A DNA stretch of 64,000 nucleotides from a virus, in IMG/VR virus record IMGVR_UViG_3300025141_010453, positions 1 to 64,000 of that record; one strand, given 5' to 3'. The notes under the pieces were generated by a model. It did not search any database and was not told where the DNA came from. It worked only from the letters and a program-made list of their open reading frames with translations. Of the stretch, positions 1 to 64,000 are shown in pieces. The first letter of the stretch is position 1; each line of letters starts with the position of its first letter. Both the position numbers and the translations under genes were made by a program.

Positions 1-23
1 TTGACATCTTATTATTCTTTTAT

Positions 24-31
24 AATAAATA
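24..31 (-). promoter_or_regulatory. Putative late promoter TATTTATT for a minus-strand gene starting at position 7 and leaving the window
   Basis: Same motif and orientation as upstream of the other virion genes; ATG at 5-7 on the minus strand. Confidence 0.45.
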
Positions 32-76
32 GATTGTAAGGTAATTTTTGTAGTGTCTTATATTAAAATAAGTATC

Positions 77-2026
77 TTAACCGTATGTATTTTGATTTTT
101 TATAACATCCCCTATGTGCTTTGCTAAGGATATAGTTGTAGGTCGGTCCATTTCTATCATTTTTACCAGGCTGTTTCCATCCATTTTTGATTCACCCCCA
201 TTAACCGTAAGGTCACCACCAAATTTTATTGTTATAGGTTCTAATGGAGCTCTAGTGGTTGTTGCTGTTGTATTAGTATTTATTGTGTTGCTTAGATTTT
301 CCGTTCTTGTGGAAATATCATTAATACCGGGCCCCAATTCTACATTTTGCTTTTGTGCGAAGACTCCAATATCCCCCTTAGCAAAAGTGGTTATCCCCTC
401 TTCGGTGATTAGTGCATCATGGGCCGACATTTTTCTCAATTCTTCTAGAGCTTTCTCTGCTCCTTCTGCACCAGCTTTTATAATCTTTGCTTCAATATTC
501 CCAAACTCACCATTTCTTAAATCCTCTAAATCTTGTGGTGTTAGTCCTGGTACAGAACTTGCTATTGTTTGTGTTAGTGTTTCTCTTTTAATTCCCTGGT
601 CAGTAACCCCACCTGCTTTAATCATTATTCTAATACCAGCATCCATCGCTGCTAAATACTGATTTGCTTTTTCAGCTACTGTAAGTTGTTGTTTATATAC
701 CTCTGAATCTGTCATACCTTCTTTCCTTAACAACTCCATTTGTTCCTCAGTTACATTAGAAACATCAACCATTTCTTCAATTCCTGGGATTTTTACTTGT
801 GCGACACCACCTTTTCCAATTGCTGCCATGGAGGACAGTAGTTCTTTGTCGGTTTCACTCATATCACTAAAGTCCCCTATTTGATTAAATACTTCCGCTC
901 TTTTCGCTGACCTAACCGCTAAATCTGCTAATTCTTGATAACTCATACCTAATTGGTCTTTCATGGCCATCATTTGTCTTCTTTGTTCTGGAGAGATTAC
1001 AAATTTTCCTTTTTCTTCATCAAAGGTTGCAGCGGCAGCAGCGGTATCAATTATAGCTTCCTGTAAACCTTCTAGGTCATTAGTCGCCATATACATTAAT
1101 TTAAATGGGTCTTGTAAATCCCCTACCGCTCCACCAATTATTTGCATATTTGCCGCAAATTCAATCGCACCTTCTGGGTCAAAGAATTTTTCTGCTAAAG
1201 AAGTTGTTTTATCCATAGATATACCTAATGATTGACCTCGGGCTACCATTCTTGCCAATCCTTCTATGCCTCTTTCAAAACCAAATGTATTAATTAATTT
1301 TAATTCGTCACCAATATTCTGTAGGAATTTTTCCATAACTACACCAAATTCTCTTCCTGTTTGTAGTATCTCGGACATCGCATTATCCGTTTCATCCACT
1401 TTACCCATCGCTGTATCTAAACTATAACCTATATCATCAAATCCTTTAGCGAATTGTCCAGGGTCAAACCCTTTTAGTGTTTTAGTTAATAAAGAAGCTC
1501 TTTCAACTACAGTTGGTGGTATATAAAGATTTCTTTGTATTTCAACGGAGATTGCTTTAAACGTCGTAAATAAATCATGAGTTGTTAACCCAAATCTTGA
1601 AGCTTGAAGTGCTGCCTCAGTTAATCCGTCAATTGTATCTAATAATTGTTCATTGGACATTCCAAGAGTCTGGGATATGTCCACTCTTAGTGTATCCTCT
1701 AGAGCTAACATATTAAGGACTGTACTCATATTGGCATTAATGTCGAAACCTACATTCTTTATGTCCTTCAGTACCTTGGCCATGTCCTCCAAATCTCCAA
1801 CTGTCGTCGTTTCTTTAGGTAATCTATCTTGACTTAGTTGTGCTAATTTTGTAAAAACTGGAGAGGTAGGGGGTGGGGATGTATTACCAGCAGCAGTACT
1901 TATTGGTGTAACTGTCGCGGCCCAACTGTGTCTGTCATATCCTGCAGCTCTAACTGCATCTTTTTCTGTAGGAGTCAGGCTACGCCACGCTGTTTTATTA
2001 TCTAAATTATATTTTACAGTTGCCAT
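77..2026 (-). CDS. Tape-measure-like tail protein
   Basis: 649 aa, helical and Ala/Gln/Met-rich. Lies directly after the tail tube and chaperone pair, the canonical TMP position. Confidence 0.6.
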   Translation of the reverse strand: MATVKYNLDNKTAWRSLTPTEKDAVRAAGYDRHSWAATVTPISTAAGNTSPPPTSPVFTKLAQLSQDRLPKETTTVGDLEDMAKVLKDIKNVGFDINANMSTVLNMLALEDTLRVDISQTLGMSNEQLLDTIDGLTEAALQASRFGLTTHDLFTTFKAISVEIQRNLYIPPTVVERASLLTKTLKGFDPGQFAKGFDDIGYSLDTAMGKVDETDNAMSEILQTGREFGVVMEKFLQNIGDELKLINTFGFERGIEGLARMVARGQSLGISMDKTTSLAEKFFDPEGAIEFAANMQIIGGAVGDLQDPFKLMYMATNDLEGLQEAIIDTAAAAATFDEEKGKFVISPEQRRQMMAMKDQLGMSYQELADLAVRSAKRAEVFNQIGDFSDMSETDKELLSSMAAIGKGGVAQVKIPGIEEMVDVSNVTEEQMELLRKEGMTDSEVYKQQLTVAEKANQYLAAMDAGIRIMIKAGGVTDQGIKRETLTQTIASSVPGLTPQDLEDLRNGEFGNIEAKIIKAGAEGAEKALEELRKMSAHDALITEEGITTFAKGDIGVFAQKQNVELGPGINDISTRTENLSNTINTNTTATTTRAPLEPITIKFGGDLTVNGGESKMDGNSLVKMIEMDRPTTISLAKHIGDVIKNQNTYG

Positions 2027-2045
2027 ATTATAATAATTGTTTAAT

Positions 2046-2053
2046 TATAAATA
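2046..2053 (-). promoter_or_regulatory. Putative late promoter TATTTATA
   Basis: Recurring motif 19 nt upstream of the ATG at 2026. Confidence 0.65.
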
Positions 2054-2060
2054 TTTAGAT

Positions 2061-2264
2061 TTATATTTTGTTTTTGTTTTTGGCTTGTTCAAATGCCTCA
2101 TTCTTTTTTTGGAATTCTTCTGTTAGGAAGGTAACGTAGAATCTACGTTCGAATGTAGGCATGGATAGTAGGTCACTCCACGCTATGTGGAGGTGTTTCA
2201 TTAGATAATAGAACTCTTGCAATAGGGCATTCCTATATGCCGTAGAAAGGACGAAAAAACTCAA
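2061..2264 (-). CDS. T4 gp51-like hub/tail assembly chaperone segment, probably expressed as a frameshift extension of the upstream gene
   Basis: EFYYLMKHL..WSDLLSMPTFERRFY resembles gp51-like peptides. Weak TTG start; overlaps the upstream ORF in the +1 frame. Confidence 0.55.
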   Translation of the reverse strand: MSFFVLSTAYRNALLQEFYYLMKHLHIAWSDLLSMPTFERRFYVTFLTEEFQKKNEAFEQAKNKNKI

Positions 2265-2991
2265 TCCCGAATGTAAGTCTCGCAGTTATCTCTTCATTCG
2301 ATGGAGTTAACACGGGTATAGTTAAATCTAGTGAAGGCGAGTTCTCTCTTACTATTTTTCTAATAGATTGTGAGTCTCGAATTGGCATTGTTTGTATAAA
2401 TTGTGCGATAGTCATTGGGTCTCGTACCCCATCTATTTCTTTTACTAGAATTTCTAGTTGTTTAGTCATATATGGGTTAACAGCTGCTGTTTTGTTATCT
2501 TCATCTATTTTTTTTAACCTTACTTCGTCTTGTGGGGTTAAAAAAGATAGTTTAACTTTTTTCTTGGACATTTCTAGGGTGTGAGTAAACTCGTTTTTTT
2601 CATCTAGTTCCACTCCTATATCAGTAGTTTTTAATACTGATAAGTCTATAGTAGTGTCAAAACTTTCATTTGTTTTTGGGTCTTTTAGAGTTACGGTATA
2701 ATCTGACCCAAATGCTGTATTACGTAAAAAAACTAAAATAGCTTCTTTATCACACTCTGGCATATCTTTAACATTTATATCTTTATCTAAGATTTTTCTA
2801 GATAATAAGGTGTTAACTAATTCACCATTAGCTTGTAGTGAAGGTGTCGCTAATAAGTTTTCATCGGACGCATTTAAATACGTTATCTTTACCGATTTTT
2901 TCTTATTCTTATAAAAAACACCCTGAGAAGGTAAACTTACCATATCATATGGTAATATAGTTTCTGGTTGTTGTCCTGTTTGTTCTTGCAT
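2233..2991 (-). CDS. T4 gp26-like baseplate hub / tail assembly chaperone
   Basis: LPSQG..Y, DENLL, D..AILVFLR motifs; position between tube and TMP. Confidence 0.65.
   Translation of the reverse strand: MQEQTGQQPETILPYDMVSLPSQGVFYKNKKKSVKITYLNASDENLLATPSLQANGELVNTLLSRKILDKDINVKDMPECDKEAILVFLRNTAFGSDYTVTLKDPKTNESFDTTIDLSVLKTTDIGVELDEKNEFTHTLEMSKKKVKLSFLTPQDEVRLKKIDEDNKTAAVNPYMTKQLEILVKEIDGVRDPMTIAQFIQTMPIRDSQSIRKIVRENSPSLDLTIPVLTPSNEEITARLTFGIEFFRPFYGI
2251..2262 (-). other. Candidate +1 programmed ribosomal frameshift site GAG UUU UUU CGU
   Basis: A UUU-to-UUC slip joins ORF 2233..2991 to ORF 2061..2264 in frame. Confidence 0.55.
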
Positions 2992-3112
2992 TATTTATAA
3001 TTTAATTATATATATTATAATTGTAAATATATAGATTTATTTTTTATATATAGATTTAAATATCTGCAATAAGCATTATTATTTATTTAATTAAAGTAAA
3101 GTCTTATATAAT

Positions 3113-3140
3113 AAAAAAGTCCTCATATGAGGACTTTTTT
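3113..3140. terminator. Intrinsic terminator (perfect palindrome) downstream of tail tube
   Basis: AAAAAAGTCCTCATATGAGGACTTTTTT. Confidence 0.85.
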
Positions 3141-3158
3141 AAATATATGTGGTTTTTT

Positions 3159-3647
3159 TTAATAAACTAGAATACATCTATCAGGTCTTAAAGTTGCTGC
3201 AATATTTGCAAGACCCTCATCACTATAAGCTAAGTCGTTAAAGTTAACATCTGTTAAGAAACATCCTTGTAATATCCATTTTTCTACTACAACCCCTGTT
3301 GGGTCTAACATTTCTAAATCAATATTTTTCTTATACCCTGCAGCGTAACCCATTCTACCAGTTACCGATTCTGCATGACTTCTAACCCATTCCATCAATG
3401 CTTGTGCTGCTGAAGGCCCGATTGGGTCTCTAAACGTTACATTTATTGTGTTCCACACAAATCTACCTGCTACATAAGTAGATGTGTTAAGAAACGGCAC
3501 TTCTACCGCGTTAATTGTTACTTGTGGTCTAGAAGTACTCTCTACATACCATTCATTGATACCTAATGAAGAATCGAATCTTAAGATAAACCTATTCTTT
3601 TTCTTCGGCTCATACGGTATCGGCATTTTCATTAATAAATCGGCCAT
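3159..3647 (-). CDS. gp19: Tail tube protein (T4 gp19-like)
   Basis: EPKKKNRF, YVAGRFVWNTINVTFRD, YKKNIDLEMLDPTG.VVEKW.L.GCF motifs. Confidence 0.85.
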   Translation of the reverse strand: MADLLMKMPIPYEPKKKNRFILRFDSSLGINEWYVESTSRPQVTINAVEVPFLNTSTYVAGRFVWNTINVTFRDPIGPSAAQALMEWVRSHAESVTGRMGYAAGYKKNIDLEMLDPTGVVVEKWILQGCFLTDVNFNDLAYSDEGLANIAATLRPDRCILVY

Positions 3648-3684
3648 ATCTTTTAATTTTTGTTTTTACTTTTTTATTATATAC

Positions 3685-3692
3685 TATAAATA
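3685..3692 (-). promoter_or_regulatory. Putative late promoter TATTTATA
   Basis: Upstream of tail tube gene. Confidence 0.65.
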
Positions 3693-3714
3693 TATCGGTA
3701 ATGAAAAAAATATC

Positions 3715-4578
3715 TTAATTCATCTGTTTTAATACTATTTTATTCATGCCGCCTTCGGAAGTATCATAAACAACAAACTTAACTTCAGGAAATTCTACCT
3801 GTAATACTTCTTTTATAAATGGAATTATAACATTTATATTACCTAAATCGTCATCACTAAACCCTACAGATAATTTATTATACTGAGTATTTACCATTTC
3901 TGATGTTTTTGCAACTATTTTACTTACATAATCTCTTAGAGCTATTTTCTTACTCTCTTCAGGGTCTAGAGGAGAACCGCTTTCTAAATCAAATTTTTTT
4001 GTGAAAATTTCTGAAGTTATTGGGTGGTAATCCTGAGAATCCAAATAAGTTTTCAATATTATCTCTGGCTCCTTACCCTCTAATTCTGTAAATATTTGTT
4101 GTATATTATCTATCATCTTACTTAATTCCTCTTCATTAAATGTATTAGAAATAATTAACTCTACTCCTTTTTTTAATGTCTCAGGGGTATGTCCTCTTGC
4201 TGTAATAATAGAAATTGGACTTGCGTAAATTAATGCCTCCTTAAATTTTTCGAATGAGGGGGCAAAAGAATTATTACTCAATGCTTGTTGTAAATCAGTC
4301 AAAAAAGATTCTTCATTTATAAAATTATCAAATGCACCATCATCTAATTTATAATTCTCCTCATCCCTAAATATTGAAAATTCAGATGTACTAACGTTAA
4401 TTTTTTCCCACCCAACATCTGTTTTTTTTAACATTTTAATAGTTGTTGGCATAGTAATAATATTATCATCCCAATCAAAAGAATACGCTCTTAGATTAAC
4501 TGGTGTACTATCTTCCTCTTTTAACAAACCACTTATAATATTGAGTTGTTTTTGTGTTATAATAATTTGCTGTAACAT
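3715..4578 (-). CDS. HAD-superfamily phosphatase-like protein with an N-terminal leader peptide
   Basis: FDWDDN (motif I), IITARG (II), K, GFSDDD (IV). Start moved to ATG 4578 because the TTG start at 4593 runs into the promoter motif. Confidence 0.6.
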   Translation of the reverse strand: MLQQIIITQKQLNIISGLLKEEDSTPVNLRAYSFDWDDNIITMPTTIKMLKKTDVGWEKINVSTSEFSIFRDEENYKLDDGAFDNFINEESFLTDLQQALSNNSFAPSFEKFKEALIYASPISIITARGHTPETLKKGVELIISNTFNEEELSKMIDNIQQIFTELEGKEPEIILKTYLDSQDYHPITSEIFTKKFDLESGSPLDPEESKKIALRDYVSKIVAKTSEMVNTQYNKLSVGFSDDDLGNINVIIPFIKEVLQVEFPEVKFVVYDTSEGGMNKIVLKQMN

Positions 4579-4582
4579 ATAA

Positions 4583-4590
4583 TATAAATA
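4583..4590 (-). promoter_or_regulatory. Putative late promoter TATTTATA
   Basis: 4 nt upstream of ATG 4578. Confidence 0.6.
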
Positions 4591-4598
4591 CAAATTAG

Positions 4599-4630
4599 TT
4601 TGGTTAATTCGATTTTATTACTTATCTTTG
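4599..4630 (+). promoter_or_regulatory. Bacteroidota-type housekeeping-sigma (early) promoter
   Basis: TTTG-N20-TATCTTTG matches the -33 TTTG / -7 TAnnTTTG consensus. Confidence 0.75.
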
Positions 4631-4634
4631 TAGT

Positions 4635-5213
4635 ATGAAAAATTTAACAAAAATATTACTTCTAATATTAGTTCTGGTTTCTTGTACAAAAGAACCAATG
4701 TATATACCTTGTACTACCACTTACCCAACTACCCAAAATAATGGTGAGTATGTACATACTGATTTTTTAGAAGGCTGTTGGAAATTAATTGGCGGGACAA
4801 TGTATATAGAAAATTTAGATACCGAAGAAACTAGTGAGCAATTTTTATTTGATAGTGGTGTCCAAAGTAGTTTAAGGTATGACGGTATTTCGTTATACTC
4901 TATTGAGACATTGGTTAGGTATGAGACCGTGTGGTGTTTTGATTTTCCTAAAGACGTTCCAGGTGCTGGAACATTCACTCTGAATAGTGATTCTATCTAC
5001 CCATATGGTTTATATGTTACCAATAATAACATTACTATAACTGAAGATGTGTCAGGTACCTACTCACTTCTAGGTGGTTCATCAAGACCAATACAGTATG
5101 AAATAGTAAATAAACAAAATAAAATTATTAATATCTATGTCCAAGAAACCTATGAAAATATTTATGGATATAACTATTATTATTTTTCCAAACTTAGATT
5201 TAAAAAATTGTAA
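4635..5213 (+). CDS. Putative lipoprotein (beta-rich)
   Basis: MKNLTKILLLILVLVS-C-TKE: SPII signal peptide with lipobox Cys. Confidence 0.7.
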   Translation: MKNLTKILLLILVLVSCTKEPMYIPCTTTYPTTQNNGEYVHTDFLEGCWKLIGGTMYIENLDTEETSEQFLFDSGVQSSLRYDGISLYSIETLVRYETVWCFDFPKDVPGAGTFTLNSDSIYPYGLYVTNNNITITEDVSGTYSLLGGSSRPIQYEIVNKQNKIINIYVQETYENIYGYNYYYFSKLRFKKL

Positions 5214-5234
5214 CCTATCTTCAATATACTCGTA
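5209..5234 (+). promoter_or_regulatory. Possible ECF-sigma-type promoter
   Basis: TGTAAC-N16-CGTA upstream of ORF 5277; single instance. Confidence 0.35.
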
Positions 5235-5276
5235 TATATTAATATAGAAGTTTAATCCTTAAAAAAAAATAAAATT

Positions 5277-5513
5277 ATGACCCAAATACTATTAACTTAT
5301 CTTATTATCTCACAAATACTAATGTTTGCTTTTTTACTTATTAATGAAAAAGATATTCGTGAAGGTTATATATCTTTCGAATCAAAACGTGGAGACAACC
5401 CTACAAGTAAGTGGTATGGATTTTATATCTTTACACATGTTCTTAAAGCTCCTTTGTTAGCTCCAATGATTCTTATCTTACTACTTTTAAATTTTGGTAA
5501 GTTGGTAGAATAA
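5277..5513 (+). CDS. Small membrane protein
   Basis: 78 aa with two hydrophobic segments. Confidence 0.6.
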   Translation: MTQILLTYLIISQILMFAFLLINEKDIREGYISFESKRGDNPTSKWYGFYIFTHVLKAPLLAPMILILLLLNFGKLVE

Positions 5514-5606
5514 AAAAGGCCCGAATTATTTATTGAGATTGAATCTCATCCGGATTATTATACCCCATATCTGCCCTTGCTTGCTTTGTGATTTCGACAT
5601 ATGCGT

Positions 5607-5798
5607 CTATAGTTTCGTTGGCTCTTTTTTATCACCATCCTTATCAAGGTCTAAGAAATCTGGTTTTGGTCCTTCTACTACTTCATCCTGAACCTCATCT
5701 AACTTTATTTCAGTCCATTGTTCTTTAATAATCCCTATTCCGTGTAAATCTCTAATTCGAGTTTTCTCAGATTCGTTAAGTTTAAATCTATTTCTCAT
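5607..5798 (-). CDS. Small late protein with LNE/IKE leader and DxDxDG motif, possibly truncated or frameshifted
   Basis: FKLNESEKTRIRDLH..IIKEQ; PDFLDLDKDGDKKEP. Confidence 0.55.
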   Translation of the reverse strand: MRNRFKLNESEKTRIRDLHGIGIIKEQWTEIKLDEVQDEVVEGPKPDFLDLDKDGDKKEPTKL

Positions 5799-5804
5799 AA
5801 TTTT

Positions 5805-6320
5805 TTATTTTTTTAATGAACGTCTTCTTTTTCTAGACTCATTTCTTTGTTTCTTAATATTAGAATAAACGCCTACCACTTTTCCTGGTTTTCCGTCGTA
5901 AACATCTCTTTTTTCTACTTTACTAGGTGCTCCCTTGTATGTTCCTTTTTCATCTCTACCTTCACTGAATTCAGTTCCTTCTTCATCACGGTCTTCACGG
6001 TCTTCATCATAACCCATATCTTTTTTAAGTGCATCTAAGTGTTTTTCTATTTCACGAATTCTATCATGAGGTGCCATATCTTCTTCATGTTCTAACCCTT
6101 CTTCTTCTTTTCGGTCTTCCCCCTCATCTTCACCATAGTTATAGGTTTCTTCACCTTCACTATCTTCTTCTATGTCTTCCGCTTCAAACATTTCTTTATA
6201 CTTCGCGGTTGGTGTTCCCATTATTCCAAAATTTTGTCCGTTTCCATCACCGAGATTTTCTTTAACTAATTTTTGAATTAGATTAACTAATTCCTCTTCT
6301 TTTAATTTAATCTTTTTCAT
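5805..6320 (-). CDS. Acidic putative internal head protein; paralog of 58709..59218
   Basis: N-terminal ~45 aa clearly homologous to ORF 58709; Glu/Asp-rich. Confidence 0.6.
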   Translation of the reverse strand: MKKIKLKEEELVNLIQKLVKENLGDGNGQNFGIMGTPTAKYKEMFEAEDIEEDSEGEETYNYGEDEGEDRKEEEGLEHEEDMAPHDRIREIEKHLDALKKDMGYDEDREDRDEEGTEFSEGRDEKGTYKGAPSKVEKRDVYDGKPGKVVGVYSNIKKQRNESRKRRRSLKK

Positions 6321-6323
6321 TTT

Positions 6324-7193
6324 TTAAATTTTTGTTATTGGTTTTATTATTTGTTTCATATTTTTAATATCCTCTTGTATGAGTTTTTCTTTATCTTCAC
6401 TTACAAATCCTTTATTTACTACATCTTCTATTTCAGGAGCTGATTCAATACCTACTTTCAAGTCATTCTTTTCATCATCAGATGTTGTATCCCAAGCCGC
6501 ACACTTACCTACAGTACAATATTTCCATTTTTTGTCTCCCTTTTTTTTCCACCTCTTTATAAATAAGTTTCTAATCCATTGTGGTAATTTAGGCCATTTT
6601 ACCTCCCATTTTATACTTTTAAACTTTAGTTTTTCCGGGTGGACTTGTTCTTCCATTTCTTCTTCATCAGGTACTTCGATAACTTCTTCTTCTTCAAATT
6701 CAGGATGTGGTAATGGTTTGGATACTTGGTCGTAACTCCTTGGAGCTCTTTGTGATGAACCAGAGCCTACCAATTCTGCAGTATAGGTCATAAAATTACC
6801 TAATTTAGTGATAGAGTTAGCTAATTTCTTTCTAGTGTCACTATCTCTAATCATCTCATAGGCTTTCTTTATACCATTAAGTATATTTTCTAAACCTTCT
6901 CTCGCAGCAATTCCTGGATTTCTATCGTACATTCCTTGTTCCATTATAGTTCCCGAATAATCCCCGACACTTAAATCTAAGTTTTCACTCTTGATGGCCT
7001 CTCTAATTAATTGATGGGCATCTTTTATTATACTAGTTATAGATTTTTCTCTCGATTCGTTCAATTGTGATAGTAATCGGTCCAATTGTTCTTCACTAAT
7101 AATAACATTTTGTTTTTTACCTTCCGTAAATACTTTTTTACCGGATTTAGGATGATTTAAACTTTCTCTTAGAGTTTGTATACTAAATTTCAT
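6324..7193 (-). CDS. Putative internal head protein
   Basis: Late promoter; IISEEQLDRLL..LNE and LIQEDIKNMKQII motifs. Confidence 0.55.
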   Translation of the reverse strand: MKFSIQTLRESLNHPKSGKKVFTEGKKQNVIISEEQLDRLLSQLNESREKSITSIIKDAHQLIREAIKSENLDLSVGDYSGTIMEQGMYDRNPGIAAREGLENILNGIKKAYEMIRDSDTRKKLANSITKLGNFMTYTAELVGSGSSQRAPRSYDQVSKPLPHPEFEEEEVIEVPDEEEMEEQVHPEKLKFKSIKWEVKWPKLPQWIRNLFIKRWKKKGDKKWKYCTVGKCAAWDTTSDDEKNDLKVGIESAPEIEDVVNKGFVSEDKEKLIQEDIKNMKQIIKPITKI

Positions 7194-7206
7194 ATCTTTA
7201 TTTTAT

Positions 7207-7214
7207 TATAAATA
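7207..7214 (-). promoter_or_regulatory. Putative late promoter TATTTATA
   Basis: Abuts the sheath stop codon, 13 nt upstream of ATG 7193. Confidence 0.6.
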
Positions 7215-10200
7215 CTATATATCTTCAAAAGAAGCTCCTGTCGGTGTTATCAAGAATTCAACAAATATATATTCTAACGCTCTTGTAGGTTTAATATATA
7301 TTTTACCATTCATTTCATTTCTATCTATTTCTTCAGGGTCATTAGAAAGTACCACTCTAAAGTCCGTTAAACCTCTATCTCTTCTAATAGAATCTAATAT
7401 TGGATTTACTAGGTCTAAGAATTGTTGTCTTACTATATCATCATTTTGTTCAAATATTAATCTAACTGCTACTGCTGAAATTAATTTTCTAGTTTGTAAC
7501 AATAATCTTCTAACATTTATTCTATCTAATGCGGATTCTTTAATCTGTAATGTTTTATTACCCCAAATAATTGGGCCTACATCACTAAACGTTGCAATAG
7601 GATTAAGTCTACCAACATATAATGTATCTCTTTCGTCAAGAGTAAGTTTCTTTCTAGCTTTTACAGCATTTACAATACCTCTAGTATAACCCGCTGATGC
7701 AAACCATGGGAATGCAATATTATCTGTTAAGGCAATATTTCTCATTACCTCAGAAGTTGGTGGTATATAAATTTGTTTATTATTAGCCGTATCTCTTACC
7801 TGTATCCAAGGATAATAAGTAGCTGTATAATTAGAATCTATAAGAGAATCTTCTACATTATCTACAGCTTCCTCTGGTGTAATTTGATTAGTAATGTCTG
7901 TGGTGTTTGGTACAAACATATTATAATCTGGTGTGGTAACCACATATAAAGAATCTGCTCTATCAGTTTCTACCATATCTATAGCTTCATTAACCAAACC
8001 TAAATTATCTACATAATCAAGACCTGGAGTTGCAAATACATTAATATTTACAGATTCTGGATTACTGAATGTCTCAATAGCTCTTAGGTAAGCAAAATAA
8101 TCTGTGTTTGCTTCTGATGAACTTAATTTCTTAAATGTACCTGCTCCAGTTGCTGTATTGAACTCTGCCGTATTACATGCTCCCGCTAAGAATCCGGATA
8201 ATCCCATTCTATAATCGTCTGTATTGGACCTAGTTTTTCTATATATATCCCATCCGTCAAATCCACCATGTGGTGCAATCGTAAATTTACGACTTCTAAG
8301 TTTTTTATATGGTTCAGTAGTTAGGGTTGGTTCATGATTAAATTGTCCTGCTCCACAATCAAATACTGATTTACCATTTAATGTAGTTCCTGACCACTCT
8401 AAGTAAGTTCCAACACCACCACTTATAACAGTTGCTCCTGAATCCATATGGAATCCTTTTGTTATTACTTGCCATTCTCCTCCATCTACTGCTGTACATA
8501 AAGTAGACGGTATTTGTTTTCCTTTATAAGCGAAGAAATCTGAATCATAAGCTGCTCCCGTACTATTAGAAACACCGAGATATACTTTACTAACTTTATC
8601 TCCACCACTTATAGTTTGGTTATTTACAGTACCACTACCAAATGGTGGGTCGTAAATTACTTCACCAGCATTATAGTATTTTGTTTTATATACAATTGTT
8701 GGGTTAATTGGGCAATTACCATAACCTCTAAATCGATAACCTTCAAAACCACATGGTAATGAATTTGTAAATGTGCCATCTAAAAGTCCTTCACCTAAAT
8801 ACAACATTGTATATTTAGATTTTAATTCAAATTCACCTGTAGATGTACCAATTTTTCTACCAATAAAAGATACTTTAGTTGGGTCTAAACTACATCTAGT
8901 ATATTTTTCTAAGACATTTGGATTTGCGTCTGTGTCGTAGAAGTCTCTCACCACAATATCAAATTCTCCTCTTTCAAAAGATAGATTAATTAAAGAAATT
9001 TTAATTTCTTTATTTGCTGCTGTACCATCAGATATAGAAATAAATTTAAATAACCTAAACACATCCGTACCTTGTAATTCTGAAACAATCCATGGTGTCT
9101 CAGGTGTTGTCCACTGATTCATATACCAAGCTATAGTGTTTGTAGGTGTGGCATTTCTTGCTGATGGTAAATATTTTAAACAACATTGTAACCCTCTAAC
9201 TTTTCCTTTTTTCCAAGCGTCAGTTAATAATGCTGGATAAGCTTCTTCTACAAATAATGGAACTTCTTCTTTTACTTTATCAAATGGGCTTCTACCAAAT
9301 ACTCTAGAGACATACTCTTGTGATGTATTACTCATAGAAGTTTTAAATGTATAATTATTACCATTTACTGTTCCCGCACTTATACCAAATGACGCAAATG
9401 GATTTTCTAATACTTTATAATAATCACCAGTACAATCAAAACTAACAGTATCTGCACTTATACTATAAATTGGTCCACCAGAAGCCTTAGTACTAAGTCC
9501 TCTAGACCTTAAAGTTAATACTACCATACCATCATACTCTTCTTGTACATTAACATCTGTGTAAGTTATATATTCTATAACCACATTACCTGAATATACG
9601 GGAACTGCTCCCCATGTACCTGCACTAGTAGTTCCTGTTGCTTCTATATATGTTTGTGATTGTCCCACAGAATCACCAGATATATACATTTGGTAGGATA
9701 CTCCACTATATGTTCCTCCTGAACAACATGAACTATTCACATAATCAAATAATCCATAATACCAAGAATCATTTTCATATGAATTATAATCTGTACAATT
9801 GGTTGATAATATATTACTTACTGTTACACATGAAGTAGATGAAGATAATGTTTGTTGAGTTGTTGCAGTTGCTGTATTTGTCATAGCGGATGGTATACAT
9901 CCGTATTGATACACAATTGGTATTGGCCAAGCAGTAATACCTGAAAGAGCACCAGGTGCGTCTGTACCACCGGTAAAGCAAGACATTCCGTCCGAGTTAA
10001 GTACATCTAAACTACTAGAAAAGAAATTCATGAACGAATCTCTTAACGTTGGTAGTGTGGTTCCATTAGTTAAAGTTACGATTTCTCCATAACTAGTATC
10101 TGTACTACTTGTTTGCCAATGATTTAATATTGCTGCTGGTAGTGTAGTAAAGAAATCTGTAGTTCCTATTTCACTGACCCATGCATCTGTTCCTACAGTA

Positions 10201-10649
10201 GTACTAGTACCAGTTAAAGGTAATACGAAAGGCAACACTCCAGACGTTCCACTTGTAACTGCTGAAGTTACCCCAGTAGAACTATTAAAGTGTGTTGCGT
10301 CTATTTCTCCAATTGTTAATACTGACCATGATGGTCCTGCATCATACCCACTTATACCTAATACTCTAGTTACAAATAACTGATTTGATTGACTCAGATA
10401 AGATTTTGCTATATATCCTAATTCATATTTAGGAATTTGTGAATCCACATAAGTTTGTGGAGAGGTTCCCCCAAATCTAGTTGTAAAATCATCATATGAT
10501 TGTATGTATATAGGTTCAAAAGCTGGCCCTTTTAAAGCTTCACCAACTAAACCTAATGTAGTAACACCTACACTTTGTGCTACAAATGTTAAATCTTTCT
10601 CTGAAGTATATACTCCTGGAGAAACGAATACTTTATTACCGTCTGCCAT
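7215..10649 (-). CDS. gp18: Tail sheath protein (T4 gp18-like) with large S/T/G/C-rich insertions
   Basis: FVSPGVYTSEKD N-terminus; PWFASAG..RG, WGNKTL, LDRINVRRLL, IKPTRALEYI C-terminal motifs. Confidence 0.92.
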   Translation of the reverse strand: MADGNKVFVSPGVYTSEKDLTFVAQSVGVTTLGLVGEALKGPAFEPIYIQSYDDFTTRFGGTSPQTYVDSQIPKYELGYIAKSYLSQSNQLFVTRVLGISGYDAGPSWSVLTIGEIDATHFNSSTGVTSAVTSGTSGVLPFVLPLTGTSTTVGTDAWVSEIGTTDFFTTLPAAILNHWQTSSTDTSYGEIVTLTNGTTLPTLRDSFMNFFSSSLDVLNSDGMSCFTGGTDAPGALSGITAWPIPIVYQYGCIPSAMTNTATATTQQTLSSSTSCVTVSNILSTNCTDYNSYENDSWYYGLFDYVNSSCCSGGTYSGVSYQMYISGDSVGQSQTYIEATGTTSAGTWGAVPVYSGNVVIEYITYTDVNVQEEYDGMVVLTLRSRGLSTKASGGPIYSISADTVSFDCTGDYYKVLENPFASFGISAGTVNGNNYTFKTSMSNTSQEYVSRVFGRSPFDKVKEEVPLFVEEAYPALLTDAWKKGKVRGLQCCLKYLPSARNATPTNTIAWYMNQWTTPETPWIVSELQGTDVFRLFKFISISDGTAANKEIKISLINLSFERGEFDIVVRDFYDTDANPNVLEKYTRCSLDPTKVSFIGRKIGTSTGEFELKSKYTMLYLGEGLLDGTFTNSLPCGFEGYRFRGYGNCPINPTIVYKTKYYNAGEVIYDPPFGSGTVNNQTISGGDKVSKVYLGVSNSTGAAYDSDFFAYKGKQIPSTLCTAVDGGEWQVITKGFHMDSGATVISGGVGTYLEWSGTTLNGKSVFDCGAGQFNHEPTLTTEPYKKLRSRKFTIAPHGGFDGWDIYRKTRSNTDDYRMGLSGFLAGACNTAEFNTATGAGTFKKLSSSEANTDYFAYLRAIETFSNPESVNINVFATPGLDYVDNLGLVNEAIDMVETDRADSLYVVTTPDYNMFVPNTTDITNQITPEEAVDNVEDSLIDSNYTATYYPWIQVRDTANNKQIYIPPTSEVMRNIALTDNIAFPWFASAGYTRGIVNAVKARKKLTLDERDTLYVGRLNPIATFSDVGPIIWGNKTLQIKESALDRINVRRLLLQTRKLISAVAVRLIFEQNDDIVRQQFLDLVNPILDSIRRDRGLTDFRVVLSNDPEEIDRNEMNGKIYIKPTRALEYIFVEFLITPTGASFEDI

Positions 10650-10684
10650 GTTTTATAATTTTAAAATGTTTTATTTTCTTTAAT

Positions 10685-10692
10685 AATAAATA
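10685..10692 (-). promoter_or_regulatory. Putative late promoter TATTTATT
   Basis: Upstream of sheath. Confidence 0.55.
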
Positions 10693-10751
10693 CAAGTGGT
10701 ATAGACAAAAGTTACGTAGTAAATACTTATATTTTAGAGATAGTAAGTAAA

Positions 10752-10772
10752 TTTTCATACTTTTTTCATACT
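10752..10772. repeat. Direct repeat TTTTCATACT x2 (11-bp period), candidate operator
   Basis: Copies at 10752-10761 and 10763-10772, between the sheath and the divergent RHH-like gene. Confidence 0.45.
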
Positions 10773-10804
10773 ATATCGTAGTTATATTAAAAATACACCC
10801 TACA

Positions 10805-10972
10805 ATGGTAACTAAAGACAAAAAATCAAAAATAAAAAATTTAAAAATAAGTGTAGAATCTCATACACTTCTTAAAATTTATTGTACTAAAAAAGGATTA
10901 AAAATGTTTGCTTTTATAGAGCGTTTAATAAAAGAAAATTGTAAGTCCATAAAAGATATTTATGGTGAGTAA
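10805..10972 (+). CDS. Small ribbon-helix-helix-like DNA-binding protein (55 aa, absent from the ORF track)
   Basis: Translated by hand: MVTKDKKSKIKNLKISVESHTLLKIYCTKKGLKMFAFIERLIKENCKSIKDIYGE; beta-helix-G-helix pattern. Confidence 0.6.
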   Translation: MVTKDKKSKIKNLKISVESHTLLKIYCTKKGLKMFAFIERLIKENCKSIKDIYGE

Positions 10973-12043
10973 CTAATAAATTAATGTTTCCTGTAAAGTT
11001 AAAATAGCACTACCACTAGCCTCTTTTACAATAGTCACAATCAAAGTATCTTCAGGACTAACCATGATTGGTTCAGTTAGACTAACTGAATTAAGAGTAA
11101 AAGAATAGGATGCTACATTTTTAAGTCTTAATGCTGAAATATTAGCTTTATATTCATAGAGAATTGTTAATGTTGTGGTTGATACATCAAATGCCAACCT
11201 TGTATTTATTTTATCCGGATTTTCTTCACCAATATTTTTTCTTTCTTTTTTTCTATTTTTTTCATCAAACCCAAACATCACTAAACTCCTACTAATTGCA
11301 GGTTTAACCTCAAATTCCTCTTCATCTAATAAAAATCCTTGTACTTGAAACTGATAATTCTGTTGGTAATATCTTCTTTCTTCTGTATCTATTTGGCTTT
11401 CATCACCTATTGATTGCATAATAATTGGGATGTAATGCCCTTTTATAAAAGTATATGCTTGTCTAGATGTAAATTTTTGTAATACTACTCTATTAAAATT
11501 ATTAAGTTCTCTCATTCTATTACATATAATTTTTACATCATATAGAATATCAACAGGCACTGGTTGAGGAATGGTGTAAATATCATACCCTTTTCTATTG
11601 CCGTCCCATGTTGGGACTTTTGCGTAATGAAATTGTTTTCTATCTGGTATAGTATATTGAAGTGCGGGATTAGACCCATATTGAGCATCTGGATTTCTTA
11701 CTACCACAATAAATGGAAGTTCTACATTCTTATCTTGATTGGAAAATTTCCATGTTTGTGAAAATTCTGCCCATCTTTGTAGGGTAAGTATCCGGTCTAT
11801 AACATTAACTTTTTTACCATTAGTAACACTTTTTAATTGTTCCTGTACAAAATCTAACATTCCTCTATCTAAATCTGCATGTAACACTGATTTAGGTAGG
11901 TATGTCCCATCATCATTAATTAAATTAGCTAATTCTTTTCTTCTATTAGGTGTGGTAATTCCATTATAACCAGTAGGGTAATGGCCCTGGATAGGTCCTG
12001 GTGCTATATCTAAACTCTTTTTTATTTTTTTAGGTATTGCCAT
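10973..12043 (-). CDS. Tail completion / sheath terminator protein (T4 gp15-like)
   Basis: LPFIVV.R and PQPVPVDILYDVKI motifs; position next to neck gene and sheath. Confidence 0.55.
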   Translation of the reverse strand: MAIPKKIKKSLDIAPGPIQGHYPTGYNGITTPNRRKELANLINDDGTYLPKSVLHADLDRGMLDFVQEQLKSVTNGKKVNVIDRILTLQRWAEFSQTWKFSNQDKNVELPFIVVVRNPDAQYGSNPALQYTIPDRKQFHYAKVPTWDGNRKGYDIYTIPQPVPVDILYDVKIICNRMRELNNFNRVVLQKFTSRQAYTFIKGHYIPIIMQSIGDESQIDTEERRYYQQNYQFQVQGFLLDEEEFEVKPAISRSLVMFGFDEKNRKKERKNIGEENPDKINTRLAFDVSTTTLTILYEYKANISALRLKNVASYSFTLNSVSLTEPIMVSPEDTLIVTIVKEASGSAILTLQETLIY

Positions 12044-12558
12044 TATATTCCTTTAAATTCGTTTTCACTCACCCAAGAACATACTATTGTTCTATAAAAA
12101 GCTTTATAACCACCAATGGTGTGTTTCATATCTGAAGTTACTCTACCATCATTACTTACTACATAATATCTCATCCTATCTTCTTTTTCAGGATACCCAA
12201 TATAGTCTCCATAATTTATATCAATATCTAACTCTTCTAAATGTTTTATATATACACCTAATGTCATATTTCCTGGTTCCATCTGATTAACTAGTCCTTT
12301 TGCATAACCTTTATTTTGTGGTATATCTATTTTAACATAAGCAGTAAATTCAACTGGTGGTTTGTATCTAATTTCCTCAGGACCAGATTCTCCATATACA
12401 TCATCTACATCAGACAATCTTTTATCTACTCTAAATAATACTAAAGTAAAATGCATATCACCATGTAACCATTCCATTCCTACATTCTGTTCTAACTGAA
12501 AATCTTCAGAACTAAAAAATTTAGATATACGTGTAATAGGTATTTTTTTATTTGCCAT
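12043..12558 (-). CDS. Neck / head-closure protein (T4 gp14-like)
   Basis: DDVYGES..PVEF.AY..GDYI pattern and synteny. Confidence 0.55.
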   Translation of the reverse strand: MANKKIPITRISKFFSSEDFQLEQNVGMEWLHGDMHFTLVLFRVDKRLSDVDDVYGESGPEEIRYKPPVEFTAYVKIDIPQNKGYAKGLVNQMEPGNMTLGVYIKHLEELDIDINYGDYIGYPEKEDRMRYYVVSNDGRVTSDMKHTIGGYKAFYRTIVCSWVSENEFKGI

Positions 12559-12575
12559 ATGAGTTTCCCTTTTAT

Positions 12576-12583
12576 TATAAATA
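12576..12583 (-). promoter_or_regulatory. Putative late promoter TATTTATA
   Basis: Upstream of neck operon, back-to-back with the helicase promoter. Confidence 0.6.
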
Positions 12584-12586
12584 CAA

Positions 12587-12618
12587 TTTGTCTTTCTTTT
12601 CTCTTTTTATTATATTGC
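12587..12618 (+). promoter_or_regulatory. Bacteroidota-type early promoter (variant)
   Basis: TTTG-N20-TATATTGC just before ATG 12622. Confidence 0.55.
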
Positions 12619-12621
12619 CGT

Positions 12622-14355
12622 ATGGAAAATTTTCCTCCAGAGATTAAAGCTAAAAATTCATTAGCTAATTATAATGGGGCCAATAACTATATTATAGGCC
12701 TCAAAAATAATATGCTTAATAGTAAAACTTTCACATTAACAAGGTCTCAATCAGACTACATTAATAAAAATTATAGTGAAAAACCTAAAATTGTTAGATT
12801 ATGGATGGAAATAGATAATTACCTATCTAAAGAACTTATGTCTACTAAATTTTTACAGTCTGCACCTAAATCTATATGGATAGAAAAATTATTATCTGAA
12901 ACCGATAAAGCTTATCATGTGTGGGGTAAAATCATAGATGTTCACCCTCTTAACTCTTTTTGGGTCCCTAAAAATCAAATTATCCCTAGAGAAAATCCTA
13001 ATTTAGATGTTGACTTTACAGTTTTTTCACATCGTCCTCCTTTCGAACACCAAAAAGAAGCTATAATTAAATTAGTTTCTAATAAAAAATATATACTCGC
13101 AGATGATATGGGTTTGGGTAAAACTAGTTCTGCTATTATGGCGAGTATTGACCTTAAATTAAAAAAAGTATTAATTATATGCCCAGCATCTTTAAAAGTT
13201 AACTGGAAAAGAGAGATAGAGAATTATAGTAATGGACATGTAGGTATTGTGGAAGGGAAGAAATGGGAAGATGGAAAATATGTTATTATAAATTATGACA
13301 TCTTAAAAAACTTTCATTCATTACCTAAAGATGTTGATAAAAAAACTACTATATTAGATTCTAAATTTGACTTAGTTATAATAGATGAAGCTCACTATGT
13401 TTCAAATGGTAAAGCACAAAGAACTAAATTAGTTAATAATCTAACAACCAAAATAGAAAGACTATGGTTATTATCTGGTACTCCAATGACTTCCAGACCT
13501 ATGAATTATTATAATTTATTAAAATTAGTTGGTTCAAGAGTTGCTAATAATTGGATTAATTATGTTAGAAGATACTGTGATGGTAAACAAATTTTTAGAG
13601 GGTACCGTAAAGTTTGGTTAACTTTTGGGGCTACTAATCTTGAGGAGTTGAGGAATAAAACTAAGCATAATGTGTTACGTAGATTAAAGGAGGATGTTTT
13701 AGATTTACCCGATAAAATCATAACCCCTATTCACATGGAGTTAAAATCCAAAATATATGAGACTGAAATGGGTGAATACTTAGATTGGCAAAGAGAGAAT
13801 AAAAACCGTGGTCTCAGTATACAATTATCTAAATTAATGAAGGTAAGACAAATAATAGCCTTAGAAAAAGTTAAAGAAACTACACAATTAATAGACCAAT
13901 GTTTACAACAAGATAAAAAAGTTATTGTTTTTACTAATTTTACGGAACCTTTAATGACATTACATGAAAAATACAAAAAAGAATCTGTTATTTTAAATGG
14001 CACAATGAAAAAAGATGCTCGTCAAGAAAGTGTAGACCGTTTTCAAAATGATGACAAGATAAAAGTTTTCATAGGAAATGTAAAAGCAGCTGGAGTAGGG
14101 ATTACTTTAACCGCTGCAGAAGTTGTAATTTTTAATGATTTATCTTTTGTTCCTTCAGATATGTCACAATGTGAAGACCGTGCATTTAGAATCGGACAAG
14201 ATAAAAAAGTTTCTTGTATGTATCCAATTTATGATAATACTATAGAAAGAACAATCTATGAAATAGTTAATAAAAAGAAATCCGTTATCGATACTGTTAT
14301 GGGTGATAATATTAATGAAGAAGATATTCTAGGAGAAATCCTAAATGGTTTGTAA
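12622..14355 (+). CDS. SNF2-family (HARP/SMARCAL1-like) helicase/ATPase
   Basis: LADDMGLGKT, IIDEAH, LSGTP, LRRLKEDV, GVGITLT, QCEDRAFRIGQ. Start reassigned to ATG 12622. Confidence 0.9.
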   Translation: MENFPPEIKAKNSLANYNGANNYIIGLKNNMLNSKTFTLTRSQSDYINKNYSEKPKIVRLWMEIDNYLSKELMSTKFLQSAPKSIWIEKLLSETDKAYHVWGKIIDVHPLNSFWVPKNQIIPRENPNLDVDFTVFSHRPPFEHQKEAIIKLVSNKKYILADDMGLGKTSSAIMASIDLKLKKVLIICPASLKVNWKREIENYSNGHVGIVEGKKWEDGKYVIINYDILKNFHSLPKDVDKKTTILDSKFDLVIIDEAHYVSNGKAQRTKLVNNLTTKIERLWLLSGTPMTSRPMNYYNLLKLVGSRVANNWINYVRRYCDGKQIFRGYRKVWLTFGATNLEELRNKTKHNVLRRLKEDVLDLPDKIITPIHMELKSKIYETEMGEYLDWQRENKNRGLSIQLSKLMKVRQIIALEKVKETTQLIDQCLQQDKKVIVFTNFTEPLMTLHEKYKKESVILNGTMKKDARQESVDRFQNDDKIKVFIGNVKAAGVGITLTAAEVVIFNDLSFVPSDMSQCEDRAFRIGQDKKVSCMYPIYDNTIERTIYEIVNKKKSVIDTVMGDNINEEDILGEILNGL

Positions 14356-14372
14356 AAACAGACTTTTCCTTA

Positions 14373-14380
14373 TATTTATA
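14373..14380 (+). promoter_or_regulatory. Putative late promoter TATTTATA
   Basis: 15 nt upstream of ATG 14396. Confidence 0.6.
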
Positions 14381-14395
14381 TATAAAACAATTGTT

Positions 14396-14989
14396 ATGGC
14401 TAAAAAAGAATTTACAAAAAAACAACTTAAAGAACAGTTAACTCTATTAACTGAAGGAGGTGCAGCTAATAAAAAGAATTTATCCAAAGCTTATCACGCA
14501 CTACAGAAATTAAAAGCTATGAAAGGGTCCAAAATAGGAGACAAAATTATAGATAGTGCAGCTCTTAATAAAATTAAAGCTGCATGGCGTCTTATTGAAG
14601 ATTTATTTGATAAAACAACAGATGAGGATATTACCAAGCAAGAAGATGAAAAAGAAAAAGAGGAGTCAAAAAAAGTTACAGAGAAAAATGAACAGTCTGA
14701 AGGTCATGGAAAAATGTATAACGCATTACAAGGTGTAAGAGAAGGTAAGGTTGTTAAGGTTAATGAAGGTACTTTAAAAAGAATTGTAGAACGAGTTATT
14801 AAAGAACAAAAAAATGTTAGTTTTGATGATATGCTTAGTAACCTTTCGACAGCTGTTACCAGAATTAAAAAGGTTTCTACCACTGCGTGGAAAAAGTCCG
14901 AACCTGCACTTACCGATAAAGAACTTGCAGACGGTAAAAAGAAAGCCGTTACAGAATTAAAGTCAATACTTGATTCATATACTAAATAA
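14396..14989 (+). CDS. Putative internal head protein (Lys/Glu-rich)
   Basis: QLKEQLTLLTE and VKVNEGTLKRIVERVIKEQ motifs; start reassigned to 14396. Confidence 0.55.
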   Translation: MAKKEFTKKQLKEQLTLLTEGGAANKKNLSKAYHALQKLKAMKGSKIGDKIIDSAALNKIKAAWRLIEDLFDKTTDEDITKQEDEKEKEESKKVTEKNEQSEGHGKMYNALQGVREGKVVKVNEGTLKRIVERVIKEQKNVSFDDMLSNLSTAVTRIKKVSTTAWKKSEPALTDKELADGKKKAVTELKSILDSYTK

Positions 14990-15014
14990 TCCTCATTTAA
15001 ACACATATTTTATG

Positions 15015-15038
15015 AAAGGTCCTTATGGGACCTTTTTT
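15015..15038 (+). terminator. Intrinsic terminator
   Basis: AAAGGTCC-TTATG-GGACCTTTTTT. Confidence 0.8.
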
Positions 15039-15054
15039 AATACCAACTTCCAAG

Positions 15055-15062
15055 TATTTATA
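15055..15062 (+). promoter_or_regulatory. Putative late promoter TATTTATA
   Basis: 15 nt upstream of ATG 15078. Confidence 0.65.
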
Positions 15063-15077
15063 TAGAAAGGATATATT

Positions 15078-16214
15078 ATGCCCGTAACAATTGAACCAGT
15101 AAAAAGAGAAAAATTATTTACCCAAATAAGACACTTATTAGGTGCACCACTTAGAGGGGTAGAACTTGAGGACGAAATGTTAGATACAGCTATTGAACTG
15201 GCTATACTTGATTATGGTCAGTATGTACAAGATTGGTTGATAGAGAATCAGTGGTCTTCATTATACGGTCAAGACCTAGATGTTATCTCTTTAACTAGTG
15301 CCTTTTTAACTAGAGACTTAAGTTTTGAAACTTCATTTACTTATGCTTACTCTAAAATAGTGGGTCTACAAGCTGGTGGACCTTATCAACTTAAACAAGA
15401 CTATATTAATTTAAGTGCTCACACCCAAATATACGAAATACCTGCTGGTCGTGAAATTAATGAAATTATGTGGTATACTAGAGCTGAACTAAATGAATCT
15501 TTTATTGACCCATTCTTAGGTGCCTTTGGAGGCTTTGGTGGTGGAATGGGTATGGGTGGTCCTGGTGGATTTGCTCAAATGGGAATTCAAGGTTCTTATT
15601 TCTTAATGCCTGCATTTGATATCTTATTAAGAATGCAAGATAGAAATCTTAAAAATAGACTTATCGGTGGAGAGATGACTTATAGAATTACTGCTGGTGC
15701 AGGGGGTGTGCATGGACCTAAATATGTACATCTTATGAATGTCCCTGGTGGAAGATTTGATTTTGGTTCTATTATGGCTAACCAAGAACGTGTGTGGTAT
15801 TGGTATTATGATTCTGGTCCTGAAAATAGAGATGCTTGTTTGGACGCAAATAAAGATATTGTGTTATTACCTAGTGATGTTACCTTAGATGAAATGACTT
15901 TTACTGAACTTAACTCTCCAGCTCAAGCATGGGTTAGACGTTACTTTTTTGCAAAGGCAAAAGAAATGTTAGGTAGGGTGAGAGGTAAATTTAGTGGTAA
16001 TCTCAAAACTCCTGATTCTGAATTAACTATGGAGTATGCGGACTTACTTACTGAAGCTAAAGATGAAGTGGCTAAACTAGTCGAAGAATTAATGGCTAGA
16101 CTTGAACGATTAAGAAACGATAAAATGTTAGAAAGAAAAGCCCTTGAAGCTGAAAATTTAAATAAATCTTTAGGATTTAGACCTATGAATCCTGGTTCTA
16201 TATTTGTAGTATAA
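15078..16214 (+). CDS. gp13: Neck protein (T4 gp13-like)
   Basis: IRHLLGAP..VELEDEMLD N-terminus; WVRRY..AKAKE.LG.VRGKF C-terminus. Confidence 0.75.
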   Translation: MPVTIEPVKREKLFTQIRHLLGAPLRGVELEDEMLDTAIELAILDYGQYVQDWLIENQWSSLYGQDLDVISLTSAFLTRDLSFETSFTYAYSKIVGLQAGGPYQLKQDYINLSAHTQIYEIPAGREINEIMWYTRAELNESFIDPFLGAFGGFGGGMGMGGPGGFAQMGIQGSYFLMPAFDILLRMQDRNLKNRLIGGEMTYRITAGAGGVHGPKYVHLMNVPGGRFDFGSIMANQERVWYWYYDSGPENRDACLDANKDIVLLPSDVTLDEMTFTELNSPAQAWVRRYFFAKAKEMLGRVRGKFSGNLKTPDSELTMEYADLLTEAKDEVAKLVEELMARLERLRNDKMLERKALEAENLNKSLGFRPMNPGSIFVV

Positions 16215-16215
16215 A

Positions 16216-17286
16216 ATGGCATTTTTTACCCGAGTAGATTATAGTAGACAATTAAGACAAAGTGGAGATACTACTGGTATTTTTTCTGGCTCTTCTACAT
16301 TTGAACAAAATGTAACGATTGGTTCAGGATTAACTGTTGGTAACGGTATTACTGGTTGTGGTGATTTTATGGTCTATAAATGTAAGGCTGAGGGACCATG
16401 GGAAGAGATGCAAGGTGGTTGTTGTTATACTGCATGTAGTACTGGTTATACTTTTATGGTTGCCCCTTATTCTGCAACCTCTGCGTCATGTATGGTAACC
16501 ATAACACCATTTTCTGCAATAACAGGTTATAGTGCAGTTCTTGCGATTGGTCAGGCCCCAATCCCTCCGTTAAGTGGAACAAATAGTGCTTTATCTATTA
16601 ATCCAGGAATTAGTGCGAGTACAGTACAAATAGCTAAATTAGGCCTTGTAGATGCTGGTTTAGTAGGCGGTGTGGTTGATTTGCAAATAGATGAAAATGG
16701 TAATGTAGTAAAAGGAGCTTCTTCTTCCTTAAGATATAAACATCACTTAAGACCAATAAATAAAAATAGATATGATACATTATTAGACCTTAAATCTTAC
16801 TTTTTTAAATATAGAGCAACCGGAATGGACGGTTTTGGCTTAATTGCTGAAGAATTACATGACTTAGGTTTTACTGAATTGGTCCTATATGACGGTAAAG
16901 GTAGGCCCGATAATATTGATTATAAACTTTTAGGGGTTGCTTTATTAAATCTTATACAAAATTTATATAAAGATGGTGTTAATTTATATTATGAACCTAC
17001 TAGTGAAACCGATACCAAAACAAAAGTTATAAAAGAAGACTATATTTCGGATGGTGAACATTTATTAGTAGTAACTAAAGAATGTAAAATAACATTGAAT
17101 TCAAATAAAGATAAAAAAATAAAAATAAAATCTTTATCTAATATAGAAATATTTCCAGATATTGGATTAATAGATAGTAAGTGGGAGTCTCTAAAATTAG
17201 ATGGTGATAGTTGTGTTGAATTTGCATTTGTAGAGGAGCTAGACTGTTGGGTGATTGTTGGTTCAGATGGTCTAAAGCAAAGTTAA
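16216..17286 (+). CDS. Short fibre/spike protein with peptidase S74 intramolecular chaperone plus an extra C-terminal domain
   Basis: SSLRYK cleavage motif, GFGLIAEEL, IDY. Confidence 0.65.
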   Translation: MAFFTRVDYSRQLRQSGDTTGIFSGSSTFEQNVTIGSGLTVGNGITGCGDFMVYKCKAEGPWEEMQGGCCYTACSTGYTFMVAPYSATSASCMVTITPFSAITGYSAVLAIGQAPIPPLSGTNSALSINPGISASTVQIAKLGLVDAGLVGGVVDLQIDENGNVVKGASSSLRYKHHLRPINKNRYDTLLDLKSYFFKYRATGMDGFGLIAEELHDLGFTELVLYDGKGRPDNIDYKLLGVALLNLIQNLYKDGVNLYYEPTSETDTKTKVIKEDYISDGEHLLVVTKECKITLNSNKDKKIKIKSLSNIEIFPDIGLIDSKWESLKLDGDSCVEFAFVEELDCWVIVGSDGLKQS

Positions 17287-19983
17287 TTCTTTTATAAAAT
17301 AGTCTTCACTTAAATTCACACTCTTCCAATATTCTGTTTCTTCTGGTGATAGTGTAAGTATTTCTTCTAAAGAATCCTGGTCTCCTTCTTTTCTTGATAG
17401 CCCATTTATTAATTTACATTGTGTTTTTGTATAATATTCTCTATCTTCTGGTTTTTTCTGTAGTAGGCTGTCTCTAACCTCTGGTTTAAAACAAACTAAT
17501 AATGGTTCTATTCTTTTATTAAATGTAGAAATATACCTAGGAACATTATATTCTCCTTTCATTCCATTTTCTAAATCATTTTCTTCTATTAAATAAGAAT
17601 TTAAAACCACTTCTTCTGTTCCATCTTTTTTCTTTTTTCTTTGTACATCTCCATGTGACATTGCTGTACCATTGTTAACATAATAAATTGTGTCCCCTAG
17701 AGAAACTGGGATATTATTTTTAATAACAAGTTCCATATGTGCTTGTCTTGCCATCAAATTACCAGCTTTTGTACGTTGTCCACATCTTTTTTTATAAGAT
17801 TCAATAGTTTGTTTTATCCTTGCTTTATTAGCGATATTAGCTAATAAAATATCTCTATTATAAATTCTAGTTAAATACTCATAATAATATTCTATAAACT
17901 CGTCACCTTTTCCTTCTAAAAGCAACCTTAAACCCTTATCTATAAATTCTTCTAGGTAACCCTGAATCTTCTTAGATTTAATTGAGTTCCCCGTTAACTT
18001 AACTGACCCATTAGGTAATAAGAGAGCGTAATTTTTTCTTGCTATATTAATACACGCTGGCCATTGCCCATCACTATCTAACCCCATTTCATCTCTCATA
18101 AATAAATCATTATACTCTGCAACATCCGCTTCAGTACCTATATATAATTTATGTTTTTCTACTAACTCATTATTACCAATACCAATATACTCTCTTTCTT
18201 CTACATCTTGTGGGCAAGAAAAATTTACCCCATCTGTATCCATCACTAATGGGTCATATCCTTTTTCCCTAAAAAACTTAACCATTTGACGTAAATATTG
18301 TCTTGCGGTACATGTAACTTTTTCTCCCATATTCATATCCCCCCATGGAAAAACTTGTGGTGCTGAAAGTGAGCCAAACATTGAATTTATGAAAATCTTA
18401 ATCGGTAGTTGTTTTCTTCCAAAATCCTCTGATTTCTTTTTATCTTTATCAAAATATTGTGAAGCTAAATTTTTATATTTAATTCTGGTATCTCTAAAAT
18501 ATTTTAACATTCCTTTCATAGCTTCAGTAATGTCACAGTCTGGAAAAACATTATGAACTAACTGAATGGATGGGTATAGAGAACTAAAATCTAATTTTAA
18601 AACGTTAGTAGAATAGCCTATTTTAACTAGTCTAGATAGTCCCCCAACAAAAGGTCTTTTATGGTCTTTTTCTGGAATAGCTAAACCTTTGTGATAAGAC
18701 CAAGCTAACATTAACATTTTCCATAATGTAGCTGTACCCATTGTAGAAACTCTTTCATAAGATGTAGGTACCATACTTGCAAGTAAAAACGAAGCTTGAT
18801 TAAATTGGCCGTCTACTTCCATGGTCTCCCATAAATCATCCATCAAATATAGTTCTACAATTTCTGCTCCCCCTACTTTTTTATATACTTTAGGGAATCT
18901 TTTATCAAGATTATATAATCCGTCGGAACCCACTAATTTATATTTGCCATTTTCAACATTTAAATAGAATTCCTTATTTTCTTTATAGGTGGAAGAAATC
19001 TTATCCCCATCTACATATACTCGATTTGGTTTGTGTGATTTAGAGAATTGTGTTATATATTTTAATCCCCAACTTTTTATTTCAGAATTAATAGTTTGTG
19101 CACGCCTTACAGCGTGAGCTATGTCTAAAGAATTATATCCCCATATCTTTATTTGTTTATATTTTTCAATTTCAGCTCCTAATTTTAATACCCCCTCATT
19201 AATTTTATAACCTTCATTAGGGTTAAGTGTTTTAAACTGGGTGGTGTCCATCTGTAAAATATCAGCTCTTTTAAATAACCAGTTCCAGTCAAAGTTTGAT
19301 GAATTGTACCCACCTATAAGTGTTGGCTTTAAATTATTTATTATTTCAAAAAATTCATATATAGCTTCCGACTCTTCTAAATCATTATCATCAATTTCTA
19401 TAACTTTCTCAAACCCTCTATTATCTTTCATACCAATCATAAAGATTCTTCCATCTTCTGGATTTAAAGCAGTAGTCTCTAAATCAAAAACAAATCTATG
19501 TATATCATTATATTCTTTAAATCCTTTAAATAATCTTTTTTCTTTTTGTACTAGATATTGTTCTATAGGTGGTAAAATCATAATAACATCTCTATTTTCA
19601 CTATCCCATGGATTTAATCCTCCTTGTCTAAAAAATGCTACTAAATCTCTATATGTTTTTGTTGTTTTTATTAAATAAGTTAAACCATTATTTAATCTTT
19701 TATCATCTCCAGTATATAATTTTTCTATTAATATACCATGCTTAGATATAGCTTCTTTCTGAGCCTCTTTATTGCCACTATAAAAGTTTTTCTTACTTAA
19801 ATCACCCACCCAACAAAATGGAATAAATGTGTCAGATTCAATAATTTTACCCTTTTCTGGGTCTTCTTTTATTTTATAAATTTTACTAGTTCGCCATCCA
19901 TATTCTAATGCTACAATATATTTTTCAGGGTCATTACCATGTAAAAAAATTTGTATTTCTTCTGTTGTAGCTTTTTCTATCAT
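17272..19983 (-). CDS. polB: Family B DNA polymerase
   Basis: Exo FDLETT and YNSSNFD; pol DFSSLYPS, KIFINSMFG, MDTDG, KNYA. Confidence 0.93.
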   Translation of the reverse strand: MIEKATTEEIQIFLHGNDPEKYIVALEYGWRTSKIYKIKEDPEKGKIIESDTFIPFCWVGDLSKKNFYSGNKEAQKEAISKHGILIEKLYTGDDKRLNNGLTYLIKTTKTYRDLVAFFRQGGLNPWDSENRDVIMILPPIEQYLVQKEKRLFKGFKEYNDIHRFVFDLETTALNPEDGRIFMIGMKDNRGFEKVIEIDDNDLEESEAIYEFFEIINNLKPTLIGGYNSSNFDWNWLFKRADILQMDTTQFKTLNPNEGYKINEGVLKLGAEIEKYKQIKIWGYNSLDIAHAVRRAQTINSEIKSWGLKYITQFSKSHKPNRVYVDGDKISSTYKENKEFYLNVENGKYKLVGSDGLYNLDKRFPKVYKKVGGAEIVELYLMDDLWETMEVDGQFNQASFLLASMVPTSYERVSTMGTATLWKMLMLAWSYHKGLAIPEKDHKRPFVGGLSRLVKIGYSTNVLKLDFSSLYPSIQLVHNVFPDCDITEAMKGMLKYFRDTRIKYKNLASQYFDKDKKKSEDFGRKQLPIKIFINSMFGSLSAPQVFPWGDMNMGEKVTCTARQYLRQMVKFFREKGYDPLVMDTDGVNFSCPQDVEEREYIGIGNNELVEKHKLYIGTEADVAEYNDLFMRDEMGLDSDGQWPACINIARKNYALLLPNGSVKLTGNSIKSKKIQGYLEEFIDKGLRLLLEGKGDEFIEYYYEYLTRIYNRDILLANIANKARIKQTIESYKKRCGQRTKAGNLMARQAHMELVIKNNIPVSLGDTIYYVNNGTAMSHGDVQRKKKKDGTEEVVLNSYLIEENDLENGMKGEYNVPRYISTFNKRIEPLLVCFKPEVRDSLLQKKPEDREYYTKTQCKLINGLSRKEGDQDSLEEILTLSPEETEYWKSVNLSEDYFIKELTLL

Positions 19984-20015
19984 ATTCTCTGCATTTAATT
20001 TTTCGTGATTACCTA

Positions 20016-20047
20016 CAAAGATAAGTAAAGAATTTTAAGTAATCAAT
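20016..20047 (-). promoter_or_regulatory. Bacteroidota-type early promoter of polB
   Basis: ATTG-N20-TATCTTTG; shares ACTTATCTTTGTAG with the promoter at 4620-4633. Confidence 0.7.
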
Positions 20048-20050
20048 AAA

Positions 20051-20446
20051 TTAACAAGGTTGGATACAGGGTTGCCCTATAAAAGATTCGGATATATTAA
20101 TAAATAAATCTTCTCGGATTGGGACTATCAATTCTGAGCAATTCTGTTCATGAAAATATACAACAAATTGCCCTTCAAATCTACCTGATTTATTAACATC
20201 TCTAGATTTCCATTTATAATATATATAATATTCTACTGGTGAATTTACCGAAGTGGGTGTTTTAGCGACTATATAAGCACGGGCATTTAATATTTTAGGA
20301 ATCCCAGTTTCCACGTCTTTCATTGCGAAGTATATACTTGAATTTGCTAGTTTATCGTGAAAGTTCTGAAAATCGTTTCTTCCATCCTGAACTAATTGCA
20401 TCTTAAGTATTGGTTCTACTGAGTTTTTCCTAATAAAAAATTCCAT
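20051..20446 (-). CDS. BppU-like baseplate/fibre adaptor domain protein
   Basis: FFIRKN..P.L and Y.W...D...G.F.G.F pattern. Confidence 0.5.
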   Translation of the reverse strand: MEFFIRKNSVEPILKMQLVQDGRNDFQNFHDKLANSSIYFAMKDVETGIPKILNARAYIVAKTPTSVNSPVEYYIYYKWKSRDVNKSGRFEGQFVVYFHEQNCSELIVPIREDLFINISESFIGQPCIQPC

Positions 20447-20461
20447 ATATTATCTTTTATT

Positions 20462-20469
20462 TATAAATA
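20462..20469 (-). promoter_or_regulatory. Putative late promoter TATTTATA
   Basis: 15 nt upstream of ATG 20446. Confidence 0.6.
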
Positions 20470-20478
20470 TCATTCCTA

Positions 20479-22968
20479 CTAGTTATGACTACATCCTGTA
20501 CAACAGTCATCACAATTATTTGCTCCACCAGCAAATACGGTTAAATTATTAACACCTCCGGTAGCACCAAAAAACGGTACGTATGAACTTGGTGCGAGTG
20601 TCTGCACCCCAACATATTCATAACATGAATATAAAACTGACCCATTATTTTGCGTTACAGCTCTTTGAACTACTGTTCCTATAGGTGGTGAACCTATAAG
20701 TTGGTAGTAATCTGCTGATGCTGCCTCAGTACTGGGAAAACTATCACTTAGTATAGTAACTGGGTACCCAGCAAGTATATATCCTGGTACAGGGTTGGGG
20801 CCTTGACAGGCTTTATAGACATGTATGGTAACTGAATTGGTAACAACTGGTTCACTTGAACCGTTATAGCCACAATCAGTACAACCTTTATTACAATTTT
20901 TACATTCTTCACAATCAATTAAGCTATATCTGTCTTTATTGATTAAGAAATTATGATAAATTTCATCTGGGGTTAATGGTTTTATATAATACATCATTTG
21001 TGAAATACCTCCAACAAACGTACCAGCAAAAAATTGATTTAACATCATTTGGTCGGGCGGTAAATTCTTATGGGTCATCGTACCTCCACTACAATCTGGC
21101 ATTAAATTTTCTCTAAGTCCGAATGTTCCTCCACCCCAAGACATATTATATGCAACACCAACTTGTGTTTGTTTATTGGTATTTAATTGTCTAGGTATTA
21201 TTTCTTCATAGTTTTCTACTTTATGAACTCTTCTTCCATTAACATAAAAACTTAAAGTACCTAGTCTATATTCTTTTTCTTCAAACCAACTTTGTATTTG
21301 TGCTCCATGACAGTTAAAATCAAAATAAGCGTCTTCTATAAATCTTGGGTATTCATCTTTACATGGTTTAGTTTCTGGTGTTGGGTTAACTGGGTCACAC
21401 CCAAATGGCCCGGCAGTACTCGCTGCATGGCTACCATATCTTTCAAACTTATCAGTTCTAATTTTAACTAAATCATTAACACCACCATTATTATATATTT
21501 CACAATCTTCCAAATAAAGATTTCTATCAAATACAATATCTATCTGAACCCATATTTCCTTACAATTTCCGCTTTGTGTTATAAATTTACAAATAGGTTC
21601 AGAATAACTTTCTTCAATTACATAATCACAATTAAATGTTTTACCTGTATTACAAGTTTCACCAGTGGTCACACACTCTCCGGTATATCTAATCGTTCTA
21701 TACCCTATTCTCATATCATCAGTAAGTCTAACACCTAAAGCGTTACTATAGACATCATATCTACAATCAGGAGATTTATTTTGTTGTGCTAGGGGAACTG
21801 CTTTTTCTTCTGTATTACAACATCCTGTAATTCCAGTTAGTGTAGTGCACCCGGACCCTGTTAAATCCAACACTAGGCCAGACCAAAAACTAGAAGCACT
21901 ATAGAGTGAACTAGCAAAATATTTATCCTCTGCCCTTACACCTTTATAAAAGAAAAATCCTGAGGTACTTGAAGTAATGGGATAATCCATACCAGTTCCA
22001 TTATACGAACTATAATTTAATGTGTGTATTGGTTGGTCATTCATTGCAGAACCTAAAGGGCTACAGAAAGTGGTAGCACTTCCGAAATTTATAGAACTTG
22101 CAGTAGTGGCACTATATATTCTATTCCATCCACTAGCATTATAACAACTCCCATAATAACCACAAATTACACTATTATCTCCAACTGCTGTACAACACTT
22201 ATCCTCTACTTTACATATACTATCACTTATTGTAGTTAGTTTTAAATAAGTTTCAAAACTCCATCCTTTATTTGGTCGTGTAGGTAATACTTCATATGGG
22301 TAACCATATAATTTATAAAATCCTTGGTAAAATCCACCTTTTAGTTCTTGGTAATACCCTGATGCGTCAGATGCATTAAGAATACTGGTATCCGTATACC
22401 ATTCGTTGATGGCTCCCGTAGTAGGGAATCCAAATGCTTTTACTTGGTGCATTTTAAACCTTTTATCATAAGATGATTTATCAAACTGATTCCAGTAAGG
22501 TGAGTCAGTAGGTATGTCACACCATAACTCTATGCACGCACCAGAGGCAACATCTTGTTCAGTAAATAAACCATTATCGGTTGCTGTCCATGCAGCGTCA
22601 CAAACCTCATAATACCCAGGAGAAACATCATAAGGACAATCACAACAAGACTTTGCTTTAGACCAACTATTCTTACTTAAAACCATAAATGATGTATACC
22701 CCGTATTAGAGTTATAATCTGAGGTATTTCCTGTTGGGTACTGAAATGCACATGTTGTGGTAGGTTGTGTAGAACAGTCTGTATCAGCAAGGTCAATCCA
22801 TACTGGAAGTATGTCACCATTATTATAAGCAGTAATACCAGTCGACCAAACTACATCCGTATTAAAGTCTTTTTCGTCAGACGCTAAAAATAAATCATAA
22901 TATTCACTATAATTAATTTTACTATCTAATCTATTGAAATAAAAATTATTTAAATTTTGTGTTCCCAT
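20479..22968 (-). CDS. Cys/Ser/Thr/Gly-rich virion protein, possible LamG/ConA-like fold
   Basis: Late promoter; LSFYVNG and FVGGISQMMYYIKPLT.DEI.HNF pattern; about 39 Cys by hand count. Confidence 0.5.
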   Translation of the reverse strand: MGTQNLNNFYFNRLDSKINYSEYYDLFLASDEKDFNTDVVWSTGITAYNNGDILPVWIDLADTDCSTQPTTTCAFQYPTGNTSDYNSNTGYTSFMVLSKNSWSKAKSCCDCPYDVSPGYYEVCDAAWTATDNGLFTEQDVASGACIELWCDIPTDSPYWNQFDKSSYDKRFKMHQVKAFGFPTTGAINEWYTDTSILNASDASGYYQELKGGFYQGFYKLYGYPYEVLPTRPNKGWSFETYLKLTTISDSICKVEDKCCTAVGDNSVICGYYGSCYNASGWNRIYSATTASSINFGSATTFCSPLGSAMNDQPIHTLNYSSYNGTGMDYPITSSTSGFFFYKGVRAEDKYFASSLYSASSFWSGLVLDLTGSGCTTLTGITGCCNTEEKAVPLAQQNKSPDCRYDVYSNALGVRLTDDMRIGYRTIRYTGECVTTGETCNTGKTFNCDYVIEESYSEPICKFITQSGNCKEIWVQIDIVFDRNLYLEDCEIYNNGGVNDLVKIRTDKFERYGSHAASTAGPFGCDPVNPTPETKPCKDEYPRFIEDAYFDFNCHGAQIQSWFEEKEYRLGTLSFYVNGRRVHKVENYEEIIPRQLNTNKQTQVGVAYNMSWGGGTFGLRENLMPDCSGGTMTHKNLPPDQMMLNQFFAGTFVGGISQMMYYIKPLTPDEIYHNFLINKDRYSLIDCEECKNCNKGCTDCGYNGSSEPVVTNSVTIHVYKACQGPNPVPGYILAGYPVTILSDSFPSTEAASADYYQLIGSPPIGTVVQRAVTQNNGSVLYSCYEYVGVQTLAPSSYVPFFGATGGVNNLTVFAGGANNCDDCCTGCSHN

Positions 22969-22973
22969 GTATT

Positions 22974-22981
22974 AATAAATA
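22974..22981 (-). promoter_or_regulatory. Putative late promoter TATTTATT
   Basis: 5 nt upstream of ATG 22968; divergent pair with 23000. Confidence 0.55.
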
Positions 22982-22999
22982 CTATTTGATTGGTTTAGA

Positions 23000-23007
23000 T
23001 ATTTATA
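23000..23007 (+). promoter_or_regulatory. Putative late promoter TATTTATA
   Basis: 12 nt upstream of ATG 23020. Confidence 0.65.
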
Positions 23008-23019
23008 TATAAAAGGAAA

Positions 23020-23862
23020 ATGAAAAGAACTGAAGCAATTACGTATGTTATTAACAAACTTAAAGTATTAAAAGAGGAACTAGGCGGTGGAAAAAGTATT
23101 TCACCTTTAAACTTTCTTACTTTATCTGAAATTTTTAAATTTCAAATAGAACCTAAATCACATCGATTTACCGCATTATGTCTAGACGAAGCTGCAAAAA
23201 TTAATAATGATGAAAAGCATTTAGAAATGATAAATAGTATATTGCAGGATGAGTTGGAGGGGGATGAAGATGATGGAGATGAAGATGCAGAAGAAGTTAA
23301 TGAATTATTAGATTTTGATGGTTCTATTCAAAGCAGTAAAATACCACCTGGTTCTGAAACTAATAAAACATTAAGTTCTAAAAAAACAACTGATGATGTT
23401 GTAAAAGCTACTAGTCAAGCTGGGACTTGGACTGGGGGTGGCCATTATTTTAAAAGATATTATGGGGAATCAGTAGAAGAACTTGGTGAACATGATATGA
23501 GTGAAGTTCTGGGGTTTGAGGATACTGAATTTAAAAATGCTGAAGATACTATAGAGTACTTTGAAAAAGAGCATGATATGGATGAAACAGAAGCTGCGGA
23601 AAGAGCGGAATCTATGGGTAAAACAAAAAATTTAGATGAACTGGGGCAACAAAGATTAACTGAAAAAGAAAGATTAAAAAAAATATCAGAAGATAGAGCC
23701 CGAAAGATGATTGAGGTCATATTGTCCAAAAAAGATGATGGGCATGAAATTTCTGATGGCAAAAATTCTTTATTAGACATTAAAATAAAACAACTATTAA
23801 AACTTGCTTCTGCGGACGAGATGTCGACTGAGGAATTAATTGATAAGATAAAATCATATTAA
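23020..23862 (+). CDS. Acidic hypothetical late protein (putative head-associated)
   Basis: Open frame after late promoter; Glu/Asp-rich. Confidence 0.55.
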   Translation: MKRTEAITYVINKLKVLKEELGGGKSISPLNFLTLSEIFKFQIEPKSHRFTALCLDEAAKINNDEKHLEMINSILQDELEGDEDDGDEDAEEVNELLDFDGSIQSSKIPPGSETNKTLSSKKTTDDVVKATSQAGTWTGGGHYFKRYYGESVEELGEHDMSEVLGFEDTEFKNAEDTIEYFEKEHDMDETEAAERAESMGKTKNLDELGQQRLTEKERLKKISEDRARKMIEVILSKKDDGHEISDGKNSLLDIKIKQLLKLASADEMSTEELIDKIKSY

Positions 23863-24317
23863 TGAATAGTGATTTAAAAAATGATACTTACGTCTTACCC
23901 GACTCTATCTTAGATACCTTAATAACTAATTTAAAGTCTTTAAGTGTGGGGGATAAAGGATATGACAGATGTAAAAATATGGTTAGTGATGGTAGTTTAA
24001 CCTATCCTCAAGCAAAAAAGTTTAAACATGAATTAGAAAATGAACTAGAAGATGAAGATTATAATGTGGTTGGTGGGGATGATATATTAGATTTCATAAA
24101 TGATTCTTTAACTCATAGACGGGATGGTGTTCATCGTTCTAAAAAGATTAGACAAAATTCGGGTGAAGAAAATGTTTTTAAAAAACCCCATACTAAAGAT
24201 AAATCTAAAAACCCAACCAAGGTAAGAAAAATTAAAGTACAAAAAAATAGTGACGAGATACTTAATAATAGAGCTGTTTATGAAGAAATAGACAGAATAA
24301 AACAACTTATAAAATAA
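23862..24317 (+). CDS. Hypothetical late protein
   Basis: Coupled TAATG junction; C-terminal VYEEIDRIKQLIK motif. Confidence 0.6.
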   Translation: MNSDLKNDTYVLPDSILDTLITNLKSLSVGDKGYDRCKNMVSDGSLTYPQAKKFKHELENELEDEDYNVVGGDDILDFINDSLTHRRDGVHRSKKIRQNSGEENVFKKPHTKDKSKNPTKVRKIKVQKNSDEILNNRAVYEEIDRIKQLIK

Positions 24318-24323
24318 ATAATT

Positions 24324-24665
24324 ATGGCAGATTTTAATCAAAAACAACCAGGTGAAAAATTAACCGAAGAATCAAAAAAATTACGAGAACAAATGTTAGT
24401 AAAAAATATTTATCCCGTAAGTGATAGTGAAGGATATAGTCCTAACCACCCTAATGCATTATCTGATGGTGATGATAAAGGTAAAGGTAATTCTATATAC
24501 TTAGGTGTTTATGGTGATGACATTGGTACTCGTACTGATATCATGGGTAATGGCGAATCTAATACGGGTAGGATTAATAATTTAAAAACCAACCTATATG
24601 ATAGAGATAATGAATATAGTGCAGGGAATATTGATTCTGGTGAAGGTTATAAACCACAACAATAG
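24324..24665 (+). CDS. Hypothetical late protein
   Basis: Operonic ORF; HPNALSDGDDKGKG. Confidence 0.6.
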   Translation: MADFNQKQPGEKLTEESKKLREQMLVKNIYPVSDSEGYSPNHPNALSDGDDKGKGNSIYLGVYGDDIGTRTDIMGNGESNTGRINNLKTNLYDRDNEYSAGNIDSGEGYKPQQ

Positions 24666-24671
24666 TTAAAA

Positions 24672-25073
24672 ATGAAATTATTAGACTCATTAATAGAATT
24701 ATTAACCGAGAATGTTTCTAATGAAGTAATTAAAGACGCGATTACTAATAAACAGACTTGTGAGTTAAAGTATCTTGACGATGAAAAACTTCCTGAGGGA
24801 GCGCAAGCTAGAACTATTCAACCAGTAGCGTACGGTTATTCTCTAAAAGGTAACCCAGTAATCAGAGCATATCAAACTTCTGGCCCATCTTTAAAGGTAA
24901 ACAAAAAAGGTATCCCGTTACCAGATTGGAGATTATTTAGGGTAGATAAGGTTAAAAGTATGATACCTATGAAAGGTGATGATAGTTTATTCTTGACTTT
25001 TGCTGAGCCTCCCTTATATAACCCTGTAGGGGACAATTCTATGAATAGAATGATGTATAACTCAAAATTTTAA
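24672..25073 (+). CDS. Stand-alone WYL-like domain protein
   Basis: AI..K....LKY, R.IQP...G, IRAYQ, WRLFRVDKV pattern. Confidence 0.7.
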   Translation: MKLLDSLIELLTENVSNEVIKDAITNKQTCELKYLDDEKLPEGAQARTIQPVAYGYSLKGNPVIRAYQTSGPSLKVNKKGIPLPDWRLFRVDKVKSMIPMKGDDSLFLTFAEPPLYNPVGDNSMNRMMYNSKF

Positions 25074-25076
25074 AAA

Positions 25077-25697
25077 ATGGCAGATATTTCAACATTACAA
25101 CAATCATTAATAAACGCTAAAAAAGTGATGGCTAAAGTAAATGATGGGGACTTCACTAAAAGTGGAATCTCATTACCAACTTCTACTTCTACGCCAAATA
25201 TTAATATGGATAGTGTACAACAACACTTACCTACGCAACCTAATATTCAAGAATCTTTATCATCTAGACCAACCAATCTTAGTCCTAAAGCTAATATGAA
25301 TGAAGAAAAGATTAAAAATTCAAATTTACCTGAAGCTGTTAAAAAAGCTATGATAAATAATCCAATACCAGACATACCTTTTAATGGTGGTGGAGCTGGT
25401 TTAAGTGAAGAATTTTTAAGTGGTGTAAAAACTCAAATGGATAAACAAGGTATTTCTACTTCTGTTCCTTCTACTCAACAATTAATACCTCCAACCAATA
25501 CAAAAACTAAAAAACTATCATCTAAAAATTTAAAATCTATAATCAAAGAATCTGTAAAAGAACTTCTAGAAGAAGTTGTTAACACTAAAATTAATGAAAA
25601 TATAGGTGTGAGAACAGATATGGGAGAAAATTTCCAATTTAGAGTAGGTGATAAAGTTTTTTATGGTAAAATAACTTCTAGCAAGACAATAAAATAG
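25077..25697 (+). CDS. Hypothetical late protein
   Basis: IKNSNLPEAVKKAMINNPI; LKSIIKESVKELLEE..INE. Confidence 0.6.
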   Translation: MADISTLQQSLINAKKVMAKVNDGDFTKSGISLPTSTSTPNINMDSVQQHLPTQPNIQESLSSRPTNLSPKANMNEEKIKNSNLPEAVKKAMINNPIPDIPFNGGGAGLSEEFLSGVKTQMDKQGISTSVPSTQQLIPPTNTKTKKLSSKNLKSIIKESVKELLEEVVNTKINENIGVRTDMGENFQFRVGDKVFYGKITSSKTIK

Positions 25698-25742
25698 TCT
25701 TCTTCCTCCTTTGACATATTAAATTTTTCGTGTTATAATTAA
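25683..25742 (+). repeat. 60-bp exact direct repeat, copy 1 (contains promoter)
   Basis: AAGACAATAAAATAGTCTTCTTCCTCCTTTGACATATTAAATTTTTCGTGTTATAATTAA, identical at 37071-37130. Confidence 0.95.
25710..25741 (+). promoter_or_regulatory. Promoter of glycan island module 1
   Basis: TTGACA-N17-TATAAT (25711-25739), also readable as TTTG-N20-TATAATTA. Confidence 0.75.
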
Positions 25743-25744
25743 AC

Positions 25745-26983
25745 ATGGAAAAAAGAAAATATAAAATCTGTGTCTTACCTTCCGACAGAACTGGAGTTTC
25801 AAAATTTAGGTCTGTTGACCCCCATACTTATTTACAAAATATGTATCCAGATGAATTTTGGATAGATATAGTCTACGACCCTCCGTATTATGATGATGCT
25901 TTTTGGAAAAAATATGATTTAATTCATTATCATCGGAGTATTGGTCCTGATTATGAAGCTTCTAAAGCTTTGGCTAAAAGATTAACTAAATGGGGTATGC
26001 CACATATTATGGATATAGATGATTACTGGTTACCCACAACTGACCATCCTGCCCATATGATTGTTAAAAATGGTAAGATTGATGTAAAAATTAAAGAAAA
26101 TATACAATTAGCTCATGCTGTAACCACAACTACAAAAGTTTTTGCTGAAGAAATATCTAAACTAAATAAAAATGTATATATCTATCCAAACGCTATTGAC
26201 CATAAGGAAAAGCAGTACGTCCCAAAACCAATTAAAAGTAATAAAGTACGAATTGGGTGGTTAGGAGGTTCTTCACACATAAAAGATTTAGAAATATTAA
26301 GCGGTGTAGTTGGTAGGTTGTATAGTATGAGAAAAGACCAGTTTCAAATTGTTTTATGTGGGTATGATTTAAGAGGGAGTATGACTGTTTTTGACGAAAA
26401 AACAGGTAAACAAACACAAAGACCAATTACTCCAGAAGAATCAGTTTGGTATAAGTATGAACAAATAATGACCGATAATTATAGAATTATAAATGATGAG
26501 GCGTATAAGGAGGAATTACTTTCTTTTAAAAAGAAACTAATAAGTGGTAATGAGGACTCAAATTATAGACGAGTATGGACCAAACCAATTACTACTTATG
26601 CTTCTAACTATAATAACTTTGATATCAGTGTGGCTCCTTTAAAAGAACATATCTTTAATAAAGTTAAGTCACAACTAAAAGTAATTGAGGCTGGATTCCA
26701 TAAAAAAGCTTTGGTATTGCAGGATTATGGTCCGTATACCGTAGATTGTATAAATGCCTTAGAGCATGGAGGAACTATAAATAAAAATGGTAATGCATTA
26801 ATGGTACCTAAGGTAAAAAATCATAAGCTGTGGTTTCAACATCTTAAGAGATTAATAGACAACCCTTCTTTAGTAGAGGACTTAGGTGAAAAATTATATG
26901 AAACCGTATTCCCTCAATATACATTAGAAACCGTTACCATAAAAAGAGCTGAATGGTATAGGGAATTAATAAGAAAATCTTAA
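25745..26983 (+). CDS. Glycosyltransferase (GT-B, GT4-like)
   Basis: DIDDYW, RIGWLGG.SH..DL, DISVAPL....FN..KSQLK..EAG. Confidence 0.75.
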   Translation: MEKRKYKICVLPSDRTGVSKFRSVDPHTYLQNMYPDEFWIDIVYDPPYYDDAFWKKYDLIHYHRSIGPDYEASKALAKRLTKWGMPHIMDIDDYWLPTTDHPAHMIVKNGKIDVKIKENIQLAHAVTTTTKVFAEEISKLNKNVYIYPNAIDHKEKQYVPKPIKSNKVRIGWLGGSSHIKDLEILSGVVGRLYSMRKDQFQIVLCGYDLRGSMTVFDEKTGKQTQRPITPEESVWYKYEQIMTDNYRIINDEAYKEELLSFKKKLISGNEDSNYRRVWTKPITTYASNYNNFDISVAPLKEHIFNKVKSQLKVIEAGFHKKALVLQDYGPYTVDCINALEHGGTINKNGNALMVPKVKNHKLWFQHLKRLIDNPSLVEDLGEKLYETVFPQYTLETVTIKRAEWYRELIRKS

Positions 26984-27017
26984 AAAATAATAAAATGAAT
27001 TTAATAAATAAAAAAAT

Positions 27018-27248
27018 ATGTATTATCAAGCAATTGTAGCATTCGAAACTGGGGTTATAGACAGTAATGGAGCCCCTAAAGTTAAAAAATTTAAATATAT
27101 TGTAGAATCTGAATCTGTTTTTGAAGCAACTAAAAGGATTTCACATTACTTATCAGAAGATACTAGAGACTCTGAAATTATCTCATTAGTTAAAGCCCCT
27201 TATGAAGATATTCTTCATCCAGAACTAACCCCAAAATACTATAAATAA
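27018..27248 (+). CDS. DUF4494-like small protein
   Basis: Y...V....NG..K....YIV.SESV.EA pattern recalled from Bacteroidota/phage proteins. Confidence 0.45.
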   Translation: MYYQAIVAFETGVIDSNGAPKVKKFKYIVESESVFEATKRISHYLSEDTRDSEIISLVKAPYEDILHPELTPKYYK

Positions 27249-27249
27249 A

Positions 27250-27858
27250 ATGAAAAAAAAATCTAGTAACACATGGAATAGGATAAAATCTTTAAGTGAC
27301 AGTCGTAAAGACCCATTTGATGATGATGAATTATTATCTCATTTAGGTGTTGACCCTGATACATTAGATAACTTGGAGGAGGAAACTGTTAAATCTGCAA
27401 TGGAACAGGTAAAACCTAAAATAAAATATCGAAATGCCTCCAATAACCCAAATTTAATCTATAAATACCTAGACGATAGTGGTATGGATTTACGTGCTAA
27501 TTTAGATGTTCCAATTATAATAAAGTCTTTGGAGCGGGCTCTCATTCCTACAGGTATTTATTTTGAATTACCTGAAAGTTTTGAGATTCAGGTTCGACCA
27601 CGTAGTGGATTGGCTATAAAAAATGGCATAACTGTTTTAAATACTCCAGGCACTATAGATAGAGGATATAGTGGAGAAATAAAAATAATTTTAATTAATT
27701 TAAGTAAAGAATCCTTTACTGTTAATCATGGTGATAGAATAGCACAAGCGGTAGTATCCCCTGTAATTTCTGGAAGATGGTGTAATTTAATTAAAGTAAA
27801 TAATTTAAGTATTACAAAGAGAGGTACTGGAGGTTTTGGTTCAACAGGTGTAGAATAA
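27250..27858 (+). CDS. dut: Trimeric dUTPase with N-terminal extension
   Basis: SGMDL, RPRSGLA, GTIDRGY.GEI, DRIAQ, RG.GGFGSTG. Confidence 0.93.
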   Translation: MKKKSSNTWNRIKSLSDSRKDPFDDDELLSHLGVDPDTLDNLEEETVKSAMEQVKPKIKYRNASNNPNLIYKYLDDSGMDLRANLDVPIIIKSLERALIPTGIYFELPESFEIQVRPRSGLAIKNGITVLNTPGTIDRGYSGEIKIILINLSKESFTVNHGDRIAQAVVSPVISGRWCNLIKVNNLSITKRGTGGFGSTGVE

Positions 27859-27859
27859 T

Positions 27860-28957
27860 ATGGGGCTATCAGTAATTTTTAGTACTAAAAAAATAGAACA
27901 AGATTTTATAAAATTAATAAAATCTACTTCTGGTGTATATGATATAGAAATACTACCTTATGAAAATCCTGGTAAGTACTCTTTAAATGAAGTTTATAAT
28001 ATGGGATTAGAAAAATCATCTAATAATATTGTAGTATTTTGCCATGACGATATAAAATTTGACACTAAAAACTGGGGAAGAAAAATATTAAAACATTTTA
28101 AGAAAAATGACTCTTTCGGTATTATAGGGGTAGCTGGCACCCGTTACCTATCCAATACGGGTAGATGGTGGGATGACTTTTCCAAAATGCATGGTGCGGT
28201 AAATCATGAACATGAAGGTAAAAAATGGTTAACTAGATATTCAAATGACATTGGAATTAGATTAACTGAGGTTGTTTTAGTTGATGGCCTATTTTTTGGT
28301 GTTTCTAAGAAAAACCTTAAGTCTCCTTTTGATGAAAGTGTTAAGGGTTTTCATTTTTATGATGTAGAATTTTGTTTTTCTAATTATCTGGCCGACGTTA
28401 AAATAGGTGTATGTACGGATATTAGAATAACACATCTATCTATAGGTGTAACTAATGATGAATGGGAAAAAAATAGAATTCTGTTTTCAGAAAAATATAA
28501 AGAAAAATTACCTATTAAAGTTAAAAGAATTTTTAGTGATAATGAAAAATTTAATATTTTAATTGCTTCTGAATCTATTACCGAACCATTAATGAAGTTA
28601 TTACTAAATTTAAAAAACAATAAACATACTATAACTTTTTGTGGTGAATATACTACCCAACAATATAATATACTTAAAAGAAAAAATATTACTCTGTACA
28701 AATTAAACTCACCTCCCGGATGTGCTATAGGAGATGGAAAATGGTCAATAAATACCCAAAAAGGGCCTACTCGTTCGGAAAAGAATAAACTATATAAGGT
28801 AAAAGAGATTAAATTTGATTTGATTCATTGTACCGATAATAAAATATCAACTTATTTGATGCCTTTTTATCCCAACACACCTGAATTTAAAAGTGATGAT
28901 GATGAAGGAGTAAAAGGTGAGGTTATAAAAAAATATAAAAAATTATTAGAATGGTAA
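27860..28957 (+). CDS. Glycosyltransferase (GT2-like, StrF type) with C-terminal extension
   Basis: YNMG, FCHDDI, IIGVAG, VDGLF, FHFYD. Confidence 0.75.
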   Translation: MGLSVIFSTKKIEQDFIKLIKSTSGVYDIEILPYENPGKYSLNEVYNMGLEKSSNNIVVFCHDDIKFDTKNWGRKILKHFKKNDSFGIIGVAGTRYLSNTGRWWDDFSKMHGAVNHEHEGKKWLTRYSNDIGIRLTEVVLVDGLFFGVSKKNLKSPFDESVKGFHFYDVEFCFSNYLADVKIGVCTDIRITHLSIGVTNDEWEKNRILFSEKYKEKLPIKVKRIFSDNEKFNILIASESITEPLMKLLLNLKNNKHTITFCGEYTTQQYNILKRKNITLYKLNSPPGCAIGDGKWSINTQKGPTRSEKNKLYKVKEIKFDLIHCTDNKISTYLMPFYPNTPEFKSDDDEGVKGEVIKKYKKLLEW

Positions 28958-29736
28958 AAATAATATCTGGTTGGAGTAATCGTGGTGGTTCTACTTTTGT
29001 ATTTATAAATTTGGTAAATGCGTTAAATGAATCAGGTTACGATACTACATTTTATGGCCCGCATGAATGGCATTTAGATAAATGTAAATCTGGTTTATTA
29101 AAAGACTTTGTCCCACATAAAGATGATTCTGTAATAGCCCATTTTTTAAGATTACCACAAAGATTACCAGTTAAAAAATTTGTTTTATCCTGTCATGAAA
29201 AAAATATATTTGAGATATCTCAAATGCCTCATATATGGGATGAGGTTGTTTTTTTAAATGAAAAACAAAGAAATTATCATCATGGATATAAGGGCAAATA
29301 CCGTATTATACCCAATCTAAAAGAACAACTACAAAAAAATTCTAAGTCTCCTGAAACTAAAGGAGTTGTCGGTATTATTGGGTCTATAGACGAAAATAAA
29401 CAAACCCATGTGTCTATCCATAAAGCATTAAGAGATGGTTTTAAAAAAATTATGTTATTCGGGAATATTACTGACCCTAATTATTATAATAATTTTGTAA
29501 AGCCTTTGATTACCGATAATGTGATAGAGCGTGGATTCATAAGTAATAAACAACAAATTTATGATGAGGTGGAAGCGGTCTATCTCTCCTCTAATAGCGA
29601 AGTTGCCTCTTTAGTTAAAGATGAATGTGAAACTACGGGAACTAAATTTTATGGTAGTAAAGCTACAGAACATGACATTAAAAATTCATCTAATGAAGAA
29701 ATTATTACTGAGTGGGTTAAACTTTTAAACTTATGA
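28951..29736 (+). CDS. Glycosyltransferase (GT-B-like)
   Basis: GGS..., GIIGSIDENK.T, YLSS.SE. Confidence 0.6.
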   Translation: MVKIISGWSNRGGSTFVFINLVNALNESGYDTTFYGPHEWHLDKCKSGLLKDFVPHKDDSVIAHFLRLPQRLPVKKFVLSCHEKNIFEISQMPHIWDEVVFLNEKQRNYHHGYKGKYRIIPNLKEQLQKNSKSPETKGVVGIIGSIDENKQTHVSIHKALRDGFKKIMLFGNITDPNYYNNFVKPLITDNVIERGFISNKQQIYDEVEAVYLSSNSEVASLVKDECETTGTKFYGSKATEHDIKNSSNEEIITEWVKLLNL

Positions 29737-30416
29737 TTATAGGAGACGGATTAATTGCTACAGCATTTGTAGAAAAATATGGTAAAGATAAAAATATAAT
29801 TATTTTTGCATCAGGTGTTTCTAATTCACAAGAAATAAATCCATCAAATTTTTTAAGAGAAAAAAATTTACTTAACAAAATAATAGGGGAAAATCCTAAT
29901 ATAAAATTTATATATTTTAGTACTATTCTTATAGGGTATAAAAATAGTCCATATTATACCCATAAAAAAGAAATGGAGAATTTAATAAAAAAATCCTCAA
30001 CAAACTATATTATATTTAGAGTGCCTCAATTAATAGGAAAAAAAGGAAATAATAATAATCTTATTAATTCTCTAGTTAATACACTAAAAAATAAACAAGA
30101 ATTTAATGTTTATGGTAACGTAAAAAGAGCTATTATTGACGTGGTAGACCTTATTAATTTAGTAGCTTATTGTAAGGATAAAATTACTTGTGCCACTATT
30201 AATATCTCAGGTATAGAAAAATTAGCAGTTATTGACTTATACAAAAAAATTGGCTATATTTTGAAGATGAAACCTATCATAAAAATTAAAAAAGGGACTG
30301 AAAATGACGGGTGGACTTTATTATCTAGTGCTATTTTTAATGACTACATGAATGACTTAAAAATCGAGTCTACTGGATATACAGAAAAAATAATAAAAAA
30401 ATATATAAAAAATTAA
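29733..30416 (+). CDS. NAD-dependent epimerase/reductase (atypical SDR)
   Basis: IIGDGLIA, FASGVSNS, Y..HK. Confidence 0.7.
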   Translation: MIIGDGLIATAFVEKYGKDKNIIIFASGVSNSQEINPSNFLREKNLLNKIIGENPNIKFIYFSTILIGYKNSPYYTHKKEMENLIKKSSTNYIIFRVPQLIGKKGNNNNLINSLVNTLKNKQEFNVYGNVKRAIIDVVDLINLVAYCKDKITCATINISGIEKLAVIDLYKKIGYILKMKPIIKIKKGTENDGWTLLSSAIFNDYMNDLKIESTGYTEKIIKKYIKN

Positions 30417-30419
30417 TAT

Positions 30420-31142
30420 ATGGTAATCCTAACTGGTTTTTATAATGCAGAAAATTATATCGAGAGGTGTTTAAATACTATAATGAATCAACATTATAAA
30501 GATTTTACTTGTTATATTACTCACGACCATTCTACGGATAACTCAGTCAAATTAGTTAAAGAATTCATAAAAAATGATGATAGATTTATATTAGTAAAAA
30601 AAAATAATAAAAAATTATACCAGGCTGGAAATTTTGATACTGTTATTCGTAATAATCCTAATATAAAGGATAATGAAATTCTAATAGAGGTAGATGGTGA
30701 TGATTATCTCCCAGATAGAGATGTTTTTACTAGAATAAATGAACTATATAAAAATGAGGATGTTTGGGTTGCAAATGGTAGCTTTAAATACTCTAATGGG
30801 CATCACGGCTTTTCTTCGAGACAAACTGGATTTGATAACTTACGACAGGCACGATTCACTGCCTCTCATATTAGAACCTGGAGAGCTTTTTTATGGAGAA
30901 ATATAAAAGAAGATGACTTACGAGATGAAAATGGGGATTATTGGCAATGGAGTGGTGACCTATGTTTTATGTATCCAATGTTAGAAATGGCCGGAGAAGA
31001 ACACTATAGATTTATGACTGAAATAAATTATGTTTATAATGAAGAAAATCCTATAAATGAACATAAAATAGATATGACTATGGTTACAGACTACGCAAGT
31101 AGGATAAGAAATAAATCTCCTTATAAAAAATTGGAATTATGA
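30420..31142 (+). CDS. Glycosyltransferase family 2
   Basis: YNAENYIERCL..I..Q, D.STD.S, VDGDD. Confidence 0.85.
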   Translation: MVILTGFYNAENYIERCLNTIMNQHYKDFTCYITHDHSTDNSVKLVKEFIKNDDRFILVKKNNKKLYQAGNFDTVIRNNPNIKDNEILIEVDGDDYLPDRDVFTRINELYKNEDVWVANGSFKYSNGHHGFSSRQTGFDNLRQARFTASHIRTWRAFLWRNIKEDDLRDENGDYWQWSGDLCFMYPMLEMAGEEHYRFMTEINYVYNEENPINEHKIDMTMVTDYASRIRNKSPYKKLEL

Positions 31143-32032
31143 AAAAAGTAATCGTAACAGGAGGTGCAGGGTTTATTGGTTCACATTTAGTGGATAGATT
31201 GGTGGGTGATGGCTTAGAAGTTATTGTATTAGATAATTTATCTACTGGGAAAAAAGAAAATGTAAATCCTAAAGCACAATTAGTTATGTGTGACATATCT
31301 AAAGCCTGTAGTGATTTTATTCTTCATACTCTAGAAGGGGTTGATACTATCTTTCATTTGGCGGCAACACCACAAGTACAATACTCTATAGAAAATCCTA
31401 CAGATAATAATAATTTAAACTCTATTATTAATATTTTAGAAGCTTCTCGTTTAAGTGATGTAAAAAGAGTAATATTTAGTAGTAGTTCTGCTTTATATGG
31501 GGAACCAGAATATGTGCCCATAGATGAATCTCATCCAGTTAATCCATTAAGTCCTTATGCTTTACATAAATTAGTGGGAGAACAATATTGTAAACTATAT
31601 TCCAACATTTATGACTTAGACACAGTATGTTTAAGATACTTTAATGTTTATGGTAACAGAATGAATAATGAAGGAGCTTATAAAAATGTTATATCTGTTT
31701 TTATAGAACAAACTAAAAATAAAGAAGCTCTTAATATAGTTAATGATGGAGAACAAAAAAGAGACTATGTACATGTAAATGATATAGTAGAAGCTAATAT
31801 TTTAGCGGCAACACATTTAGAAAAATTAAAAGGGGCTATATTCAATGTTGGGACATCAACAGCTCATTCCGTCAATGAAATAGCATCATTTTTTGGTGGT
31901 GAAAAAAAATATGGTGAGAAAAGAATTGAACCCAAAAACTCAATAGCTGAAAATAATAAACTACTAACTACTTTAGATTGGGCCCCTCGTGCTAACTTAA
32001 AAGAATGGATAAAAAATTGTATAAAAAGTTAA
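31139..32032 (+). CDS. NAD-dependent nucleotide-sugar epimerase/dehydratase
   Basis: TGGAGFIGSH, SSS, YALHK, LRYFNVYG, RDYVHV.D. Confidence 0.9.
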   Translation: MKKVIVTGGAGFIGSHLVDRLVGDGLEVIVLDNLSTGKKENVNPKAQLVMCDISKACSDFILHTLEGVDTIFHLAATPQVQYSIENPTDNNNLNSIINILEASRLSDVKRVIFSSSSALYGEPEYVPIDESHPVNPLSPYALHKLVGEQYCKLYSNIYDLDTVCLRYFNVYGNRMNNEGAYKNVISVFIEQTKNKEALNIVNDGEQKRDYVHVNDIVEANILAATHLEKLKGAIFNVGTSTAHSVNEIASFFGGEKKYGEKRIEPKNSIAENNKLLTTLDWAPRANLKEWIKNCIKS

Positions 32033-32034
32033 AA

Positions 32035-33336
32035 ATGAAAGAAATAGATAATATATTACCGTCACTTTTAAGTTATCTTAAAGAAAACAAACCTAAATAT
32101 CTTTATAATCAAGCATTTGTACCAGGTGAAAGTCAAGTATTGTATTCTGGTCCTTATTGGGATGAAGAAGAAATTATGGCTGCTATTAAAACATTTATTG
32201 AGGGTAAATGGGTGGTAGCTGGTGAAAATGTTAATAAATTTGAACGCGCATTTGGAAAATTATTTGGTGCTAAATTTGTTCAAATGGTGAACTCTGGTAG
32301 TTCCGCTAATTTAGTTTTAATAGCTTCATTAAAAAAATATTTTGGTTGGGACGATGGTGATGAGATTATTGTTTCTCCTGTGGGATTCCCAACTACTATA
32401 TCAGTATTAGTTCAAAATAATTTAACTCCAGTGTTTGTAGACATAGAATACACTACACTTAATTTTGATATTACTAAAATAGAGGAAAAGATAACTTCTA
32501 AAACAAAGGCAATTTTTGTGTCTCCTGTACTTGGTAATGTACCTGATATGGATTTTTTAACTGAATTATGTGAAAAACATAATATTAAATTAATAGGGGA
32601 TAGCTGTGATAGTATTGGGTCCAAATGGGATGGTAAACATCTAAGTGAGTATTATGTAGCATGGACCTCATCATTTTATCCTGCTCATCATATTTCTACT
32701 GGTGAAGGTGGAGCGGTATGTACTAATATACCTAAATTAAAAAGACTTTTTACTAGTTTTGCATGGTGGGGTAGAGATTGTTATTGTGTTGGGGCCAAAA
32801 ACTTATTATCTTGCGGTACGTGTGGTAAAAGATTTAGTAGATGGTTAGAATCATATGATGGAATAATAGACCATAAATATGTTTTTACCAATATGGGATA
32901 TAACTTAAAACCTATGGACTTACAAGGTTCTATTGGTCTAGTTCAATTAAAGAAATTTGAGGATATAGACACCAATAGAAAACATAGTAAAAACACTATA
33001 GAGTCTATTTTCCTAAAATACGTAGATGGGATTAAAGGGGTATCGATGTTACCTAAAGCAGATACTTGTTGGTTCGGAACACCATTTATTTGTGATAATA
33101 AACAGTTAAAGAATAAACTGGTAGCTTTTCTAGAAGAAAACAAAATTCAAACCAGAAATTATTTTGCCGGCAATATATTAATACATCCAGGTTATAAACA
33201 TTTAGATGATTTAAGAAACTACCCTAATGCTAATAAAGTTTTAGATAAAGTATTCTTCGTAGGTGCAGCGCCACATTATACAGAAGAAGTGTTTGATTAT
33301 ATAGAAAGTATATTTATGAATAAATGGGAAAATTAA
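32035..33336 (+). CDS. rfbH: RfbH/DdhC-like NDP-4-keto-6-deoxyglucose 3-dehydrase (DegT family)
   Basis: VNSGSSANL; SFYPAHHISTGEGG (His instead of Lys); GRDCYC...CGKRF Fe-S motif. Start reassigned to 32035. Confidence 0.85.
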   Translation: MKEIDNILPSLLSYLKENKPKYLYNQAFVPGESQVLYSGPYWDEEEIMAAIKTFIEGKWVVAGENVNKFERAFGKLFGAKFVQMVNSGSSANLVLIASLKKYFGWDDGDEIIVSPVGFPTTISVLVQNNLTPVFVDIEYTTLNFDITKIEEKITSKTKAIFVSPVLGNVPDMDFLTELCEKHNIKLIGDSCDSIGSKWDGKHLSEYYVAWTSSFYPAHHISTGEGGAVCTNIPKLKRLFTSFAWWGRDCYCVGAKNLLSCGTCGKRFSRWLESYDGIIDHKYVFTNMGYNLKPMDLQGSIGLVQLKKFEDIDTNRKHSKNTIESIFLKYVDGIKGVSMLPKADTCWFGTPFICDNKQLKNKLVAFLEENKIQTRNYFAGNILIHPGYKHLDDLRNYPNANKVLDKVFFVGAAPHYTEEVFDYIESIFMNKWEN

Positions 33337-34040
33337 AAGTTTTAATATTAGGTGACGGATTACTGGGTTCAGAAATCATTAAACAAACTGAATGGGATTA
33401 TATTTCCAGGAAAGAACATGGTTTTGATATTACTGATATAGGCACCTATCACTTACTTACAACTGTAGAATTTGGCTCAATCCAACATTGTAAATATGAT
33501 GTTATACTTAATGGTATTGCAAATACCAATACTTATAGTGAAGAGAAGGATTCTCATTGGGGGGTTAATTATAAGGGGGTGCACAACTTAATAGATTTTT
33601 GTAATAAATGGAATGTTAAGTTGGTTCATATTTCTACTGATTATGTTTATTCTAATTCTGATTCGGAAGCCACAGAAGACACTGTACCAGTTCATTGTAA
33701 TAATTGGTATGGGTACACCAAATTGTTAGGAGACGGGTTAGTACAATTAAACTCTAAACATTATCTTTTATGTAGATGTACTCATAAACCAAAACCCTTC
33801 CCGTATGAGTCCGCTTGGATTGACCAGGTTGGGAACTTTGATTATGTAACAGATATTGCGGAACTTATAATTTCTATGATAACCAATAATTTGGACGGGG
33901 TGTATAACGTTGGTACCGAAATGAAAACAATCTATGAATTAGCTTCTAAAACCTCAAAAGTTAAAAAAATATATGCTCCACCACATGTGCCTAAAAATTT
34001 ATCAATGAATATAACAAAAATGAAAAACGATTTAAAATGA
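33324..34040 (+). CDS. RmlD-like NDP-4-keto sugar reductase
   Basis: LG.GLLG, HISTDYVY, YGYTK. Confidence 0.8.
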   Translation: MGKLKVLILGDGLLGSEIIKQTEWDYISRKEHGFDITDIGTYHLLTTVEFGSIQHCKYDVILNGIANTNTYSEEKDSHWGVNYKGVHNLIDFCNKWNVKLVHISTDYVYSNSDSEATEDTVPVHCNNWYGYTKLLGDGLVQLNSKHYLLCRCTHKPKPFPYESAWIDQVGNFDYVTDIAELIISMITNNLDGVYNVGTEMKTIYELASKTSKVKKIYAPPHVPKNLSMNITKMKNDLK

Positions 34041-34726
34041 AACCATTTTTTTCAATAGCAATTCCAACCTATGAAATGCATGGTCTCGGTACCGAATTTT
34101 TAGAATTCACCTTTCAATCTTTAAGAAAACAAACCTTCCAAGATTTTGAGGTTATAGTATCAGACCATAGTTCTAATGACTCTATTAAAACCCTTTGTGG
34201 TGATTGGGAAAAGGTTAAATATTTTAAAAATGAAAATGGTGTGGGTAAATCTTCAACTAATATAAATTATGCAATAAAGCAATGTTCTGGTGAATGGATT
34301 AAAATATTATTTCAAGATGATTTTTTATTTAACGATTCAGCATTAGAAATAATGTATAATCATATATTAAAAAATAAAGAAAGTAACTGGTTAATAAGTG
34401 CTTGTGAACACAGTAATGATGGAATTAATATGTATAGACCATTTTATCCTAAATGGAATGATAGAATGCATTTAGGGATTAATACATTTAGTTCACCAAG
34501 TGTCTTAACATTTAAAAATAATAATGTATTATTATTTGATGAGAGGTTGGTTTGGTTAATGGATGTTGAGTATTATAAAAGAATGTATGATTTATATGGT
34601 GAACCATCTTATTTAAATGAGGTTACCATAGTAAATAGAACATGGGTAAATCAAGTTTCTAATATTTTAAATGAAAAAATTAAGAATTATGAGTTGGATT
34701 TGGTCACTAAAAAATATGTAAATTAA
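34037..34726 (+). CDS. Glycosyltransferase family 2
   Basis: SIAIPTY, QTFQDFEVIVSD, LFQDD. Confidence 0.85.
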   Translation: MKPFFSIAIPTYEMHGLGTEFLEFTFQSLRKQTFQDFEVIVSDHSSNDSIKTLCGDWEKVKYFKNENGVGKSSTNINYAIKQCSGEWIKILFQDDFLFNDSALEIMYNHILKNKESNWLISACEHSNDGINMYRPFYPKWNDRMHLGINTFSSPSVLTFKNNNVLLFDERLVWLMDVEYYKRMYDLYGEPSYLNEVTIVNRTWVNQVSNILNEKIKNYELDLVTKKYVN

Positions 34727-34728
34727 AA

Positions 34729-36396
34729 ATGGACAAATTTAAAGTATTACTTATGTACCCAAACGAGCCGATGGTTGGGGTTATTCCTAGTAATTTAGCG
34801 TATCTATCTGCATGTTTAAAAGAAGCGGGTCATGATGTTAGATTATTTGATACATCATTATACAAATCTATTAGGTATGCTCCCAGACGTGATAACTGGA
34901 ATCAACAGAAAGAGACAACAAAATCATTTGATTCTGTAAGTAGTCAAGATGAGTTAAGGACTAAAATGGGCCATGTAAAAACTTCTAATGTGGGAGATTA
35001 TCAAAAAATGCGTGAGACTAGTCCTCACAGCGATTTTGCAGATTTGGTGGAAGACTGGAAACCTAATTTAATCGCCACTACAACAGTTGATAGCACAATA
35101 GAATTTACTTGGGAATTTATAGAGGAGATTAGAGGGAAGAGGCCTAAAGTAATAATGGGTGGAGTAGGAGCTACATTTAACTATGACAGAATTTTAAATT
35201 CTGGGTATGTTGATTATGTTAATGTAGGAGAAGGAGAAGGTTCTTTACCTGAATTATGTGGAAGATTGCAACGTAATGAAGATTGTTATGATATAAAGAA
35301 TATATACCTCAAAGGTCCAGATGGTAAGATAATTACGAATCCTCAACGTCCTAGGACGGATATAGATGAATTGCCGATGCCTGATTTTTCTATATATGAA
35401 GAACAACGATTCTATAGACCATTTATGGGTAGAGTGGTAAGAATGGTACAAATTGATTGGGATAGAGGATGCCCATACCAATGTACATATTGTGCAGCAC
35501 CAGCAATTGTAGCCAATAATAGAAAGGAAAAAATTGGAAATTATTATAGGGTTAAGAATGAAGATAAAATATTCGAAGAAATGAAATTCTTAATTAAAAC
35601 ATATAGTCTAGATTTTATGTATATTAGTTCTGAAACGTTATGTATTATCCCATGGGAGAAATTTAAACGATTAGGTGAGAGATATATTAAAGAAATAGGA
35701 TTACCATTTTGGTGTCAGAGTAGATTAGATAGTTTTACAGAGGAAAGAACAGAATTATTAAAAAGAATGGGCTGTCAATCAGTATCGGTAGGCCTTGAGC
35801 ATGGAAGTGAAAAAGTGAGAATGGGAATATTAAGAAAACAATTAAGAAATGATAAAGTATTAGATGGGTTTAAAACTCTTGCAAAATATAATATCCGTCC
35901 CACTGTTAACAGTATGATGGGACTTCCAGATGAAACTCGAGAAGAAGTATTTGAAACATTAGAATTAAATAGAAAAATTGCAAAAATATTAAAAGGTAAT
36001 CGTAATCTAAATATTTTTACATTTGTGCCATTCCACGGAACAGCTCTGCGAACAATGTGTATAAATAAAGGTTATGTGAATCCAGAGGAACCAATACCAT
36101 TTTCTTTCTATAAAGAAAGTATGTTAACTATGCCTCAACTATCAAAAGAAGAAATTGCTGGATTAGAAAAAACTGCTCATCTGTACATAGAATTACCTAA
36201 ATCATATTATCCTAAAATAAAAATAGCTGAAAAGGATGATAAAAAAGGTAGAAAAATGTTTGACGAACTAAGTAATATTTTCCAAAAAATAAAGGCAAAA
36301 CAGGACGATGCATTAAATGTTACTGTTGAAGAGGACCATTTAAGTAGCCCAATGGTTAATTTTGGTGGGAAAATAGATTTGACAGGAGATTATTAG
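34729..36396 (+). CDS. B12-binding radical SAM enzyme (class B methyltransferase-like)
   Basis: N-terminal cobalamin domain (LAYLSACLK..GH, MGG, GEGE); RGCPYQCTYC. Confidence 0.85.
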   Translation: MDKFKVLLMYPNEPMVGVIPSNLAYLSACLKEAGHDVRLFDTSLYKSIRYAPRRDNWNQQKETTKSFDSVSSQDELRTKMGHVKTSNVGDYQKMRETSPHSDFADLVEDWKPNLIATTTVDSTIEFTWEFIEEIRGKRPKVIMGGVGATFNYDRILNSGYVDYVNVGEGEGSLPELCGRLQRNEDCYDIKNIYLKGPDGKIITNPQRPRTDIDELPMPDFSIYEEQRFYRPFMGRVVRMVQIDWDRGCPYQCTYCAAPAIVANNRKEKIGNYYRVKNEDKIFEEMKFLIKTYSLDFMYISSETLCIIPWEKFKRLGERYIKEIGLPFWCQSRLDSFTEERTELLKRMGCQSVSVGLEHGSEKVRMGILRKQLRNDKVLDGFKTLAKYNIRPTVNSMMGLPDETREEVFETLELNRKIAKILKGNRNLNIFTFVPFHGTALRTMCINKGYVNPEEPIPFSFYKESMLTMPQLSKEEIAGLEKTAHLYIELPKSYYPKIKIAEKDDKKGRKMFDELSNIFQKIKAKQDDALNVTVEEDHLSSPMVNFGGKIDLTGDY

Positions 36397-36402
36397 AATA
36401 AT

Positions 36403-37080
36403 ATGTTTATAATACCTAGTAAATATGTCCCAGATGTAAGCCCCTTATTCAAATGTGTTGAATCAATAACAAAATTTCATCCGACAGAAAAAATAATTGT
36501 GGTGGATTCGTATTCTGATGATGATTCATATTTAAAAGACTTTGAGAAGTACGATAATGTAATCGTATCAAAATATAAAAATAAACATTACGAATGTGGT
36601 GCGTTGTACTATGCTTATAAAGAATTCCCAAATGAACAATTCTATGCTTTAATTCAAGATTCAATTATCCTAAAAACTAATTGGAGTGAATTTATTCATG
36701 ATGATATAACTTATAATCTGATGTGGTTTCAAGAAGCGGGTCCATTTTTAGAGCCCCAATTTAACTACCTTAAAGAGGTATTAGAAAAAACCGACTATCT
36801 TCCTCACGAAAATACTGGCCATAAAGGCACATATGGTATGTTAGGGGTATATAAAAAAGATGTTATAGAAACTTTTATTAATAAAGGATTATTAGAAGTG
36901 TTATTACCAATAGATAAATTCGGTTCTCAGATGACTGAAAGAATTGCCGGTATATGTTTAACACAAGACGGTCAAGATATAGTCACCAATTCTATCGAAG
37001 GTGATTTTTTATCCAAAGTTTCTCAACTAAATAATCACGAATTAAAATATTTTAAAAAATTCTATATGGGAAGACAATAA
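36403..37080 (+). CDS. Glycosyltransferase-like protein (GT-A)
   Basis: IIVVDS.SDD, YE.GA, LIQDS, ER..G. Confidence 0.55.
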   Translation: MFIIPSKYVPDVSPLFKCVESITKFHPTEKIIVVDSYSDDDSYLKDFEKYDNVIVSKYKNKHYECGALYYAYKEFPNEQFYALIQDSIILKTNWSEFIHDDITYNLMWFQEAGPFLEPQFNYLKEVLEKTDYLPHENTGHKGTYGMLGVYKKDVIETFINKGLLEVLLPIDKFGSQMTERIAGICLTQDGQDIVTNSIEGDFLSKVSQLNNHELKYFKKFYMGRQ

Positions 37081-37130
37081 AATAGTCTTCTTCCTCCTTT
37101 GACATATTAAATTTTTCGTGTTATAATTAA
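37071..37130 (+). repeat. 60-bp exact direct repeat, copy 2 (contains promoter)
   Basis: Identical to 25683-25742; TTGACA at 37099-37104, TATAAT at 37122-37127. Confidence 0.95.
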
Positions 37131-37160
37131 TGATATAAAATTAAATAAACAAAATAAAAA

Positions 37161-37637
37161 ATGAGCAAATTCGAACACGTAAAAGATAAATTTATTAAAG
37201 CATCACTAGAAGATTATAAAGAAGTTATTGATAAAGCAAAACCAGATAACTTATCTGTAAGTAATTACAGGGTAGAAAAACCATGGGGTTATGAATTGTG
37301 GTTGGAGTTAAATGAATTTTATGCTTATAAAGTTATTCATATGGAAAAGGGTAATAGATGTAGTTTACAATCTCATGATTACAAAATAGAAGCAAACTAC
37401 GTTATTGAGGGTGAAGCAGAAGTACTTTTAGAAAATGATGAAGGGGTTATGGAATCAAAAATATACACGGTTGGAACTGGCTGGACTGTACCTTTAAATA
37501 GAAAACATAGAGTCGTAGCCAAAGAAAGTTATACAGCGTTAGAAGTATCAACCCCTCATCTTAACGATGTAGTAAGATTTGAAGATGATACAAATAGAGC
37601 GTCAGGTAAAATAGAAAGAGAACATGGTGTTAAATAA
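37161..37637 (+). CDS. Cupin, mannose-6-phosphate isomerase type II C-terminal-like
   Basis: VEKPWGYE, SLQSH..K.E, KHRV, EVSTP..DVVRFEDD. Confidence 0.8.
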   Translation: MSKFEHVKDKFIKASLEDYKEVIDKAKPDNLSVSNYRVEKPWGYELWLELNEFYAYKVIHMEKGNRCSLQSHDYKIEANYVIEGEAEVLLENDEGVMESKIYTVGTGWTVPLNRKHRVVAKESYTALEVSTPHLNDVVRFEDDTNRASGKIEREHGVK

Positions 37638-39291
37638 AACCATATATTGTAAGATATGTAATAGAGATGTAGAATATTGTACTGATTATGTCGGTGACAA
37701 ACATTCTCTAGTTAAGTTTTGTAATATTTGTGATAGTAGGATAGAGGAGGATTATAAATTTTGTATTCTAGCAGCTGGAAAAGGTAGTAGAAATACTACT
37801 GTAGAAGGTCTTCATAAAGCTTTATTACCATTAGAAAATAAAGCAGTAATTTCTCGTATAATAGACAGTGTACCAAAGGAAATAGAGATAGTAATCGCAT
37901 TAGGGTATAAAGCGGAACAAGTAAAAACTTATATAGAAGAAGTTTTTCCTAAAAGAGATATTACATTTGTAGAAGTAAAAAATTATGATGGTCCAGGTTC
38001 AGGACCAGGATTAAGTTTACTAGAATGTAAAGAACATTTACAAACACCATTTATATTTACTTCAGCTGACACTCTGATAGAAGAGAACTTCATATTTGAC
38101 ACATTAAAAGAAAATTGGCTCGGTACTTCTCATGTTAATATGGAAGATTCTTTAAAATATTGTTTAGTAAAAGGAAGTAAATATTTAGATAGACTATATT
38201 ATGGAACTGGTAATATAGCATATATAGGATTAGCTGGAATATATGATTATAAATCATATTGGAAAAATTTGGAAAACCACAATATCATTAAAGATGAATA
38301 CCAGGTTATTCATGGTTTTGATGAGTTAGATAAGGTAAAATTAGTGAACTTAACATGGTATGATACAGGTAATAATGAATCTTATCTTGAAACAAGAAAA
38401 TCTTTTACTAATGAAGTGGTGGCGATAAAAAATAAAGAAGCTCTTTTTATTGATAATAAAAAAGTAATAAAATACTACGATAAAAAAGATAAGGCTTTAA
38501 AGAGAATTGAGCGAACTAAGTATTTAAATAATTGTTCTCCTAAGGTAATGAAGTTAAATGATAACATGTATTCTTATGAATATATCGATGGTAAAATGTT
38601 ATCTAATATTTGTGATGAACATACATTAAAAAAATGTTTAGATTTTTTCTACGAAACTTTTGGTAAAGACGAATATAATAAAACTAAAAAGTTTGCCCGT
38701 GACTGTATAAGGATGTATAATGAGAAGACCTTTAACCGAATCAAAATATTTGAGGGTACTGGTCTTGATAAAATTAAATATATAAATGGTGTAGAAGTAC
38801 AACCCATCAAAGAAATGTTAAATAGAGTAGATTGGGAAAAGATATACTCTAATGCTATACCAGCTAGATTTCACGGAGATTACCAACCAGAGAATATAAT
38901 ATATACGGGAACTGAGTTTAAACTAATTGATTGGAGGGAATCTTTTGGTGATGATTTAGAAATAGGTGATTTATATTATGATTTAGGTAAATTACATCAC
39001 GCGTTAACCATAAACGGCCAAGAGGTGTTAAAGAATAATTATGGGTATAAAATTAAAAAGGATACATGCACAGTTAATTACAGTATAAAAAGTAATTTAT
39101 TAACTTTACTAGGGTACTTAGAAGATTTCTGTAAAGAAAAAAACTATAACTGGGGTAACGTTGAAATATTAAGTATATTACAGTATATTAGTATATCTTC
39201 TCTGTATCCAGAGTTTCATAATGGAGATTATGGAAGATTCCTATTCTTATTAGGAAAATACCAGCTAGCAAAAAAATTAAATATACGATGA
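37624..39291 (+). CDS. Nucleotidyltransferase-kinase (APH/choline-kinase fold) fusion with N-terminal CxxC pair
   Basis: ILAAGKGSR..KALLPL, WYDTG; HGDYQPENI, LIDWR, YDLGKL; CKIC..CNIC. Confidence 0.8.
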   Translation: MVLNKTIYCKICNRDVEYCTDYVGDKHSLVKFCNICDSRIEEDYKFCILAAGKGSRNTTVEGLHKALLPLENKAVISRIIDSVPKEIEIVIALGYKAEQVKTYIEEVFPKRDITFVEVKNYDGPGSGPGLSLLECKEHLQTPFIFTSADTLIEENFIFDTLKENWLGTSHVNMEDSLKYCLVKGSKYLDRLYYGTGNIAYIGLAGIYDYKSYWKNLENHNIIKDEYQVIHGFDELDKVKLVNLTWYDTGNNESYLETRKSFTNEVVAIKNKEALFIDNKKVIKYYDKKDKALKRIERTKYLNNCSPKVMKLNDNMYSYEYIDGKMLSNICDEHTLKKCLDFFYETFGKDEYNKTKKFARDCIRMYNEKTFNRIKIFEGTGLDKIKYINGVEVQPIKEMLNRVDWEKIYSNAIPARFHGDYQPENIIYTGTEFKLIDWRESFGDDLEIGDLYYDLGKLHHALTINGQEVLKNNYGYKIKKDTCTVNYSIKSNLLTLLGYLEDFCKEKNYNWGNVEILSILQYISISSLYPEFHNGDYGRFLFLLGKYQLAKKLNIR

Positions 39292-39917
39292 AAGACTTAA
39301 TAAGCACCTACAAAAAAGAATCTGCCGACGCCTTTATATCAATTAAAACAGAAGATATAGAAGCATTTGTAGATTTAATTATTGACGCTTATATTAATGA
39401 AAAAAAAGTATTTGCGTGTGGTAACGGAGGTAACGTAGCATCAGTACAAAATTTAGTATTAGATTTAAATATGCATCCATTTGTGTCTGAAGATAAATCA
39501 CAAAGAAAGGGAAAAAGAAATAAGTTTCATGCTATTAGTTTATGTGAGTCAACCGCGGCAATTACTGGAATAGCTAATGACTTAGGTATGGATAATATAT
39601 TTGTAGAACAATTAAAGTATCAAGCAGGAAAGGGTGATATATTATTTGCAATGTCAGGTTCGGGTAATTCTAAAAATATAATAGAAGCTTTAAAAATAGC
39701 TAAAAAATTAGGGATGGTATGTGTGGTAATGACACGAAATAATAACACCAAATCAGACGATTATGCTGACCTTGTTCTCAGAATCACAAGTGATAAATCA
39801 GTATTCCCTGGACAAACAGGAGGGAACAATAATAACTTCCATTATGAAGATTGTATCTCTAAAGTATCACATATCGCAGTAGGAATATTAAAACAATACG
39901 TAGAAAATGAAAATTAA
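39288..39917 (+). CDS. SIS-domain phosphosugar isomerase (GmhA/DiaA-like, divergent)
   Basis: CGNGG, IAND, EQL, GDIL..SGSGNS.NI. Confidence 0.8.
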   Translation: MKDLISTYKKESADAFISIKTEDIEAFVDLIIDAYINEKKVFACGNGGNVASVQNLVLDLNMHPFVSEDKSQRKGKRNKFHAISLCESTAAITGIANDLGMDNIFVEQLKYQAGKGDILFAMSGSGNSKNIIEALKIAKKLGMVCVVMTRNNNTKSDDYADLVLRITSDKSVFPGQTGGNNNNFHYEDCISKVSHIAVGILKQYVENEN

Positions 39918-40683
39918 TCCAAACAAATTAAGAAAATATGTTTTAGATATGGTCTATGAAAAACAATCAGGTCATATAGGAGGTAGTTTTTCATTAGCAG
40001 AAATAATAAAATATCTATATGAAAATTTTAATTTAGTAGAACCAAATAAAGATAAATTAATTCTATCTAAAGGACATGCAGTACCTATCTTATATGCTGT
40101 ATTATATGAATTAGGTTTAATTGACTCTCTTGAAAATTTTAGAGAGGTTGATTCTCCTTTACAAGGACATCCAGATAAGGAAAGATTATCTTTGATACAT
40201 GCTACAACAGGTGCCTTAGGACAAGGGTTGAGTATAGCTATCGGACATTCTTTAGCGTGTAAAGCTAAAGAATTAGATAATAAGATTTTTTGTATATTAG
40301 GGGATGGTGAAATACAGGAAGGACAAGTATGGGAAGCATTCATGTTAGCTCCTAAATATGAATTAGATAATTTAGTATGTTTTATAGATTATAATAAAGC
40401 ACAGAATGATGGTTATGTAAAAGATATCTTAGATATGGGAGACCTACAGTCAAAAATTAAAGCCTTTGGTTGGGAAACATATATTATAGATGGTCATAGT
40501 CTAAAGGATATAGATTATCTATTATCATCATTGAAAAACCGTAAAAAACCAATTTGTGTAATTTTAGATACTATAAAAGGTAAAGGGGTTTCATTTATGG
40601 AAGACCCGGAATGGCATGCAAAAGCCCCCAACGAAGAAGAATATAATAATGCATTAAAAGAATTAGGATATGAAAGCGACTAG
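39907..40683 (+). CDS. Transketolase N-terminal (TPP-binding) subunit
   Basis: GHIGGS.S, LSKGHA, LQGHP, GDGEIQEG.VWEA, TIKGKG. Confidence 0.9.
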   Translation: MKINPNKLRKYVLDMVYEKQSGHIGGSFSLAEIIKYLYENFNLVEPNKDKLILSKGHAVPILYAVLYELGLIDSLENFREVDSPLQGHPDKERLSLIHATTGALGQGLSIAIGHSLACKAKELDNKIFCILGDGEIQEGQVWEAFMLAPKYELDNLVCFIDYNKAQNDGYVKDILDMGDLQSKIKAFGWETYIIDGHSLKDIDYLLSSLKNRKKPICVILDTIKGKGVSFMEDPEWHAKAPNEEEYNNALKELGYESD

Positions 40684-41578
40684 AGATGGGTTTGGTGAAC
40701 AATTAGTTTTATCTGCAAAAGATAACGAAAATATTATAGGTCTTAGTGCTGACCTAGGAAAAGCAACCAAAATAAATCAATTTGGAGCGGTTTATCCAGA
40801 GAGACTATATGAAATGGGTATCGCGGAAAATAATATGATTGGGGTTGCGTCCGGACTTTCAGAATATGGGTATAAAGTATTCTTAGCGTCATTCGCATCC
40901 TTCTTAACTGGTAAATATGATACTATTAGATGTTCTATAGCGTACTCAAATGTACCATGTATCATAGTAGGGACACATTGTGGTATGGCTATAGGAAGAG
41001 ATGGGGTAACCCAAATGGGGTTAGAAGACTTAAGTTTAATGAGGTCTTTACCAGGAATGGTAGTGTTAAATCCATCTACATATAACCAAACTAAGTCAAT
41101 TGTAAAATATTTGTGTGATAGTGAATTAAAAAACCCACATTATTTAAGACTAGGAAGACAACCAGTTGATGAGTATTATTCAGAAGATGTTGAATTCACT
41201 CCAGGTAAAGGAATTGTAGTAAGAGAAGGAAGAAAGGCCGTAGTATTCTCTACAGGTTGTGTATTACCTGATGTATTAGCAGCAACAGTAGATTTAGATA
41301 TAGCAGTTATTGATATGCCGACTATCAAACCTTTAGATAAAAAAATAATAGAAAAATACGGTGATAAACATATTTTTACAGTAGAAGACCATTCAATAAT
41401 CGGAGGTTTGGGTTCGAGTGTAGCGGAAGTCATAGCAGAAGAAGGATTAAAAGGAAAATTACATAGAATTGGTGTTAATGATATATTTCCAGAATCTGGA
41501 TTACCAATAGATTTATATAACAAATATGGCTTAAGTTCTAATAAGATTAAAAAAAGAATATTAAGTGAATTGGGTTAA
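40670..41578 (+). CDS. Transketolase C-terminal subunit
   Basis: GIAENNM, DG.TQ..ED, YLRL, TVEDH..GGLGS. Confidence 0.9.
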   Translation: MKATRDGFGEQLVLSAKDNENIIGLSADLGKATKINQFGAVYPERLYEMGIAENNMIGVASGLSEYGYKVFLASFASFLTGKYDTIRCSIAYSNVPCIIVGTHCGMAIGRDGVTQMGLEDLSLMRSLPGMVVLNPSTYNQTKSIVKYLCDSELKNPHYLRLGRQPVDEYYSEDVEFTPGKGIVVREGRKAVVFSTGCVLPDVLAATVDLDIAVIDMPTIKPLDKKIIEKYGDKHIFTVEDHSIIGGLGSSVAEVIAEEGLKGKLHRIGVNDIFPESGLPIDLYNKYGLSSNKIKKRILSELG

Positions 41579-42215
41579 TAAAGATACCGAACTATATTGT
41601 TCCTTCGCAAAAAAAGCAGGCAATACAGGATGCCAAATGATGAACTCTGCTTTTTATTATCATAAATTAAATAAAATTTATAAATCATTCTCAGTTGATT
41701 CCGTAGGAGAAGCTATAAATGCGGTTAAAACTTTAGATATAAAAGGTTTTGCTATTACTATGCCATATAAAAAAGAGGTGCTAGAATTTGTAGATGATAT
41801 GGAAGAATGTGTAAATTATATAGGAGCAGCAAATACAGTAATAAATACTGATGGTCATTTACATGCATATAATACAGATTATTTAGCAGCAAAGGATTTT
41901 TTGAAAGACTATAATGAAAAGGTTTTCTTTAAGAATCCATATATTCTAGGAGATGGTGGGTACGCCGCTGCAGTTAAAGCAGCATTTAGACATCATAGTA
42001 TAGAACCTACAATAATTACTAGAAAAAACTGGAAGGATATTAAGGATATAGAAGATGGTTTAATATATAATTGTACTCCATCTCAAAATTGGCCAAGAAA
42101 TAAATCAAATACACTAATAGATTGTCAAGTAAATACAATAACAGGACATAAATTAGCTAAAATACAAGCAAGTCATCAATACAAACTGTATACCAATTTA
42201 GAATTTCCTTTTTAA
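41565..42215 (+). CDS. Shikimate dehydrogenase-like protein (SdhL-type N-terminus)
   Basis: NKDT.L..S...N.G, IYK.F, TMPYK, GAANT, YNTD, LG.GG.A, NCTP. Confidence 0.75.
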   Translation: MNWVNKDTELYCSFAKKAGNTGCQMMNSAFYYHKLNKIYKSFSVDSVGEAINAVKTLDIKGFAITMPYKKEVLEFVDDMEECVNYIGAANTVINTDGHLHAYNTDYLAAKDFLKDYNEKVFFKNPYILGDGGYAAAVKAAFRHHSIEPTIITRKNWKDIKDIEDGLIYNCTPSQNWPRNKSNTLIDCQVNTITGHKLAKIQASHQYKLYTNLEFPF

Positions 42216-42217
42216 TT

Positions 42218-42586
42218 ATGAAAAAAAATCCAAGACCAAAAACAATATTTTGTGATATAGATGGGACATTAGTTAAACAGAATGGTAATCTATCTAAACA
42301 ATTAAAAACCCCAATGGAGTTATTGCCTGGTACAATAGATAGGTTAACGGATTGGGATAGGAAGGGATATAATATAATTTTAACTACGGGACGAAGAGAG
42401 TGTATGAGAAAAATGACTGAAGAACAATTGGCTGCCCTTGGAATTTTCTATGACCTATTAATTATGGGTCTTGGTGGGGGAGAAAGAGTTTTAATCAATG
42501 ATAAAAAACCAAATTCTGATGATGAAACAGCATTCGCATTTTCACTAAAAAGAAATCTTGGTCTTGAATTCTTAAAAAACATTTAG
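42218..42586 (+). CDS. Small HAD phosphatase (capsule-cluster type)
   Basis: FCDIDGTL, LTTGR, YD.LIMG, LINDK. Confidence 0.75.
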   Translation: MKKNPRPKTIFCDIDGTLVKQNGNLSKQLKTPMELLPGTIDRLTDWDRKGYNIILTTGRRECMRKMTEEQLAALGIFYDLLIMGLGGGERVLINDKKPNSDDETAFAFSLKRNLGLEFLKNI

Positions 42587-42591
42587 TCTTT

Positions 42592-43242
42592 GTGATTAAT
42601 TTAGAAAATATAACATTAGTATGCATAACATCTATTAAGATTGATAGGGCAATTAAAGCATTAAAATATAGTTATAGAGGTATTAATTTCGGTGAGGTTT
42701 TATTATTTACTGATAAAGAAGTAAGTCTGCCTCCTGACATAAAAACCATAAATATAGCTCCATTAGATTTAGTAGGGTATAGTCATTTTATTGTTTATGA
42801 ATTACATAAGTATATTAATACTGATTATGTGATTATAATTCAAGATGATGGATTTATAGTTAATCCTGAAAAATGGGATAATAAATTTTTAGAATATGAT
42901 TATATTGGTGCTCCTTGGGCGTTACCTCACGATAATTTTTCATTTAGGGACCCTTTTGGGAATATAATTAGGGTAGGTAATGGTGGATTTAGTCTTAGGA
43001 GTAAAAAATTACTTTCATTAGCTACCGAATTAGGGTTAGAATGGAAACCTTATTTTGGTTACTATAATGAAGATGGTTTTTTTACTTGTCACAATAAACA
43101 TATATATGAAAATAATGGTTGTGTTTTTGCTACCTTAGATATAGCTAAATATTTTTCTCATGAAAATATGATACCAGAAGTAGATGGTATAGTGCCTTTT
43201 GGATTTCATGGGAAAACACATAAATATTCCAATTTAATATGA
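42592..43242 (+). CDS. DUF5672-like putative glycosyltransferase
   Basis: IIQDDG, YDYIGAPW, VGNGGFSLRS, NED, FGFH. Confidence 0.75.
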   Translation: MINLENITLVCITSIKIDRAIKALKYSYRGINFGEVLLFTDKEVSLPPDIKTINIAPLDLVGYSHFIVYELHKYINTDYVIIIQDDGFIVNPEKWDNKFLEYDYIGAPWALPHDNFSFRDPFGNIIRVGNGGFSLRSKKLLSLATELGLEWKPYFGYYNEDGFFTCHNKHIYENNGCVFATLDIAKYFSHENMIPEVDGIVPFGFHGKTHKYSNLI

Positions 43243-43994
43243 TAACATTAAGTACAATAATATGGGAAAAGAATTTTGATGATATTTTGTCTCCTGATTC
43301 TTGGTTTTTCAAATTTAGCTCAGATTTAATAACAACTAAATTATTAATAATTAGTAATGTTCCTTCGGTAGATAAAACATTAAAAAAAATAGCTACCTTA
43401 CATCAACACCATAAATTCGATGTAGTATGGGTTAAAGACATAGTAGACGAAGTAAAAAATACATATAATTTATCTATGGATGAAAGTACTGTTGGTTACC
43501 ACTATACTATACCTTTTTTTGTAACACTAGAGAGTACTAATACCAAATTCTTACTTTGTATTGCAAATGATTGTATGGATGATATATTTGTAGATGATTA
43601 TTTCTTAAAACAATCTATAGAAGAATTAGAAACCAATCCTTTATGTTTTACTACCGGAGTTGCATGGAATAAAAATAATGCCTCTGTACCTTTTAATAAT
43701 AAAACTGTAGGGGAACATGAGGAAGATGAATTATTAAAAACACATAAAATAGATACTATGTCCACTAACTTTACTTATTCATTAGGTTTTTCAGACCAGT
43801 TTTGGTTAGGAGCAACCGATGCCTTAAAATCTATTGACTATCATCTAGCTGAATCTTACTCTTCTACATACCACGGACCCACTTACGGTGGTAATTCTTT
43901 TGAAAAAAGATTAGTTGCTCACCATAATTTCAAGAAGGTATATAGATGTATATGTAAAGGTAATCAATATTATATACATGATAAAATAATATAA
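43239..43994 (+). CDS. Hypothetical protein, probably glycosyltransferase-like
   Basis: Operonic in the island; FSDQF and FE.R motifs. Confidence 0.45.
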   Translation: MITLSTIIWEKNFDDILSPDSWFFKFSSDLITTKLLIISNVPSVDKTLKKIATLHQHHKFDVVWVKDIVDEVKNTYNLSMDESTVGYHYTIPFFVTLESTNTKFLLCIANDCMDDIFVDDYFLKQSIEELETNPLCFTTGVAWNKNNASVPFNNKTVGEHEEDELLKTHKIDTMSTNFTYSLGFSDQFWLGATDALKSIDYHLAESYSSTYHGPTYGGNSFEKRLVAHHNFKKVYRCICKGNQYYIHDKII

Positions 43995-43996
43995 TT

Positions 43997-44722
43997 ATGA
44001 ATAAAGAAATTGTAATTGCAGCATATGATAAAGATTTATCTTGGTTATCTACAATCGATGATAATATAAAAAAAACTATATATCGAAAAGGAAATTATAA
44101 ACTAAATGATGGTGAAATTAAGTTAGCTAACGTTGGTCGAGATGTTCATACTTTTTTTAATCATTTATATTTAAACTACGATAATTTATCAGATATAACT
44201 TTTTTTGTTCAAGATTATCCTTTCGACCATTGGGAAGATTTGATAGACGTAATAAATAATGATACTTGGGTTGAACAATGTGCCATAAATATAGGTGGTT
44301 ATTATGGGTTTCATTTTAATACTAACCAACCGAACACCCCTATAAATCTTAAGATGAGTGATGGTTCACCTACACAAATTACTGTAGGTATGATGTGGGG
44401 CCTATCACCATCACAGCAATTTGATTCTGGTAATGTGTTGGTTTGTAATAGAGATGGCACCCCTCAAGATACTAGATTTTTAAATTCCATGAATCTAGAT
44501 GATTCGTGGAATATGTTTTTCAATGGGACCCCACCCACTTATTATGAATTTGTACCTGGAGGGCATTTTGGTGTCACACAAGAACAGGTACATTTAAGAG
44601 ATAAAGAATTTTATAAAAAAATAATAGATATTCTAGAAACTGACATTAATTCACCTTGGGTTATAGAACGTCTTGAATGTTATTTATTTAACCCACAATT
44701 TATAGAGTATGATAACAACTAA
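43997..44722 (+). CDS. DUF3431-like putative glycosyltransferase
   Basis: IVIA.Y..DLSW, L.NVGR..HT..H...NYD.L, FVQ..PF.H, ER. Confidence 0.7.
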   Translation: MNKEIVIAAYDKDLSWLSTIDDNIKKTIYRKGNYKLNDGEIKLANVGRDVHTFFNHLYLNYDNLSDITFFVQDYPFDHWEDLIDVINNDTWVEQCAINIGGYYGFHFNTNQPNTPINLKMSDGSPTQITVGMMWGLSPSQQFDSGNVLVCNRDGTPQDTRFLNSMNLDDSWNMFFNGTPPTYYEFVPGGHFGVTQEQVHLRDKEFYKKIIDILETDINSPWVIERLECYLFNPQFIEYDNN

Positions 44723-45620
44723 TTTAACTGGTAATCTAGGAAATCATATGTGGCAATATGCTGTATGTCGAACTATTGCAGAAAAGCTAGAGTATGACTG
44801 GGGAATAAATCCTATTCCTAGTCATGATTATTTCAACGGTAGTAACCAAATGGCATTTATGGATGTAGATTTTGGTAAAGAAATTAATGGTATAGTTAAT
44901 GAATATCATGAGCCCTGGAAAACTTTAAATCATATAGATATGGTAAATATAACAATGTTAAACCCTACATTATATGAAATAACAGATAATACTATTATGT
45001 TAGGGGATAATGGAGCTAAGGGAGGTATATACCAATCTGAAGATTACGTCTTAGATAGGAAAGACGATATTAAAAAATGGTTTACTATTAATTCTACCCA
45101 TAAAACTAAATATGATGAGAAATTAAAGGAATTAGGCGTGACTTTAGATGATAATACCTGTATTATTAATTTTAGAGGAGGAGAATACCGAGGTATCCCT
45201 AATGTGCTACTTAGAAGAGAGTATTGGAGGGACTCTATAAATCATATGATTGGGTTAAACCCTAATATGAAATTTTTGGTTATTACTGATGACCCTACTA
45301 CGGCTTCACAATTCATGCCTTTTGAAATTAGGTGTATTCATGTGGATGTAGGTTTTGATTATTATTGTGTTAATCAAGCAAAATGGTTAATTATCTCTAA
45401 CTCTACTTTTGGTTGGTGGTGTGCTTGGTTAAACGAGGGATGTATAAAAATTATAGCTCCTAAGTATTGGGCGAGACATAATATTAGTGATGGTTATTGG
45501 GCAACAGGTGACGCTTACACCTCATGTTTTAAGTATATGGATAGAGAAGGTAATTTATCTGATTTTGAGACATGTAAATCCGAAGCATTAAATTATTATA
45601 AATTAAAAAATATTATTTAA
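44709..45620 (+). CDS. GT11 alpha-1,2-fucosyltransferase-like
   Basis: GNLGNHMWQYA, FRGGEY, ISNSTFGWW.AWL. Confidence 0.85.
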   Translation: MITTNLTGNLGNHMWQYAVCRTIAEKLEYDWGINPIPSHDYFNGSNQMAFMDVDFGKEINGIVNEYHEPWKTLNHIDMVNITMLNPTLYEITDNTIMLGDNGAKGGIYQSEDYVLDRKDDIKKWFTINSTHKTKYDEKLKELGVTLDDNTCIINFRGGEYRGIPNVLLRREYWRDSINHMIGLNPNMKFLVITDDPTTASQFMPFEIRCIHVDVGFDYYCVNQAKWLIISNSTFGWWCAWLNEGCIKIIAPKYWARHNISDGYWATGDAYTSCFKYMDREGNLSDFETCKSEALNYYKLKNII

Positions 45621-45621
45621 C

Positions 45622-46485
45622 ATGGGAAAAATATACGATTGTTTTAACTTCTTTAATGAACTAGACCTTTTAGAAATGAGATTAAATATTCTATATGATT
45701 ATGTAGATTATTTCGTGATAGTAGAGTCTACAGTGACCCACTCGGGACAACCTAAACCTTTTTATTTAGAAGAAAATAAAGAAAGATTTGCTAAATTTGC
45801 AGACAAAATTATAAGTTACAAAGTAAGTGACACACCTAATGATTTTATGAATTTACCTAATACAGGATTTTTTGATTCTGAATTAGATAAAATCCAGGGA
45901 TATATTCGTACACAAACCAATAGATTTAATAGGGCTACTCAGATAGATTACGGTAGAGATTTCTTCCAAAAAGAATCAGTTAGAAGAGCATTAGTAAATT
46001 GTGATGATAACGATATCATTATTATTTCAGATGCTGATGAAATTCCTAACCCAGAAATACTAAAAGAACTAGATACTCTTGCCTTAGAAAACACTATATA
46101 TTCTTTAGAACAACCAATGTATTATTATTATTTAAATGTGTTAAAAGATAACAACTGGTGTGGTTCCAAATTAGGATTATATAAAAATATAAAAAAATTA
46201 TCTTTCAATGAAATTAGAGGAGATGAATCATTAACAACCAAACTAGTTAATGGTGGGTGGCATTTTAGTTTTATGGGTGGTGAAGAGATGGTAAGAACAA
46301 AAATAACTTCTTATTCTGCAAGAGATTTAGCAAATGAACATGTATTAGCAAATATTAAAACAAATATAGAGAATGACCAAGACGTATTTTTTAGAGGTGC
46401 ATTAACAAAAGTAGATATAGATGAGAGCTATCCTACACACATTCTAAATAACTTAGACAAGTATAGTAAAATGATTAAAAAATAA
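45622..46485 (+). CDS. GT17-like glycosyltransferase
   Basis: DCF.FFNELDLLE.RL, FVIVES..T.SG..K, SDADEIP, GWHFSF. Confidence 0.85.
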   Translation: MGKIYDCFNFFNELDLLEMRLNILYDYVDYFVIVESTVTHSGQPKPFYLEENKERFAKFADKIISYKVSDTPNDFMNLPNTGFFDSELDKIQGYIRTQTNRFNRATQIDYGRDFFQKESVRRALVNCDDNDIIIISDADEIPNPEILKELDTLALENTIYSLEQPMYYYYLNVLKDNNWCGSKLGLYKNIKKLSFNEIRGDESLTTKLVNGGWHFSFMGGEEMVRTKITSYSARDLANEHVLANIKTNIENDQDVFFRGALTKVDIDESYPTHILNNLDKYSKMIKK

Positions 46486-46491
46486 AATATT

Positions 46492-47274
46492 GTGATAATT
46501 TCTAAAATACTAGGAGGCCTAGGGAACCAAATGTTTCAATATGCATACGCTAGAAATCTATCAATAGTAAATGGTACTAATTTCTATTTAGATACCACAT
46601 TTTATAATAACCAAACAGGGGTCACACCTAGAGAATTTACTTTATCTAAATTTCCTAATATTACTATGAACTTAGATATCCCCCAATCTTTACCTTCTTT
46701 AACAACAATAACAGATAATTTTATATATGACCCAAATAATATCCCCACAGAAAATTCTTTACTAAGTGGGTATTGGCAAAGCGAGAAATACTTTAAACCA
46801 TCTAAAGATGTTATAATTCAGGATTTTTCACTAGATTCTATAACACACAAAAAATTAACCACAAAATACCCAAAAATTAATGGTAATAATATATCATTAC
46901 ATATTAGAAGAGGGGATTATCTACACCAAACTGATTTTCACCCAGTACAGAGTATAGATTACTATAAAAAAGCTTTAGATATATTAGGTGACTATGACAA
47001 TATTTTTGTGTTTTCGGATGATATACCGTGGTGTAAGGATAATCTTACTTTTAATAATATGGTATTTGTAGAAGGTAATGTAGATATTGAGGATTTGTGG
47101 TTGATGTCTTTATGTGAGAAAAATATAATCGTTAACTCCTCTTTCAGTTGGTGGGGTGCTTACTTAAATACTTCTGAAAATAAGATGGTGGTCACGCCTA
47201 GTCAATGGTTTGGTCCTCGTGCTGGTTTAAGCGCGAATGATATCATACCGGATGAATGGCATAAAATTAATTAA
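46492..47274 (+). CDS. GT11 alpha-1,2-fucosyltransferase-like
   Basis: GGLGNQMFQYA, GYWQSEKYF, HIRRGDY, FSDD, NSSFSWWGAYL. Confidence 0.9.
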   Translation: MIISKILGGLGNQMFQYAYARNLSIVNGTNFYLDTTFYNNQTGVTPREFTLSKFPNITMNLDIPQSLPSLTTITDNFIYDPNNIPTENSLLSGYWQSEKYFKPSKDVIIQDFSLDSITHKKLTTKYPKINGNNISLHIRRGDYLHQTDFHPVQSIDYYKKALDILGDYDNIFVFSDDIPWCKDNLTFNNMVFVEGNVDIEDLWLMSLCEKNIIVNSSFSWWGAYLNTSENKMVVTPSQWFGPRAGLSANDIIPDEWHKIN

Positions 47275-47285
47275 AAAAATAAATT

Positions 47286-47531
47286 ATGAATTTTAAAAAA
47301 CTTAAAGAACTAACTATACAATACCCAAATAATCAAGAATTGGCTGAGGTAATAAGAAATATGGTACGAGATGAAGAAGAAACTGTACTTAATACAGATT
47401 CTCCTTATATTTACGAAAGGAATCCTGATACTGGAGAAATTTTTAGAAGAAAGTGTGGTGATTATGATTCCCCTAGGGAGTGTATCAATCCAGAAATAAA
47501 CTCAGTACCATATATAAAATATGAAAAATAA
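47286..47531 (+). CDS. Hypothetical protein
   Basis: 81-aa operonic ORF. Confidence 0.55.
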   Translation: MNFKKLKELTIQYPNNQELAEVIRNMVRDEEETVLNTDSPYIYERNPDTGEIFRRKCGDYDSPRECINPEINSVPYIKYEK

Positions 47532-48522
47532 AAGAATTATAGTACTAGGTGCGGGTGGTTTTATCGGGGGCCACCTATGTAATAAATTACAAAAAGAAGG
47601 CCATTGGGTTAGAGGTGTAGACATTAAAAGACATGAGTACTTTGATAAAGTAGGTGATGAATTTATTTTAGGTGACTTAACTGACCCTAAAGTTGTGGAG
47701 TTGGTAATCGAAGAAAATATAGATGAGGTATATCAGTTGGCAGCAGATATGGGGGGTGCTGGTTATATTTTTACTGGAGAAAATGATGCAAATGTTATGC
47801 ATAATTCTGCTTTAATAAATTTAAATGTGGCTTATGAGAGTGTGAAAAAGAGTGTTGGGAAGGTGTTCTACTCTTCTTCAGCGTGTATATACCCAGAATA
47901 TAACCAACTAGACCCAACTAACCCTAACTGTAGTGAAGATTCGGCTTATCCAGCTAATCCTGATTCTGAGTACGGCTGGGAGAAGTTATTTAGTGAAAGA
48001 CTGTACCTCTCTTTTATGAGAAATCATGGTTTAAATATTAGAATAGCCAGATTCCATAATATATTTGGGCCACAAGGTGCATGGACCAATGGGAAAGAAA
48101 AAGCCCCTGCAGCAATGTGTAGAAAAGTTTCTGACGCTCAAGAAGGAGACAGTATAGAAGTGTGGGGTGATGGTTTACAAACACGTTCTTTTCTTTATAT
48201 AGATGAATGTCTGGAAGCAGTGGATAGACTTATGAGGTCAGACTTTAGTGAACCTGTTAATATTGGTTCTGAAGAAATGATAAATATAAATGACTTTGCT
48301 CAATTGGTTATTAATATGTCTGGTAAAAATCTATCAATAAACAATATTTACGGACAAGAATTCATTAATAAGTATGGATTTGCGTGCCCACAAGGAGTAA
48401 GAGGTAGAAATTCTGACAACACATTTTATTACGAAAAAATTGGGTGGCGCGTATCTAGACCTTTAAATGAAGGAATGGAACAAACATACAAGTGGATTAA
48501 TTCTGTAAATAAAAAAGTTTAA
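47521..48522 (+). CDS. GDP-mannose 3,5-epimerase-like SDR
   Basis: GAGGFIG, LAADMGG.GYI, SSAC.YP, YGWEK, EKAPAAMCRK, WGDG.QTRSF. Confidence 0.85.
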   Translation: MKNKRIIVLGAGGFIGGHLCNKLQKEGHWVRGVDIKRHEYFDKVGDEFILGDLTDPKVVELVIEENIDEVYQLAADMGGAGYIFTGENDANVMHNSALINLNVAYESVKKSVGKVFYSSSACIYPEYNQLDPTNPNCSEDSAYPANPDSEYGWEKLFSERLYLSFMRNHGLNIRIARFHNIFGPQGAWTNGKEKAPAAMCRKVSDAQEGDSIEVWGDGLQTRSFLYIDECLEAVDRLMRSDFSEPVNIGSEEMININDFAQLVINMSGKNLSINNIYGQEFINKYGFACPQGVRGRNSDNTFYYEKIGWRVSRPLNEGMEQTYKWINSVNKKV

Positions 48523-49269
48523 ATGGGAAAGAGGAGTAAAAAGTTAAGTAGAGAAGAGCAAGCGGAAGTAGAAGAGTGGATTTATCAAAATAACACTGAA
48601 GAAACTAGAATGACGGACACTATGACTATTCGTGTTAAGTGTAAAACAGAAAATCAGAAATCGTTAGTTAACGCAATTAAAGAAAAAGAAGTTATCATAT
48701 GTTCAGGTCCGGCTGGTACCGGTAAAACATTTCTTGCTTGTGCAGAAGCATTAAAATTAATTAAACGGTTCGCTAAATATAGAAAAATTGTAATAGTAAA
48801 ATCGGTAACAACACTCAAAAACGAAGAAATTGGTTTTTTAAAAGGAAATTTACGTGAAAAAATGGAACCTTTTATGTTTTCTTTTGTACACAACTTTGAG
48901 AAGTTAGTTGGGCAGGCTATAACATCTAGATTAAGAGAGTTAAAAACTATCGAGGAAATACCTATAGCGTATATGCGAGGAATTAATTTAGATAGGTCAA
49001 TAATCATTGTGGATGAAGCACAAAATATATCTCAAGAAAATATGAGAACTATAATGACGCGATTAGGAAAAGATTCAAAAATGATATTTTTAGGAGATGA
49101 AAGACAACAAGATTCTAAAGGTAAAAATGGGTTGACCTTTTTGATGAACCACTTTGCTGATATAGAAGAAATAGGCTGTATACAATTTACCAAGGCAGAT
49201 GTTGTAAGAAACCCTTTAATAGCGAAGATAGAAAGAGTATTTGATTCTTTACAAAAAGTAAAACAATAA
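48523..49269 (+). CDS. phoH: PhoH-family ATPase
   Basis: GPAGTGKT, GFLKG, YMRG, VDEAQN, TRLG, GD..Q.D, VRNP. Confidence 0.9.
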   Translation: MGKRSKKLSREEQAEVEEWIYQNNTEETRMTDTMTIRVKCKTENQKSLVNAIKEKEVIICSGPAGTGKTFLACAEALKLIKRFAKYRKIVIVKSVTTLKNEEIGFLKGNLREKMEPFMFSFVHNFEKLVGQAITSRLRELKTIEEIPIAYMRGINLDRSIIIVDEAQNISQENMRTIMTRLGKDSKMIFLGDERQQDSKGKNGLTFLMNHFADIEEIGCIQFTKADVVRNPLIAKIERVFDSLQKVKQ

Positions 49270-49281
49270 TTAAATTTAGAT

Positions 49282-49854
49282 ATGGTAATTAGTATAAGTA
49301 TAAATGGTGTTATAAGAGATGTATTATCTAGGTTTGAGCATGTGTATGAAAAATATAATGGTAAAGAGGTACTTTCTCCAGTTATAACCCCTAATTTAAT
49401 GGAATACGTGGAATTTAAGGATGCTGAGGAATTATTAGAATTTTTATATGATGAAGCACCTATGGAAATATTTGGGCAGGCTAAAGAAATAGAAAATAAT
49501 ATAATTTCTTACCTTGGGGAACTTTACAAAGAAATGCCTAATAACTATATATTAAAAATAGTTAGTGACGACTTTGGAAAAGCGAAACCTGCAACCTTCT
49601 GGTTTTTAGCTAAATATGGGGTTGTATGTGATGAAATTATTTTCTACACCACAAAAACTATAAATACCCTTTGGGAAAACACTGATATCTTTATAACATC
49701 AGATAGTGATATTATAAAGTCTAAACCAAAAGATAAAAAATTGATAATCGTAGATAAATGTTATAATGAAAATATGGTTAGTGATTTGAGAATAAAAAGT
49801 ATAAAAGAAATAAAATCATTTGAGGATGCCTATAAAGAAAGTATTGTCGTCTAG
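49282..49854 (+). CDS. 5'(3')-deoxyribonucleotidase-like HAD (degenerate motif I)
   Basis: ISISINGVIRD, T.WFL, YN pattern. Confidence 0.45.
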   Translation: MVISISINGVIRDVLSRFEHVYEKYNGKEVLSPVITPNLMEYVEFKDAEELLEFLYDEAPMEIFGQAKEIENNIISYLGELYKEMPNNYILKIVSDDFGKAKPATFWFLAKYGVVCDEIIFYTTKTINTLWENTDIFITSDSDIIKSKPKDKKLIIVDKCYNENMVSDLRIKSIKEIKSFEDAYKESIVV

Positions 49855-50122
49855 TAATCTGAAACTCAAAGTAGGTTCAGAACATCTTTACTTTGATGTT
49901 GATGAATTTATGAACAATGTAGGAGTATTGTCTAAGGATAATAAGACTATGGAAATAAATCTGCCTAAATTTGAATTTTTTAAAGCTATGGTAGATACAA
50001 CATGTGGAATTGTAGAAGATATTGATGAGACTTTGGGGGTCGTTTCAATGAACAAGCTACCTCTATCTTACAAATTAGCTTTAAACACATTAATAAAATA
50101 TAATATAATTAAAAAACTATAA
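49820..50122 (+). CDS. Hypothetical protein (start uncertain)
   Basis: Operonic ORF ending LALNTLIKYNII. Confidence 0.55.
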   Translation: MRMPIKKVLSSSNLKLKVGSEHLYFDVDEFMNNVGVLSKDNKTMEINLPKFEFFKAMVDTTCGIVEDIDETLGVVSMNKLPLSYKLALNTLIKYNIIKKL

Positions 50123-50124
50123 TT

Positions 50125-51192
50125 ATGGAGACGGAAAAACAATTATCCCAGTTAAAAGCTGGATTAAATAAAATGGAAAATAAAGAAGCTAAAATTTATT
50201 TTTTAACTCAAGATACTGAAGGTCGTGCAATTGCTTCAGTAAATTTAAATTATCAATATGTAAAATATCTAAATGAAGCGGGCTACAACGCTTATATTCT
50301 TTATGAGAAAAAAGATTATAAGGGTGTTGGTGACTGGTTATCTAACGAATATGTTAATTTACCTCATGCAAATATAGAGGATGGTGAATTAAAAGTTGGG
50401 CCACAAGATTTTGTGGTGATACCTGAACTATATAGTCATGTATTGGAACAGATAAAGGATATGCCTTGTTCTAAAATAATCCTATGTCAAGCATATGATT
50501 ATATTTTAGAAACTTTACCTCCGGGGTTTGGGTGGATTAATTATGGGATTAGAAAATGTATTACTACTACAGAATCACAAAAAGAATATATTAAAAACCT
50601 ATTTCCCAATATAGAAACTACTATAATACAGCCTTCTTTCCCGGACTATTTTAAGCCCACAAAAAAACCTAAAAATCCAATGGTTGCTATACATACTAGA
50701 GACCCTAGAAACACTATGAAAATAATTAAAGAATTTTATATAAAAAATCCACAATTTAAATGGATTACATTCCGAGATATGAGAAATATGAGTAGAGAAG
50801 AATTTGCTAAAATATTGAGTGAATCATGTGTGTCTGTTTGGGTAGATAGAATTAGTGGTTTTGGAACATTCCCTATGGAATCTATGTTATGTAAAACACC
50901 TGTAATCGGGTCCCTCCCAATACTAAAGCCTGATTGGTTAACTCAAGATAATGGGTTATGGACAATGGATGAATCTAAACTAGTTGAAGTTTTGGGTAAC
51001 TATATTAAAACTTGGTTGGAGGGAAGTGTTCCCGTTGAGTTATACGCTAAGATGGAAGAAACGGTTAGTGTATTTTCTGAAGATAAGGAACGTGATTCAT
51101 TAGTTTCTTACTTTAAAACTTTATTTGATGAAAAAACACAGGAATTTAAAAATTCCATAAATAAACTAACACCTGTTGGTGCAAACGCTTAA
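50125..51192 (+). CDS. Glycosyltransferase (GT-B-like)
   Basis: D.VVIPE, GFGTFPMESM. Confidence 0.65.
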   Translation: METEKQLSQLKAGLNKMENKEAKIYFLTQDTEGRAIASVNLNYQYVKYLNEAGYNAYILYEKKDYKGVGDWLSNEYVNLPHANIEDGELKVGPQDFVVIPELYSHVLEQIKDMPCSKIILCQAYDYILETLPPGFGWINYGIRKCITTTESQKEYIKNLFPNIETTIIQPSFPDYFKPTKKPKNPMVAIHTRDPRNTMKIIKEFYIKNPQFKWITFRDMRNMSREEFAKILSESCVSVWVDRISGFGTFPMESMLCKTPVIGSLPILKPDWLTQDNGLWTMDESKLVEVLGNYIKTWLEGSVPVELYAKMEETVSVFSEDKERDSLVSYFKTLFDEKTQEFKNSINKLTPVGANA

Positions 51193-51196
51193 AATT

Positions 51197-51994
51197 ATGA
51201 ATAATACAGATATAACAGTTATATTACCTATACATGATGTGTCCGGTAAATTTAATGAATGGTTTCCTAAAGCCATTAAAAGTTTAGAACAATCTCAAGT
51301 AAAGCCCGGTAACTTACTATTAATATGTGCTGAGAATAAAGATAATAAAAATTTTATGGAATCTTGGGTCGCTCCTGAGGGCATTTCTACTAAAATTTTA
51401 TATAATGATGGTGAAAGTGATTATTGTAGCCAAATTAATTTTGGTGTTACCAATACTGAAACAGAATTTTTCTCTATATTAGAATATGATGATGAATATT
51501 CTAATATTTGGTTTAAACAATTTAATGAGTATGTTGCCTACTATGATGAGGTGGATTTATTTTTTCCTTTAGTAGTAGATACAGATGAGAATGGTCAATT
51601 TATTGGTTTTACCAATGAAGCGTTATGGGCTATGGGTTTTTCTGAAGATTTGGGTTATTTAGATAATAATACTTTATTAAAGTATCAAAATTTTCAAGTT
51701 AGTGGAATGATTATGAGAAAAAGTAAATTCGAGGAAGTTGGTGCCCTAAAACCATCTGTGAAATTAACTTTTAATTACGAGTTTTTACTTCGTGCTACTT
51801 ATAACGATACTATTATTATGACCATACCAAAAGTTGGCTATAAACATACCAATCAAAGAACTAATTCTTTATTCTGGGAATACAAATTTAATAAAGATAA
51901 ACAGTTAAGTCCCGACGAAGCTAAATTCTGGGTTGATTTGGCAAAGAAAGAATACTTTTTTACTACCGATAGAAAAGTACAATATGATGGATAA
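51197..51994 (+). CDS. Glycosyltransferase family 2-like
   Basis: ITVILP, N.GV, ILEYDD, EFLLR; start reassigned to 51197. Confidence 0.7.
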   Translation: MNNTDITVILPIHDVSGKFNEWFPKAIKSLEQSQVKPGNLLLICAENKDNKNFMESWVAPEGISTKILYNDGESDYCSQINFGVTNTETEFFSILEYDDEYSNIWFKQFNEYVAYYDEVDLFFPLVVDTDENGQFIGFTNEALWAMGFSEDLGYLDNNTLLKYQNFQVSGMIMRKSKFEEVGALKPSVKLTFNYEFLLRATYNDTIIMTIPKVGYKHTNQRTNSLFWEYKFNKDKQLSPDEAKFWVDLAKKEYFFTTDRKVQYDG

Positions 51995-52698
51995 TGGGCC
52001 GAAAACCATTAAATAAACAATATTTTGGTCCTCCACAAGAAGAAGCTGTAAGAGTATTTTTAACTGCAACTACGTGGGACGAAAAAAATACTGTTTACAA
52101 TACCTTTTTACGTGACCCCCTAACAAAAATGATTGATAGTATCATTAGACGTTACCGCTTGTATCGACCAAATATGGAGTTTCGAGAGATGCATGTAGAT
52201 ACCTTATCATTTTTAGTAACTAAAATGGAAAAATTTAAACCCGCTAAAGGTAAAAAAGCTTATTCGTACTTTGGTACCATCTGTAAAAACTATCTTATGG
52301 GTCAGATTATGAAAGACAATAGAGATAGAAATAGAAAAATCTCTTATGAAGATATATCTCATCATCTCGAACAACGTGAAGATATGAGTTATACTATGTT
52401 CAATGATGATGAGTTACCATTAGAGGGAATAATTATTAAACTTGTGTCTGAAATAAAAGGATTTATTTCTAATAATAGATTAAGTATTAACGAAGAAAAG
52501 GTTGGGTACTGTTTAATCGATGTGTTTGATAATTATAAAACTATCTTTATAGCGGGAAAAGGTAATAAATTTAATAAGAATATCATTTTATACCAATTAC
52601 GTGAAATGAGTGGTCTCACTACTAAAGAGATTAGGTCCGCTTTAAAACCTTATAAAAACATTTATCAAGATATTCTAGTTTCTCTAGTAAATAAGTAA
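51994..52698 (+). CDS. Phage late-transcription sigma factor (T4 gp55-like)
   Basis: KFKPAKGKKAYSYFGTICKNYL resembles the gp55 region-2 segment FD.EK..NPFAYFT.I. Confidence 0.65.
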   Translation: MGRKPLNKQYFGPPQEEAVRVFLTATTWDEKNTVYNTFLRDPLTKMIDSIIRRYRLYRPNMEFREMHVDTLSFLVTKMEKFKPAKGKKAYSYFGTICKNYLMGQIMKDNRDRNRKISYEDISHHLEQREDMSYTMFNDDELPLEGIIIKLVSEIKGFISNNRLSINEEKVGYCLIDVFDNYKTIFIAGKGNKFNKNIILYQLREMSGLTTKEIRSALKPYKNIYQDILVSLVNK

Positions 52699-52703
52699 TT
52701 AGA

Positions 52704-52711
52704 TATTTATA
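52704..52711 (+). promoter_or_regulatory. Putative late promoter TATTTATA
   Basis: 3 nt upstream of ATG 52715. Confidence 0.6.
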
Positions 52712-52714
52712 GGT

Positions 52715-53092
52715 ATGCCTAGACCTAAAAGAAAACAAATAAAATTAACCCACGAAAGTGCTGTTTCTCTTATGCAAGAAATATATAATGAATGCGTAGA
52801 GCAACGTACTACCGCTATCCGTATACAAAATAAAATGATTGGCTTTATGCACGAAGCTGCGGATATGGCTTTAATAGGGCCTGTTTTAAAAGAACAACAA
52901 AAAATAATAGATTCCTCTATAGATAAAAAATTACAATTATCTAAACTCCTAGCTACTATAGTTTCTAAAAATTTAGAAAATTCTCAAATGGGTACCATAT
53001 TAGGAGAGGATATTAAAGAGTCTATAAATGAATTATTGCATAAATCTGCAGAAGACGATTCTAATGATACCAATATAAAATATAAAATGTAA
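52715..53092 (+). CDS. Hypothetical helical late protein
   Basis: Late promoter; coiled-coil character. Confidence 0.55.
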   Translation: MPRPKRKQIKLTHESAVSLMQEIYNECVEQRTTAIRIQNKMIGFMHEAADMALIGPVLKEQQKIIDSSIDKKLQLSKLLATIVSKNLENSQMGTILGEDIKESINELLHKSAEDDSNDTNIKYKM

Positions 53093-55203
53093 TGTCTGAG
53101 TCAATACAGGTCCAAAAAGATATATTTGGTCAAATTCAAGGTCTTTTAGCTTTCTTAGATACTACAGAAGAAAAGAAAAATAGAGAGAATTTAGAAGCCT
53201 GGAAAAATACTCTGGAATCATTAAGAGAAATTACCAGTAATCCGTTGCCTTTTCTTTTAGAATTACTTAAAGTATTAAAACAAAAAAAATCTAATGAAAA
53301 AAAGGGAGCCAAAGCAAAAAAAATGCGTGCGGCAAAACGTAAAAAAAGACGTGGACAAAAAAATAAAACTGAAGATGGAAAATATAAGGAAACTAAAAAA
53401 TCTTTTGCTGAAAAATTTCATTTAGATGTATCTGCAGATGTTTGGTTAAGAGTTCTTAATCAAATTATTAAAGAATCCATTATAGCTACTATCCCTAAAA
53501 TTGATGATATCCTTTTCGAAGAAATAATTGCTGCTTTTAATTGTGATTTATCTATGTTGGTACCTGTAGCTGGGGATGGATTAAATGGCCCAATAGTTAT
53601 TAATATTTCTGCAGTAGACCAACTAAAGCAATTATTTAACGACCCTGGTAGTCCTGTTGGGAGGTATATGTACGAACAATTCGGATTACAGGGTACTTCT
53701 TACCCACCTGGTCCTACCTCATACCCAGTTAATAGATTTTTAAGAGATATCACCTTTAATAATGGTGCACTTGTCAATCCTGGAGCACCCTCAAATAGAC
53801 AAACAATATATGGAAGAAGTGGAAGGGCTTTATTTGATATTCAAGCCGCGAGTAACCAATTTACTATATGGCCGTATTATAAAGTGGATTTGATTACCCC
53901 AAATGCACAAACTCCTGGTTCCGCTCCTGCAGCTGGTGTTCCTGGTGCGACAAAATTTACATTTGTAGAATTCTTAAAAGATTATTTTGGTAATGTTCGT
54001 CTTATAGAGATACAAAATTTCTTAGGTGCCTTAATGGAAATTCTTACTGGTTTTATGAGTGTAAGAAATAAGAACTTTAGTATTGAAAACCTGTTGGGTC
54101 TACAAAAATTAATGGCTTCAATAAATAAGATGTTAGAATCTTGTGATGGTATGGATATGCATACCTCTACAGATGCGGTAGATAAATTATCCGAACTTTA
54201 TGATGATGATAGTTTCTTTGAGTTTACCGCGGAAGAGATGAGAAATATAGAAATTGAAACTCAAAAGAAATCAGAAAATGTTATTAGTTTACTTAGTTGT
54301 GGTGTTGTAGATGTTCCAGTAGATAATGAATTATTAGATGAAGGATGTGACGCTATTTTAGCAACATTTAACAAAGATGAACAGTTGAAACGATTTGATT
54401 TGGTGTTACAGCAATTTGCAAGTACGTCAGCTAAAAAACATGGATTTGAAATAGATTTGGGTACTATATCGTTACCAGCAGAAATAGATTTTAAAGAAAA
54501 TTTAATAAAAAAGTTGCCTCAAATTTTAGTATATTCCATTTTAAATCCAAAAGCAGTATTACCAATTGTATTAACAGCTCAACTATTAAATCAAAATGGT
54601 ACTATACCAACAGGAGTTGATATGTTTGCTAGAATATTTAAACGAGTAATCATACGAGTAGTTAAAGCTTTCTTAGCAGAAGTAGCTAGAAGAATTTTAG
54701 CTTTAGTTAAAGAAATATTATTAAGATATCTAAAAGAGTTGATTAAACGAAAGTTAGATGAAATGAATAAAAAGAAAATTCGTATGATTAAAAAATTAAT
54801 CGATATATTATTTCCTTTAATCATAGCATTACAAGAAGCAACAAGTTGTAAAGAAATATATAATATATTATTGGCGGCATTGGCTGCTAATATGCCAGAT
54901 ATTCCTTTTGGTGTTCCACCATTTTTAGTTTCTGCAGCTAGACTGAGACCTGGCACAAGTTCTTTAGGTGCCTTTGAAAAGCTCATCGATAAACTTCAAT
55001 CCCAAGGCATACCTATAGGCGATATGCCAGATGGGTCACCTAATCTTTTCATGTTATCGCAGTTTGCTTTAATACAGTCTATGGATGAAGAGAGAACAGA
55101 TAATGGTGCAGCTCAAGGAGTTATAATGAATGGGCAAGTAATAAATGCAGTTGGGGGTGGATTAATTAAACCGTTCACTAGGACAGATAGTATTTTAAAA
55201 TAA
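53092..55203 (+). CDS. Large hypothetical late/structural protein
   Basis: 703-aa ORF in a late operon upstream of the spike gene. Confidence 0.55.
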   Translation: MSESIQVQKDIFGQIQGLLAFLDTTEEKKNRENLEAWKNTLESLREITSNPLPFLLELLKVLKQKKSNEKKGAKAKKMRAAKRKKRRGQKNKTEDGKYKETKKSFAEKFHLDVSADVWLRVLNQIIKESIIATIPKIDDILFEEIIAAFNCDLSMLVPVAGDGLNGPIVINISAVDQLKQLFNDPGSPVGRYMYEQFGLQGTSYPPGPTSYPVNRFLRDITFNNGALVNPGAPSNRQTIYGRSGRALFDIQAASNQFTIWPYYKVDLITPNAQTPGSAPAAGVPGATKFTFVEFLKDYFGNVRLIEIQNFLGALMEILTGFMSVRNKNFSIENLLGLQKLMASINKMLESCDGMDMHTSTDAVDKLSELYDDDSFFEFTAEEMRNIEIETQKKSENVISLLSCGVVDVPVDNELLDEGCDAILATFNKDEQLKRFDLVLQQFASTSAKKHGFEIDLGTISLPAEIDFKENLIKKLPQILVYSILNPKAVLPIVLTAQLLNQNGTIPTGVDMFARIFKRVIIRVVKAFLAEVARRILALVKEILLRYLKELIKRKLDEMNKKKIRMIKKLIDILFPLIIALQEATSCKEIYNILLAALAANMPDIPFGVPPFLVSAARLRPGTSSLGAFEKLIDKLQSQGIPIGDMPDGSPNLFMLSQFALIQSMDEERTDNGAAQGVIMNGQVINAVGGGLIKPFTRTDSILK

Positions 55204-55207
55204 AATT

Positions 55208-55390
55208 ATGAGTGAATTTTTTAAAGAATATAAAGAAAAATCTAATGATGAAATTCTAGATGTTATGCAAACTCTTAAAGAGGAATTTGAAAAAACAAAA
55301 TTACTTATTGTAGAATTAAGTTATCATATAGAAACTACGGAGCGTAAATTTAACCTCTTAAACGATGAAATGAAAAAAAGAAAGGGCTAA
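55208..55390 (+). CDS. Small coiled-coil protein
   Basis: 60-aa operonic ORF. Confidence 0.55.
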   Translation: MSEFFKEYKEKSNDEILDVMQTLKEEFEKTKLLIVELSYHIETTERKFNLLNDEMKKRKG

Positions 55391-55392
55391 AT

Positions 55393-57198
55393 ATGAACGA
55401 CGACAAACTTCTAAATATAATTAGACGTAAATTAATTACTTATGGTACCTGTGTAAATAATTCTGACCCTATGAGAGCGGGGAGAATAAGAGCGATACTA
55501 CCAGAAGGTGAAAATACAGCCCAAACAAAATGTGATGACCCAAAAGAATGTATTAAACTTTATGATAAATTAGCGGCTAAGGGAGAACTAATAATTGGTG
55601 GTTCTGCTCTTTCTTATACACCGTGGATGGATGATGACCCTTATACCTTTTCATCATTTTTACCTCTAGCAATTAATGTAATACCTAAAGTAGGTGAAGC
55701 TGTAAAATTAATATCTTGGGAAACACAAAAAAATCTTAATTTAGAATATATAGGTCCTATGATTTCTCAACCAGGAAGTATAGAATTAGATAGCTACCAT
55801 AGTGGGATAATTCATACAGCTGCTGGAGTAGGTAATAAACCACTACCTCCATATGCTGTCCCCATTGGTGACCCTAAAATAAATCCTGTAAGTATTCCGC
55901 TTGAAGAAAGTAAGGGTAGTTTTATACACCCAGATGATATAGGCTTATATGGTAGAAATAATACTGATATTATTCTAGGGATGGCGGAAAATTCTATTAT
56001 AGACGAAAGTACTGAGGATGTAGAAGAATCATACCCACAAATCATAATTCGTTCTGGCAAATTAATTAAAAACCCTGTTGCTAGTTCAAAACCAACTAAA
56101 AATTTAAGACCAACATTTATCCAATTAAGTACTTTTCCACAGACTCTTACTAGGATAGAAGAAGAAGAACCAGAAACAACTACTGAAGATTTACCTATAA
56201 GTACCCTTATTGAATACTCAATGGATAGAGGTGCTCTATGTGCACAGCCTACCGTATTCACTGGTGCTGTAAAAGTGTGGAAAATGCCTCCTGTAAATAG
56301 TGATAGTGGAGGAGCTGGAGGTAATGGCGGTGGTTGTATGAGTATGCGAATGACTAATGAACGACCTGTAGGTACTCTAGCGGGCAGTACAGGGCCAACT
56401 GATAAACAATGGGCAATGACTATAACATTTACTAGTGCTCCTAGTATTGAAGAGATTGGTAGAGAAATAAATGCTTTACTTAATGATGTTGATAAGGAAC
56501 AGTGGAGTAACGTAATAAAACAACCTTCAGCAAGTTGGGCTAAGAAAACATTTTCTAGTAGTGTTGATTTAAATAACCAAAATAATGTTGGGGCCTTTTT
56601 GGGGAATACTCATCCTCTCTTTTTTAGACCTGATGCTCCCTTACTACAGACAATGGATAAAGGACAACCTAATATATGGCCTGGACCTGCTACATTTATA
56701 ACTGTGAAAGGTATAGTAAAACCTCTGCAAGATATGGTAGGTTTAGATGGCGTAAAAACAAAAAAAGGTGGTTTAGCTTTTGAAGGACCGAATGGTAGTC
56801 GAGAGGTTAAGAAAGAAACTAAAATGGTGAAGGTAATGAACCCGGGACCACCCAAACTAGAACAAGAAGGTATTATTACTGCAGCAGCAGAAAAAATATA
56901 TTTATTTTCTTATAATACTACCGATTTAAATGGTGCTATAACACTAACATCAAACTACGGTATACCTCAAGCAAAATTTATAGATGATATAGAAAAAAAA
57001 ACCAATTCAGTCGTCCGTGGAGAAAGGCTTCTAGAACTTCTAAAAAAAATGGCTAATTTCCAAGCTAACCATACCCATTCTTGTCCTGGGGTTGCATCAT
57101 GCCCTACAGCTCATGATGGCACCACTACATCAGATATAGATAAATTAATCAAAGAAGCTGAAGAAACTATCCTTAATAAAAATATACGGATTAACTAG
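55393..57198 (+). CDS. Baseplate central spike / hub protein (gp5/gpV-like)
   Basis: N-terminal OB fold (DP..AGRIRA, P.VGE.V); C-terminal GE.L..LL and HTH metal-binding tip. Confidence 0.65.
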   Translation: MNDDKLLNIIRRKLITYGTCVNNSDPMRAGRIRAILPEGENTAQTKCDDPKECIKLYDKLAAKGELIIGGSALSYTPWMDDDPYTFSSFLPLAINVIPKVGEAVKLISWETQKNLNLEYIGPMISQPGSIELDSYHSGIIHTAAGVGNKPLPPYAVPIGDPKINPVSIPLEESKGSFIHPDDIGLYGRNNTDIILGMAENSIIDESTEDVEESYPQIIIRSGKLIKNPVASSKPTKNLRPTFIQLSTFPQTLTRIEEEEPETTTEDLPISTLIEYSMDRGALCAQPTVFTGAVKVWKMPPVNSDSGGAGGNGGGCMSMRMTNERPVGTLAGSTGPTDKQWAMTITFTSAPSIEEIGREINALLNDVDKEQWSNVIKQPSASWAKKTFSSSVDLNNQNNVGAFLGNTHPLFFRPDAPLLQTMDKGQPNIWPGPATFITVKGIVKPLQDMVGLDGVKTKKGGLAFEGPNGSREVKKETKMVKVMNPGPPKLEQEGIITAAAEKIYLFSYNTTDLNGAITLTSNYGIPQAKFIDDIEKKTNSVVRGERLLELLKKMANFQANHTHSCPGVASCPTAHDGTTTSDIDKLIKEAEETILNKNIRIN

Positions 57199-57199
57199 A

Positions 57200-57207
57200 T
57201 ATTTATA
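57200..57207 (+). promoter_or_regulatory. Putative late promoter TATTTATA
   Basis: 14 nt upstream of ATG 57222. Confidence 0.65.
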
Positions 57208-57221
57208 GTAAAACTAATATA

Positions 57222-58712
57222 ATGATACATAGGTCGTACTTTGCTAAAAATAATACATTAATTGCTAATAACACAGTAAATACCGCTAAAAATCCTGTTA
57301 CCCAATTATTTTATGGTAAAAATGTTACAAAAAAATGTAGATTTACTGGATTATCTGCACATACGTGTGATGGACTTACTGGTTTTACAATGAATAATGA
57401 TACTGGTTTTAGTCGCTTTATTTTTGAGCTAGGCCTAGATGACTTAATAGAAAAATATACTTCATGTTGTATTCCTAATGTTAATGTATTAAGTCATACG
57501 TTAAAAATGACAAATACCTCTAATTTTGATGATACCTTAATGAATGATAAAATTTTAGTAGATGATACTAGACGTGCTACTTCATTTACACTTATGTTAT
57601 TTAAAGCCGTTAGTGGTACTTCGTGGGATGAAGGTGTTGGTTATGATTATCTGGTACCTGATGGTATATTTGCACCTGAATTTGATTTGACTTATTCTCA
57701 AAGACCAAGTAATTGGTTTTCTGCGACTACTCTTGCTTCTTGGCCTATTCCTGGTACTTATTTAAACACTAATACAGCGTCTTTTCAAGTTTTAGCAACC
57801 CAAAATTTTGATAATGGTAATGAAAATATATCTTTTAATAGTTTATGGTTAGATGCTGAAATTAATGGTATAATCACTACCCCAGCCAGTTCTGCTGATA
57901 CTACCTATGGAATTGCGTTTATTCCAGCTTTTGAGAATCTTAGTGGGTTAACTGAAGCTTATTCTGTTGGATTCTTTACACGCTATACTCAAACATTTTT
58001 TGAGCCTTTCTTAGAAACTACATACAATGATGTTATTGATGATGATAGAAGTAATTTTAATCTTGGTACTCCTAACAACTTATTTTTATATGCTTATGAC
58101 CATAATGGAACACCAATTTGTTTTGATTCCCTACCTACTGTTACAATTGAGGATTGTAATGGTAATACAGTTGGTACTTATACTGCCTCTCAGTTAACTT
58201 GTGGTGTATATTATATAAACTTAACTATATCATCATTACCACAAACTGCTCCAGTATATTATAGTGATATATGGTCAAATCTTTCTATTAGTGGTGTACC
58301 ACAGCCTAATATAACAAATGAATTTATAATTTATGACAATGCATTTAGTATTGGTTCCACCGCTGGTGAACCAAAAGTTTATGGTTATTCCGTATCAGGT
58401 ATTAAAGAAGATGAAAAATTAACTAATGGAGAAACTAGAAAAATATTCATATCTACTAGAGTTCCTTATACAGTAGAACAACAAGTTTTAGTCGATAATT
58501 TGCAATATAGATTATATGTAACCCAAGGTACCACTCAAGTTGAGGTGATTCCTTGGACCTCAGTTAATAGGTCATTTACACACAATTATTTCCTATTAGA
58601 CACCGGATGGATGATACCAAATGAATATTACCTAGATATAAAAGCTACTTCTAATCAACAGGTAGATATTTATAGAAAACAAATAAAATTTCAAGTAATT
58701 AATCAATTATGA
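57222..58712 (+). CDS. Putative virion structural protein (beta-rich)
   Basis: Late promoter; WDEG.G.DY and SNW..W..PG motifs; S/T-rich. Confidence 0.55.
   Translation: MIHRSYFAKNNTLIANNTVNTAKNPVTQLFYGKNVTKKCRFTGLSAHTCDGLTGFTMNNDTGFSRFIFELGLDDLIEKYTSCCIPNVNVLSHTLKMTNTSNFDDTLMNDKILVDDTRRATSFTLMLFKAVSGTSWDEGVGYDYLVPDGIFAPEFDLTYSQRPSNWFSATTLASWPIPGTYLNTNTASFQVLATQNFDNGNENISFNSLWLDAEINGIITTPASSADTTYGIAFIPAFENLSGLTEAYSVGFFTRYTQTFFEPFLETTYNDVIDDDRSNFNLGTPNNLFLYAYDHNGTPICFDSLPTVTIEDCNGNTVGTYTASQLTCGVYYINLTISSLPQTAPVYYSDIWSNLSISGVPQPNITNEFIIYDNAFSIGSTAGEPKVYGYSVSGIKEDEKLTNGETRKIFISTRVPYTVEQQVLVDNLQYRLYVTQGTTQVEVIPWTSVNRSFTHNYFLLDTGWMIPNEYYLDIKATSNQQVDIYRKQIKFQVINQL
58667..58674 (+). promoter_or_regulatory. 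Putative late promoter TATTTATA inside the upstream gene
   Basis: GATATTTATAG context, 34 nt upstream of ATG 58709. Confidence 0.45.
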
Positions 58713-59218
58713 AAAAAATAAGAATAACAGAAAGTGAATTAGTGGACTTAATAGAAAAACTAGTTAAAGAAAATATTGGTAATGGTACAGGTTTTAATTT
58801 TGGTATGTTAGGGACCCCAACCTCAAAATATAAAGAATTAGAAGAAACTGAAGCCCATGGAGAGTTTAACACCAAAAATGGAGAAGAAGAAGGTGAAGAA
58901 GAAGTAGAAGAAGAATTTAATTATGACACATCACAAACTGGTGATAAAACAGTAGACCTTAATGTGATGAAACAAACTAATCAATCAGATTGGATGGGGG
59001 AAAGTATTACAGAATCTCAATTAATTAAAAGACTTAAAAAAAGATTAATTAAAGAAGAAGGTAAGGGTTGTGCAAAGTCAGAAGGTGGAGATGGTTGTAT
59101 AGATAAAGATGGAAAAGGTTGGTTTATTTGGAATAACAAAAAAGGTGGTATATTTAAAAGATGTTCAAGTGAAAAAGATTGTGAAGAAATTTTAAGTGTT
59201 CCCGCAGTACATGGTTAA
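58709..59218 (+). CDS. Acidic putative internal head protein; paralog of 5805..6320
   Basis: MKKIRITESELVDLIEKLVKENIG..NFGMLGTPTSKYKE. Confidence 0.6.
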   Translation: MKKIRITESELVDLIEKLVKENIGNGTGFNFGMLGTPTSKYKELEETEAHGEFNTKNGEEEGEEEVEEEFNYDTSQTGDKTVDLNVMKQTNQSDWMGESITESQLIKRLKKRLIKEEGKGCAKSEGGDGCIDKDGKGWFIWNNKKGGIFKRCSSEKDCEEILSVPAVHG

Positions 59219-59242
59219 TTAAATAAAAAATATATAGATATT

Positions 59243-59270
59243 AAAAAACCACTTAATAAGTGGTTTTTTT
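59243..59270. terminator. Bidirectional intrinsic terminator between convergent genes
   Basis: AAAAAACCACTTAATAAGTGGTTTTTTT. Confidence 0.85.
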
Positions 59271-59274
59271 GTTT

Positions 59275-59568
59275 TTAGATGTCATCCTCGTCATCTACAT
59301 AATCATATTCATGAGTTACGGTTGTGTGTGACGGTGATTGTGGTTCTTCAACTTCCTCATACTGAGGTGAGAAATTTTCTGCAGCTGTAAAACCAAGTCC
59401 TGCCATTACAATCCATTGAAGCGATTGGAATAAATTGTCGTCGACTGTAAAATCCCAAAATAAATTTGCTGTATAACCAATTAACATAAATAATAGACAT
59501 ATAAATGTTACAACTCTTTTACTAGAGACTTTACTTCCACCACTTAACATGTTTTTAAGAAAATGCAT
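59275..59568 (-). CDS. Two-TM membrane protein, possible holin
   Basis: SSKR followed by two hydrophobic helices and an acidic tail; late promoter. Confidence 0.45.
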   Translation of the reverse strand: MHFLKNMLSGGSKVSSKRVVTFICLLFMLIGYTANLFWDFTVDDNLFQSLQWIVMAGLGFTAAENFSPQYEEVEEPQSPSHTTVTHEYDYVDDEDDI

Positions 59569-59582
59569 AATATTGTTTTTAT

Positions 59583-59590
59583 TATAAATA
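59583..59590 (-). promoter_or_regulatory. Putative late promoter TATTTATA
   Basis: 14 nt upstream of ATG 59568. Confidence 0.65.
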
Positions 59591-59599
59591 TCTAGGCAT

Positions 59600-59630
59600 A
59601 AAAAAAAGCCCTCATAAAGAGGGCTTTTTT
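59600..59630 (-). terminator. Intrinsic terminator after major capsid gene
   Basis: AAAAAAAGCCCTC-ATAAA-GAGGGCTTTTTT. Confidence 0.85.
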
Positions 59631-59652
59631 AAATATATAACTTATTCAGTTA

Positions 59653-61461
59653 CTAGAATCTTTTCAATTCTCTTACATTAAATGTTCTAACACCATCAAT
59701 AGTGATTTTTCCATAGAACCTATTGTTCACCATTTTCTTAGCGTATCTAGTCATGATACCTTTGATTGGTGTAAAGTTGAATGGATTATACATTGTTGGA
59801 GTTAACTGTAACGGTACATATGGTGCGTAAACGTATCCAGTATCCAATAAAGATGTTCCTTTATGACCAATTAACACTTGGTTAGCTGGGAAATAAGGGT
59901 CTCTATATACAGTAAATCTACCTGATAATGTTCCTATTTTCTCAATACCCATATTGTACTGGTCTTGGTCTGGCGATGCGTTTGAAACGTGGAAATATTC
60001 CAAGTCATCAAAAATCGCAGAAACTTCTGAAGAACATACAATCCAGTTAGCACCTCCTCTCAATGTAGATTTGTGAATCTGAGCTGATAACTGATTAACC
60101 GCAGTAATCAATGTTTGATTCCAATCTTTTTGAGTATATGGAGCTTGACCTGCTGTGAAACGTTTCCATCCATTATAATCCCATCTTAAAGTCCATGCTG
60201 CACCTTTTCTAAGGTCTCTCAAGATTTCTCTATCGATTTCAGCTGCAACTTCCTCTGATAATAAAGCTGTTAATTCAGCTTCAGCATCAATGTTGTGGAA
60301 TGCAGAAACGTCTTGTGCAAGTTCTGGTGACCACTGAGCTCTTAATTTTCTTTCAGTAACAGAAACTGTAACAGCCTGTAAGTCAAAAGAAACTTCACCC
60401 ATTTGGTCTTCAAATTCAAGAGTTGCATATTGTCTCCAAGTTGCTGTAACTGCTTGTGTAGCTGCTGTAGAACCTACATATCCGTCAATTGAACGGTAAC
60501 TTGTTTCTCCACAATCAATACATGCTGGACATGAAGTATCAACCTCTAGATAGATATTTCCTTGTGAGTCACATACATCTGTTCTGTCTACAATACCAAA
60601 ACCATATTTTTGTGTAACAACACGGAATAACATTGCGTCACCCACATTATAAAGTCTAGTACCTCCACTTAAAGCGTCGGCAGAATCGTTACAACAGTAG
60701 ATACCAGCTGTATTTGTTAAAGTTAATGAAGCTAAAAACTCTTCACTATCTTGTTCATTTCCATCAGGGCCAGTTAATTTACCTACACCCGCGTTATAAA
60801 ATCCAGCTAATTTTACTATTACACTTCTTGACCCTCCATTTGGTATAATACCAATTGTTTCAGAACAAGAAGATAATGCATTTAAAGCGTCGTAATCATT
60901 TAACTGATTTCCGCCCCAAACTACATTTGTAGTTGATGCTGCACTTGATGTCCAACTACCTTTTGAGTAGTCATAAAGACCGTCAGTAGCTTCTAGTGGT
61001 GCGTTACCAGCATAAAACTCATCATATAATGACATAGTAGCTGCTGATGTTGATGCTCCTGGTGTTGTAGGTACATTATTACCTGCTGGTGCTCCATAAG
61101 GTGCGTAATGTGTTCCACCTGGTTGTGCTCCAATTTTAGGTACAAAGTAGAACAATTTACCAATTGGTAAGTTCATAGCTTGTACAGAAACGATATCGTT
61201 TGCCAATAATTTAGAGAATACTCTCCTAATAATTGGGAAAACAACTGTTTCGAACGAACCTGAATCAGTCGCGCTTGTAGCCTCGTTGATTAGGTTTGTT
61301 GCTTGATTTTCATATAGTTGAGCTATATTTTCTTTAACATGTCCTTTAAGACCGTCAAGAAAACCAAGACTATTCCATTTGTTTAAGGTATCTTCTTTGA
61401 TAACTTTAAGGTGTTTTAACCCAATGTTACCAACCATACCTGATTCTAATAGTGCTCCCAT
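59653..61461 (-). CDS. gp23: Major capsid protein (T4 gp23-like)
   Basis: IRRVF..LLANDIVSVQ.M..P.G, RKLRAQWSPELAQD, DAEAEL, YAPYVPL, GIMTRY. Confidence 0.95.
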   Translation of the reverse strand: MGALLESGMVGNIGLKHLKVIKEDTLNKWNSLGFLDGLKGHVKENIAQLYENQATNLINEATSATDSGSFETVVFPIIRRVFSKLLANDIVSVQAMNLPIGKLFYFVPKIGAQPGGTHYAPYGAPAGNNVPTTPGASTSAATMSLYDEFYAGNAPLEATDGLYDYSKGSWTSSAASTTNVVWGGNQLNDYDALNALSSCSETIGIIPNGGSRSVIVKLAGFYNAGVGKLTGPDGNEQDSEEFLASLTLTNTAGIYCCNDSADALSGGTRLYNVGDAMLFRVVTQKYGFGIVDRTDVCDSQGNIYLEVDTSCPACIDCGETSYRSIDGYVGSTAATQAVTATWRQYATLEFEDQMGEVSFDLQAVTVSVTERKLRAQWSPELAQDVSAFHNIDAEAELTALLSEEVAAEIDREILRDLRKGAAWTLRWDYNGWKRFTAGQAPYTQKDWNQTLITAVNQLSAQIHKSTLRGGANWIVCSSEVSAIFDDLEYFHVSNASPDQDQYNMGIEKIGTLSGRFTVYRDPYFPANQVLIGHKGTSLLDTGYVYAPYVPLQLTPTMYNPFNFTPIKGIMTRYAKKMVNNRFYGKITIDGVRTFNVRELKRF

Positions 61462-61487
61462 AATTTTTTTATTTTTTTAAAAAGCGT

Positions 61488-62834
61488 TTATTTTATTTTA
61501 GACATTAAGTCTTTCATCCTACTAAATTGTGGGTTTTCGTAAATTTTTGATTCCAATAATTTACCTCCACTAGTAGGTGATTTAGTAATTTTTTGTTCCA
61601 CAACCTCAGAAATTCTTTTTGTAGGTTTAGCTACATCCTGAGAAAGTTCTTCTTTGATTACCTTATACAACCCTTTTGAAGATTTTAATGACTCGATGTT
61701 ATCAAATCTCTTCAAAATGTTGATTTTTTCCCGTTTGGTAGTTGAATGTTCAGTGAATAAACGTGTTACGTAAGCTAAATTTGAATTAAACACAGCCACT
61801 TCATTCAGTTTATCTTTAAAAGTTGTCAATGCTTTTCTATAATCAGCATTTTTAATTTTTAAAGTTTCTACCTCTTCTTTAAGAAGATTGTAGGACTTTC
61901 TAATACGACTTTCACCAAGATTCCGGTTGTTAGTAATAGCTTTTCTAATACCAGAAGGTTTGTGTTTACCACCAGATTCTCTTCCGAACCCTAAAGTTCT
62001 GGAAGCTTCTTTCATTTCGAAATCAGGCTCCGATTTTCTTTCGTCTCCTTTATTTCCTCCGTACTTCGCACGCTCTTTCATTTCAAAATCAGGTTCAGAT
62101 TTTCTCTCATCACCTTTATTTCCTCCATATTTTGCACGCTCTGTCATTTCAAAATCAGGCTCCGATTTTCTCTCATCACCTTTATTTCCTCCATATTTAG
62201 CACGTTCAGTCACTTCCTCTTCGGCTACTTCATCACCACTATCATCTTCATCTTCATTATCTTCATCTTCAGAAAGTTCAATCTCATAAACAACTTCTTC
62301 ATCTTCAGCTACTTCAAGTTTGTCCATTTCATTCATGTCTTCGTCTTCTTTAATTGATTTTTTCATTGTTTTTGTTTTTTTACTTTCTTCTAATTTAATG
62401 ATGTATTCGGCATCGGTTGTGGTATCGGTTAACTCGATTTCATCATCATCTTGTTGGATGATAATTCCGTCTTCGTCTCCCATTGCTTTAAACACTTTCA
62501 ATACTTCAGCATCGGATGCTAATGTTAAGTCTAGAGGCGGCAGTTCCATAGTTACTTCATCGTCTTCGGTCTCGTCCTCAATATCAAGTTCAATGTCATC
62601 AGGTATAGTTAAATCCATATCAAGTTCTTCACCTTCTATTTCATCATCTATATCTAAAACATCAACTTCTTCTTTTTGCTCCTTCAGGTAATCGTTTTCG
62701 TTTAACGATTCTTTTACTAATTCATGAATTTCTTCCTTCATTGTCGAAGAAAGTATTTCTTTTGCATTAGACTTCATAGTTTCTTCCAACTGTTCAGCCT
62801 CGAGCAACGCTTTTTCTAAAATTGATTCACTCAC
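61488..62834 (-). CDS. Prohead core / scaffolding protein (T4 gp22-like), GTG start
   Basis: Very acidic coiled-coil protein between protease and MCP. Confidence 0.75.
   Translation of the reverse strand: MSESILEKALLEAEQLEETMKSNAKEILSSTMKEEIHELVKESLNENDYLKEQKEEVDVLDIDDEIEGEELDMDLTIPDDIELDIEDETEDDEVTMELPPLDLTLASDAEVLKVFKAMGDEDGIIIQQDDDEIELTDTTTDAEYIIKLEESKKTKTMKKSIKEDEDMNEMDKLEVAEDEEVVYEIELSEDEDNEDEDDSGDEVAEEEVTERAKYGGNKGDERKSEPDFEMTERAKYGGNKGDERKSEPDFEMKERAKYGGNKGDERKSEPDFEMKEASRTLGFGRESGGKHKPSGIRKAITNNRNLGESRIRKSYNLLKEEVETLKIKNADYRKALTTFKDKLNEVAVFNSNLAYVTRLFTEHSTTKREKINILKRFDNIESLKSSKGLYKVIKEELSQDVAKPTKRISEVVEQKITKSPTSGGKLLESKIYENPQFSRMKDLMSKIK
62010..62207 (-). repeat. 3 x 66-bp tandem repeat encoding ERAKYGGNKGDERKSEPDFEM(T/K)
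   Basis: Units 62142-62207, 62076-62141, 62010-62075; differences mostly synonymous. Confidence 0.95.
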
Positions 62835-62857
62835 GTTTTATTTTTTTTAAAAGTTTA

Positions 62858-62895
62858 TTAATAAACCATCCTGCATAAAGCAAATGGTTTTATTA
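62858..62895 (-). promoter_or_regulatory. Stem-loop in the 5' leader of the scaffold/MCP transcript
   Basis: UAAUAAAACCAUUUGC-UUUAU-GCAGGAUGGUUUAUUA. Confidence 0.45.
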
Positions 62896-62901
62896 TAAAT
62901 A
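62894..62901 (-). promoter_or_regulatory. Putative late promoter TATTTATA
   Basis: Upstream of the scaffold-MCP operon. Confidence 0.65.
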
Positions 62902-62913
62902 TATTGGTAATGT

Positions 62914-62939
62914 AAAAAATCCCCACTTAGAGGGTTTTT
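62914..62939 (-). terminator. Probable terminator after prohead protease
   Basis: AAAAACCCTC-TAAGT-GGGGATTTTTT on the minus strand. Confidence 0.55.
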
Positions 62940-62949
62940 AATAGGGAAA

Positions 62950-63642
62950 TTATCTATTTAGGAAATTATCTAATTTAGACATCATGGATAATGATTTATT
63001 TAATCCTTCAGAATTTGAGGATTCTACTACTTCGGTTGGTTCATCCACGCTGTCAGCAGTTTCATCTTCTTTAAATAAATAAGAGCCTGGAGTTGATGGT
63101 GAAGAGACCAAATCAAAACATATTAATTCAAAATCATCTTGTACTTCATTATGTTCTCCATTTTTAGTTAAAGACCCAACACCTCTCGAAGAAATCCCTA
63201 AAGTAACTCCTTGTCTAAGAAGATTAGCAGCCATATCTCCTACACAAGAGATAACTCCTTCTCTTAAGTAAGCTGGTGAAGTTAATAATTTTAATTTACC
63301 TATTAATCTATTACCTTCCCACCATGTTTCCGTAATAATATGAGAAGCTCTATCAAGGTCTATTAATGAAGATTCTGGGTGATTTAATTCTGAAATAGCA
63401 CCACCTTTTTTAATGACTTCTTGGTATCTATCATTCTCTCTTCTTAAAATCTTTTCAGGATAAATTCTGCCGTTTCTATTTGGGGTATCGTATTTCTGTA
63501 AAATAGCATTCATATAAATTTCTCCACCAAAATCATCTTTTGCCATTTCTCTCAACATATTGGTGTTGTCATCTGGTTTTATATGCCCATCATGTTCTAC
63601 TAATATTCCATGACCTATCTCTCTAGCTTCTAATACTCTCAT
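62950..63642 (-). CDS. gp21: Prohead core protease (T4 gp21-like)
   Basis: NRNGRIYP, ELNHP, SH.I, GISSRG.GS, D.V..PS.P. Confidence 0.92.
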   Translation of the reverse strand: MRVLEAREIGHGILVEHDGHIKPDDNTNMLREMAKDDFGGEIYMNAILQKYDTPNRNGRIYPEKILRRENDRYQEVIKKGGAISELNHPESSLIDLDRASHIITETWWEGNRLIGKLKLLTSPAYLREGVISCVGDMAANLLRQGVTLGISSRGVGSLTKNGEHNEVQDDFELICFDLVSSPSTPGSYLFKEDETADSVDEPTEVVESSNSEGLNKSLSMMSKLDNFLNR

Positions 63643-63655
63643 AATGTTCTTTTTT

Positions 63656-63676
63656 AATAAATAGTGGATATAAATA
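63656..63676 (-). promoter_or_regulatory. Two putative late promoter motifs (TATTTATA 63669-63676, TATTTATT 63656-63663)
   Basis: Upstream of protease gene. Confidence 0.55.
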
Positions 63677-63688
63677 AAAAAACGAAGG

Positions 63689-64000
63689 TTATTTTTTAGA
63701 TTTATGAAATTTAAATACCTTAGAGGTTAGTAATGTTTTGTTTATAATTTTATCTGTAATTTGATTAATTGATTCGGATATAGAAGGCACTTTAATATCT
63801 TTATATTTTAACTCTTTAAAGAATAATGTTACCTCACATTTTAAAAAACTTCTTTTACCTTTTTTTATGCCGCTTGCTCTTAAATCTAAATCTACAATAG
63901 TTTTGTCCTTAAAGGGTGTAGTAATTAACTCATTATGGACTACATGTTTTATCTCTCCTTTAACTTTTTTTATGGGTTTTTCCCAATTAAGTGCATCTTC
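63689..64000 (-). CDS. Partial hypothetical protein (5' end outside the window)
   Basis: Open frame translated by hand: EDALNWEKPIKK..IVDLDLRASGIKKGKRSF..FKFHKSKK-stop. Confidence 0.65.
   Translation of the reverse strand, partial: EDALNWEKPIKKVKGEIKHVVHNELITTPFKDKTIVDLDLRASGIKKGKRSFLKCEVTLFFKELKYKDIKVPSISESINQITDKIINKTLLTSKVFKFHKSKK

Follow-up and report, generated by a model that had tools for sequence, protein, structure and literature searches.

A clade-conserved [ST][GA]x[ST] word and a variable-core glycan island in a T4-like giant phage tentatively suggest virion O-glycosylation

The 64,000-nucleotide window analyzed here belongs to a 94-kb contig that covers about 28% of a roughly 330-kb, uncultured T4-like giant phage abundant in marine metagenomes. 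Two features define it: a short, ordered word of the form [ST][GA]x[ST], selected in peripheral late proteins, and a 26-kb island of glycan genes. The best single reading, which we hold tentatively and put somewhat below an even chance, is that the virion is O-glycosylated at this word. Their co-occurrence in one clade suggests that the word plausibly carries a sugar, and the particle would then plausibly be sugar-coated at these sites. For comparison, we used this genome (G000) together with fragments from five relatives, all less than 50% complete and amounting to ~660 kb across six partly overlapping clade fragments.

The word and the proteins that carry it

The initial annotation had proposed that exposed virion proteins are packed with this tetrapeptide, and every instance it listed is present in the sequence. 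Using expected counts derived for each protein from shuffles within 30-residue blocks, we recovered an order-specific excess, which holds under local shuffles of 15 to 60 residues and persists in four proteins: the tail sheath, a short fibre, ORF 20479, and ORF 57222. All four genes are preceded by a late motif. The contig's remaining 101 ORFs show no excess (48 sites versus 43.8 expected, z 0.7), and the word is not enriched in portal, polymerase, helicase, or capsid; the counts given earlier for PolB (two) and the helicase (none) were correct. An unbiased scan of 349 residue-class words placed [ST][GA].[ST] first for enrichment in these four proteins (49 versus 15.3, z 9.4), thereby controlling for post-hoc choice of the word, and the same word came top in G000, G001, G003, and G005 when their proteomes were taken without selection. 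In the clade proteomes, again unselected and comprising 312 ORFs, we counted 449 instances of [ST][GA].T versus 178 expected (z 24), as against 144 versus 131 in T4, LR756508, and phi92 pooled; neither T4 nor phi92 nor a 484-kb huge phage shows the word excess. As the codons at the sites are diverse and internal repeats are lacking, the signal lies at the protein level. Orthologues across the clade retain the excess, and the relatives add several giant ORFs to the word-carrying proteins. The proposed enrichment is thus real and clade-conserved, though restricted to late, peripheral proteins.

The tail sheath protein (7215..10649, minus strand; 1144 aa with a ~700-aa insertion), recognized from tblastn matches to annotated sheaths and from C-terminal Phage_sheath_1 and Phage_sheath_1C domains (Pfam), has 18 sites versus 7.3 expected (p 0.0005), with the late motif TATTTATW 43 nt upstream of its gene. 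The excess is confined to a hypervariable part of the outward insertion (aa 110-440; 9330..10322, minus strand), where 53 orthologues average 13.8 sites versus 4.8 expected, against 3.4 versus 3.1 in the remainder of the same proteins. Within this part, the alignment consensus is mostly undefined, and 81 of 105 site-holding alignment columns have a site in fewer than 20% of sequences, so that individual sites come and go at a maintained density. In the AF2 model, several clusters (aa 128-134, 225-240, and 326-337) fall in low-confidence loops. The model places the two most conserved sites (aa 398 and 424) within a folded domain, at predicted hairpin turns; at least some sites are therefore structural, which counts against glycosylation.

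The second carrier is a short neck or tail fibre (16216..17286, plus strand) with an intramolecular-chaperone domain, Peptidase_S74 (aa 170-224; PF13884, 22.9 bits, cut-off 22), and a weak match to the tail protein family phrog_1330. It has 10 sites versus 1.6 expected (p < 0.0005; orthologues 10 versus 1.5 and 6 versus 1.7), all 10 at aa 16-136, the portion left if self-cleavage occurs. ORF 20479 (20479..22968, minus strand), a Cys-rich late ORF of 829 aa with 39 Cys and a late motif 13 nt upstream, carries 13 sites versus about 4.4 expected (p < 0.0005; orthologues 14 versus 3.4 and 10 versus 3.1) and had no match in Pfam, PHROG, or PDB. The 496-aa late ORF 57222 (57222..58712, plus strand; late motif 22 nt upstream) has eight versus 2.1 (p 0.0005; orthologues 8 versus 1.9 and 7 versus 1.9); family searches returned none for it, and its Atlas neighbours are viral hypotheticals. 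It sits in a block of large late genes without assigned function, adjoining the head genes. Enrichment had also been claimed for the gp23-like major capsid protein (59653..61461, minus strand; assigned by tblastn matches to annotated capsid proteins) and the neck protein 15078. Neither claim survived: the capsid protein has four sites versus 3.0 expected (p 0.35; orthologues 4 versus 3.0 and 5 versus 3.3), and the single neck site is not above chance, nor are the four sites of ORF 55393 (1.8 expected).

Dissection refined the word to hydrophobic-[S/T]-[G/A]-x-Thr, with position -1 hydrophobic and position +4 often so. At position 2, Gly and Ala are enriched 1.95-fold and 1.77-fold in unselected proteomes and 3.3-fold and 2.8-fold in the enriched proteins, while Asn, Asp, Pro, Val, Ser, and Thr show no enrichment. 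These hydrophobic flanks fit a strand-turn-strand element, hydrophobic-S-G-x-T-hydrophobic, as well as they fit a sequon, which counts against glycosylation and favours an alternative that we consider unlikely: that the word reflects a structural bias of rapidly evolving, beta-rich surface domains in this clade and is unrelated to the island, whose glycan would end up on a host envelope glycoconjugate. The hairpin-turn location of the two most conserved sheath sites agrees with it. However, going by known turn propensities, Ala avoids the positive phi that Gly adopts in a turn, and Asn and Asp form turns equally well; a generic beta-turn thus poorly explains why Ala serves as well as Gly, or why Asn/Asp cannot stand in for Ser/Thr, and the tail proteins of T4, phi92, and LR756508 show no such excess.

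The excess vanishes when either hydroxyl residue is exchanged for N/D/Q or V/I, and position 4 shows a strong preference for Thr. Such a requirement for both hydroxyls, together with the Cys-richness of the motif-rich proteins, would also suit a word marking phosphorylation, an ester or isopeptide cross-link, chaperone or protease recognition, or a binding motif, with the island acting on an acceptor elsewhere. We give this little credence: neither a kinase nor a cross-linking enzyme was recognized in the window, and the transferases are the only large conserved enzyme set acting on hydroxyl groups.

Architecture and expression of the glycan island

Pfam, PHROG, and PDB searches confirmed the 26-kb island, and the dozen or so transferases and the nucleotide-sugar pathways proposed for it were recovered as about 10-12 glycosyltransferase-like genes with deoxy-amino-sugar and heptose-type pathways. 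Four conserved soluble glycosyltransferases, 53-79% identical in relatives, surround a 19.6-kb variable interior. They correspond to the flanking genes singled out earlier as candidate priming enzymes (25745, 27860, 50125, and 51197, the last being ORF 51176-51994), all of which proved to be glycosyltransferase-like and conserved.

On the left flank, the candidate priming enzyme 25745 (25745..26983, plus strand; phrog_7162) is a GT4-like glycosyltransferase of GT-B fold and retaining type, 76-79% identical in G002 and G003, with more than 7400 marine homologues on contigs of up to 294 kb. Its AF2 model (pLDDT 89) best matches the PDB folds of MshA, BshA, PglA, and PimA, with SdgB at rank 28. 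Generic GT4 enzymes use acceptors ranging from small molecules to lipids and proteins, so this fold counts against the glycosylation reading; a resemblance to known protein O-glycosyltransferases did not emerge, as none of the transferases is closer to one than to other GT4/GT2 enzymes. A dUTPase-like protein (27250..27858, plus strand; PF00692, E 6e-24) always separates it from a conserved GT-A enzyme (27860..28957, plus strand; Glyco_tranf_2_5, PF13712, E 2e-29) that has a ~150-aa C-terminal extension and is 53-63% identical in G002 and G003. On the right flank stand a GT-B-like enzyme (50125..51192, plus strand) matching an Actinobacillus glucoside-glucosyltransferase (PDB 8xsg, E 1e-8 over aa 41-335) and 67% identical in G002 and G003, and a GT2-like, GT-A enzyme (51176..51994, plus strand), whose 70-73% identical orthologues there match PF00535 at 22.6 and 29.1 bits. 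A gp55-like late sigma factor (51994..52698, plus strand; phrog_234, E 4.5e-4), 82-83% identical in relatives, marks the right-hand end.

The interior (28951..48522, plus strand; Pfam) encodes two GT2, two GT11-like, and one GT17-like enzyme, DUF5672 and DUF3431 proteins, and a 4,6-dehydratase/epimerase, a DegT aminotransferase, an RmlD-like reductase, a B12-radical-SAM enzyme, and a second epimerase. It also holds a self-contained, apparently heptose-type nucleotide-sugar pathway (37161..42586, plus strand; Pfam, NCBIfam) of a cupin, a nucleotidyltransferase-kinase fusion, a GmhA-like SIS isomerase, a split transketolase, a shikimate-dehydrogenase-like protein, and a HAD phosphatase, whose logic we infer from the known GmhA/HddA/GmhB/HddC route; Pfam detected no GT9-type heptosyltransferase. 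The predicted variability of the interior was borne out: none of its genes has an orthologue at the corresponding position in G002 or G003, whose interiors instead carry GDP-mannose dehydratase, DegT, GT2, GT10, GT25, and GT32-like genes and FkbM methylases, so that the core is swapped between relatives with no shared genes.

No protein encoded between 25.7 and 52.7 kb has a membrane segment. As the initial annotation had stated, the island contains no initiating phosphoglycosyl transferase or ABC exporter, and we found no flippase, polymerase, or ligase there; the same classes were not recognized among ORFs with at least three membrane-like segments on the six clade fragments, and multi-span membrane proteins elsewhere on the relatives had no match among the Pfam families scanned. 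This lack weighs against the host-envelope alternative, under which the glycan would be built on a host lipid carrier, exported by host machinery, and alter the infected cell surface, for example blocking superinfection or keeping progeny from sticking to debris. The 53-79% conservation of the transferases across a clade with probably varied hosts would likewise point to a phage-encoded acceptor. That alternative nevertheless draws support from the early sigma70 promoters heading the island and from its gene content, since GT2, GT4, GT11, GT25, DegT, and dehydratases are typical of O-antigen and capsule loci, as is the conserved-flank/variable-core layout. The soluble GT2/GT4 enzymes are compatible with it too, because such pathways likewise use peripheral GT2/GT4 enzymes that have no membrane span.

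Two perfect sigma70-type promoters (TTGACA-N17-TATAAT), the only 12/12 matches in 94 kb, head the first half of the island (25711..25739, plus strand, within a 60-nt exact repeat 3' of a hairpin) and the heptose-type pathway (37099..37127, plus strand); G002 has an 11/12 copy where the first of these lies. The late motif occurs once in the island, at 44709, and the surroundings are DNA-metabolism genes (polB, dUTPase, PhoH, and an NT5C-like gene). The island is headed by early-type promoters, unlike the motif-rich genes with their late motif, and this setting counts against virion glycosylation.

A tentative model and the DNA alternative

Early expression also suits a further alternative, which we regard as improbable, in which the conserved transferases, perhaps with the whole island, glycosylate phage DNA and the protein word is unrelated. 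T-even phages glucosylate hydroxymethyl-cytosine in their DNA. More complex DNA glycans are credited to Pyle et al. 2024 where PMC12619734 cites that work. The GT4 - dUTPase - GT-A triad lies by polB, and its synteny extends over more than 40 contigs whose polB identity falls as low as ~47%; PhoH and the NT5C-like nucleotidase flank the island on the right; and G001 has a further GT2 and DegT pair surrounded by genes for primase and nucleases. Diversity in a glycan cassette would also be expected from an arms race with restriction systems. Yet the motif excess would go unexplained, and the top fold matches of 25745 are GT4 enzymes and do not include T4 alpha- or beta-glucosyltransferase. To our knowledge, no DNA glycan needs at least 10 transferases with heptose, amino-sugar, and fucosyl-type enzymes. 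A weaker objection is that no thymidylate-synthase-like base hydroxymethylase occurs on G000 and the five relatives' fragments, each less than half complete.

Virion O-glycosylation is favoured by the motif excess, the conserved flanking transferases, the swapped interior, and the lack of an exporter or initiating transferase; the site counts of capsid and neck and the early-type promoters of the island do not support it. On this favoured reading, host RNA polymerase would transcribe the island early in infection from the two consensus promoters, and pools of a heptose-type sugar, an amino-deoxy-hexose, and possibly a C-methylated sugar would accumulate. Once late proteins are being made in the cytoplasm, a first sugar would be added to a hydroxyl of the word, the putative acceptor; of the four soluble transferases that are conserved, the GT4-like 25745 or the GT-A enzyme 27860 would most likely do this. 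Strain-specific interior enzymes would then extend it into a glycan that would end up on the virion and, if so, differ between relatives like a serotype.

Comparison with known glycosylation systems

The complete genomes of immuto, Mel-JY01, and T4 have neither the four transferases nor the word excess. The pairing breaks down in E. coli phage phi92, whose distant homologue of 25745 (27% identical, in a four-transferase cluster) is accompanied by no motif excess. Because it compares one clade with few outgroups, the transferase-motif link is confounded by phylogeny. The aquatic giant 'Moraphages' (up to 307 kb), as described in PMC12619734, share T4-like structural modules, a dUTPase and sigma factor in the core, and predicted Bacteroidota hosts; four of their core orthologous groups are annotated as glycosyltransferases, and some members carry a DnaK of flavobacterial type. 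That account lists possible transferase roles, with neither the motif nor a swappable island.

Both O-antigen/capsule loci and the lipopolysaccharide-gene islands of T4-like cyanophages use the same enzyme families and place a variable cassette between conserved flanks, whereas the present island has only soluble proteins and no initiating transferase, flippase, polymerase, or exporter. In bacterial cytoplasmic O-glycosylation, GtfA/B act on serine-rich repeat adhesins, SdgA/B (GT4) on Ser-Asp repeats, and the TibC/Aah heptosyltransferases on autotransporters. There, priming of Ser/Thr within a short repeated sequence falls to a soluble GT-B enzyme, and other soluble transferases extend the glycan. 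The island resembles them in its heptose pathway and in the presence of SdgB among the fold matches of 25745, although this enzyme is no nearer SdgB than MshA, BshA, or PglA, and their acceptors are tandem repeats, unlike the dispersed, non-periodic word.

The precedent among phages, as presented in PMC12619734, is mycobacteriophage virion glycosylation, with O-glycosylation of Che8, Corndog, and Myrna virions credited there to Freeman et al. 2023, Cell Host Microbe. According to that source, phage-encoded soluble glycosyltransferases modify the phages' own structural proteins in the cytoplasm, as we propose here, and in both cases the genes for the transferases are located away from the structural operon. 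The mycobacteriophage glycans, whose chemistry has been shown, sit on C-terminal extensions of capsid and tail-tube subunits; the candidate sites here, known from sequence, form an internal four-residue word in a sheath insertion, fibres, and late proteins, with the capsid not enriched, and are paired with a 26-kb island that has its own nucleotide-sugar pathways and a swappable core. Chlorovirus PBCV-1 and Mimivirus infect eukaryotes, unlike this phage, and the PBCV-1 glycans are N-linked at atypical sites of the capsid protein. For their capsid and fibril glycans, as here, soluble transferases and nucleotide-sugar pathways are virus-encoded and independent of host secretory or lipid-carrier machinery, and glycan gene sets differ between lineages.

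Enrichment of an ordered Ser/Thr word

The initial annotation had listed instances of the tetrapeptide [ST][GA].[ST] (Ser/Thr-Gly/Ala-x-Ser/Thr) in predicted surface proteins and proposed it as an O-glycosylation sequon; every listed instance is present in the sequence. With residue shuffles inside blocks of 15, 30 or 60 as the null model, the expected enrichment held for four proteins (p <= 0.002 for each): the tail sheath (7215-10649, minus strand; a distant gp18 homologue), with 18 sites against about 7.5 expected; the fibre ORF 16216, with 10 against about 2; ORF 20479, with 13 against about 4.5; and ORF 57222, with 8 against about 2.2. It did not hold for the capsid protein (59653-61461, minus strand; a distant gp23 homologue), whose 4 sites, all internal, compare with 3 expected. 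ORF 55393 shows no enrichment either (4 against 1.8), and the remaining 101 contig ORFs, when pooled, contain 48 sites against 43.8 expected. Because the word had been picked post hoc, we compared it with every three- or four-position word drawn from ten residue classes. Of these 349 words, [ST][GA].[ST] ranked first for enrichment across the four proteins (49 against 15.3, z 9.4), and it also tops the unselected proteomes of the contig (G000) and of three genome fragments from its relatives (G001, G003 and G005), with z scores of 5.8-10.9.

Composition alone is ruled out as the cause by the 15-60-residue-block shuffles together with mirrored and permuted control words, which are 2.6-3 times rarer than the word itself. 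A DNA-level cause is likewise ruled out, as many synonymous codons are used at the sites, and BLAST finds neither internal repeats nor a domain common to the four proteins. A generic trait of phage fibres and sheaths is ruled out for T4, phi92 and 220 kb of the huge phage LR756508. The T4 fibres, sheath and Hoc are without an excess of the word, as is the phi92 proteome, and no ORF of T4, Flavobacterium phage immuto or the 220 kb of LR756508 combines z 3.5 with at least six sites; in Microcystis phage Mel-JY01, a single, low-complexity ORF does so.

Position preferences were derived from a pool of 312 unselected ORFs in four fragments of the clade (the contig and its relatives), set against 385 ORFs of T4, LR756508 and phi92. 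In the clade, [ST][GA].T occurs 449 times against 178 expected (2.5x, z 24), compared with 144 against 131 in the controls; the corresponding counts for [ST][GA].S are 184 against 159 and 164 against 150. At position 2, Gly (1.95x) and Ala (1.77x) are both enriched in the unselected clade pool, where Asn, Asp and Ser are not; Pro, Val and Thr, tested in the enriched proteins only, show no enrichment. The excess is gone once either hydroxyl residue is exchanged for N/D/Q (unselected clade pool) or for V/I (enriched proteins). Position -1 is hydrophobic at 58% of 460 sites versus a background of 35% and charged at 3% versus 16%, and Lys is depleted from positions -2 to +6 around the word. Taken together, these preferences define the word as hydrophobic-[S/T]-[G/A]-x-Thr.

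Site turnover and structural setting

An alignment of 53 distinct sheaths places the excess in the hypervariable insertion only (aa 110-440 of the window's protein), with a mean of 13.8 sites versus 4.8 expected, compared with 3.4 versus 3.1 in the rest of the sheath. By analogy with T4 gp18, in which sequence inserted between the N- and C-terminal parts of the core lies on the outer side, the insertion found here would also be outward-facing. Across the 105 alignment columns with a site in at least one sequence, occupancy stays below 20% of sequences in 81 and reaches at least 80% in only four. On these figures, site positions turn over while density is kept, although alignment error in the insertion may inflate the apparent turnover.

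The AF2 model of the sheath is mediocre (mean pLDDT 58.6), and Foldseek gives weak sheath matches only. Several site clusters fall in low-confidence loops of the model; the sites at aa 398 and 424, conserved more than any others, lie in hairpin turns within a folded beta domain. On this model, some conserved sites are clearly structural, which counts against virion O-glycosylation.

In ORF 16216, all ten sites are N-terminal to a Peptidase_S74 chaperone domain (aa 170-224; PF13884, 22.9 bits against a cut-off of 22). Orthologues of 16216, 20479 and 57222 in two relatives (G002 and G003) retain the excess, and several giant ORFs of relatives, located elsewhere and without a family match, show it at z 5-9. 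Searches of Pfam, PHROGs, PDB sequences and the Atlas gave nothing usable for these giant motif-rich ORFs, 20479 or 57222. A putative late motif, TATTTATW, stands upstream of all four motif-rich genes and also of head and tail genes, portal and neck among them. ORF 20479 (20479-22968, minus strand) encodes a late protein of 829 aa whose 39 cysteines (4.7%) frequently form CC or C-x-x-C beside motif sites. Such a load is uncommon for a product of the bacterial cytoplasm.

Two further features were observed among the clade's proteins. Giant ORFs of G004 (57409-68664 and 79828-88503; loci L102-L107), a fragment from the subclade with a 52%-identical sheath, are mucin-like and dominated by [ST]-P-[ST] repeats (690 versus 203 in the fragment), and represent a different, low-complexity Ser/Thr-rich type of surface protein. 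Separately, the unrelated ORFs at 5805-6320 (minus), 58709-59218 (plus) and contig positions 89617-90000 (minus) nevertheless have in common an N-terminal segment of 48-69 aa with 57-67% identity.

Neither composition nor a generic turn readily accounts for three of these features: the word is order-specific; it takes Gly and Ala equally and requires both hydroxyls; and its positions turn over in an exposed hypervariable domain whose site density stays constant. They give the word the look of a modification sequon. An ordered word held at constant density in hypervariable domains clade-wide needs explaining even without the glycan reading.

The phage clade and its glycan island

The window is the opening 64 kb of an IMG/VR virus record of 94,012 bp with no terminal repeat. 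CheckV puts the record at 28% completeness, so that the full genome would measure about 330 kb. The nearest named relatives of its capsid protein and sheath are immuto and Mel-JY01, at ~36-43% identity over partial lengths. IMG/VR holds 218 relatives of the sheath at 52-82% identity along its whole length, and transferase 25745 has more than 7,400 homologues, many from Tara Oceans, on contigs of up to 294 kb, indicating an abundant, uncultured clade of marine giant phages. It is possibly related to the 'moraphages', an aquatic giant-phage lineage reported in 2025, whose description includes T4-like structural genes, a flavobacterial-type DnaK and four core glycosyltransferase groups (PMC12619734).

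We annotated the 26-kb island using Pfam, PHROG, NCBIfam and PDB searches. Its left flank carries the GT4-like 25745, a DUF4494-like ORF, dUTPase 27250 and GT-A 27860, and its right flank PhoH, an NT5C-like gene, GT-B-like 50125, GT2-like 51176 and a gp55-like sigma factor. The interior begins with two GT2, a dehydratase/epimerase, a DegT aminotransferase, an RmlD-like reductase and a B12-radical-SAM enzyme, continues with a heptose-type pathway (37161-42586: cupin, nucleotidyltransferase-kinase, GmhA-like isomerase, split transketolase, shikimate-dehydrogenase-like protein and HAD phosphatase), and ends with DUF5672, DUF3431, two GT11-like genes, one GT17-like gene and a further epimerase. 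The shikimate-dehydrogenase-like gene is truncated after its substrate-binding domain; combined with the phage's own split transketolase, this suggests that the phage makes its own seven-carbon precursor and reduces the keto-sugar by an unusual enzyme. Phage-encoded glycosyltransferases are present at the flanks, as 27860 matches PF13712, 50125 matches PDB 8xsg, and 51176 is GT2-like via its orthologues.

G002 and G003 are syntenic with the whole contig and keep both island flanks, with the four transferases 53-79% identical. Neither has positional orthologues for the 19.6-kb stretch 28951-48522. Their replacement genes encode GDP-mannose dehydratase, DegT, GT2, GT10, GT25, GT32-like, FkbM methylase and RfbT-like proteins. 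This comparison bears out the proposal of a variable interior: the cassette of transferase and sugar-pathway genes differs while the flanks are conserved. The triad GT4 - dUTPase - GT-A stands beside polB in more than 40 contigs, down to ~47% polB identity; G004 and G005 end short of the island position, and every contig that reaches it carries the transferases.

A variable cassette between conserved flanks is equally a feature of host-glycan loci, and the word could then be structural and the island directed at a host glycan, a combination we regard as rather unlikely. A lipid-carrier locus (Wzx/Wzy or ABC) would bring an initiating phosphoglycosyl transferase, a flippase/polymerase or an ABC exporter, none of which was found in these incomplete fragments. 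The absence of an exporter and initiating transferase, noted from the sequence at the outset, agrees with the lack of any multi-span membrane protein in the island, since no protein between 25.7 and 52.7 kb has a membrane-like segment. Among the incomplete fragments, G000, G002 and G004 have no ORF with at least three such segments; those of G001, G003 and G005 lie outside the island, and the ones scanned match no Pfam family. Also outside the main island, G001 (24636-26857, L084) and G003 (about 138 kb) carry an extra GT2 (Glyco_transf_7C-like part) and DegT aminotransferase among primase, PD-(D/E)XK nuclease and phosphoesterase genes; ORFs close by that have 3-4 membrane-like segments gave no Pfam match.

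Predicted promoters with a perfect (12/12) match to TTGACA-N17-TATAAT occur only twice in the 94 kb, at 25711 and 37099, where they head the island's two halves. They belong to a 60-nt exact direct repeat (25668-25767 and 37056-37155) comprising a hairpin (GAAGAC...GTCTTC) followed by the sigma70 consensus promoter, and G002 has an 11/12 copy upstream of its 25745 orthologue. Given these promoters and a single occurrence of the late motif inside the island, the island is probably early and the candidate substrates late. Early expression is compatible with sugar pools being built first and fits a host- or DNA-directed system equally well. The main sigma factor of Bacteroidota uses boxes other than the sigma70 consensus. 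As a perfect consensus would be odd for such a host, the phylum given in the moraphage study may be wrong here, or early promoter specificity may be supplied by the phage itself.

Candidate writers and known systems

The AF2 model of 25745 (pLDDT 89.2) adopts a two-Rossmann GT-B fold nearest to GT4 members, with Foldseek E-values of 6e-15 to 1e-10 for MshA, GlgM, BshA, PglA, PimA and SdgB; the best folds are MshA, BshA, PglA and PimA, and the protein O-GlcNAc transferase SdgB ranks 28. Some homologues carry PF13439, the window's 25745 itself has no Pfam match, and a PDB profile search with its alignment returned no match. DNA glycosylation of the T-even type and its relatives would accord with the island's consensus promoters at 25711 and 37099, its synteny with polB and dUTPase, and its predicted early expression. 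We consider it improbable. PF00303, representing a thymidylate-synthase-like base hydroxymethylase, has no match on G000-G005 (each record 28-48% complete), and the top 50 PDB fold matches of 25745, the one of the four transferases that was folded, are all GT4 enzymes and do not include the T4 alpha- or beta-glucosyltransferase.

Homologues of the four conserved transferases are absent from the complete genomes of immuto, Mel-JY01 and T4. E. coli phage phi92 (NC_023693.1, locus L155, 2659-5835) carries four adjacent glycosyltransferase genes, gp163-166 (two GT-B and two GT-A), one of them annotated with a polypeptide GalNAc-transferase fold. These genes are common to more than 100 Phapecoctavirus and Justusliebigvirus records, and gp164 is 27% identical to 25745. 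Considered as an independent replicate, phi92 lends no support, as the four-transferase cluster is present and the motif excess is absent.

We tentatively favor virion O-glycosylation at the word, through a cytoplasmic, sequon-directed system of soluble conserved primers and a strain-specific cassette, as a serious possibility raised by gene content and motif statistics. In this scheme, the Thr (or Ser) of hydrophobic-[S/T]-[G/A]-x-Thr would be primed by conserved soluble GT4/GT-A enzymes within exposed, hypervariable parts of tail proteins, and the swappable, strain-specific 20-kb cassette would give the virion a glycan coat that varies like a serotype. A set of conserved, soluble transferases around an exchangeable core is a plausible writer of the word. 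Besides the structural sites, the generic transferase folds, the early promoters and the nucleotide-metabolism neighborhood count against it, as does a motif-transferase association that is confounded by phylogeny and that phi92 does not replicate. That the word marks some other modification is, in our judgement, a slim chance.

If correct, virion O-glycosylation at the word would be the first case of a defined O-glycosylation sequon in a phage. It would bring a new kind of variation to phage surfaces in the ocean, and with it an unrecognized determinant of adsorption, host range, particle stickiness and evasion of grazing or defence at sea. It would also assign a function to the large 'lipopolysaccharide-like' gene islands of many aquatic phages, and its compact sequon and soluble enzyme set would be useful for glyco-engineering. 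Motif statistics offer a cheap, sequence-only marker for finding such systems. The cultured distant relative immuto (NC_055915.1, loci L211 and L212) has a top word of its own, [ST][GA][ST] (292 versus 173 proteome-wide, z 10), concentrated in the proteins annotated as tail spike (gp101, 56 versus 22), tail fibres (gp047 and gp052) and sheath (gp041), and in gp056; with two GT2 genes, it is lab-tractable for the question of virion glycosylation.

To our knowledge, glycosylation of phage particles has been demonstrated only in mycobacteriophages, where it affects antibody recognition. Attachment there is at C-terminal extensions of capsid and tail-tube subunits, whereas the candidate sites in the window lie in the sheath insertion, the fibre and late ORFs. 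Glycans are shown in the mycobacteriophage system and are proposed here from gene content and motif statistics, and phage-encoded glycosyltransferases are common to both.
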